DNA of 24,520 nucleotides from an uncultured archaeon (GTDB taxonomy: Archaea; Asgardarchaeota; Lokiarchaeia; Sigyniarchaeales; SOKP01). Every line of letters begins with the position of its first letter. Within the stretch, counting starts at the first letter, position 1. Below, piece by piece: positions 1 through 24,520 of this stretch. Both the position numbers and the translations under genes were made by a program. The notes beneath the pieces were generated by a model. The model searched no databases and had not been told where the DNA came from. It saw nothing but the letters and a program-made list of their open reading frames with translations. Where the stretch lies: positions 1-24,520 of the forward strand of contig CAYUTF010000048.1 in assembly GCA_964447495.1 (NCBI GenBank), in the 5' to 3' direction.

Positions 1-167
1 TTGGTTTTATAACATTTATTGGTCCCGCCTACATTACATTCCAAATCATAAAAGTATCGGGAGTAAAACTTCTCGATAAACATTTTGAAGGGAATGAAGA
101 ATATGCCGCTTATAAAAGAAGAACCAGCTCGTTTATTCCATGGTTTCCGAAAAAGAAAAAGGAATAA
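1..167 (+). CDS. 3' end of DUF1295 / steroid 5-alpha-reductase-like membrane protein (partial)
   Basis: Manual translation from nt 3: GFITFIGPAYITFQIIKVSGVKLLDKHFEGNEEYAAYKRRTSSFIPWFPKKKKE*, stop TAA 165-167. VSGV..L and Y..Y..RTS.FIPW.P are the typical DUF1295 C-terminus. Confidence 0.8.
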   Translation, partial: GFITFIGPAYITFQIIKVSGVKLLDKHFEGNEEYAAYKRRTSSFIPWFPKKKKE

Positions 168-363
168 TTAAATATTTTTACATTTTTTTTCTCAAAAATT
201 CTATAAGAACACTAAGAATATCTTAAATTGCAAAACTATATAATATAAAGCGTTGATTTTTAAATTCTATAAATTTATTTTTCTTCAAACAATAATACCA
301 TCGCATAAATAGTATCAATAATAGATTTTTTAGTTATCAAAAATAGAAGAATGGGTATTGATC

Positions 364-1284
364 ATGGGAGAATCCGATCAACCAGAACAAATTAATTGCG
401 AAAATTCGGAAGTTATTAAAGAAGAGATTAATCTTCAGTATCATTGGTATATGCCGGCTTTCTTTATCATATTTTTTGGTTCGATCCTCATCCCTGCACT
501 ACTTTTAATGCTCTATGTCGAATTCTTTTATCTTCCATATTTTTTAAACTCATCAAACATTATCTCCGTATTTACCCATATCGAACCGATACTTGCGTCG
601 ATTTTTATGCCCTTCCTTCTAATTATTTGCTATTTAATCCATATCTTTTTTGTAGGACTCATTACTCGATGGTTTTGGAGCATTACAGAAAAGAGATCAC
701 CTTCTAAAGATGGAATTATTCCCAGAAATATCCCGAGTAAAACATTGAATTACTATCATATTCGTAGTTTCATGATCAAATATCCAAAAAACGCCGTTCT
801 TCGAGGACCTTTCCCTTGGTTGATAAATTGGCTCTACAATTTTGTGGGATCAAATAAAATTGGAAAAGGAAGTACGATTGAAGAGCAATTTGGCGCAGAT
901 AAGTATGTAGAAATTGGCAAGAATGCATACATTGGCGTGAATTCGGGGTTTAGTAGTCATGCTGTTGAAGGTATATTTGGGAATATTAGTTATGCCAAAA
1001 TTAAGCTCGGAGATAACGTAACAACCGCAGCACTTAATTGTCTTGCTCCAGGAGTAGAAATAAAGGATAATTCTGCCCTATTTCCTCTCGCTGGAGCCAC
1101 TAAATACAGCATACTTAAAGATAATAATTACTATTTTGGCGTTCCTTTAAGAAAAATCTTTACGAAAAAAGTGCTTTCGTATTTACAAATAGATGAAACT
1201 GATTTGAAGAAAGCTGAAGCACTCTATAAAAAAACCGAAATAGATAGCAAAATCAAAAACCAGAGAATAAACAGCCATGAGTGA
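364..1284 (+). CDS. Module 1 subunit A: 2-TM membrane protein with left-handed beta-helix (hexapeptide) acyltransferase-like domain; Pls/NRPS terminal-domain-like repeat
   Basis: Two hydrophobic helices, then KIGKGSTI..VEIGKNAYIGVNS..SSHAVEG..IKLGDNVT..YYFGVP. Paralogue of 3622-4485 and of the N-half of 12975-14840. ATG 364 preferred to TTG 358. Confidence 0.75.
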   Translation: MGESDQPEQINCENSEVIKEEINLQYHWYMPAFFIIFFGSILIPALLLMLYVEFFYLPYFLNSSNIISVFTHIEPILASIFMPFLLIICYLIHIFFVGLITRWFWSITEKRSPSKDGIIPRNIPSKTLNYYHIRSFMIKYPKNAVLRGPFPWLINWLYNFVGSNKIGKGSTIEEQFGADKYVEIGKNAYIGVNSGFSSHAVEGIFGNISYAKIKLGDNVTTAALNCLAPGVEIKDNSALFPLAGATKYSILKDNNYYFGVPLRKIFTKKVLSYLQIDETDLKKAEALYKKTEIDSKIKNQRINSHE

Positions 1285-2188
1285 ACAAGACCGTAAAAAA
1301 GATGAGAATCCATCTGAAATCAGTCAAACTGAAAAGGATTACGCCATAAATTTCGTTACTAGCAGTGCGATTAATCGAATCAGTTTGAAATTTCTTTTAT
1401 TATATGTTCCTATTTTATGGTTCAGTGGTTATATCGCATTGGCTATATTCTTTGATATGTCAAAGATTATAAATAATTGGTTGATAACCGCTTTGTTAAT
1501 TCCGGTATGGTTATTTTTGTTATATTTTATTTTTGTATTTGGATTATCAATTTTTACGAAAGCAATTCTTTTGATAATAAATATGATTCATAAACCAAGG
1601 GAAGGAGTATTCAAAGCAGAAGAAGGTAATCAAGATTTTGAATTCTGGCGATTAAGAACGGAGTTGAAAAAGCTGGCTCTCTGGTTTATGAATAAAGGAC
1701 CGTTGCCATGGATTGTCCCTTGGGGATTTCGGTGGTTTGGGGTGCGTATTGACTTTTCCAGTCATCTCCAAGATGCATGGGTCGATGTAGATTTTATAGA
1801 CTTTGGGAGGAAGGTTACCGTCGGCCAAGGAGCAGTAGTTATGAGCTCGATGATTGTGGGTCGATATTTAATTATTAAAAAGATTATTATCGATGATTAT
1901 GCTGTTATTGGAGGAGTTTCCAATATATCCCCTGGAACCGTAATTAAAAAAGATACGGTCATCGGAGCCTTTTCAAGTACCACTTTTAATCAGATTTTAG
2001 AAGAAGGATGGATCTATTTCGGTATTCCCGCCATTAAGTTAAAACCAAACAAATACGCAGAGGAAAGAAGAGATAAGATAATTAAAAGGGATGTAGATAA
2101 ACAAATAAAATATGAAGTACCCCATGAAGTTAATATTGATGAAGATAAGAAAGAGTTAATTAATAATCATAATAAAAAGGAATGTTAA
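1277..2188 (+). CDS. Module 1 subunit B: 2-TM + LbH acyltransferase-like protein
   Basis: Two TM segments, HKPREG..DFEFW, FGRKVTVGQGAVV, IDDYAVIGG..ISPGTVI, WIYFGIPA. Overlaps the upstream stop by 8 nt (ATGAGTGA). Confidence 0.75.
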   Translation: MSEQDRKKDENPSEISQTEKDYAINFVTSSAINRISLKFLLLYVPILWFSGYIALAIFFDMSKIINNWLITALLIPVWLFLLYFIFVFGLSIFTKAILLIINMIHKPREGVFKAEEGNQDFEFWRLRTELKKLALWFMNKGPLPWIVPWGFRWFGVRIDFSSHLQDAWVDVDFIDFGRKVTVGQGAVVMSSMIVGRYLIIKKIIIDDYAVIGGVSNISPGTVIKKDTVIGAFSSTTFNQILEEGWIYFGIPAIKLKPNKYAEERRDKIIKRDVDKQIKYEVPHEVNIDEDKKELINNHNKKEC

Positions 2189-2191
2189 CCT

Positions 2192-3034
2192 ATGTCAGTA
2201 CCCTCAAGCTTGCAAGCAGGACCCTTTGTTTCATTGGTGTTAGTAAAAAAAAGGTATCTAGTTTTCTATATCTATCTCATTTGGGTAAGCCTTTTTAGTG
2301 TTCAATTGGAGTTTTGGTGGTATTGGAATTTGTTATATGGATGGAAATTTATCCACTTTATCATATTTCTTCCACTTCTTGTTTTAGTTATGTATATTAC
2401 TCTAGTTTTCGTATCACTTCTTAACGCAAAACTATTATTAGTCATAACAAACATAATTCATAGGCCTCGAGAGGGTACTTTTCTCAGAGATCCATCAGAT
2501 AAAGACTTTCGCTATTGGAGTATTCGAAATGTCATTAAACGATGGCCTATATGGTTAACACACAAGTTTCCTTTTCCCTTCTTAGACAATATATGTTTCA
2601 AACTCTTCGATGTGAAGACTAAGTTTTCTAATTCTTTATTTGAAGGTTGGGTTGATACTGAATTCATTGATTTTGGAAAAGAAGTAGTTATTGGACAGGG
2701 GAGCATAATCCAATCGTCTGTCATTATAGGAAACTTGTTTATCATACGAAAGACAATTATTGAAGATAATGTGAGAATAGGGGCACACACAGTTGTTATG
2801 CCGGGTACGCAAATAAAAAAAAATGCAATATTAGCCGCAAGTTCAATTACAACAATAGGACAAGAACTTGAAGAGGGTTGGATATATTTAGGAGTTCCTG
2901 CCAGTAAATTCAAAAGGAATGTATTTTTTGAAGATAATTTAGAAGAAATTATTGAAAAACAACTACAAGATGTAGAAAAAATCCATCAAGATTATGAGAA
3001 ATTATATACAAAAAGACATGATAAAAAAATTTAA
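2192..3034 (+). CDS. Module 1 subunit C: 2-TM + LbH acyltransferase-like protein
   Basis: MSVP..GPF N-terminus, two TM segments, HKFPFPFLDNICFK, IEDNVRIGAHTVVMPGTQI, WIYLGVPA. Confidence 0.75.
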   Translation: MSVPSSLQAGPFVSLVLVKKRYLVFYIYLIWVSLFSVQLEFWWYWNLLYGWKFIHFIIFLPLLVLVMYITLVFVSLLNAKLLLVITNIIHRPREGTFLRDPSDKDFRYWSIRNVIKRWPIWLTHKFPFPFLDNICFKLFDVKTKFSNSLFEGWVDTEFIDFGKEVVIGQGSIIQSSVIIGNLFIIRKTIIEDNVRIGAHTVVMPGTQIKKNAILAASSITTIGQELEEGWIYLGVPASKFKRNVFFEDNLEEIIEKQLQDVEKIHQDYEKLYTKRHDKKI

Positions 3035-3061
3035 TTTATGAAAATATATGGAGAAATGAAA

Positions 3062-3532
3062 ATGAAGGTTGTAAAACTTCCTAATATGAGTGAACATGAG
3101 ATTAAGGAGGCATTGGGTAACAATCATTTATGCCGCATTGCGTTTATTGATGAGGATTATCCCTATATTTCACCTTTTCAATATGTTTATCTGGACCATA
3201 CTCTTTATTTCCATTTTACAGATTATGGAAAGAAAATGCAAATCATCAAAGAGAATAGAAATATTTGCGTTTCTATTGAGTCTTTTGAACGAGATTTAAA
3301 CAAATATTATTTCATATCCTTGCAAGGAGAGCTAGTCCTAATTGAAGATGTTAAAGTAAAAGAACAGGTATTAATGAAATTGGTTGCGAATGCAAAAGAA
3401 CAATTTTCGAAGAATTTTCTTACTGCTCATGGTTTTAGTAAAGATCGAGGGTGGGACGCATTTGAATTGAAAAATCAATTAATTTATAAGTTTGTACAGA
3501 AAAAAGAAGCGATTGGCTTGAAATCTCTATAA
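3062..3532 (+). CDS. Pyridoxamine 5'-phosphate oxidase-like / NimA-family flavin-binding protein
   Basis: LCRIAF..YPYISPFQYVY..LYFH..GKKMQII..N.NICVS pattern of split-barrel flavoproteins. GGAG at 3050-3053 favours ATG 3062; alternative starts at 3038 and 3056. Confidence 0.8.
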   Translation: MKVVKLPNMSEHEIKEALGNNHLCRIAFIDEDYPYISPFQYVYLDHTLYFHFTDYGKKMQIIKENRNICVSIESFERDLNKYYFISLQGELVLIEDVKVKEQVLMKLVANAKEQFSKNFLTAHGFSKDRGWDAFELKNQLIYKFVQKKEAIGLKSL

Positions 3533-3621
3533 TTTTTCGCTTTTGGACCAAACAGTATAGTATTTATGATTTATAAACTAATATTTTTTAAATTACACAT
3601 GTATATGCTAATTTGATAAAG

Positions 3622-4485
3622 ATGCAAATGAGTGAAGGAACTACGACTAATTTAGATAATATGGTAATTAAGCAAGAAGTAAACCTCCAGTACCATTGGT
3701 ATCTCCTCTGTTTTTTTATCATCTATCTAACCTCATTCTTAATACCGGGAGCAATTTTCATGATTTATATTTGGTGTTACTTTTTACCAAATTTTCTTGA
3801 AATAGGAAATATTCTCTTTATTTTCAGAAATTTGAATCCTCTATTATCCTTACTCTTAATGCCCGGAATTATCTTGTTATGTTATGTAATTCATCTTTTT
3901 TTTATAGCATTTACCACACGTTGGATGTGGGCAATAACAGAAAAGAGATCACCGAGTAAGGATGGAATTGTCCCCCGAAACATTCCAAGTAAGACGATTA
4001 ACTATTATCATATACGCTCATTTATGATTAAATACGCTAAATATGTTTTCAGTAAAGGGTTATTTCCTTGGCTTTTGAATTGGCTTTACAACTATGTTGG
4101 AACTAATAAGATAGGAAAAGGAACGACTATTGAAGAGGAGGTCGGAGCGGATAAATACGTAGAGATTGGAGAAGGAACCTATATTGGAGTAAATTCAATT
4201 ATAACTTCTCATGTAGTTGAAGGGATCTTCGGTAATATATCTTATTTCAAAGTTAAATTAGGAGATAATATCACTTGTGGAGGTATAAATGGATTTGGAC
4301 CAGGAAGTGTTTGCAAAGATGATGCATATCTCCTTCCTTTTGCTACTGCAGGAAAATATCATAATTTAAAGGGAGATAACTATTATTTTGGCATTCCAAT
4401 ACGAAAAATTTTCCCAAAAAAAGTTATGGATTATTTAAAGTTAAGTCCAAGAGATTTAGAAAAAAATAAAAGAAAAAAGGAATAA
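3622..4485 (+). CDS. Module 2 subunit A: 2-TM + LbH acyltransferase-like protein
   Basis: Shares PSKDGI.PRNIPSKT.NYYHIRSFMIKY and SH.VEGIFGNISY with module 1 A. Start ATG 3622 or 3628 (track gives TTG 3613). Confidence 0.75.
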   Translation: MQMSEGTTTNLDNMVIKQEVNLQYHWYLLCFFIIYLTSFLIPGAIFMIYIWCYFLPNFLEIGNILFIFRNLNPLLSLLLMPGIILLCYVIHLFFIAFTTRWMWAITEKRSPSKDGIVPRNIPSKTINYYHIRSFMIKYAKYVFSKGLFPWLLNWLYNYVGTNKIGKGTTIEEEVGADKYVEIGEGTYIGVNSIITSHVVEGIFGNISYFKVKLGDNITCGGINGFGPGSVCKDDAYLLPFATAGKYHNLKGDNYYFGIPIRKIFPKKVMDYLKLSPRDLEKNKRKKE

Positions 4486-4488
4486 AAG

Positions 4489-5379
4489 GTGGAGCTAGAA
4501 AAACAAATAGATGATAAATCGGACTTTTCTATTGATTTTATAACAAGTAGTGAGATTAGTCGCATCAGCTTGAAGTTTTTGTTAATTTATATCCCAATAT
4601 TTTGGCTTGGGGCTTTACCTGTCCTAATTTATGCCGTAGCGTATATCCCAAGATTAGAATATTGGATCGGTTCGCTATTTTATTTGCCTGTTTCGATATT
4701 CTTTATGATCTGTCTATTTATTATTGGATGTGTGTTTTTTTCTAAATTAATTCTTATTCTGTTGAATTTAATACATAAGCCAAAAGAAGGAATATTCAGA
4801 GCGAAAAAGGGAAATAAGGATTTTGAATATTGGTGTTTAAGGATTCAACTCAAAAAGATATCCATTTGGCTCTTAAATAATTGTCCTCTGCCCTGGCTTG
4901 ATATTTTAGCTTTTCGATGGTTTGGAGTTAAAGTAGATTTCTCCAGTCACATGATTGATGCGTGGGTGGATACAGAGTTTATAAATTTCGGAAGAAAGGT
5001 AATGGTTGGTCAGGGAGCAGTAGTTATGAGCTCTATGATATTAGGCAAGTACTTAATCATTAAAAGAATCTATTTGGAAGACTATACGGTTGTCGGTGGT
5101 CAATCAACAGTGTCTCCCGGAACGATTATTGGACAAGATACCGTTCTTGGCGCTTTATCAACTACAACATTTAATCAGGTTTTGGAGCAGAGCTGGCTTT
5201 ACTTTGGGTTTCCCGCTAAAAAACTCAAGGTAAATAAATATGCTGAAATAAAGCCAACCACAATTAAGAGAATTGACGTAGATAAATCCCTAAAGTATGA
5301 TGTTGCATATGATATAAATATAGATGAAGATAAGAAAGAACTGCTTAATAATAATCATAAAAAGTTAAAAGAGGATTAA
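4489..5379 (+). CDS. Module 2 subunit B: 2-TM + LbH acyltransferase-like protein
   Basis: IDFITSSEISRISLKFL N-terminal motif, FGRKVMVGQGAVVMSS, NIDEDKK C-terminal motif. GTG start is in frame with upstream subunit A. Confidence 0.75.
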   Translation: MELEKQIDDKSDFSIDFITSSEISRISLKFLLIYIPIFWLGALPVLIYAVAYIPRLEYWIGSLFYLPVSIFFMICLFIIGCVFFSKLILILLNLIHKPKEGIFRAKKGNKDFEYWCLRIQLKKISIWLLNNCPLPWLDILAFRWFGVKVDFSSHMIDAWVDTEFINFGRKVMVGQGAVVMSSMILGKYLIIKRIYLEDYTVVGGQSTVSPGTIIGQDTVLGALSTTTFNQVLEQSWLYFGFPAKKLKVNKYAEIKPTTIKRIDVDKSLKYDVAYDINIDEDKKELLNNNHKKLKED

Positions 5380-5383
5380 AATC

Positions 5384-6301
5384 ATGTCAGTTCCTTGTTC
5401 ATTACGTGTAGGGCCGTTTACTAGTAACATTTTGCTCAAGAAACGTTATGTTATGTTATATATCGCAATTTTTTGGTTTAGCCTTATCCCGGTGTTGATA
5501 GAATTCTGGGCTTATTGGCAGCTCTTATGGAGTGATACTAATGCGTTGCTATTTTATCTGTTTTTGCCGTTATATGGATTTTTAGCATATATTTCAACTG
5601 TATTTAGCGCATTGATAGTTGCAAAAATATTTTTAGAGGTTGCAAATGCAATTCATAAACCTCAAGAAGGAATTTTTGAGCGTAATAGCTCCGATAAAGA
5701 TTATAGATATTGGAATATTAGGTTAATTATTAAGAAATATCCTGCGTGGATATCTCATAGATTTCCTTTCCCCTTTTTGGATAATATATGTTTTAAGCTT
5801 TTTGGAGTAAAAACAAAGTTTTCGAACTCTTTGTTTGCTGGATGGGTAGATACCGAATTTATCACGTTCGGAAAAAATGTGGTAGTAGGGCAAGCAAGTA
5901 TTGTACAGTCATCAGTAATAATTGGGAATCTATTAATTATTAAAAAAGTTGCTATTAAAGATAATGTAAGAATAGGAGCTCATTCAGTAGTGATGCCTGG
6001 AACTATAATTGAGGAAAATTGCGTGCTAGCAGCCCATTCATTAACCACAGTTGAACAACATCTAGAAAAGAATTGGATTTATGTAGGAATACCTGCAGAA
6101 AAGTATAAAGTAAATAGATTTTATCAAGATAATATCGAAGAGCTTATTGATTTAAATGTTGATATCGAAGGCATAAGAGAAAAGTATGAAAAGTTATATG
6201 AAAGACAAGAACGAACCCAAGTTAGCTATTTACAACGTAAGAAGATAAAAGAAGAGAAAGTAAAGCACGAAAAGCAGAGATGGGAAAAGGTTACAAGCTA
6301 A
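5384..6301 (+). CDS. Module 2 subunit C: 2-TM + LbH acyltransferase-like protein
   Basis: MSVP..GPF, HRFPFPFLDNICFKLFGVKTKFSNSLF.GWVDTEFI, WIYVGIPA. Confidence 0.75.
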   Translation: MSVPCSLRVGPFTSNILLKKRYVMLYIAIFWFSLIPVLIEFWAYWQLLWSDTNALLFYLFLPLYGFLAYISTVFSALIVAKIFLEVANAIHKPQEGIFERNSSDKDYRYWNIRLIIKKYPAWISHRFPFPFLDNICFKLFGVKTKFSNSLFAGWVDTEFITFGKNVVVGQASIVQSSVIIGNLLIIKKVAIKDNVRIGAHSVVMPGTIIEENCVLAAHSLTTVEQHLEKNWIYVGIPAEKYKVNRFYQDNIEELIDLNVDIEGIREKYEKLYERQERTQVSYLQRKKIKEEKVKHEKQRWEKVTS

Positions 6302-6307
6302 AATATT

Positions 6308-7210
6308 ATGAAAATCGGATATCCTTGTATTAATCTTTCTATGGATTGCCGAAGTAGTAGAACATTTCGGTTGAAAAATTATTCTGAATCAAAATTAAAA
6401 GAAACTATTCAAGGAAATTTAATATGTTTGCAAAAGATTCTTGAATACAACAGAGATAACAAATTTCTTTTCTTTAGGATCACTTCTGATTTAATACCTT
6501 TTGCATCTCATCCTGTTATGAACTTTGATTGGCAAACTAATTTTAAAAACGAGTTTAGAAAAATAGGTTCTTTTATAAAAAGGCATGAGATGAGAATCAC
6601 TATGCATCCGGGGCAATACACCGTGCTAAATTCAACTAATAATTCTGTTCTTCAAAAAAGCATAAAAGATTTGGAATATCATGTGGATGTCCTCGACCTT
6701 ATGGGATTAGATAGAACCGCTAAAGTACAGATTCATGTAGGAGGTGTTTATGGAGACAAAGCGAAAAGTTTACAGCGATTTATCAATAGATATACTAAAC
6801 TTGCAGAGAAAATCAAGAATAGATTGATAATTGAAAATGACGATAAAAGTTATAATTTGAGAGATTGCTTAAGAATTCATGAGGATACAAATATTCCCAT
6901 AGTTTTTGATGTCTACCATTATGAATGTTTGAATGCAGGAGAAACTCTGAATGAAGCATTTAATGAATTTGTACCAACATGGTTAAAGGAGGACGGATTA
7001 CCAATTGTACATTATAGCTCTGAACATCCTACGAAAGGAAAACCACGTCATACTGAACACATAGATATTAATCATTTCAGAACTTTTCTAAGTAAAATAA
7101 GTAAATTTGAATTTGATATTATGTTAGAAATAAAAGATAAAGAACAAAGTGCGTTTAAAGCTATAAAATTTCTTGAAAATGATATACGTTTTTTATCTAA
7201 TAGGATTTAA
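6308..7210 (+). CDS. uvsE: UV DNA damage endonuclease UvsE (UVDE)
   Basis: MKIGYPCIN, FFRITSDLIPFASHP, RITMHPGQYTVLNS, IHVGGVYGDK, IENDDKSY, IPIVFDVYH, VHYS, DIMLEIKDKE. Confidence 0.95.
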   Translation: MKIGYPCINLSMDCRSSRTFRLKNYSESKLKETIQGNLICLQKILEYNRDNKFLFFRITSDLIPFASHPVMNFDWQTNFKNEFRKIGSFIKRHEMRITMHPGQYTVLNSTNNSVLQKSIKDLEYHVDVLDLMGLDRTAKVQIHVGGVYGDKAKSLQRFINRYTKLAEKIKNRLIIENDDKSYNLRDCLRIHEDTNIPIVFDVYHYECLNAGETLNEAFNEFVPTWLKEDGLPIVHYSSEHPTKGKPRHTEHIDINHFRTFLSKISKFEFDIMLEIKDKEQSAFKAIKFLENDIRFLSNRI

Positions 7211-7356
7211 TTTGGAAGATTAAATGAATGATACATAACATTTCAACAACTCTTCTCAAATACACATTCAAATTGAAATAAATAATATGAGGTAAAATTA
7301 TCTTAATTCCCATTTAATTTGAAAAATAAATATAAGATAGCCTTCTTAGATATATT

Positions 7357-7725
7357 ATGATTAATCAATCTTTTGATAAGTTGCTCCAATTTCTTGTGAA
7401 AATACCTTCGATTACTGGATCGATAGGGACTGGTGTTGAAGAAGGTTTATGGTGGGTGAAATTTAGGATAGATATACAAAATCCCTTAGCTTGGAATGTT
7501 GTTCAGGAGTTGGGATACGTGCTTAATTATTTATCCTTAGAACAGAAATTACCAACTGTTTTCATGCCTACATCTCCACCTCCATATATGAATGGAGGAC
7601 CTCATGAGTTTTTATCGTGGGTGATTGAGTCCAAATCTGCGAATTTTACGCCTGATGATGCTGTAGATTGGTTAAAAAGTCGATTACCTGACCCTGTAAA
7701 TAAAATTAAAAAATGGCAAAATTAG
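7357..7725 (+). CDS. Conserved hypothetical protein (122 aa)
   Basis: Clean ORF with Trp/Pro-rich motifs WWVKF.IDI..PLAW.VVQELG and PTSPPPYMNGGP..FLSWVIE; function not recognised. Confidence 0.7.
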   Translation: MINQSFDKLLQFLVKIPSITGSIGTGVEEGLWWVKFRIDIQNPLAWNVVQELGYVLNYLSLEQKLPTVFMPTSPPPYMNGGPHEFLSWVIESKSANFTPDDAVDWLKSRLPDPVNKIKKWQN

Positions 7726-7760
7726 GAATATACATATAAGTTATTGAACAAAAATAGATT

Positions 7761-7829
7761 AATTTGGTAAAGTGTGGCTAACTTAATCGAATGAAATTCT
7801 ATCATTTAAAATCTTATTCGGACCAAATC
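7761..7829 (-). other. RNA stem-loop in the 3' UTR of the TGA-containing peroxiredoxin-like gene (candidate non-canonical SECIS, or terminator between convergent genes)
   Basis: On the minus strand, CGAAUAAGAUUUUA-AAUGA-UAGAAUUUCAUUCG (7788-7820) pairs at 13 of 14 positions including 2 G-U, with an AA-starting loop. An outer helix GAUUUGGU/ACCAAAUU is possible (7822-7829 with 7761-7768). Confidence 0.35.
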
Positions 7830-7833
7830 GGAG

Positions 7834-8307
7834 TTAATTATTTAATTTTTCAAGTATTTTGAATAATTCTTCATTCTCAGGGATATCATCCATTGAATCG
7901 CTATAATAGGCATATTTTATAATTCCTTGTTTATCGATTATAAGAAGTGCCGGCATCCTTCCCATTTTTAATGGCTTTACTTCTTGTTTTAACAATTTAT
8001 TAACCTCTTTTTTATCGTCATAATATATGGGATACGTTTCTGCAAATGTAGATTCAAAGTTCTTGGCATTTTCAAGGTTATCTGGTAAGATTGCGTAAAT
8101 CTCGGTATTATAACTTTTAAATTTTACATACGCATCTCGAATTTTCTTTGCATGGGCTTTAGCATAGGGTCAACTTTTACTCCTGAAAAGTATAATTATA
8201 GCATTTTTCTTCCCTTTGAACTCACGAATATTTGTTGTAGCGCCTTGAGAATTCGCTAATGAGAATTCTGAAATTTGTGTTCCTACTAGATTAAATTTAT
8301 CTTTCAT
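7834..8307 (-). CDS. Peroxiredoxin-like (AhpC/TSA, thioredoxin-fold) protein with in-frame TGA at codon 46; putative selenoprotein
   Basis: Manual translation: MKDKFNLVGTQISEFSLANSQGATTNIREFKGKKNAIIILFRSKS-U-PYAKAHAKKIRDAYVKFKSYNTEIYAILPDNLENAKNFESTFAETYPIYYDDKKEVNKLLKQEVKPLKMGRMPALLIIDKQGIIKYAYYSDSMDDIPENEELFKILEKLNN* (157 aa). TGA 8170-8172 aligns with the Cys of the R-x-x-W-C-P-x-C motif. Upstream GTGAG RBS-like sequence. Confidence 0.85.
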
Positions 8308-8427
8308 GAGATTATCTCACTTATTTTACTTATAATTTAAACAAATAACTAATAAATACTATTATGTTATAATTCATTTAGTCCTCAATTCGGCAAAGAA
8401 AAATATTAAAAATAATAAGGTGAGAAT

Positions 8428-8829
8428 ATGGTACTTGTAATTAATTGGTTAGCAGTTATAGTTGTTGGATTAATCTATTTTGCCATCCATTTCTTCTGGT
8501 ATTTTCCTTTTGCTTTTGGAAACTTATGGCTAAAATTGGTAGGAAAAGAAAGTGAACCCAAATCAAAAATAATACGAGATACTATTATTATGATCCCAAC
8601 AAGCATAGTTACCGTACTTTTTATAGAAATTATGTTAGATTTAACGGGAATCATTGATATTGTAGGCGCATTGCTATTAACTTTCATATTATGGGTAGGG
8701 TTTGTAGCTACAATTGCTATTAATCAAAACAACTTCAATGATAGAGGCGTGAAATTATTTCTCTTGGAATATGGCTTTTATCTTATAGGATTCTTACTTG
8801 CGGGAGTAATATTAGTTGTGTGGGTCTAA
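8428..8829 (+). CDS. DUF1761-family membrane protein
   Basis: INWLAVIV..FFWY.P..FGNLW N-terminal signature, four TM helices, AGGTGAG RBS upstream. Confidence 0.8.
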   Translation: MVLVINWLAVIVVGLIYFAIHFFWYFPFAFGNLWLKLVGKESEPKSKIIRDTIIMIPTSIVTVLFIEIMLDLTGIIDIVGALLLTFILWVGFVATIAINQNNFNDRGVKLFLLEYGFYLIGFLLAGVILVVWV

Positions 8830-8861
8830 AAAAATTAACAATCTTTTTCTTTCTATTTTTT

Positions 8862-10496
8862 TTAACCTTGTATAACATATAAAGGCCATTTTTTCAATAT
8901 ACCTTTTGGAGTTTGTCCAGTTCTCACTTGCTTTAATATATTTTCTCGTGTTTCTAAAAAATCAACAGGTGAACCATCAATTAGTTCAATATCAATCTTC
9001 TTATTCTCAAAAATTTGATGAAAATCATGCAAACTTTCATTTTCAATTATAATTTTTACGATATCTAACTCATTTGTACAGCTTTTACTATATGGTAGAA
9101 TTAATTTATATCTATCATGGCTATGTTTTAGATTCACCAATACCATCGAATCTGTATCATAATTACATTTCTCTTTTAAAAAGAATAAAAGCCTCCTTGG
9201 TTCCATTATAATAAAATCTCTAAATGTAAAATAATCACCTGCAAATAGCTCATAATACTTAGGTGTTTTTATAAAGTTTGAAATTTTAATTGGATAGTTT
9301 AATTTAAAACTTGATCTTAATATTTTCCCTTCAATTAAAGGCAGTCCATTCTTAGTATCTAAAACTGAAATAACATCACCTAAATCTATATTAATGAGGA
9401 AATTATTATCGTCCATTCTGGATACATAAAGTTTTCCATATCCTTTTGAGATTTGAAATATTGGAATCATTTTATTTTTTGCTTCTAATGCAGCTAGAGA
9501 AAGCGGAAATACAAACATATCATTAAAGTGAGTATTAATATAGTCTTCTTTTGATATACTCGCAGCAAAAGGACCAACTTCAGAAATTACATATAGATTA
9601 GTAAATTTCTCTTTCTTCTTTTCCCAGTTCATGAAAGATCGTATCATTTCCCAGTTTTTTTCAGAGAGAGAACTAATACTAAAAATTATTGTCGCTTTCG
9701 ACAACTTTCTTGAAAGTTCTTTTTGAATTATTCGAGAACCTTCTTCCAAACCTTTTGTTTTAATGATTGAAATTAGTTTTTCTAAAGCTGGTTCCAGTAC
9801 TTTCGGTAATTTTTGAAGGGATCTTGCAATTCCTTCCTTTAATTTATCTCGATCTGCCCATCCAAGTATAGTCAATGCTGGAGCGGAGATACATGCTACA
9901 TTTTCTAGTTGAAGCATCTTTGCCAGAATCTCTAAGTTTTTCGAATATTTATATTCATAAAAAAAATACGATTCTGGTTTAATAATTGAAAGCATTACTC
10001 TTTGGGAGAATTCTGAGGAATATAATGAGATATATTTTTGCTCATTATAATTTTGAAGTCCATCATGTTTGATTCGGGAAGGAACAAAAATAATAGCTGA
10101 ATTATCTTTAGTTAATCCACTTGATTCGAAAATAGCTTGCATTCCAGGAGCCCAATTTCGTCTAACAACCTCTTTTGACATAAAAAACCATTTAAGTGCT
10201 GATAAATTAGTATTTGTTGTTCCAGAGGTATGACATATAATTGGAGTATATGGTTTGTTATATCTTTTAAGAAAATCCTCTACATTGAGAGAAAAACTAT
10301 TTGGATTTGTTTTTTCTCTGCTAATTTTACTGTTTAAGTCGCTTACTGAATTCAATCCTGAAAGCTTTAAACTTACTTCTTCAAATTCTTGAGGAGAAGA
10401 AATGTTTAACCACCTTTTCCAATCAATTGCTGAGATGTCTGCAAAAGTATTATTTAGTATGTCTTGAACGTTCTTATCAAAATCATAGATGACCAT
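8862..10496 (-). CDS. Divergent adenylate-forming enzyme (ANL superfamily; GH3 acyl-acid-amido synthetase / PaaK-like)
   Basis: P-loop-like CHTSGTT, NLYVISEVG (Y-x-x-S-E), IDLGDVI, GKILRS and C-terminal GQTPK, in the canonical ANL order. AGGAG RBS upstream. Confidence 0.6.
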   Translation of the reverse strand: MVIYDFDKNVQDILNNTFADISAIDWKRWLNISSPQEFEEVSLKLSGLNSVSDLNSKISREKTNPNSFSLNVEDFLKRYNKPYTPIICHTSGTTNTNLSALKWFFMSKEVVRRNWAPGMQAIFESSGLTKDNSAIIFVPSRIKHDGLQNYNEQKYISLYSSEFSQRVMLSIIKPESYFFYEYKYSKNLEILAKMLQLENVACISAPALTILGWADRDKLKEGIARSLQKLPKVLEPALEKLISIIKTKGLEEGSRIIQKELSRKLSKATIIFSISSLSEKNWEMIRSFMNWEKKKEKFTNLYVISEVGPFAASISKEDYINTHFNDMFVFPLSLAALEAKNKMIPIFQISKGYGKLYVSRMDDNNFLINIDLGDVISVLDTKNGLPLIEGKILRSSFKLNYPIKISNFIKTPKYYELFAGDYFTFRDFIIMEPRRLLFFLKEKCNYDTDSMVLVNLKHSHDRYKLILPYSKSCTNELDIVKIIIENESLHDFHQIFENKKIDIELIDGSPVDFLETRENILKQVRTGQTPKGILKKWPLYVIQG

Positions 10497-10601
10497 ATAA
10501 TCTCCTAATTCAAAGTTGTATATGTTATATTGATTTTATTATCCTATTTATTAATTAAGTTTATACTTGGAAAGGAAAAGAAAAAAAGAGTTTTTTACTT
10601 A

Positions 10602-11144
10602 TTAAAAATGGTGTATCACAATTCCATACTCACCCGTTATCCCCTCTTGAAATAGTGGCAAATGCGGGGGAAAATATGTAAACAAGATAAATAATAATCC
10701 TAGTATTATCAATCCAAGAATTGAAATAATTGAAATCTTATTACTAAACTTTTTCAATGTAAGAATTTTATAACTTACTAGCTGCGCTATAACAATTGAA
10801 AGAATGAAGCTAATAATGTCTAGAAATAAAAAGTCTTCTCCAAGAATCGCTGTATAAGTGTAAAAGAAGGTTATTATAAAAACTACGATTACTAAAGATG
10901 CGATTAATTTGGCAAAAGCTATATTATTGACCTCTTTTTTGATGAATTTATATTCAATTAATGTAAATAGCATTAATGGCCAATACCCTAATTTGAGATG
11001 TTCCCAAACACTCTCATTTACTGCCGCAATAGCACCAACGGGTGGAAAATATCCTGTAAGTTCAAACAGAAAATGTAAAAATGAACCTAATAAACTTATG
11101 AAAATCATTCCAACTATTTCCCAGATAAGAATTTTTTTATTCAT
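10602..11144 (-). CDS. DUF6512-family membrane protein
   Basis: LGSFLHFLFE..AVNESVWEHLKL signature, about five TM helices, TYFPPHLPLF near the C-terminus, GGTGA RBS. Confidence 0.75.
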   Translation of the reverse strand: MNKKILIWEIVGMIFISLLGSFLHFLFELTGYFPPVGAIAAVNESVWEHLKLGYWPLMLFTLIEYKFIKKEVNNIAFAKLIASLVIVVFIITFFYTYTAILGEDFLFLDIISFILSIVIAQLVSYKILTLKKFSNKISIISILGLIILGLLFILFTYFPPHLPLFQEGITGEYGIVIHHF

Positions 11145-11363
11145 TTAATCACCGAAAAATTGGGTTACTTATCTTATTAAAATGAACTAAGAAATATATT
11201 CAAGGTGTTTAGGTATTATAAATACTCCTAGAAAAAAACCTATTAATCATTTGAGAGTCAATTTAACTTTTTATATTTTCAAACTAATTTTAAACGTTAT
11301 ACTTTTCTATGCACATTAATATCTATTTTAAAAGTATAAAAAAAATAGAAGATTATCCTTAAT

Positions 11364-12371
11364 ATGATAGCGGCACTATTCAATGGAAAAGATTTAACAA
11401 TTCAAGAAGTGGAAATCCCTAAATTAACGAAAAATCAGGTGTTAATTAAATTAAAAGCGGTAGGACTATGTGGTACAGATTTAGCTATTATTGAAGGGCA
11501 TCTACCGACTCCAACTCCAATTATAATAGGACATGAACTTGCTGGCGAAATTGTTGATGTGGGAGATGATGTAGATAAATCGTGGCTAGGAAAAAGAGTA
11601 GTCTCTGAAATAAATAGTAATATTGATTTTAGTTGTTATTATTGTAAGCAACATATTTTTACACAATGCATTTCGAGAAAAGCTTTAGGAATTGATATTA
11701 ATGGAGCACTTGCTGAATATATTGCGGTTGAAGCATACCTTATCCACGAGATACCAACCTCTATTTCTTATAGTGAGGCAACTTTTATCGAACCGTTAGC
11801 AGCAGCATATCAAACCTTTGAAATGATGCCTATAGATGAAGGTGACAAAACTGTAGCGATTTTTGGTCTTGGTAAATTAGGTTTATTAATAATGCAAATC
11901 GCACTACATAATAATTTGAAAGTTATTGCTGTTGATGGATCTGAAGAAAAACTAGCATTAGCAAAAAAGTTCGGAGCATCTAGAGTAATCAATCGTCTGA
12001 AAGAGAATAGCATCTCTTATATGATACAGGAATATACTGAGGGATTAGGTGCAGATATTGTTATTGACACTTCGGGCAATCCAGATGCATTAAGGGAGAT
12101 TGTCTCTTCATGCAGAACACGGGGGAAAATTCATATAAAAAGTACCCACGGATTTAGCACTCCAATCAATCTAACCGATTTAGTGGTAAGAGAAATTACC
12201 ATATACACAAGTAGATGTGGACCATTTGAAAAAGCTATTGAAGGATTAAAATCTAAAGAAATTTCCGTAAAAGAATTAATTTTTAAGGAATTTAGTTTGC
12301 GCCAAATCAAAGATGCATTCGATAGCTATCGGAAAAATCGAAACGTTATTAAAATCATTATCAAAATTTGA
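11364..12371 (+). CDS. Zinc-dependent medium-chain alcohol dehydrogenase (threonine/sorbitol dehydrogenase-like MDR)
   Basis: GLCGTD, GHE, D-x2-C-x2-C-x7-C structural Zn loop, EPLAAA, GLGKLG Rossmann motif, SRCGPF. Confidence 0.9.
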   Translation: MIAALFNGKDLTIQEVEIPKLTKNQVLIKLKAVGLCGTDLAIIEGHLPTPTPIIIGHELAGEIVDVGDDVDKSWLGKRVVSEINSNIDFSCYYCKQHIFTQCISRKALGIDINGALAEYIAVEAYLIHEIPTSISYSEATFIEPLAAAYQTFEMMPIDEGDKTVAIFGLGKLGLLIMQIALHNNLKVIAVDGSEEKLALAKKFGASRVINRLKENSISYMIQEYTEGLGADIVIDTSGNPDALREIVSSCRTRGKIHIKSTHGFSTPINLTDLVVREITIYTSRCGPFEKAIEGLKSKEISVKELIFKEFSLRQIKDAFDSYRKNRNVIKIIIKI

Positions 12372-12382
12372 CATTACTTGAA

Positions 12383-12775
12383 TTATAGTTGAATGTTAAA
12401 TTCATCACGTAAAAAACGTCTTAATGATGCACAAATCGATTTTAATTGAATAGGGTTTGTATAAAAGAGTTTTGGATGCGGACATTCTTCATCAAAGACA
12501 CATTTTTTTCGCAGTGGGTCATAGATTAAGGGATAAAACCGACATCCTTGAGGACGATTTCTATATATGTCGCATAATTTTGAAGTCATATTAAAAAAAA
12601 TGCAATGACCATCGATATTTTTTAATTGATTTAACCCTTCTGCGTTTTTGAAAGCAATATCATCTCTATTAGCATAGCGATTATTATGTTTAAGAATTAA
12701 GCTTAAATCATTTTCCGATAAAATCATTTCTGTCGTAATACAACATTTTCCGCAAGACGTACATAACGCATTCAT
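12383..12775 (-). CDS. YkgJ-family CxxCxxCC cysteine-cluster protein
   Basis: CTSCGKCC ... CIFF ... CDIY..RPQGCRFYP ... CP. ATG 12775 follows a GGTGG RBS; the track start is GTG 12787. Confidence 0.85.
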   Translation of the reverse strand: MNALCTSCGKCCITTEMILSENDLSLILKHNNRYANRDDIAFKNAEGLNQLKNIDGHCIFFNMTSKLCDIYRNRPQGCRFYPLIYDPLRKKCVFDEECPHPKLFYTNPIQLKSICASLRRFLRDEFNIQL

Positions 12776-12974
12776 AAAATATCCCACCTAAATTAAAGTT
12801 TCAATTGTATATGTATCAAAAAAATAATATCATCTAATGTCAATATAAGTTTAAAAGAAAAAAAACATATCTATAAAAATAAATGTAGGTTTTTTGTGGA
12901 AATTTCAAAATATATATTTAACCTCTAGAGAAATTTTATCAATAAAATGGAAAAAAATAACTTAATTGATATTT

Positions 12975-14840
12975 ATGAGCAAAGAAGGTATTGCATATGA
13001 AGAACCTGCTATAGTTAACCCACCTAAAGATATCATTAGGGAAGATATAAATATGCAATATTCCCTATATATTACCATCTTTATTTTGATATATTACGGG
13101 TCTTGGATACTTCCGGGATTCATCTTCTTTATTTATATAAATGAATTTTTTTTGAGCAATTTTTTAGATGTGGGCAGTTTCTTCTCACTTTTCACAGAAT
13201 TAAACCCGTTAATAGCGTTAATAACCTTTCCATTAGTATTGATAGGTTGCTATTTAATTCGGCTTCTTTCAGTTGGAATAACAACAAAGATTTTTTGGAG
13301 AATAACTGAAAAAATCTCTCCTTCCAAATCAGGCATAATTCCTCGTAACATTCGAAGTAAAGCTGCAAATTATTATCATTTACGAAGTTTCATGATAAAA
13401 TACGGAAAGAATATTTTTACCAAGGGTGCATTCCCTTGGCTATCTAATTGGTTTTTTAAATTCGTCGGTTCTTCAAAAATTGGAAAAGGAACAACGATTG
13501 AAGAATCGGTGGGCTCTGACAAGTTTATTGACATTGGAAAAAATTGTTATATCGGCGTAAATAGTACATTAGCCAGTCATTTAGTCCAAGGAATATTTGG
13601 AAATATCTCCTATTTTGAAATAAAAGTGGGAGATAACGTGACCACTGCTGGGATGAATCAACTTGGTCCAGGGTGTGAGATTCATGATAACTCGTATTTA
13701 TTACCATTAGCATCCACAAGTAAGCATAGCATTTTAAAAGGAGGGCATAACTATTACTTTGGGATTCCCCTGCGTAAAATCTTTAAAAAGAAAATTATGC
13801 AATACTTGGGAATTACAAAAAAGGATATTGAAAGGAATGAAAATATTGAGCAAGCGATAAAAGAGCTGAAAGAAAGGAAAAAGAAAAAGATTGAGCCAGA
13901 GGAACAAAGCGAGACAGAAGATGATTTAGAGGATACAGAAGATACAGAAGAAGTATCGGAAGAGGGGGAAGTTAATGAAGAATTAAAAGAAGAAGAACTT
14001 AATATTGACTTTACAACCAGTAGTGCGATTAGTAGGGTGAATCTAAAGTTTTTAGCGGTATATCTCCCTATTTTCTGGTTAGCAGGATTATTGATTTCAA
14101 TTTATTGGTACGAATATACAAAAGAAGGTATTATGCTATCGACTCTTTTATTTTTACCCATAAGTATTCTATTTATGATCTATATTTTCATCTTAGGATG
14201 CCTTCTGTTTAGTAAATTAATCCTTATTCTTGTAAATTTGATTCATAAACCAAAAGAAGGAATATTTTTAGCGGAAATAAGGGATACGGATTATGAGTTT
14301 TGGATGTTGAGAACTGCGATTAGAAAGATAACACTATGGCTGTTAAGGAACTCTCCTTTAACTTGGTTAGATATGATCGCTTTTAAAGCTCTTGGATTGG
14401 AAATGGATGCGGGAAGTCACCTCAATGATGCATGGTGTGATGCTGAATTCGTTAAGATTGGTCGTAAAGTGTTAGTTGGACAGGGTGCTACTGTAATGTC
14501 ATCAATGGTAATAGGAAAATATTTAATAATTAAGAAGGTTATTTTTGATGATTATTCCATGGTCGGGGGGCATACTACTATTGCACCAGGGACAATTATT
14601 GGACATGATGGAGTAATAGGAGCAATAAGTTCAACATCGTATTGTCAAGTGTTAAAAGATAATTGGATTTATTTTGGATTTCCCGCAATTGCCCTAAAAG
14701 AAAATAAATATGCGGAAGAGCGGAGGGATCTCATCGTCAAAAGGGATGTGGATGGTGAAGAAAAGTTTGAATTAGATTACGATGTTAATATTGATGAAGA
14801 TAAGAAAAAACTAATAAGGCTCAAGGAGGATAAGGAATAA
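12975..14840 (+). CDS. Module 3 A+B fusion: two (2-TM + LbH) repeats joined by a basic/acidic linker
   Basis: N-half matches subunit A (IPRNI.SK..NYYH.RSFMIKY, ASHLVQGIFGNISY). C-half matches subunit B (IDFTTSSAISRVNLKFL, VGQGATVMSS, VNIDEDKK). ATG 12975 preferred to TTG 12966. Confidence 0.8.
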   Translation: MSKEGIAYEEPAIVNPPKDIIREDINMQYSLYITIFILIYYGSWILPGFIFFIYINEFFLSNFLDVGSFFSLFTELNPLIALITFPLVLIGCYLIRLLSVGITTKIFWRITEKISPSKSGIIPRNIRSKAANYYHLRSFMIKYGKNIFTKGAFPWLSNWFFKFVGSSKIGKGTTIEESVGSDKFIDIGKNCYIGVNSTLASHLVQGIFGNISYFEIKVGDNVTTAGMNQLGPGCEIHDNSYLLPLASTSKHSILKGGHNYYFGIPLRKIFKKKIMQYLGITKKDIERNENIEQAIKELKERKKKKIEPEEQSETEDDLEDTEDTEEVSEEGEVNEELKEEELNIDFTTSSAISRVNLKFLAVYLPIFWLAGLLISIYWYEYTKEGIMLSTLLFLPISILFMIYIFILGCLLFSKLILILVNLIHKPKEGIFLAEIRDTDYEFWMLRTAIRKITLWLLRNSPLTWLDMIAFKALGLEMDAGSHLNDAWCDAEFVKIGRKVLVGQGATVMSSMVIGKYLIIKKVIFDDYSMVGGHTTIAPGTIIGHDGVIGAISSTSYCQVLKDNWIYFGFPAIALKENKYAEERRDLIVKRDVDGEEKFELDYDVNIDEDKKKLIRLKEDKE

Positions 14841-14841
14841 C

Positions 14842-15792
14842 ATGTCAGTCCCCAACACCATGAAAATTGGACCTTTTGTTCCCACTGTATTAGCAAAGAA
14901 ACGATATTTAATTTTCTATTTTTATACCATATGGGCAAGTATCATTCCTTTAATGCTCGAATTCTGGATCTATTGGCATTTTCTATGGAATTATGACAGA
15001 CCAATTCATTTTTATACGTTCCTTCCGTTATTATTTTTTGGGTTATATATAAGTCTGGTTTTTTCTGCCATTTTTTTTGCCAAAATAGCACTAATTATTG
15101 TGAATGTAATTCATAAACCTAAAGTGGGGGTATTTTTAAGACATCCTGCAGATAAAGACTATAGATACTGGAGTTTAAGAAATACCATTCGAAAATGGCC
15201 ATTTTTGGTCGCACATAAATTTCCTTTTCCCTTCTTAGATAATATATGTTTTAAGGTATTTGGAGTGAAAACAAAGCTAAGAAATTCACTCTTTGAGGGA
15301 TGGGTGGATACAGAATTCATTGAATTTGGAAAGAATGTGGTCGTAGGTCAAGGAGCAATAGTCCAATCCGCGGTAATTATCGGAAATCTCCTCATCATTA
15401 AAAAAACCATTATAGAGGATGATGTTCATATAGGTTCCCATGCAATTATTTCGCCTGGGACTCACATTGGAAAAAGAAGTGTTCTTGCATCAAATTCCGT
15501 TACGATAGTTGATCAACAGCTTGAAGATGATTATATTTATGTGGGAATACCTGCGAAAAAGTATAAGAAAAATTGGTTTTTCGAAGATGGCTTACAAGAT
15601 AAGTTAGGACAAGTAAAAGATATAGAAGAACTCATAAAGAAATATGAGAAAATCTATATTAGACGCTATGATAGTCAGCCCAGTAAAAAGGAACGTAAAG
15701 AACGCAAGAAAGTAAAGAAGGAAGTGGAAAAGAAACGATTTGATCAAGCAGAACAGGAATGGGAAGCAGTTGATGATGGTTTCAATATATAA
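14842..15792 (+). CDS. Module 3 subunit C: 2-TM + LbH acyltransferase-like protein
   Basis: MSVP..GPF, HKFPFPFLDNICFK, GWVDTEFIEFGKNVVVGQG, YIYVGIPA. Starts 1 nt after the fusion gene stop. Confidence 0.75.
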   Translation: MSVPNTMKIGPFVPTVLAKKRYLIFYFYTIWASIIPLMLEFWIYWHFLWNYDRPIHFYTFLPLLFFGLYISLVFSAIFFAKIALIIVNVIHKPKVGVFLRHPADKDYRYWSLRNTIRKWPFLVAHKFPFPFLDNICFKVFGVKTKLRNSLFEGWVDTEFIEFGKNVVVGQGAIVQSAVIIGNLLIIKKTIIEDDVHIGSHAIISPGTHIGKRSVLASNSVTIVDQQLEDDYIYVGIPAKKYKKNWFFEDGLQDKLGQVKDIEELIKKYEKIYIRRYDSQPSKKERKERKKVKKEVEKKRFDQAEQEWEAVDDGFNI

Positions 15793-15810
15793 AATAAATA
15801 TTAAATCTTT

Positions 15811-17358
15811 TTATGACACATAGATAGTTGGTTTTGCCTTTTTTGAGCCAGTAGTTTTACTGATTCTATTAACCACGTTTTCAGCTCCTATCATGACTCC
15901 GGTAACCCCTCCATATGTTTCTGATTGAGCTCCAATGAACCACAAACCTTTAATTGGTGTTTCATGTTGAGGGGGAGGTATTTTAAGATGGGGCACTGTT
16001 CCTCCAAAGGCATGATGGGCTAAATATGTACGTTTTTTAAAATCGTTCGGAGTGAGGATTAATCTTGTTTTTTCATGTTCTCTTAACCCGGTTAAGTGTT
16101 CTTCAGCAATATCTAATAACTTTTCTGCCCATTCCTCCTTCTTTTCATCCCAGTCTCCATTAACAGGCTCATTTGGAGCAATTGTATAGATCGTAATAGC
16201 ATGATGCCCTTGAGGTGCCATATCTGGGGAAAAAACAGAGGGTATATAGACTAGAAACCCATCTTTTCCTTCATGATAAATCCTATTTTGACATTCTTTA
16301 ATACTTTCATCGATATCATAGGTAAGATAATAATAGCAGAGTGCCGCACCATTTTGATATACGGAAGGATCATAATCCACTCCTAAATGAACCATAAATA
16401 CCGATTCCGTTGTAAATAAGTCATTTACATAGGTTTTTATAAAATCTTCAGGAAGATAATCTTTCCCTACGAGGTTTAAAAAGAGTTCTCTAGCTCCTCC
16501 GCTAGCAATAACAATATCCGCATCATATTCAGTCCCTTTATCGGTGATTACTCCAGTCACTTTACCGTCTTTGAGTCTTATTTTCGTTATAGCTGTATTT
16601 GTGATAATTTCTCCCCCATTTTTAATACATGCATCAGCAAGCGCGTTTACTAAAGAGATACAACCTCCAACAATAAAATGCCAAGATGGTCTTGGTTGAT
16701 GTTTTCCATACTTAAGGGGGACTCTTTCATCATATTGGGATTCTGAATTAATCAAGGGGAGGATTAAACCCGGAAAAGCCTGAGGTGATGCTACATAATC
16801 TGCTAAAATCGCAGTATAGACCGCTTGCAACTTCTTATTTTGAAAACAATAATTCATAAGCTGTTCAGCACTCCACTCCTTTTTTCCCATGATAGGTAAA
16901 AATGTAAATAGCAGTTTAATTTTTGAAAGCAAGCTTGGTTTGCTGGAAAGCGCGGAAATATCATGTATTCTTTCATAAATTTCGTAATATTTATCTAGAC
17001 CTTCAACATCCTCGGGAAACAAGGTTTTTAAATATTGCTTCCTCCATGAAATCCCTTGATATTCCTTGGGTCGTTGAATTCTGAAATCGGGAAAGAAATT
17101 CTCACGATATCCCCTAACCACTTTTACCATATCTGAGACTTCTAACTTTTCCAGGATTTTTCTTGCAGGCTCACCTTCCCCAAGTTCTGGTACCAACATC
17201 TGACCCCAATCCCATTTAAAGCCATCTTTTTCTAAAGTTGACGTGACACCACCAATCTCTTTATATTGTTCGAAAAGCTTGATTTCATGCCCTTTCTTTG
17301 CTAGGAGAGCTGTTGCAGTTAGTCCCGATAATCCTGAACCAATTACTATAACTTTCAT
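15811..17358 (-). CDS. Phytoene desaturase / retinol saturase-family NAD(P)/FAD-dependent oxidoreductase
   Basis: VIVIGSGLSGL..E..IGG..GFKWDWG dinucleotide-binding N-terminus, GG..SLVNALA, S.FMVHLGV, PS..SPDMAP.GHH, LTP.DF, TPIKGLWFIG..GGVTGV. Confidence 0.85.
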   Translation of the reverse strand: MKVIVIGSGLSGLTATALLAKKGHEIKLFEQYKEIGGVTSTLEKDGFKWDWGQMLVPELGEGEPARKILEKLEVSDMVKVVRGYRENFFPDFRIQRPKEYQGISWRKQYLKTLFPEDVEGLDKYYEIYERIHDISALSSKPSLLSKIKLLFTFLPIMGKKEWSAEQLMNYCFQNKKLQAVYTAILADYVASPQAFPGLILPLINSESQYDERVPLKYGKHQPRPSWHFIVGGCISLVNALADACIKNGGEIITNTAITKIRLKDGKVTGVITDKGTEYDADIVIASGGARELFLNLVGKDYLPEDFIKTYVNDLFTTESVFMVHLGVDYDPSVYQNGAALCYYYLTYDIDESIKECQNRIYHEGKDGFLVYIPSVFSPDMAPQGHHAITIYTIAPNEPVNGDWDEKKEEWAEKLLDIAEEHLTGLREHEKTRLILTPNDFKKRTYLAHHAFGGTVPHLKIPPPQHETPIKGLWFIGAQSETYGGVTGVMIGAENVVNRISKTTGSKKAKPTIYVS

Positions 17359-17443
17359 AATTTATGTTTATTAATTTTAAATATATGAATTAAATATGAT
17401 TTATCTTCGTAAACGAAGATAGAAAAACTAAAGAAAGTTTATT

Positions 17444-18160
17444 TTATTTGATATTTTTAATTACAAAATACATTCTTCGATTATCTTTACCTTTATTAAC
17501 GGTCTTTATTAACTCGATTTGACCTATTTCGATTAAAGTTTTTATATGTGTCCCCGCATCGACTTGTTCATCAAGCTCTCCTATTTTCACGATGCGAAAT
17601 CTATTTACATTCTTTGGTAATCCTATTGCTAGTCTTGCTAGCTCAGGTTTACCTATAACCTCCTCTCTTGACATATAATCAATGGTAATAGGTAAATTTT
17701 TCTTAATTATTTCATTCGCTTCATCAACAAACGCGCTTAATTTCTCTGGAGAGTAGTCGTTCATCGAAAAATCCATTCGGGTTTTATCTAACTCAATTTG
17801 ATTGCCTGTAATTTTGGCATTTGCTTTTCTATATAAAATATTTGAAAGAAGGTGAGATGCAGTATGATAGCGCATGTATTTATATCTCCTTTCCCAATCA
17901 AGCTCACAAGAAACGGAATCCCCTACTTTTAAACCAGCTTTCTCGACTTCGTGACTAATCTTTCCAGAAAATTTACCGACATATACGACTTTAAACATAT
18001 CTTCGCCTCTTCTAATAATACCCTCATCACATGGTTGGCCTCCTCCTTTTGGGTAGAAAGCAGTTTGATCAAGGATAATATACTTATCATCATTGACAGA
18101 CACTACTTTTGCGTCCCATTTTTGCAAATAGGCGTCATCCATATATAAAGCATCGGTCAT
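17444..18160 (-). CDS. alaX: Free-standing alanyl-tRNA editing protein AlaX (AlaX-M type)
   Basis: MTDALYMDDAYL, LDQTAFYPKGGGQP.D.G, DWERRY..MRYHTASHLL (HxxxH), DAGTH, NKGKDNRR. Start at ATG 18160 matches the family N-terminus (track start 18229). Confidence 0.92.
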   Translation of the reverse strand: MTDALYMDDAYLQKWDAKVVSVNDDKYIILDQTAFYPKGGGQPCDEGIIRRGEDMFKVVYVGKFSGKISHEVEKAGLKVGDSVSCELDWERRYKYMRYHTASHLLSNILYRKANAKITGNQIELDKTRMDFSMNDYSPEKLSAFVDEANEIIKKNLPITIDYMSREEVIGKPELARLAIGLPKNVNRFRIVKIGELDEQVDAGTHIKTLIEIGQIELIKTVNKGKDNRRMYFVIKNIK

Positions 18161-18290
18161 GAAGAAAAATAGTAGGGACTTTCTTAAAAATAGATAAGTT
18201 TTTACCTTGCGAGGTTTGTCAACATACATCTAGAATTTTTATGTATGAATCATTCTAAAAACTTGCTGGGTATTTTGTGGTCGTGGTTTA

Positions 18291-18401
18291 TCATTTAAAT
18301 CGAAATGAAAAGAAGTGCGTGATTTTCTTACAAGTTGTACAAAAGTAATATCCTTCTTTTTCTTTATCAACAATATTTCTACAATTTATGCATACAATCA
18401 T
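18291..18401 (-). CDS. Zinc-finger/zinc-ribbon micro-protein (36 aa)
   Basis: Manual translation MIVCINCRNIVDKEKEGYYFCTTCKKITHFFSFRFK*: CxxC-x13-CxxC, tandem TGA TAA stops, fills an otherwise empty intergenic gap. Confidence 0.6.
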   Translation of the reverse strand: MIVCINCRNIVDKEKEGYYFCTTCKKITHFFSFRFK

Positions 18402-18577
18402 TTAGTTTCATATAGAGTAGATAAGCACACATTATAAACTTTAGATCTATAGAATAAAGTTTGATTATAGTGTAAAGAAATTATAATGCGTATCAAGTGT
18501 AAAGGTAAATTATATATTTTAAAGAATTAAATATAATTCTGAGAGCTTTTTTATATTAATCAACCCGACATACTAAG

Positions 18578-19621
18578 GTGAAATTATTGAAATCTGTGGA
18601 AGTAAAGGGTGAGATTATTGAGATTGAAGATGATTTCTTGGATTTGGGATTATTAGAAATTGATAACATATCTGATATTCTTAATTTCGACCAGATAGAT
18701 GTAAAGCATCTAGAGCTAAGTTCAAATAATATTTCTGAGATAAAAGGATTAGATCATCTAAAACGGTTAAAGATATTAAACTTAGGTAATAATAATATAG
18801 AAAATGTGTCGGGGTTAGATGAATTAGAGAATCTTGAAATATTACATCTCGCTTCAAACCAAATTAAAGAAATTTCAGGTTTAGCAAATCTTACTAATTT
18901 AAAAGAGCTGTATCTACGAGCTAATCAAATTATCAAATTAGAAGGGTTAGAGAAGTTACACTATCTCGAAAAGTTGGATATTTCATGGAATCAAATTACA
19001 GAGATAAGTGGATTAGATTCCTTGAAAAATTTAGAAGTATTATGGATCGCAGGAAATCAACTAAAAGATATAGAAGGTTTAGAGAATTTGACGAAACTGA
19101 AAGTGTTAAACCTTGCAGGAAATGCAATATTGGCTATAAAGGGCTTAGATAAATTGGAAAATCTTAAAGAATTATATCTAAATGATAATAAGATAAGTAT
19201 AGTTGAAAATCTTGGCTCCCTCGATAATCTTGAAACGTTATGGATTACTTCTAATAAAATTAAAGATATAGAGGGTTTAGAAAATTGTAAAAACATTCAA
19301 GTTTTGAACCTGAAAGATAATCAGATTGACGAAATAAAAGGGTTATATTCCTTAACTAATTTAAATAAACTCTTTCTTTCTGGGAATAAGATAAAAGTGA
19401 TAAAAGGTCTTGAAACGTTGCAGCATTTAGAGACATTGGATTTAGGAAATAACAAGATTTCAAAGATTATCGGGTTGGAATCGTTAATGAGCTTAAAAGA
19501 TCTATGGCTCTTTGGAAACAATATAGACCAAACCCTAATTAACGAACTCGGAGGGTTAGATTCTAGTGGATGCGCTTTAGATGCTTTGAAATTTGTTGAA
19601 TATTGTTTAATTAATTTATAA
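18578..19621 (+). CDS. SDS22-class leucine-rich-repeat protein (12 full 22-aa repeats)
   Basis: Repeats of LxxLxLxxNxIxxIxGLxxL, C-terminal cap ending FVEYC. The true start may be TTG 18587, with GGTGA as RBS. Confidence 0.92.
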   Translation: MKLLKSVEVKGEIIEIEDDFLDLGLLEIDNISDILNFDQIDVKHLELSSNNISEIKGLDHLKRLKILNLGNNNIENVSGLDELENLEILHLASNQIKEISGLANLTNLKELYLRANQIIKLEGLEKLHYLEKLDISWNQITEISGLDSLKNLEVLWIAGNQLKDIEGLENLTKLKVLNLAGNAILAIKGLDKLENLKELYLNDNKISIVENLGSLDNLETLWITSNKIKDIEGLENCKNIQVLNLKDNQIDEIKGLYSLTNLNKLFLSGNKIKVIKGLETLQHLETLDLGNNKISKIIGLESLMSLKDLWLFGNNIDQTLINELGGLDSSGCALDALKFVEYCLINL

Positions 19622-19723
19622 GGGATGATTTAAAAAGTATAAAATGTTCTTTTACATGATTTTTTCAAAAATATAAATACCAAATAAAATAATTCATTGT
19701 TGAGGATTCTTAGGTGAGAGAAA

Positions 19724-20983
19724 TTGCTACCCCGACCAAATCCGTATGAGACTCGTAAAAAACAACTTGAGATCGCGGCACATCTCCTTGGATTGCATCC
19801 AAATACAATCGAATATTTAAAGCGAGTAGAAAGAGTTTTAATCGTATCAATACCAATCATTATGGATGATGGTTCACTTGAAGTTTTTGAGGGGTATAGA
19901 GTCCATCATTCAACATTACGTGGTCCAGCGAGAGGTGGGGTTCGTTTTGCTCCTGATCTAAATCTCGATGATGTAAAAGCTTTAGCTTTCTTAATGACCT
20001 TTAGAAATGCGTTATTAGGGCTTCCTCTCGGCGGTTCTAAAGGAGGAGTAAGAGTTGATGTTAAAAAAATCTCAGTAGAGGAATTAGAAAAGCTCACCAG
20101 AAGATATACTGCTGAAGTTTTAAATATTATAGGTCCTGATATAGATATTCTCTCTCCAGATTTGAATACAAACGAACAAACAATGGCCTGGATCATGGAT
20201 GTATATTCGATGCAGAAGGGAAGAAGTGTTCCAGGAGTAGTTACAGGAAAGCCAATGGAAATCGGAGGAACTGTTGGAAGCAATGAAGCGAGCGGAACAG
20301 GAATATATTATATCCTTCAAGCAATATGTGAGAAATATAATTTTGATCTTAAATCCTTCTCTGTATGTATCCAAGGTTTTGGAAAAGTAGGAAGTGTTAT
20401 AGCCAAGTTACTCTATGATTTCGGATGTAAAATAGTTGCAATTACGGAATCTATCGGTGGAATCTACTCTGAACAGGGATTAAATATCGATACACTTTTA
20501 GAATGGAAAAAAAAAGAAGGAAAACCTTTAGAAGAATATAATGAAAACAAATATCAACAGATTAGCAATGAAGAACTATTTAAAATTAAATGCGATATTC
20601 TCATTCCAGCTGCCATAGAAAATCAAATAACCAGTAAAAATGTTCAAAATATAGACTGTAAAATAATTATAGAAGGCGCTGATGGACCAGTTACCAGCAA
20701 AGCTGATAAAATACTTGAAGAAAGAGGTATAATTGTAATACCAGATATTCTTGCTAATAGCGGATCGGCTTGTGTGGCGTATTTTGAATATATTCAAGAT
20801 ATTCATGCCTATTTTTGGACTCTTGAGCGCGTGTATAGAGAAATGAAGCGAATTATGCTTGAGGCATTTGAAGAAGTGTGGAATCTATCACGAAAAAAAA
20901 ATATTTCTCTAAGGAATGCGGCGTATATGATTGCTATTTCAAAAGTGGCAAAAACGCATGAATTAAGAGGGTTATTTCCATAA
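19724..20983 (+). CDS. gdhA: Glu/Leu/Phe/Val dehydrogenase-family protein; glutamate dehydrogenase homologue with altered substrate-binding residues
   Basis: FEGYRVHH, GGSKGG, PDLNT..TMAWIMD, GVVTGKP, IQGFGKVG, DILIPAAIEN, IPDILAN. TTG start after a GGTGAG RBS. Confidence 0.85.
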   Translation: MLPRPNPYETRKKQLEIAAHLLGLHPNTIEYLKRVERVLIVSIPIIMDDGSLEVFEGYRVHHSTLRGPARGGVRFAPDLNLDDVKALAFLMTFRNALLGLPLGGSKGGVRVDVKKISVEELEKLTRRYTAEVLNIIGPDIDILSPDLNTNEQTMAWIMDVYSMQKGRSVPGVVTGKPMEIGGTVGSNEASGTGIYYILQAICEKYNFDLKSFSVCIQGFGKVGSVIAKLLYDFGCKIVAITESIGGIYSEQGLNIDTLLEWKKKEGKPLEEYNENKYQQISNEELFKIKCDILIPAAIENQITSKNVQNIDCKIIIEGADGPVTSKADKILEERGIIVIPDILANSGSACVAYFEYIQDIHAYFWTLERVYREMKRIMLEAFEEVWNLSRKKNISLRNAAYMIAISKVAKTHELRGLFP

Positions 20984-20995
20984 TTAATTTAAAGT

Positions 20996-21766
20996 CTACT
21001 TTAATAAAGTTTTGACTAATTTTTGAACTTTAATATAACTTTCTGACTCTAATGGTAAGTCTATTAGTGGTTTTCCGTTTAAATCAAATTCTATTACCTT
21101 AATATCTTCAGGAATAATACCCATCAAATTGAAATGTAAACTTTCTAATTTCTTTAAGATACTCGAGATATCTCCTTTCACTTTATTAATGATAATTCCC
21201 ATTCTTTTATATTTTGTAAATTTTTCAGCGCTTTTTCTGATCGCTTCTGCGGTATCAATCCCCCGAATAGAGATATCACTAACTATTAAAATTATATCTA
21301 CAGATTGGATTACTAATCTATTTACTATCTCAAGACCTGCCTCGCAATCAATAAGAATAATATCGAAATCTTTTGAGATAGATTCAATTACTTTTCTTAA
21401 AATTGTGTTAGAAGGACAAAAGCACCCGGGTCCTTCAGGTTGACCAATAGAAAATAAGCTGAATTGTTTGCTCTCGACAATTGCATTATATACTTTAAAA
21501 TCGATACTTTCAGCGATATTATCTGCTGAATCTTGTTTATTTAATACAGTATTTACTAAATCAGCTCTCAAATCTTCAATACTTTTTTCTGGAATCAATT
21601 TAACCATTTTACTAAGATGAGGGTATGTTGGATCAGCATCAATTAGAAGTAATTTATAATTATAATCTGTTGAAATAGATTTTGCCATAAGGACTGTTAG
21701 GATTGTTTTTCCTACACCCCCTTTTCCTAGTATTGCTATCGTTAGAGGTCTAATTCTTTTTAGCAT
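20996..21766 (-). CDS. cooC: CooC/AcsF-type nickel-insertion ATPase (CO dehydrogenase maturation)
   Basis: Deviant Walker A GKGGVGKT, IDADP, GPGCFCP (CxC Ni-binding motif), IDCEAGLE, IINKV, IPED. Confidence 0.9.
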   Translation of the reverse strand: MLKRIRPLTIAILGKGGVGKTILTVLMAKSISTDYNYKLLLIDADPTYPHLSKMVKLIPEKSIEDLRADLVNTVLNKQDSADNIAESIDFKVYNAIVESKQFSLFSIGQPEGPGCFCPSNTILRKVIESISKDFDIILIDCEAGLEIVNRLVIQSVDIILIVSDISIRGIDTAEAIRKSAEKFTKYKRMGIIINKVKGDISSILKKLESLHFNLMGIIPEDIKVIEFDLNGKPLIDLPLESESYIKVQKLVKTLLK

Positions 21767-21776
21767 GGTATTGGAT

Positions 21777-22541
21777 CTATTCTTTTTTTTCTCGTGCTGT
21801 TAATACTTTCTTAATTTCATAACATTCTACTTGATATGGACAAATCTCACATCCCCATTCATAATCACAATCAATTCGTTTTTTCCAACTTTCTATCTTC
21901 TTTAACCATTTCTCTTTTAATTTTAAGGTGAATTCAGCAGATATCTTAATAAATTTTTCAATCGAATCAGAATGTGAGCAAATGAAAAGAACTTCTATAG
22001 AATTTATGAAATCTTTAAATTTCTTTTTATATAGATAACATATTGCATTTCCAAAGAATTGGAATGAAAATCCTTTATTTAGTAAATCTGAACTGATTCG
22101 ACACCAAAATCTACGAGGAATTGAGCGGATAGAAAACCCTTCAATACTATTGGATATGAACGTGAAAGAAGACAAATTCTCTAATTCCTTTTCAGGGACT
22201 TCATTAATACCAATTAATATAAAAATGCCAAAGTCAACAGTAAGGTTCTGAAAAGTATTCATTTCTTTGCCAATTAGTGTGATTTTTCCATCTTCGATTA
22301 GCTTCTCTTCTTTTAAAGGATAAATTAATAGAAATGACTTTTTATTTGTCCCACCAAGTTCAAGACCAGTTTCTTCTTGAAGAACAACATCCTTAAATTC
22401 ATTTAATTGAATCTTGATATCAAAATTTCGAAAATATTCGATATCATGATCTGGGTAATGATGAATACTTACATTTTTACCCCTTTCTGCTTCTTCATTG
22501 ATAAAATTTCGGATGTTCCTCAGGATATTTTTATCCATCAT
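21777..22541 (-). CDS. CO dehydrogenase/acetyl-CoA synthase beta-subunit (CdhC)-related protein with C-terminal Cys cluster
   Basis: LQEETGLELGG, IEDGKITLIG and WCRIS..L..KGFSF..FG recall the CdhC domain. C-terminal C-x5-C-x2-C-x5-C. Lies 10 nt upstream of cooC. Confidence 0.5.
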   Translation of the reverse strand: MMDKNILRNIRNFINEEAERGKNVSIHHYPDHDIEYFRNFDIKIQLNEFKDVVLQEETGLELGGTNKKSFLLIYPLKEEKLIEDGKITLIGKEMNTFQNLTVDFGIFILIGINEVPEKELENLSSFTFISNSIEGFSIRSIPRRFWCRISSDLLNKGFSFQFFGNAICYLYKKKFKDFINSIEVLFICSHSDSIEKFIKISAEFTLKLKEKWLKKIESWKKRIDCDYEWGCEICPYQVECYEIKKVLTAREKKE

Positions 22542-22731
22542 ATTCTTTTTTAAAAATAACTTCAGCTTGCAATATTAATCAAAATTATAATAATTTGATT
22601 ATGATTAGAAGAGATATGAAATTTTACGTTATATCATATAGATATAAGAATTTCATAAACGATTAATTATTTATTGATTGAACTCAAAATTAATCTTATA
22701 TTATTATAAATCAAATAAGAATTGACTTATC

Positions 22732-23154
22732 ATGTTATCGATTCAAAAAGGAGAAGATCTTTTGTCTATTTCACTCAATAATATCTTGAGTTATAGAAAA
22801 GAGGAGCAAGATTTTGTGAATCTGGTTTTAGATTGGGATAAAAACATCATAATTGAAGTTCAAGATTTTTATCCTGTAGAAATTATTTTTAAAGGAAACC
22901 AGATTAAGTTTAAAACAAAAGATTTTGATAAAAAAATCCATTTAAGGATAAAGATGGATTTGAAGACCCTATTAGATTTGGCAAATTCAAGGATAGGTCC
23001 GATTTCTGCGGTGTTAAAAGGCAGGTTAAAGATTAAAGGAATAATAAGAATTGGCACATTACTTAAGTTTATGAAAATCGTTTTAAAAACTATGAAAATG
23101 GTCGCAGAGAATCCTAATACTAATTATTTTGAACAGAATAGGAGAACGAGGTGA
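22732..23154 (+). CDS. SCP2 sterol/lipid-binding domain protein
   Basis: C-terminal IKMDLKTLLDLA..IGPISAVLKGRLKIKG..LLKF pattern typical of SCP2. Confidence 0.7.
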   Translation: MLSIQKGEDLLSISLNNILSYRKEEQDFVNLVLDWDKNIIIEVQDFYPVEIIFKGNQIKFKTKDFDKKIHLRIKMDLKTLLDLANSRIGPISAVLKGRLKIKGIIRIGTLLKFMKIVLKTMKMVAENPNTNYFEQNRRTR

Positions 23155-23165
23155 AAAGAGTTTAA

Positions 23166-24520
23166 ATGACTGAAACAAAACAAAGAAATATTTACGAGAA
23201 AGTTAGCAAGGAAGAAGTAGAAGAAACTTTAATAGCAATTTTTGGTTCAGAAAGTGTTACTAAAAAAGCAGTAGATCTTTACCCATACTCTTATGATATG
23301 ACAGAGTGTGAGGCTCATATGCCTGATTTTATAGTACTTCCTGAAAATGTTGATCAATTGGTTAAATTAGTGAATTTCTGTAATACAAATGCTCTTCCTA
23401 TTGTTCCTTATATTTCAGGAAATAATGTTGGAGGTCTTACTATACCTGAAAATGGAGGGATCATTGTTGATTTTGGGAAAAAGATGAATATGATTTTACA
23501 TGTTAATGAAAATATGATGTATGCCCTACTAGAACCAGGAGTTACCTTCGGACAACTACAAAAACATTTGGAGGAAAATTATCCTCATTTACGCTATAGT
23601 TATCCTTTCGCACCTCCCTATGCAGGTGTAGTTGGAAATGCAATTTTAAGTGGGATGAATAATATGTCGTGCAAACTAGGCTCAATGGGAGATTCAATAA
23701 ATGGTTTAGAAGTTATCACTGCTGATGGAACGATAGCGAGAATTGGAAGCTGTTTTTACGGAGAGGATAAATCGGATAAGGATAGTTGGTGGTCTCGATA
23801 TCCAATGCCTGATTTAATGGGTTTATTCATTAATTGGCAAGGGATGACGGGGTTAGTAACAAAATGTGCTGTACAATTATGGCCGAATCCTCCAATAAAG
23901 AAAACTTACTTAGCAGTAGTCTTTGGATTAACTGATATTGCCGCTGTAATGAGAGAAGTAGGAAGAACAGAAGTTGTAGATGACATTTCTGCTGTTAGCA
24001 TAGAAGTTATTAAGATGACTGTTGAGCTCCCTGAACCAATCAAGAAAGAGGGGGAGCCCGATTTTGCAGCACTATTTCCGATATCAGCAAAAACAGAAAA
24101 CCAAATGAGAGCTAAAAAAGAAATCTTAGACCTTACAATTAACAAGTTAAAAGATCAAGGAATTAAAGTAATTTTAGCCGATGTGGACGAATTTTCCAAG
24201 TTATTCAACTTAAGAGTAAGATGTTATCTTGATTTACCTGCTGCATTACTCTCTTTAGTAGAATATTCAGGGTTGACTTGGTTCGGATCTTATGCTCCAA
24301 CTCATAAAATAGAAGAATTGATACCAAAAGTTAATGCATTATTTTTAAAATATAAACTGCCTCCCTTTATTTACATGAAGATTATGAAATATTCCCACTA
24401 TGGAATTTTTCGACCAATAATTCGATATAAGAAATTCCAAGAGGATGAAAAAGTCCATAAGCTCTTAACAGAGATTACAGAAGTATGCATTAAAGAAGGA
24501 TGCATCCCATATAAGACACC
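23166..24520 (+). CDS. FAD-linked oxidase (VAO/PCMH/GlcD family), 3'-truncated by the window edge
   Basis: Manual translation from ATG 23166 (GAGGTGA RBS upstream): YSYDMT..PDFIVLPEN..PIVPYISGNNVGG..GGIIVDFGKKMN..EPGVTFGQL..VVGN..NGLEVITADG..QGMTGLVTK. Absent from the track, presumably because it has no stop in the window. Confidence 0.9.
   Translation, partial: MTETKQRNIYEKVSKEEVEETLIAIFGSESVTKKAVDLYPYSYDMTECEAHMPDFIVLPENVDQLVKLVNFCNTNALPIVPYISGNNVGGLTIPENGGIIVDFGKKMNMILHVNENMMYALLEPGVTFGQLQKHLEENYPHLRYSYPFAPPYAGVVGNAILSGMNNMSCKLGSMGDSINGLEVITADGTIARIGSCFYGEDKSDKDSWWSRYPMPDLMGLFINWQGMTGLVTKCAVQLWPNPPIKKTYLAVVFGLTDIAAVMREVGRTEVVDDISAVSIEVIKMTVELPEPIKKEGEPDFAALFPISAKTENQMRAKKEILDLTINKLKDQGIKVILADVDEFSKLFNLRVRCYLDLPAALLSLVEYSGLTWFGSYAPTHKIEELIPKVNALFLKYKLPPFIYMKIMKYSHYGIFRPIIRYKKFQEDEKVHKLLTEITEVCIKEGCIPYKT

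Follow-up and report, generated by a model that had tools for sequence, protein, structure and literature searches.

Three copies of a probable heterotrimeric, membrane-anchored LbH acyltransferase, distantly related to the Pls/PosA polymerization domain, in an Asgard archaeon

To our knowledge, the polymerization domain of Pls and PosA is the only membrane-embedded LbH enzyme that has been described, and the PDB that we searched contained no solved structure of this membrane form. The LbH acyltransferases that have been solved are mostly homotrimers, and the gamma-carbonic-anhydrase-like (gamma-CA-like) module of complex I is a precedent for a heterotrimeric LbH assembly on a membrane complex. 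According to the sections of PMC10522769 consulted, the membrane module of Pls/PosA is catalytic, and the PosA model shows three units arranged with pseudo-threefold symmetry on a six-helix bundle. In the same sections the survey is said to cover proteins of 1100-1800 aa only, and archaeal homologues are listed in Supplementary Table 2 and Supplementary Fig. 18, which may bear on archaeal full-length forms. A published description of a split three-part system was not found in the literature searched, where few subscription journals were covered.

The stretch of DNA analysed here (the window, 24,520 nt) comes from an Asgard archaeon, an assignment predicted from the sequence and in agreement with named homologues that carry labels such as Promethearchaeota. 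Eight ORFs of the window, all on the forward strand, encode nine paralogous units that fall into three classes (A, B and C) and follow each other in the order A-B-C three times over; ORF calling, BLASTP and the alignment of the units thus confirm the triplets that had originally been predicted. The first triplet consists of A1 (358..1284, 308 aa; two TM helices, an NYYH linker and LbH), of B1 (1277..2188, 303 aa), whose first 8 nt are shared with the end of A1, and of C1 (2192..3034, 280 aa), which follows after a gap of 3 nt. An alternative ATG of A1 is found at position 364, and this is the start given in the original prediction. In the second triplet A2 (3613..4485, 290 aa) is followed after 3 nt by B2 (4489..5379, 296 aa), and after a further 4 nt by C2 (5384..6301, 305 aa). 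The third triplet contains only two genes: A3~B3 (12966..14840, 624 aa) is a natural fusion, in a single ORF, of a class-A and a class-B unit via an acidic linker, and 1 nt past it begins C3 (14842..15792, 316 aa), its predicted partner. The intergenic gaps between the unit genes of a triplet thus range from -8 to +4 nt. Local BLASTP among the nine units gave identities of 49-59% within one class, 33-42% between B and C, and 20-28% between A and either B or C, and since every pair of units had E <= 1e-7, the repetition of the unit reflects homology rather than chance. Neither a tRNA nor a match to an Rfam family was found in the window.

All units share the same architecture. A Kyte-Doolittle scan places two hydrophobic helices within the first ~110 residues of each unit; the loop between TM1 and TM2 contains 0-1 K/R as opposed to 3-6 K/R in the 25 residues past TM2, so that by the positive-inside rule the LbH part is predicted to be on the inside. 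The C3 monomer model was used for the order of secondary structure elements only, as its pLDDT is moderate (67.4): TM helices at 20-48 and 61-90 are followed by a strand at 96-99, helices at 105-125 and 130-139, and then by an LbH part with a beta-helix. This order agrees with the PosA model as presented in the consulted sections of PMC10522769. The Pfam family Hexapep (PF00132) is present in all eight ORFs; four of them pass the gathering score of 27 bits (C1 39.4, C2 39.6, C3 36.7 and A3~B3 42.4 bits), and the remaining four are below it (A1 21.8, B1 19.0, A2 17.1 and B2 22.2 bits). The nine-unit alignment contains the motifs that had been predicted: KPxEG or SPSKxG follows TM2, the linker motif is (Y/F)W, or NYYH in class A, and the LbH ends with (W/Y)(I/Y)Y(F/L/V)G(I/V/F)P. 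No histidine is invariant across the nine units, and no catalytic residue could be assigned from the alignment. Column identity averages 66% among A~B orthologues and 80% among C orthologues, the latter being 66-85% identical; such strong conservation of all three classes is compatible with catalysis but is no proof of it.

The relationship to Pls/PosA was followed at the level of sequence profiles. TIGR02353 is the best NCBIfam match for six of the eight ORFs, and the alignments begin in the TM region. It is the top match of B1 (residues 39-261 on positions 9-219 of the 695-position profile, E 5.1e-8), C1 (E 5.3e-9), B2 (E 2e-9) and C2 (E 3.1e-9) as well as of A3~B3, which reaches 48.5 bits in two stretches. 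Single units score 16.9-38 bits, and A1 gives no match at E <= 1. A natural C~A~B chain, P0241, reaches 54.3 bits, and for this protein as well as for A1 and A2 some other LbH family outscores TIGR02353. The comparison with this family turned out in two ways: it is the top family for most ORFs, but the best score in the window, 48.5 bits, is far under the cut-off of 423.1 bits, which all units miss, so that they are relatives and not members of the family. Sub-threshold matches to TIGR02353 are unspecific, the same search being positive in 14 of 14 control genomes. When a library of 1.84 billion proteins was searched with the nine-unit profile, it matched P0378 in three stretches (E 1.2e-24). 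This protein is a bona fide Pls/PosA-type NRPS (1713 aa, 471 bits on TIGR02353) with an adenylation domain. In the first stretch HMMER aligned positions 20-262 of the profile with residues 892-1126, covering both TM helices, and as a specificity control the nine-unit profile gave only 24 and 18 bits for the generic LbH proteins of the organism's own genome. The idea that the likeness to Pls extends beyond a generic LbH domain thus survives; hhalign aligned the third LbH part of P0378 only (96.7% probability, 111 columns) and was silent on the TM part, for which the homology is drawn from the HMMER alignment. In a midpoint-rooted tree with long branches, the Asgard A, B and C units cluster together (support 94/90), separate from the units of the Pls-type protein and of bacterial single-chain proteins, which means that A, B and C do not correspond one-to-one to units 1, 2 and 3. 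Judged by these sequence comparisons, the units are distant but real homologues of the repeat of the Pls/PosA polymerization domain.

Several known systems can be set beside the Asgard units. Firstly, they share with Pls/PosA (TIGR02353) the repeat unit, i.e. two TM helices, a strand with two helices, and LbH, and the sequence homology spans the TM hairpin, the post-TM motif and the C-terminal motif. A three-unit, pseudo-threefold assembly over six helices is likewise common to both, as predicted by modelling on the Asgard side and as given for the PosA model in the consulted sections of PMC10522769. The differences are that the window units are spread over two or three genes instead of one polypeptide, that they have no attached A or T domain, and that their donor is probably not carrier-bound. 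Secondly, the bacterial single chains P0341 (680 aa), P0303 (683 aa) and P0379 (960 aa, with an N-terminal SDR) resemble the Asgard system in having three TM-LbH units and no adenylation or carrier domain, and they match the nine-unit profile with E 7e-32 to 1e-24; however, each is one polypeptide, and they are nearer to TIGR02353 (168-184 bits). Downstream of a bacterial relative of this A-T-less kind (locus L134) there are, on the same strand, a GT1-like glycosyltransferase, a GMC oxidoreductase, an SDR, an RmlA-like nucleotidyltransferase and an RmlB-like dehydratase, and this nucleotide-sugar and glycosyltransferase context, seen in a single locus, is a lead towards the acylation of glycoconjugates. 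Thirdly, the best solved matches (sequence E 1.4e-11 with the profile, fold E 2e-7) are AntD (3vbi/3vbj), the maltose and galactoside O-acetyltransferases and VCA0836. Their C-terminal LbH turns align with those of the units, the Y-x-G-x-P end included, but they are soluble homotrimers with neither a TM hairpin nor linker helices. Finally, the gamma-carbonic-anhydrase/CA-like heterotrimer of plant and protist complex I, which is also among the PDB matches, similarly has paralogous LbH subunits at a membrane, but it sits at the periphery of a large complex and lacks its own TM hairpin. Here the likeness is confined to the LbH turns, and we regard it as an analogy of design and not as a sign of relationship.

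The strong family is found in all 43 genomes of the GTDB order of the window (40/40 in family f1 and 3/3 in family f2) and in none of 157 from the rest of the phylum; weaker single-unit relatives have a wider distribution. The organism's own genome contains 15 units, 5 of A-type and 10 of B/C-type. Although the order is always A-B-C within the window, as had been predicted, it is not so genome-wide: contig C35 carries a fused C~A followed by B, contig C24 a two-unit pair, and contig C118 a lone A-type gene. We read the 15 units as five sets of three, in which the lone A-type gene of C118 is paired with the unlinked pair of C24. Five f1 genomes, counted in full, have 12-17 units each, and the number is a multiple of three in 3 of the 5, where the case of the own genome depends on this pairing of unlinked genes. 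Two complete relatives have a ratio of 4A:4B:4C after manual removal of edge-truncated duplicates, and two genomes have 17 units each. As to the gene neighbourhood, the tightest non-unit neighbour is a CxxCxxCC (PF03692) gene (12383..12787, reverse strand) oriented divergently to A3~B3; 68 of 75 related loci contain it, 62 of them with no more than 200 nt between it and a unit gene, and it may be functionally linked to the units. ZnADH is also a close neighbour (61/75 loci). Since the unrelated genes AlaXM, LRR and GDH keep a similar synteny, the neighbourhood alone is weak evidence, and no pathway is derived from it here. Of six genomes examined, three (the own genome, G168 and G162, but not G192, G144 and G040) have an ADP-forming acyl-CoA synthetase beside the lone A-type gene, which is a weak lead. 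MFS_2 and acyl-CoA dehydrogenase genes adjoin the C~A + B set in 7/18 loci each and were set aside as too little conserved.

The reading that we favour, with a probability of about 0.6, is that the window contains three copies of a three-subunit, membrane-anchored LbH acyltransferase, an A+B+C heterotrimer that uses an acyl-CoA donor and a membrane acceptor. Each subunit would consist of a two-TM hairpin, a short strand with two helices, and a cytoplasm-facing LbH, and A, B and C would pack about a pseudo-threefold axis to form a six-helix bundle under a head of three LbH domains. By analogy with other LbH trimers, the active sites may be situated at the three unlike subunit interfaces. The thioester donor would be acyl-CoA and not a carrier-protein thioester, and the acceptor, perhaps a lipid, a lipid-linked glycan or a surface polymer, would be located in the membrane or passed through it.

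The original prediction saw each triplet as an equivalent of the Pls condensation region. The homology of the repeat and the likely A/B/C pseudo-trimer speak in favour of this, but Pls-like condensation is doubtful as the chemistry: the genome, at 98.4% completeness, has neither a PP-binding domain nor a PPTase (ACPS match). The absence of both makes an acyl-CoA donor likelier than chemistry of the Pls type; the nearest solved folds, AntD and the maltose and galactoside O-acetyltransferases, are those of CoA-dependent acyltransferases, and the genome encodes 14 AMP-binding ligases. The predicted lack of A-T domains holds for the eight unit ORFs, which have no Pfam match to AMP-binding or PP-binding, but a divergent ORF with the fold of the adenylate-forming (ANL) superfamily is situated between triplets 2 and 3 (8862..10496, reverse strand, 544 aa). 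This candidate partner has no Pfam or NCBIfam match at E <= 0.01, AMP-binding (PF00501) and GH3 (PF03321) included. Its AF2 model (pLDDT 83.3, pTM 0.80) shows a two-domain ANL fold, for which Foldseek gave a probability of 1.00 and E values of 2.4e-11 to 3e-7 at TM-scores of just 0.33-0.47; the matches are PaaK-type ligases (2.4e-11), the acyl-acid amido synthetase GH3.15 (3.4e-8) and the amide-bond synthetase McbA (3.2e-7). P-loop-like and other ANL-like motifs are invariant among its orthologues, and GH3 and AMP-binding occur in 24% and 14%, respectively, of the members of its Atlas neighbour cluster, which we take as a lead only. It is found in 36 of the 75 loci, 124-4799 nt from a unit gene. 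One could imagine that the ABC assembly is a carrier-free, Pls-like polymerase that makes an amide-linked polymer, fed in trans with an adenylate or CoA thioester by the ANL-fold enzyme, and that the bundle exports the chain; the homology of the units to the polymerization domain, together with the fold, matches, motifs and recurrence of the 544-aa ORF, is consistent with this idea. However, the ORF and the unit family have different phyletic patterns (with the window ORF as query, 25/40 genomes in f1, 0/3 in f2 and 3/6 in f19), and several genomes that lack it are 98-100% complete. The ORF is on the opposite strand, its synteny is of the sort kept by unrelated genes too, and the genome has no T domain or PPTase. 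We therefore consider such a polymerase unlikely. Because of the phyletic mismatch we reject the notion that the ANL-fold ORF is an obligatory "missing A domain", and its role as a partner would be a non-obligate one.

As for the assembly, a single pseudo-trimer anchored in the membrane is most likely built from one unit each of A, B and C. In 93 loci from related genomes, chosen because they contain an A~B or C~A gene, units are fused as A~B in 114 cases and as C~A in 18, and in no other combination, while between adjacent genes B>C accounts for 86 junctions and A>B for 43, followed by A>A (14), B>A (8), C>A (4) and A>C (2); because of this preselection and of the relatedness of the genomes, the counts are not independent. 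The cyclic order is broken by tandem copies only. Single C~A~B chains occur naturally (P0241, 797 aa, Promethearchaeota, and the N-terminally truncated P0242), and the A3~B3 fusion is widely conserved, with 61-100% identity and lengths of 590-646 aa among the matches listed (at least 120 clusters). The modelled complex of A3~B3 and C3 has an ipSAE of 0.85 (0.85, 0.86 and 0.85 in the three runs; best control 0.00), a score that applies to this combination only and may reflect a memory of soluble LbH homotrimers; 58 of 80 solved complexes attain this mark, as do 2 of 110 mismatched pairs. At least 63% of the contacts are common to the runs, the partner pLDDT is at least 77, and the modelled C3 contacts both halves of A3~B3, in the TM and LbH parts alike. 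The predicted heterotrimer is thus favoured by the order of the fusions, the C~A~B chain and the model, while gene stoichiometry is not always 1:1:1: 40 runs of A~B have no C next to them, and in 9 loci two or three A genes stand ahead of one B and one C. A separation of A, B and C in related genomes is true of one conserved set only, the lone A-type gene apart from the two-unit pair. We infer that a 1:1:1 heterotrimer is well supported, short of proof.

The surplus A or A~B genes with no C of their own and the unlinked A-type gene would also fit A, B and C being separate membrane acetyltransferases, each a homotrimer with a different substrate, that became neighbours through tandem duplication. 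Solved LbH acyltransferases are mostly homotrimers, and in another Asgard family single-unit relatives are unlinked, on separate contigs. On the other hand, a homotrimer of a single class is incompatible with the covalent fusion of A to B, of C to A, or of all three as C~A~B. Independent homotrimers are, moreover, at odds with a cyclic order that is intact apart from tandem copies, with start and stop codons that overlap or nearly do so, with unit numbers in multiples of three (3/5 f1 genomes, the own genome by assumed pairing) and with a predicted complex that sets C3 against both A and B, and we hold them to be improbable. A structural or regulatory membrane trimer like the gamma-CA heterotrimer of complex I, with no transferase activity, agrees with that precedent, with the gamma-CA-like complex I subunits among the PDB sequence and fold matches and with an alignment in which no catalytic residue is assignable, but it is very improbable given that CoA-dependent acyltransferases, and not gamma-CAs, give the best matches in sequence and fold, that the closest homologous membrane module, Pls/PosA, is described as catalytic, and that all three classes are strongly conserved, which catalysis would allow without being proven by it.

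Returning to the heterotrimeric acyltransferase, the extra A or A~B genes that go with one common C point to specificity modules that can be exchanged on a common core. It is tempting to speculate further that the system is a carrier-independent, combinatorial Pls relative, in which swappable A or A~B subunits on a shared C or B-C core would handle differing acyl or aminoacyl groups from CoA or from the ANL-fold enzyme, and the product would be threaded through the six-helix bundle; this is a tentative idea to which we give rather low odds.

In a naturally split version of the architecture the subunits could be expressed separately and the three unlike interfaces mutated singly, and the fusions that occur in nature (A~B, C~A and C~A~B) would fix the handedness of the assembly, so that both the architecture and the place of catalysis would become directly testable. 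For Asgard biology, every genome sampled from one order contains the family, which is highly conserved and, in the five f1 genomes counted in full, expanded; its site of action is probably the membrane or cell surface, the seat of the distinctive biology of these organisms. Even if the proteins were only sugar or lipid O-acetyltransferases, they would still be one of the few documented instances of an LbH enzyme that is an obligate heterotrimer. If the combinatorial reading were true, these archaea would make secreted or surface amide- or ester-linked polymers, or lipid modifications, known from no other archaeon.

The window, a contig of a 3.81 Mb genome that is 98.4% complete, contains nine units in eight forward-strand ORFs arranged three times as A-B-C: A1 (358-1284), B1 (1277-2188) and C1 (2192-3034); A2 (3613-4485), B2 (4489-5379) and C2 (5384-6301); and A3~B3 (12966-14840), a single ORF of 624 aa in which a class-A and a class-B unit are fused, followed by C3 (14842-15792). 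The intergenic gaps inside the triplets are between -8 and +4 nt. The three classes are apparent from local BLASTP of the nine units, i.e. identity is 49-59% inside one class, 33-42% between B and C units and 20-28% between A units and those of B or C. Every unit has two hydrophobic helices within its first ~110 residues, and these are followed by a linker, the hexapeptide repeats of a left-handed beta-helix (LbH) and a common C-terminal Y-x-G-x-P end. The anatomy given in the original prediction is correct. Positive charges are rare in the loop between the two transmembrane (TM) helices (0-1 K/R) as opposed to the 25 residues past TM2 (3-6 K/R), so that the LbH head is predicted to be cytoplasmic by the positive-inside rule.

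It is useful to compare the units to the terminal domain of the epsilon-poly-L-lysine and delta-poly-L-ornithine synthetases, Pls and PosA. The NCBIfam model of this domain, TIGR02353, is the top NCBIfam match for six of the eight unit ORFs, and some alignments begin in the TM region (e.g. residues 39-261 of B1 against profile positions 9-219). The scores reach at most 48.5 bits against a family cut-off of 423.1, and such sub-threshold matches are unspecific, as the family search also responds in 14 out of 14 control genomes. In the reverse test 1.84 billion representative proteins were searched with a profile built from the nine units, which matched 3582 of them at E <= 1e-3; 661 of these matches remain at E <= 1e-10 and 104 at E <= 1e-30. 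One of them, P0378 (1713 aa; E 1.2e-24, three stretches), is a bona fide family member, scoring 471 bits against TIGR02353 and 392 bits against the model of the adenylation domain. Its first unit was aligned to profile positions 20-262, a range that takes in the pair of TM helices as well as the post-TM motif and the G-x-P-A end. The ordinary LbH proteins of the window's own genome score just 24 and 18 bits on the same profile. The likeness therefore exceeds that of generic LbH proteins, and the units are distant relatives of TIGR02353 rather than members. PMC10522769 describes an AlphaFold/RoseTTAFold model of the PosA terminal domain with three TM-helix pairs beneath three packed five-turn LbH, two helices and a strand separating the TM pair from the LbH in each unit. 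The order of elements is the same in our monomer model of C3 (pLDDT 67.4). There is no solved structure of the membrane form among the PDB entries searched; the solved folds that come closest belong to soluble CoA-dependent acyltransferases. No description of a split Pls/PosA-like form was found in the literature searched; the survey in PMC10522769 was limited to full-length synthetases of 1100-1800 aa.

Gene order was examined in 93 loci of related genomes, all selected by fusions (75 via an A~B protein, 18 fetched around C~A genes). The covalent fusions are A~B (114 occurrences) and C~A (18 occurrences), with no other kind. At junctions between adjacent genes, B>C was counted 86 times, A>B 43 times, A>A 14 times, B>A 8 times, C>A 4 times and A>C twice, so that departures from the cycle A->B->C->A are confined to tandem copies and two ambiguous calls. 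The C~A fusion is directly followed by a further unit in 18 out of 18 loci from relatives, a unit assigned to B in 16 of them and, with ambiguity, to C in the other 2, and contig C35 of the window's own genome carries this cyclically permuted form as well (18387-20871, a C~A fusion of 539 aa and then B). A 797-aa protein of Promethearchaeota, P0241, contains C~A~B as one chain, and in a second such protein, P0242, the first unit is truncated. Since a cyclic permutation preserves the handedness of a three-fold ring, the fusions match the prediction of one heterotrimer.

The window's own genome has 15 units, five of A type and ten of B/C type: nine in the window, the C~A and B genes of C35, a divergent two-unit pair on contig C24 (29263-30876) and a lone A-type gene on contig C118 (1213-2010). 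We read these as five sets of three, which assumes that the lone gene belongs with the unlinked C24 pair. The same 2+1 split is present in genomes G144 and G040, as well as in G162 and G089 of the sister family, and a gene for an ADP-forming acyl-CoA synthetase adjoins the lone A gene in 3 of the 6 genomes checked. Two complete relatives have 12 units each, which sort as 4A:4B:4C with edge-truncated duplicate ORFs dropped by hand. Against a strict 1:1:1 ratio there are 40 A~B runs without an adjacent C, nine loci with two or three A genes ahead of one B and one C, and two genomes with 17 units each; we infer that surplus A or A~B genes might be modules that can be exchanged on a common core of C or B-C. 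A complex model of A3~B3 with C3 gave an ipSAE of 0.85 (runs 0.85, 0.86 and 0.85) against 0.00 for the best control, with at least 63% of the contacts common to the runs and a partner pLDDT of at least 77. In this model C3 contacts A3~B3 on its A half (66-302) as well as on its B half (344-572), with contacts both in the TM part and along the LbH. Among solved complexes 58 of 80 attain this ipSAE mark, and among mismatched pairs 2 of 110; as own alignments were used, this calibration applies only roughly. The score refers to this set alone, and it may draw on soluble LbH homotrimers that the predictor has learned. The best-supported reading is a split counterpart of the Pls terminal domain that assembles as a heterotrimer, as originally predicted. 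Pls-like peptide chemistry is not supported by the tests made here.

The genes between the triplets encode a Pyridox_ox_2 protein, UvdE, DUF1761 and DUF6512 proteins, a zinc alcohol dehydrogenase, a CxxCxxCC (PF03692) protein and a 544-aa ORF (8862-10496, reverse strand) that has no Pfam or NCBIfam match. The latter models confidently as an adenylate-forming enzyme of the ANL superfamily (pLDDT 83.3), its closest folds being PaaK-type ligases, GH3 and McbA, and it has Asgard-specific orthologues (44-70% identity) in related loci; it is present in 36 of 75 loci. Its distribution is patchy (25 out of 40 genomes in the window's family, 0 out of 3 in the sister family, 3 out of 6 in family f19), and this rules it out as an obligate partner. 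The CxxCxxCC gene (12383-12787, reverse strand) is present in 68 of the 75 loci, in 62 of these 68 less than 200 nt from a unit gene, and it usually separates the main A~B and C pair from an additional A~B gene. Two short reverse-strand ORFs of 53 and 45 aa (7834-7995 and 8170-8307), in an otherwise empty 700-nt gap, look by eye like pieces from the C- and N-terminal ends of a protein of peroxiredoxin/AhpC-TSA type with a thioredoxin fold, and may be a broken gene. At 20996-22541 (reverse strand) a gene that by eye is a MinD/CooC-like P-loop gene (256 aa) is paired with a Cys-rich ORF of 254 aa; the pair recurs in related loci with 53-76% and 45-57% identity.

Across 201 genomes sampled from the phylum, C3 as a query (E <= 1e-15) has matches in each of the 40 from the window's family and each of the 3 from the sister family in the same order, and in 0 out of 157 genomes of 25 other families. 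The nine-unit profile (E <= 1e-12) matches 75 genomes: all 40 and all 3 in these two families (f1 and f2), and 5/43 in f7, 5/5 in f8, 4/5 in f17, 6/6 in f19, 1/7 in f20 and 10/10 in f22. The best E value outside the order is 1.6e-24, as compared to 1e-50 to 1e-128 inside it. Three f19 genomes have 5-6 matches each, on different contigs within each genome, and most of these matches fall in open reading frames about 240-325 aa long. The homologues that are named carry the label Promethearchaeota, in some cases Hod-, Hermod-, Thor- or Odinarchaeota. An Asgard-type A-A-A-B-C cluster also occurs on DATKTW010000040.1, labelled as a Nanopelagicaceae (actinobacterial) MAG, with the same neighbours as the Asgard loci (zinc alcohol dehydrogenase, CxxCxxCC and AlaXM, the last 73% identical); this contig is probably mis-binned. 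The three sister-family genomes have five units each, and the two that were classified, G162 and G089, carry an A gene and, after it, a single gene that is as similar to B as to C, besides a C24-type pair and a lone A-type gene. In the tree all Asgard units of this order cluster together (94/90), separate from those of P0378 and three bacterial single-chain proteins; the A units form one clade (99/98), and the B units branch from within C-like lineages. The placement is tentative because of the midpoint root and the long branches. A likely history leads from a single unit to a pair of A and B/C and then to an A-B-C triplet that underwent fusions and was duplicated en bloc; the Asgard units would have triplicated independently of the bacterial ones.

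LbH transferases take an acyl group bound as a phosphopantetheine thioester and transfer it to an amine or a hydroxyl, with the sites between subunits. Candidates for residues that mark a catalytic interface are histidines invariant within a class: His200 and His125 in C3, and His138, His205, His427 and His485 in A3~B3. Neither a PP-binding domain nor an ACPS-type PPTase was found in the window's own genome, and none of its 14 AMP-binding ligases is on a unit-carrying contig. The likeliest donor is a CoA thioester. A lead on the acceptor comes from one bacterial locus (L134, 7971-16407), where a single-chain triple TM-LbH protein without adenylation and thiolation domains (690-aa ORF) is first in a same-strand run that continues with GT1-like glycosyltransferase, GMC oxidoreductase, SDR, RmlA-like and RmlB-like genes; another bacterial triple-unit protein of this kind has an SDR fused to it. 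This single locus points tentatively to glycoconjugate or lipid acylation by the forms lacking adenylation and thiolation domains.

What the first reader, a model, noticed from the sequence alone, without database searches (positions are those of the whole stretch)
7834..8307. Unannotated Cys-free peroxiredoxin-like selenoprotein with a UxxA motif
Seen: a 157-codon minus-strand frame absent from the ORF track, interrupted only by TGA (8170-8172) exactly at the redox position (FRSKS-U-PYA). AhpC/TSA-like sequence is intact on both sides and the protein has no Cys. TGA is a normal stop elsewhere in the window (1282, 12369, 23152) and Trp is TGG, so this is not code reassignment. Established: Sec is encoded by UGA and replaces catalytic Cys in thioredoxin-fold proteins, and Lokiarchaeia are known to use Sec. 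Inference: a single-Sec redox protein lacking the resolving Cys of the usual UxxC/CxxC motif.
Basis: partly seen in the sequence, partly recalled or inferred. Interest (0 to 1): 0.75.

Follow-up and report, generated by a model that had tools for sequence, protein, structure and literature searches.

The report
Cysteine-free Prx-like selenoprotein gene (UxxA)
This is a real, intact gene of a Loki-type archaeon for a small redox protein whose only reactive residue is a selenocysteine; the protein family is already published, and this copy belongs to a conserved branch that has lost the partner cysteine.

Summary
Window 7834-8307 (-) is a 157-codon frame with one TGA (8170-8172, codon 46) in F-R-S-K-S-U-P-Y-A, and it encodes no Cys.

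It is not a pseudogene. All 85 homologues extracted from the same order carry TGA in that column. 19 form one group with U-x-x-A/S/T and no Cys. Median dN/dS is 0.13, the same downstream of the TGA.

The genome has tRNA-Sec, SepSecS, EFSec, a Sec-containing SelD and a PSTK-like kinase.

A conserved Y-shaped RNA follows the stop codon (19 of 20 pairs covary). It is absent behind two TGA-less paralogues. It lacks the AUGA/GA core of the lokiSECIS that this genome uses behind HdrA-VhuD.

The family is the published Asgard PrxL (Mariotti 2016, Huang 2024). UPYA-type sequences are already in Huang's supplementary alignment, and this scan has met the Cys-free form before on other DNA. The texts I read give only UxxC/UxxU.

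Verdict: a real selenoprotein gene and a little-noted variant of a known family. It probably works as a one-selenol enzyme that needs an outside thiol. Interest is modest.

The parts
7834..8307 (-). Coding sequence of the PrxL-type selenoprotein: 157 codons plus TAA stop at 7834-7836, ATG start at 8305-8307
   Evidence: translation; AhpC-TSA 2.6e-21 across the TGA; AlphaFold2 model, mean pLDDT 96.3; best solved match Bcp1 3drn, TM 0.85
8170..8172 (-). In-frame TGA, codon 46, read as selenocysteine. It is the last residue before helix 47-58, at the first position of the redox box
   Evidence: TGA in this column in 85 of 85 homologues and 19 of 19 in the UxxA/S/T group. Unchanged in contigs of 4 other runs. 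Aligns with Ser/Thr of Prx S/T-x-x-C and with Cys of P0071
8161..8163 (-). GCT, Ala49, in the place of the second redox-box Cys (the resolving Cys of UxxC, the peroxidatic Cys of true Prx)
   Evidence: at this codon the 19 group members use GCT, GCG, GCC or GCA (16 Ala), TCT (2 Ser) or ACT (1 Thr), never a Cys codon or TGA. One search gives the alignment to Prx Cys
7757..7840 (-). Conserved Y-shaped 3'UTR RNA, the candidate SECIS. By the window's own fold: outer stem 7822-7829 with 7761-7768, hairpin A 7788-7820 (lokiSECIS-like stem and A-rich loop), hairpin B 7770-7784 with loop UAGCCAC
   Evidence: Model R1 match 71.5 bits, MFE fold of the window copy, covariation on 82 copies, only two copies in the genome, both behind PrxL genes
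8428..8829 (+). Divergently transcribed DUF1761 gene. It is a conserved neighbour and was duplicated together with PrxL in one relative. Context only, no shown function
   Evidence: PF08570, 2.1e-18; family f2 lies next to PrxL in 12 of 31 loci, and the f2+PrxL unit is tandemly repeated in L027
6308..7210 (+). UvdE UV-damage endonuclease gene. It is a conserved downstream neighbour of both PrxL groups (synteny marker)
   Evidence: PF03851, 2.3e-69; family f3 is present in 11 of 31 loci, of both groups

Best explanation
The frame is an intact, expressed-as-one-protein selenoprotein gene of a Loki-type Asgard archaeon. UGA46 is decoded as selenocysteine by the genome's archaeal/eukaryote-type Sec machinery. 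Decoding is probably directed by the conserved Y-shaped RNA directly behind the stop codon. The product is a cytoplasmic, 157-residue, BCP/PrxQ-like thioredoxin-fold protein of the PrxL family. It belongs to a derived sub-clade in which the second redox-box residue is Ala (rarely Ser or Thr) and no Cys remains anywhere. Sec46 at the N-cap of helix 1 is therefore the only redox-active residue. The protein cannot close an intramolecular Se-S or Se-Se bond. It most likely cycles by a 'one-selenol' mechanism: Sec46 is oxidised by a peroxide or a disulfide substrate to a selenenic acid or a mixed selenenylsulfide. An outside thiol, either a thioredoxin-type protein or a small thiol, then regenerates it, as in glutathione peroxidases, 1-Cys peroxiredoxins and monothiol glutaredoxins. 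Shown by computation: gene integrity, TGA conservation, purifying selection, Sec machinery, fold, position of Sec and Ala, and the link between the RNA and TGA. Inferred: actual Sec insertion (about 0.95), SECIS role of the RNA (about 0.7), one-selenol catalysis with an external thiol (about 0.5). Substrate unknown.
For: Gene and codon.

Conservation: 87 of 154 genomes of the order have a homologue. In the 85 homologues extracted, TGA sits at the same column in 85 of 85. 19 are U-x-x-A/S/T with 0 Cys, 65 are UxxC and 1 is UxxU.

The 19 form one group on a quick ML tree (1 change, SH-aLRT 87, 0 of 500 shuffles as low). They occur only in family f1, and UxxC sequences of other families lie outside the group.

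Selection: majority-residue conservation is 0.81 upstream and 0.83 downstream of Sec. Median dN/dS is 0.13 overall and 0.13 downstream, in the 69 of 171 pairs with 0.05<dS<1.5. Ala49 is kept through four synonymous codons.

Sec machinery: tRNA-Sec (anticodon tca) lies next to SepSecS (475 bits); EFSec scores 245 bits, over the cut-off; SelD has one in-frame TGA; a KTI12/PSTK-type kinase is present. Two HdrA-VhuD pairs with in-frame TGAs and canonical lokiSECIS show the system is in use.

RNA: model R1 finds the element behind 82 gene copies in 85 loci. 95.8% of cells are paired, 19 of 20 pairs have compensatory changes, 0 of 500 shuffles reach this, and slid controls give 30-50%. The genome has only two copies, both behind PrxL genes. 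It is present in 13 of 14 further loci from other families and classes of the phylum. It is absent behind both TGA-less paralogues, which read D-L-F-C.

Fold: pLDDT 96.3, with Sec46 just before helix 47-58. TM is 0.85 to Bcp1. U46 aligns to Ser/Thr and A49 to the Cys of Prx S/T-x-x-C, and Arg117 aligns to the Arg of Bcp1.

Cys pair: P0071 has C-P-F-C at the site.
Against: There is no direct evidence of expression or selenium incorporation, and no RNA run holding the stretch was listed.

The 3'UTR RNA lacks the AUGA...GA quartet that defines published lokiSECIS/eSECIS-like elements. The base pairs at the foot of both helices covary as Watson-Crick pairs. No Rfam family matches.

RNAalifold predicted no structure on the plain MAFFT alignment. 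I drew the three-helix structure by eye, and the pair counts were made on an alignment fitted to it, which favours it. The window's own copy folds only modestly better than shuffles (z = -1.88, 9 of 200 shuffles as good).

The tree is the quick version, because the careful search did not finish. It is midpoint-rooted on a long branch, so 'derived from UxxC' is an inference.

The one-selenol mechanism rests on the absence of Cys and on analogy, not on any assay. A homodimeric diselenide could not be tested.
Confidence: 0.8

Rival explanations
1. Pseudogene: a decaying PrxL copy in which TGA simply terminates translation and the downstream part is no longer expressed.
For: Decayed copies of this very group exist elsewhere. 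One genome has a copy with 2 TGA and 3 TAA next to an intact UxxC gene, and another has only a C-terminal fragment (L069_2; second R1 hit in L051). Loss of the partner Cys could be read as loss of function.
Against: TGA is in the same column in 19 of 19 group members and 85 of 85 homologues. There are no other stops or frameshifts. dN/dS downstream of the TGA is 0.13, and downstream conservation is 0.83 against 0.81 upstream. Ala49 is kept through four synonymous codons. The 3' RNA element is retained.
Confidence: 0.02
2. Stop-codon reassignment: the organism reads every TGA as Trp or Gly, as public gene calls on short contigs assume (they put W at position 46).
For: 52 of the 57 database proteins of 140 residues or more could be parsed by the motif pattern, and all 52 carry W at this position, so they were called with TGA=Trp.
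Against: In 23 large ORFs of the window TGA is never in frame (0 against 117 TGG) and ends 3 of them. The only tRNA with anticodon tca is a tRNA-Sec. The in-frame TGAs found are confined to known selenoprotein families: SelD, HdrA, VhuD and PrxL.
Confidence: 0.01
3. Two-component redox pair: the UxxA protein is resolved by the UxxC paralogue, or by a second copy of itself through an intermolecular diselenide, not by a general thiol.
For: This genome has both forms. In one relative they lie in tandem, and two others keep remnants of such a tandem. Typical 2-Cys peroxiredoxins resolve between subunits (established knowledge).
Against: 17 of the 19 genomes with an intact UxxA/S/T gene show no second homologue at E<=1e-10 (completeness 82-100%). 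The UxxC partner is therefore not generally available. The homodimer variant remains open.
Confidence: 0.12
4. Non-catalytic use of the single Sec: selenium, sulfur or metal binding or transfer, or a redox sensor that traps partners as stable mixed selenenylsulfides (as CxxS proteins such as ERp44 do).
For: A protein with one chalcogen and no resolving residue is what one expects of a trap or carrier. Several active-site-flanking residues changed together with the Cys: I44K, R50K, M84F and G120A are each at least 85% fixed in both groups. This suggests a new specificity.
Against: The Prx-type Arg117 and invariant Arg42 around the site are retained, which fits catalysis. No metal-binding neighbours or motifs were seen. 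Nothing here tests it directly.
Confidence: 0.1

Closest known systems
PrxL / 'Prx-like protein' selenoproteins of Lokiarchaeota and other Asgard archaea (Mariotti et al. 2016, PMC4989117: passages and section 11 read; Huang, Xiao & Zhang 2024, PMC11227280: sections 13-14 and supplementary alignment searched)
   Same: Same protein family, with 45-78% identity to the order's members. Sec is at the first redox-box position and there is no Cys outside the box. It is confined to Sec-using Asgard lineages. UPYA-type sequences such as ...FRSKS-X-PYAKAHSEK... are in Huang's supplementary Prx-like alignment.
   Different: The texts I read describe the box as UxxC or UxxU; here the second position is Ala, Ser or Thr. 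The published lokiSECIS is AUGA, a 9-bp stem, an 11-nt loop, then GA. Here the same kind of hairpin sits in a three-way junction without the AUGA/GA quartet. I could not read Mariotti's supplement (too large). I also found no SECIS sequences in Huang's held supplement. So I cannot say how they modelled the SECIS of this subfamily.
[quoted passage not shown]
   Same: Prx-like or Trx-like fold, with Sec at the first box position and a non-Cys residue at +3. They are predicted, uncharacterised oxidoreductases.
   Different: They are bacterial, use bacterial in-frame SECIS, and are different subfamilies. No homology closer than the superfamily was tested here.
BCP/PrxQ peroxiredoxins (e.g. Sulfolobus Bcp1, PDB 3drn)
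   Same: Best structural match (TM 0.85, rmsd 1.8 over 149 columns) and best sequence match among solved structures (E 2.7e-07). The conserved Arg is kept (Arg117).
   Different: The peroxidatic Cys position is Ala49. The Thr/Ser position is Sec46, and the motif Pro is Arg42. It is therefore not a peroxiredoxin in mechanism.
Glutathione peroxidases, 1-Cys peroxiredoxins and monothiol glutaredoxins (mechanistic analogues; recalled knowledge)
   Same: One catalytic Sec or Cys that is re-reduced by an external thiol through a mixed (seleno)sulfide.
   Different: There is no sequence relationship beyond the thioredoxin fold. I did not look for the GPx catalytic residues (Gln, Trp, Asn).

Membership tests
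Selenoprotein (UGA decoded as Sec) | In-frame UGA conserved among orthologues, with conserved coding sequence on both sides | tested here: met
   85 of 85 homologues carry TGA in the column. dN/dS is 0.13 downstream.
Selenoprotein (UGA decoded as Sec) | Cys in the same column in some homologues (Sec/Cys pair) | tested here: met
   P0071 and P0086 read C-P-F-C. P0071 aligns without gaps, 41% identical.
Selenoprotein (UGA decoded as Sec) | Genome encodes tRNA-Sec, PSTK, SepSecS, EFSec and SelD | tested here: met
   The PSTK candidate is below the NCBIfam cut-off (144.8 against 290.5 bits) but is a clear KTI12/PSTK-family kinase (PF08433, 4.5e-38).
Selenoprotein (UGA decoded as Sec) | A SECIS element serving the gene | tested here: inconclusive
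   A conserved, covarying 3'UTR RNA is tied to TGA-bearing genes. It has no canonical SECIS core and no Rfam match. Its function is untested.
Selenoprotein (UGA decoded as Sec) | Selenium in the protein | not testable with these tools
   Needs 75Se labelling or mass spectrometry.
Asgard PrxL (as defined in Mariotti 2016) | Prx-like thioredoxin fold with Sec at the first position of a CxxC-type redox box | tested here: met
Asgard PrxL (as defined in Mariotti 2016) | Second redox-box residue is Cys or Sec (UxxC / UxxU) | tested here: not met
   Ala49 (GCT). The group has 16 Ala, 2 Ser and 1 Thr in 19 members.
Asgard PrxL (as defined in Mariotti 2016) | No Cys outside the redox box | tested here: met
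   0 Cys in 19 of 19 group members.
Asgard PrxL (as defined in Mariotti 2016) | lokiSECIS just after the stop codon: AUGA, 9-bp stem, 11-nt A-rich loop ending in G, then GA | tested here: not met
   The stem and A-rich loop are present. Loops are 11-19 nt, at least 3 of the first five bases are A in 75 of 82 copies, and the loop ends AG in 24 and GA in 18. But the flanking bases pair as Watson-Crick (G-C and A-U, covarying) and the hairpin is one arm of a three-way junction. Canonical elements do exist in this genome behind HdrA-VhuD.
Peroxiredoxin (true Prx, BCP/PrxQ class) | Peroxidatic Cys in the P-x-x-x-T/S-x-x-C motif | tested here: not met
   The Cys column is Ala49, the T/S column is Sec46 and the Pro column is Arg42 (alignments).
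Peroxiredoxin (true Prx, BCP/PrxQ class) | Conserved active-site Arg | tested here: met
   Arg117 aligns with the Arg of Bcp1 ...PARIT... and is at least 90% conserved. That this Arg is the catalytic one is recalled, not tested.

The most novel reading that the evidence does not exclude
Two linked points may be new. First, the PrxL UxxA/S/T clade is a natural one-selenol enzyme, and TGA-less D-x-x-C paralogues keep only the other box position. The family would then have split a two-residue redox box into two single-residue forms. Second, Sec is inserted into this whole PrxL subfamily by a SECIS without a kink-turn core. This SECIS is a three-way junction whose lokiSECIS-like apical hairpin is paired with a second hairpin bearing a near-invariant UAGCCA loop. 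If so, the Asgard Sec machinery recognises the apical loop plus an auxiliary hairpin and not the AUGA/GA quartet. That bears on the proposed archaeal-to-eukaryotic SECIS transition.
Probability: 0.3. Interest if true: 0.65.

Novelty: new variant of a known kind. Interest (0 to 1): 0.38.

Why it matters
For annotation: public gene calls handle this gene badly. Some cut it to an 88-115-residue 'peroxiredoxin' fragment. Others read W at the Sec site. The window's copy should be annotated as one Sec-containing PrxL gene.

For biochemistry: a conserved, selected thioredoxin-fold protein with Sec as its only chalcogen is a natural experiment. It asks whether selenium makes the resolving cysteine dispensable. 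It is small, well folded in prediction, and easy to compare with its UxxC paralogue from the same genome.

For Sec decoding: the RNA behind these genes does not fit the published Asgard SECIS model, while canonical elements serve other genes in the same genome. The system may therefore accept two RNA architectures.

None of this changes the picture of selenium use in Asgard archaea. The family and its members are already catalogued.

Tried and rejected
Rfam: no family at gathering score in the whole window. Only chance-level matches (E 2.5-9.3) appeared on the 3'UTR.

RNAalifold on the plain MAFFT alignment of 82 3'UTRs predicted no pairs. I then wrote the structure by hand and used a covariance model.

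Expression: no RNA holder was listed for the stretch, so nothing can be said either way.

No verdict was obtained and I did not pursue it by other means.

Mariotti 2016 supplement: the archive is too large to read. Huang 2024 supplement: no hit for the RNA motifs, so their SECIS predictions for these genes could not be compared.

Literature search for UxxA, UxxS or UxxT motifs: no paper with 'UxxA' in a selenoprotein sense. UxxS and UxxT appear only for other families.

Careful ML tree: it did not finish in 300 s, so the quick tree was used.

Considered and dropped: assembly error at the TGA, code reassignment, and a K-turn formed at the foot of hairpin A or of the outer stem (both feet covary as Watson-Crick pairs).

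The decayed copy L069_2 was left out of the tree, the motif counts and the RNA alignment. L103 was left out of the RNA seed and the group comparison. L100 and L101 were left out of the RNA seed because my anchor mis-placed them, and model R1 did not recover them at E<=0.01.

Full report
**1. The observation**

The minus-strand frame 8307..7834 is 157 codons long, from ATG to TAA. Its single internal stop is TGA at 8170-8172, which is codon 46. The local sequence is I-I-I-L-F-R-S-K-S-U-P-Y-A-K-A-H, and the frame has no cysteine codon.

Under the standard code the frame splits into ORFs of 45 and 53 residues, which explains why it is missing from an ORF track. Pfam AhpC-TSA aligns end to end across the TGA (residues 8-132, E 2.6e-21), and Redoxin does likewise. 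NCBIfam gives only sub-threshold matches to SelL-related, ResA and BCP models.

In 23 large ORFs of the window, TGA ends 3 and never occurs in frame, against 117 TGG. Contigs from four other public runs cover the codon with no difference. These are assemblies, possibly from one campaign, so the support is weak but consistent.

**2. Not a pseudogene and not a recoded genome**

A six-frame search of 154 genomes of the same order found homologues in 87. I cut out the gene from every full-length match, which gave 85 sequences plus one decayed copy that I set aside. All 85 carry TGA in the aligned column. The box reads:

| Box | Sequences |
|---|---|
| U-x-x-C | 65 |
| U-x-x-U | 1 |
| U-x-x-A/S/T (16 Ala, 2 Ser, 1 Thr), including the window's gene | 19 |

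All 19 in the last group have no Cys at all. 62 of the 65 UxxC proteins have exactly the one box Cys.

On a quick maximum-likelihood tree the 19 form a single group (one change, SH-aLRT 87). They occur only in family f1, in 14 genomes of the window's genus and 5 of a second genus. UxxC sequences from three other families fall outside the group. The careful search did not finish and the root is a midpoint, so 'UxxC ancestral, UxxA derived' is an inference.

Within the group, conservation is the same before and after the TGA (0.81 and 0.83). Median dN/dS is 0.13 overall and 0.13 downstream, in the 69 of 171 pairs with usable dS. Ala49 is encoded by all four Ala codons, while Ser and Thr are single-base neighbours. 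This is purifying selection on a full-length product and on a non-Cys residue at +3.

**3. Sec machinery**

The assembly has 223 contigs and is 98% complete by the tool's figure. It holds:

- one tRNA-Sec (anticodon tca), directly beside SepSecS (475 bits);
- an EFSec/SelB-type factor over the family cut-off (245 bits) on the same contig;
- a SelD with one in-frame TGA;
- a KTI12/PSTK-family kinase.

Two HdrA-VhuD gene pairs with in-frame TGAs are each followed by a textbook lokiSECIS: AUGA, a 9-bp stem, an 11-nt loop beginning AAAAA and ending AG, then GA. This is as described by Mariotti et al. 2016 (section 11 read). The genome also has two ordinary Cys-type AhpC/TSA genes and a second PrxL gene of the UxxC type (56% identical) on another contig.

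**4. The RNA behind the gene**

The 3'UTRs of both PrxL groups share an element that starts within a few bases of the stop codon. It has three parts:

- an outer 7-bp stem (GAUUUGG/CCAAAUC);
- hairpin A, a 9-bp stem with an A-rich loop;
- hairpin B, a 4-bp stem with the loop UAGCCA(C/U/A).

RNAalifold found nothing on a plain MAFFT alignment. I therefore wrote the structure by hand, built a covariance model and re-aligned. The model found 82 copies in 85 loci. On that alignment 95.8% of cells pair and 19 of 20 pairs show compensatory changes. No shuffle out of 500 reached this, and slid partners pair in only 30-50% of cells. The alignment is fitted to the model, which favours the structure. 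Even so, GC-rich relatives with fully different helices (seen) argue the same way.

In the window's genome the model hits only twice, behind the two PrxL genes (window 7757-7840). In 14 further loci from other families and classes of the phylum it is present in 13. The locus without it holds a paralogue without TGA. A second TGA-less paralogue, lying beside a Sec form, also lacks it. Both read D-L-F-C at the box. The element therefore travels with the TGA.

Hairpin A resembles the lokiSECIS apical part. At least 3 of the first five loop bases are A in 75 of 82 copies, and the loop ends AG or GA in 42 of 82. But the feet of hairpin A and of the outer stem covary as G-C and A-U pairs, so there is no AUGA/GA quartet. 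No Rfam family matches. I call it the candidate SECIS, of non-canonical architecture. I could not check how the published studies scored these genes.

**5. The protein**

AlphaFold2 with a 48-sequence alignment gives a confident model (pLDDT 96.3, pTM 0.91), with Sec46 as the residue before helix 47-58. Its nearest solved structures are BCP/PrxQ peroxiredoxins (Bcp1 3drn, TM 0.85), followed by AhpC-type Prx and ResA.

In the sequence alignments to solved Prx structures:

- Sec46 falls on the Ser/Thr of the S/T-x-x-C motif;
- Ala49 falls on the peroxidatic Cys;
- Arg42 falls on the motif Pro;
- Arg117 falls on the conserved Arg.

So Sec occupies the thioredoxin-type nucleophile position, not the Prx peroxidatic position, and the second position is empty. 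A Cys-form relative (P0071, C-P-F-C) confirms the Sec/Cys pair. Four positions are fixed differently in the two groups: I44K, R50K, M84F and G120A. C49A and W51A fall just under my 85% threshold (motifs). This fits remodelling of the active site and not decay.

**6. How it most likely works**

Shown: an intact, selected gene with one Sec and no Cys, in a thioredoxin/Prx fold, in a genome that decodes Sec.

Inferred: Sec46 is the sole redox centre. It cannot be resolved inside the protein, so each turnover must pass through a selenenic acid or a mixed selenenylsulfide that an outside thiol resolves. This is the logic of GPx, 1-Cys Prx and monothiol Grx. Selenium's easy re-reduction may be what made the resolving Cys dispensable. 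I put this at about 0.5.

The rivals are a partnership with the UxxC paralogue or a homodimeric diselenide, and a trap, carrier or sensor role. The first is weakened because 17 of 19 genomes with the UxxA form show no second homologue. The homodimer could not be tested.

**7. Origin**

The gene order is: 544-residue protein, DUF1761, PrxL, a small gene, UvdE. UxxA loci and UxxC loci of other genomes share this order. In one relative the DUF1761+PrxL unit is tandemly duplicated, with one copy of each type. Two others keep remnants. The UxxA form therefore probably arose by tandem duplication, followed by loss of one or the other copy.

**8. Comparison with what is known, and novelty**

The family is the PrxL or 'Prx-like protein' of Mariotti 2016 and Huang 2024. 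It is reported in 43% of Sec-using Asgard archaea. The texts I read give the box as UxxC or UxxU.

Huang's supplementary alignment nevertheless contains UPYA-type sequences labelled as Sec forms, so the proteins are catalogued. Single-Sec UxxS and UxxV thioredoxin-fold proteins are listed for bacteria. A library search for 'UxxA' found no selenoprotein paper.

Earlier notes of this scan on other genomes reached the same reading for the Cys-free form, the tandem pair and the odd RNA. I re-derived each point here.

I therefore rate the finding as a real gene and a conserved variant of a known family, with modest interest. The RNA architecture is the most open point.

Noticed in passing
L133 (G277:C126) 2107-2595 and L143 (G278:C159) 864-1370: Two TGA-less paralogues of the same family read D-L-F-C at the box: Asp in place of Sec, with the second Cys kept. 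They lack the 3' RNA element. This is the mirror image of the UxxA form.
   Followed up: partly
G000 contigs C25 (about 14610, minus strand) and C51 (about 4564, plus strand); loci L107, L108: Two HdrA-VhuD(FlpD) gene pairs, each gene with in-frame TGAs. Each pair is followed by one canonical lokiSECIS (AUGA, 9 bp, 11-nt loop, 9 bp, GA). The genome thus uses two different RNA architectures behind its selenoprotein genes.
   Followed up: partly
window 8428-8829 (+) and L027 (G050:C26): A DUF1761 membrane-protein gene is divergently paired with PrxL in 12 of 31 loci. In one relative the pair is duplicated as a unit, one copy with the UxxA gene and one with the UxxC gene. A functional link is possible but untested.
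   Followed up: partly
Database proteins P0002-P0121: Public gene calls of this family take two forms. Some are full-length with W at the Sec site, called with TGA=Trp on short contigs. Others are 88-115-residue C-terminal fragments named 'peroxiredoxin' or 'peroxiredoxin Q/BCP'. Both are mis-annotations of selenoprotein genes.
   Followed up: yes
P0035 and P0050: Two more distant metagenomic relatives (53% and 50% identical) read U-P-F-A and U-P-F-S, with flanks intermediate between the two groups. They may be an early branch or a second, independent loss of the box Cys.
   Followed up: no
L069 (G057:C69) and L051 (G052:C62): One genome has a decayed UxxA-type copy (2 TGA, 3 TAA) beside an intact UxxC gene. 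Another has a C-terminal fragment that still has its 3' RNA element (72.9 bits). These are remnants of the tandem arrangement.
   Followed up: partly
G000 contig C19, 37873-44471 (L015, L007): tRNA-Sec lies directly upstream of SepSecS on the same strand, and the EFSec gene is about 4 kb away. This is a small Sec-machinery cluster.
   Followed up: no
window 4489-6301 and 12966-14840: Several hexapeptide-repeat (LbH) proteins are in the window, two of them adjacent, one with weak eIF2B-epsilon-like LbH matches. They are unrelated to the finding.
   Followed up: no
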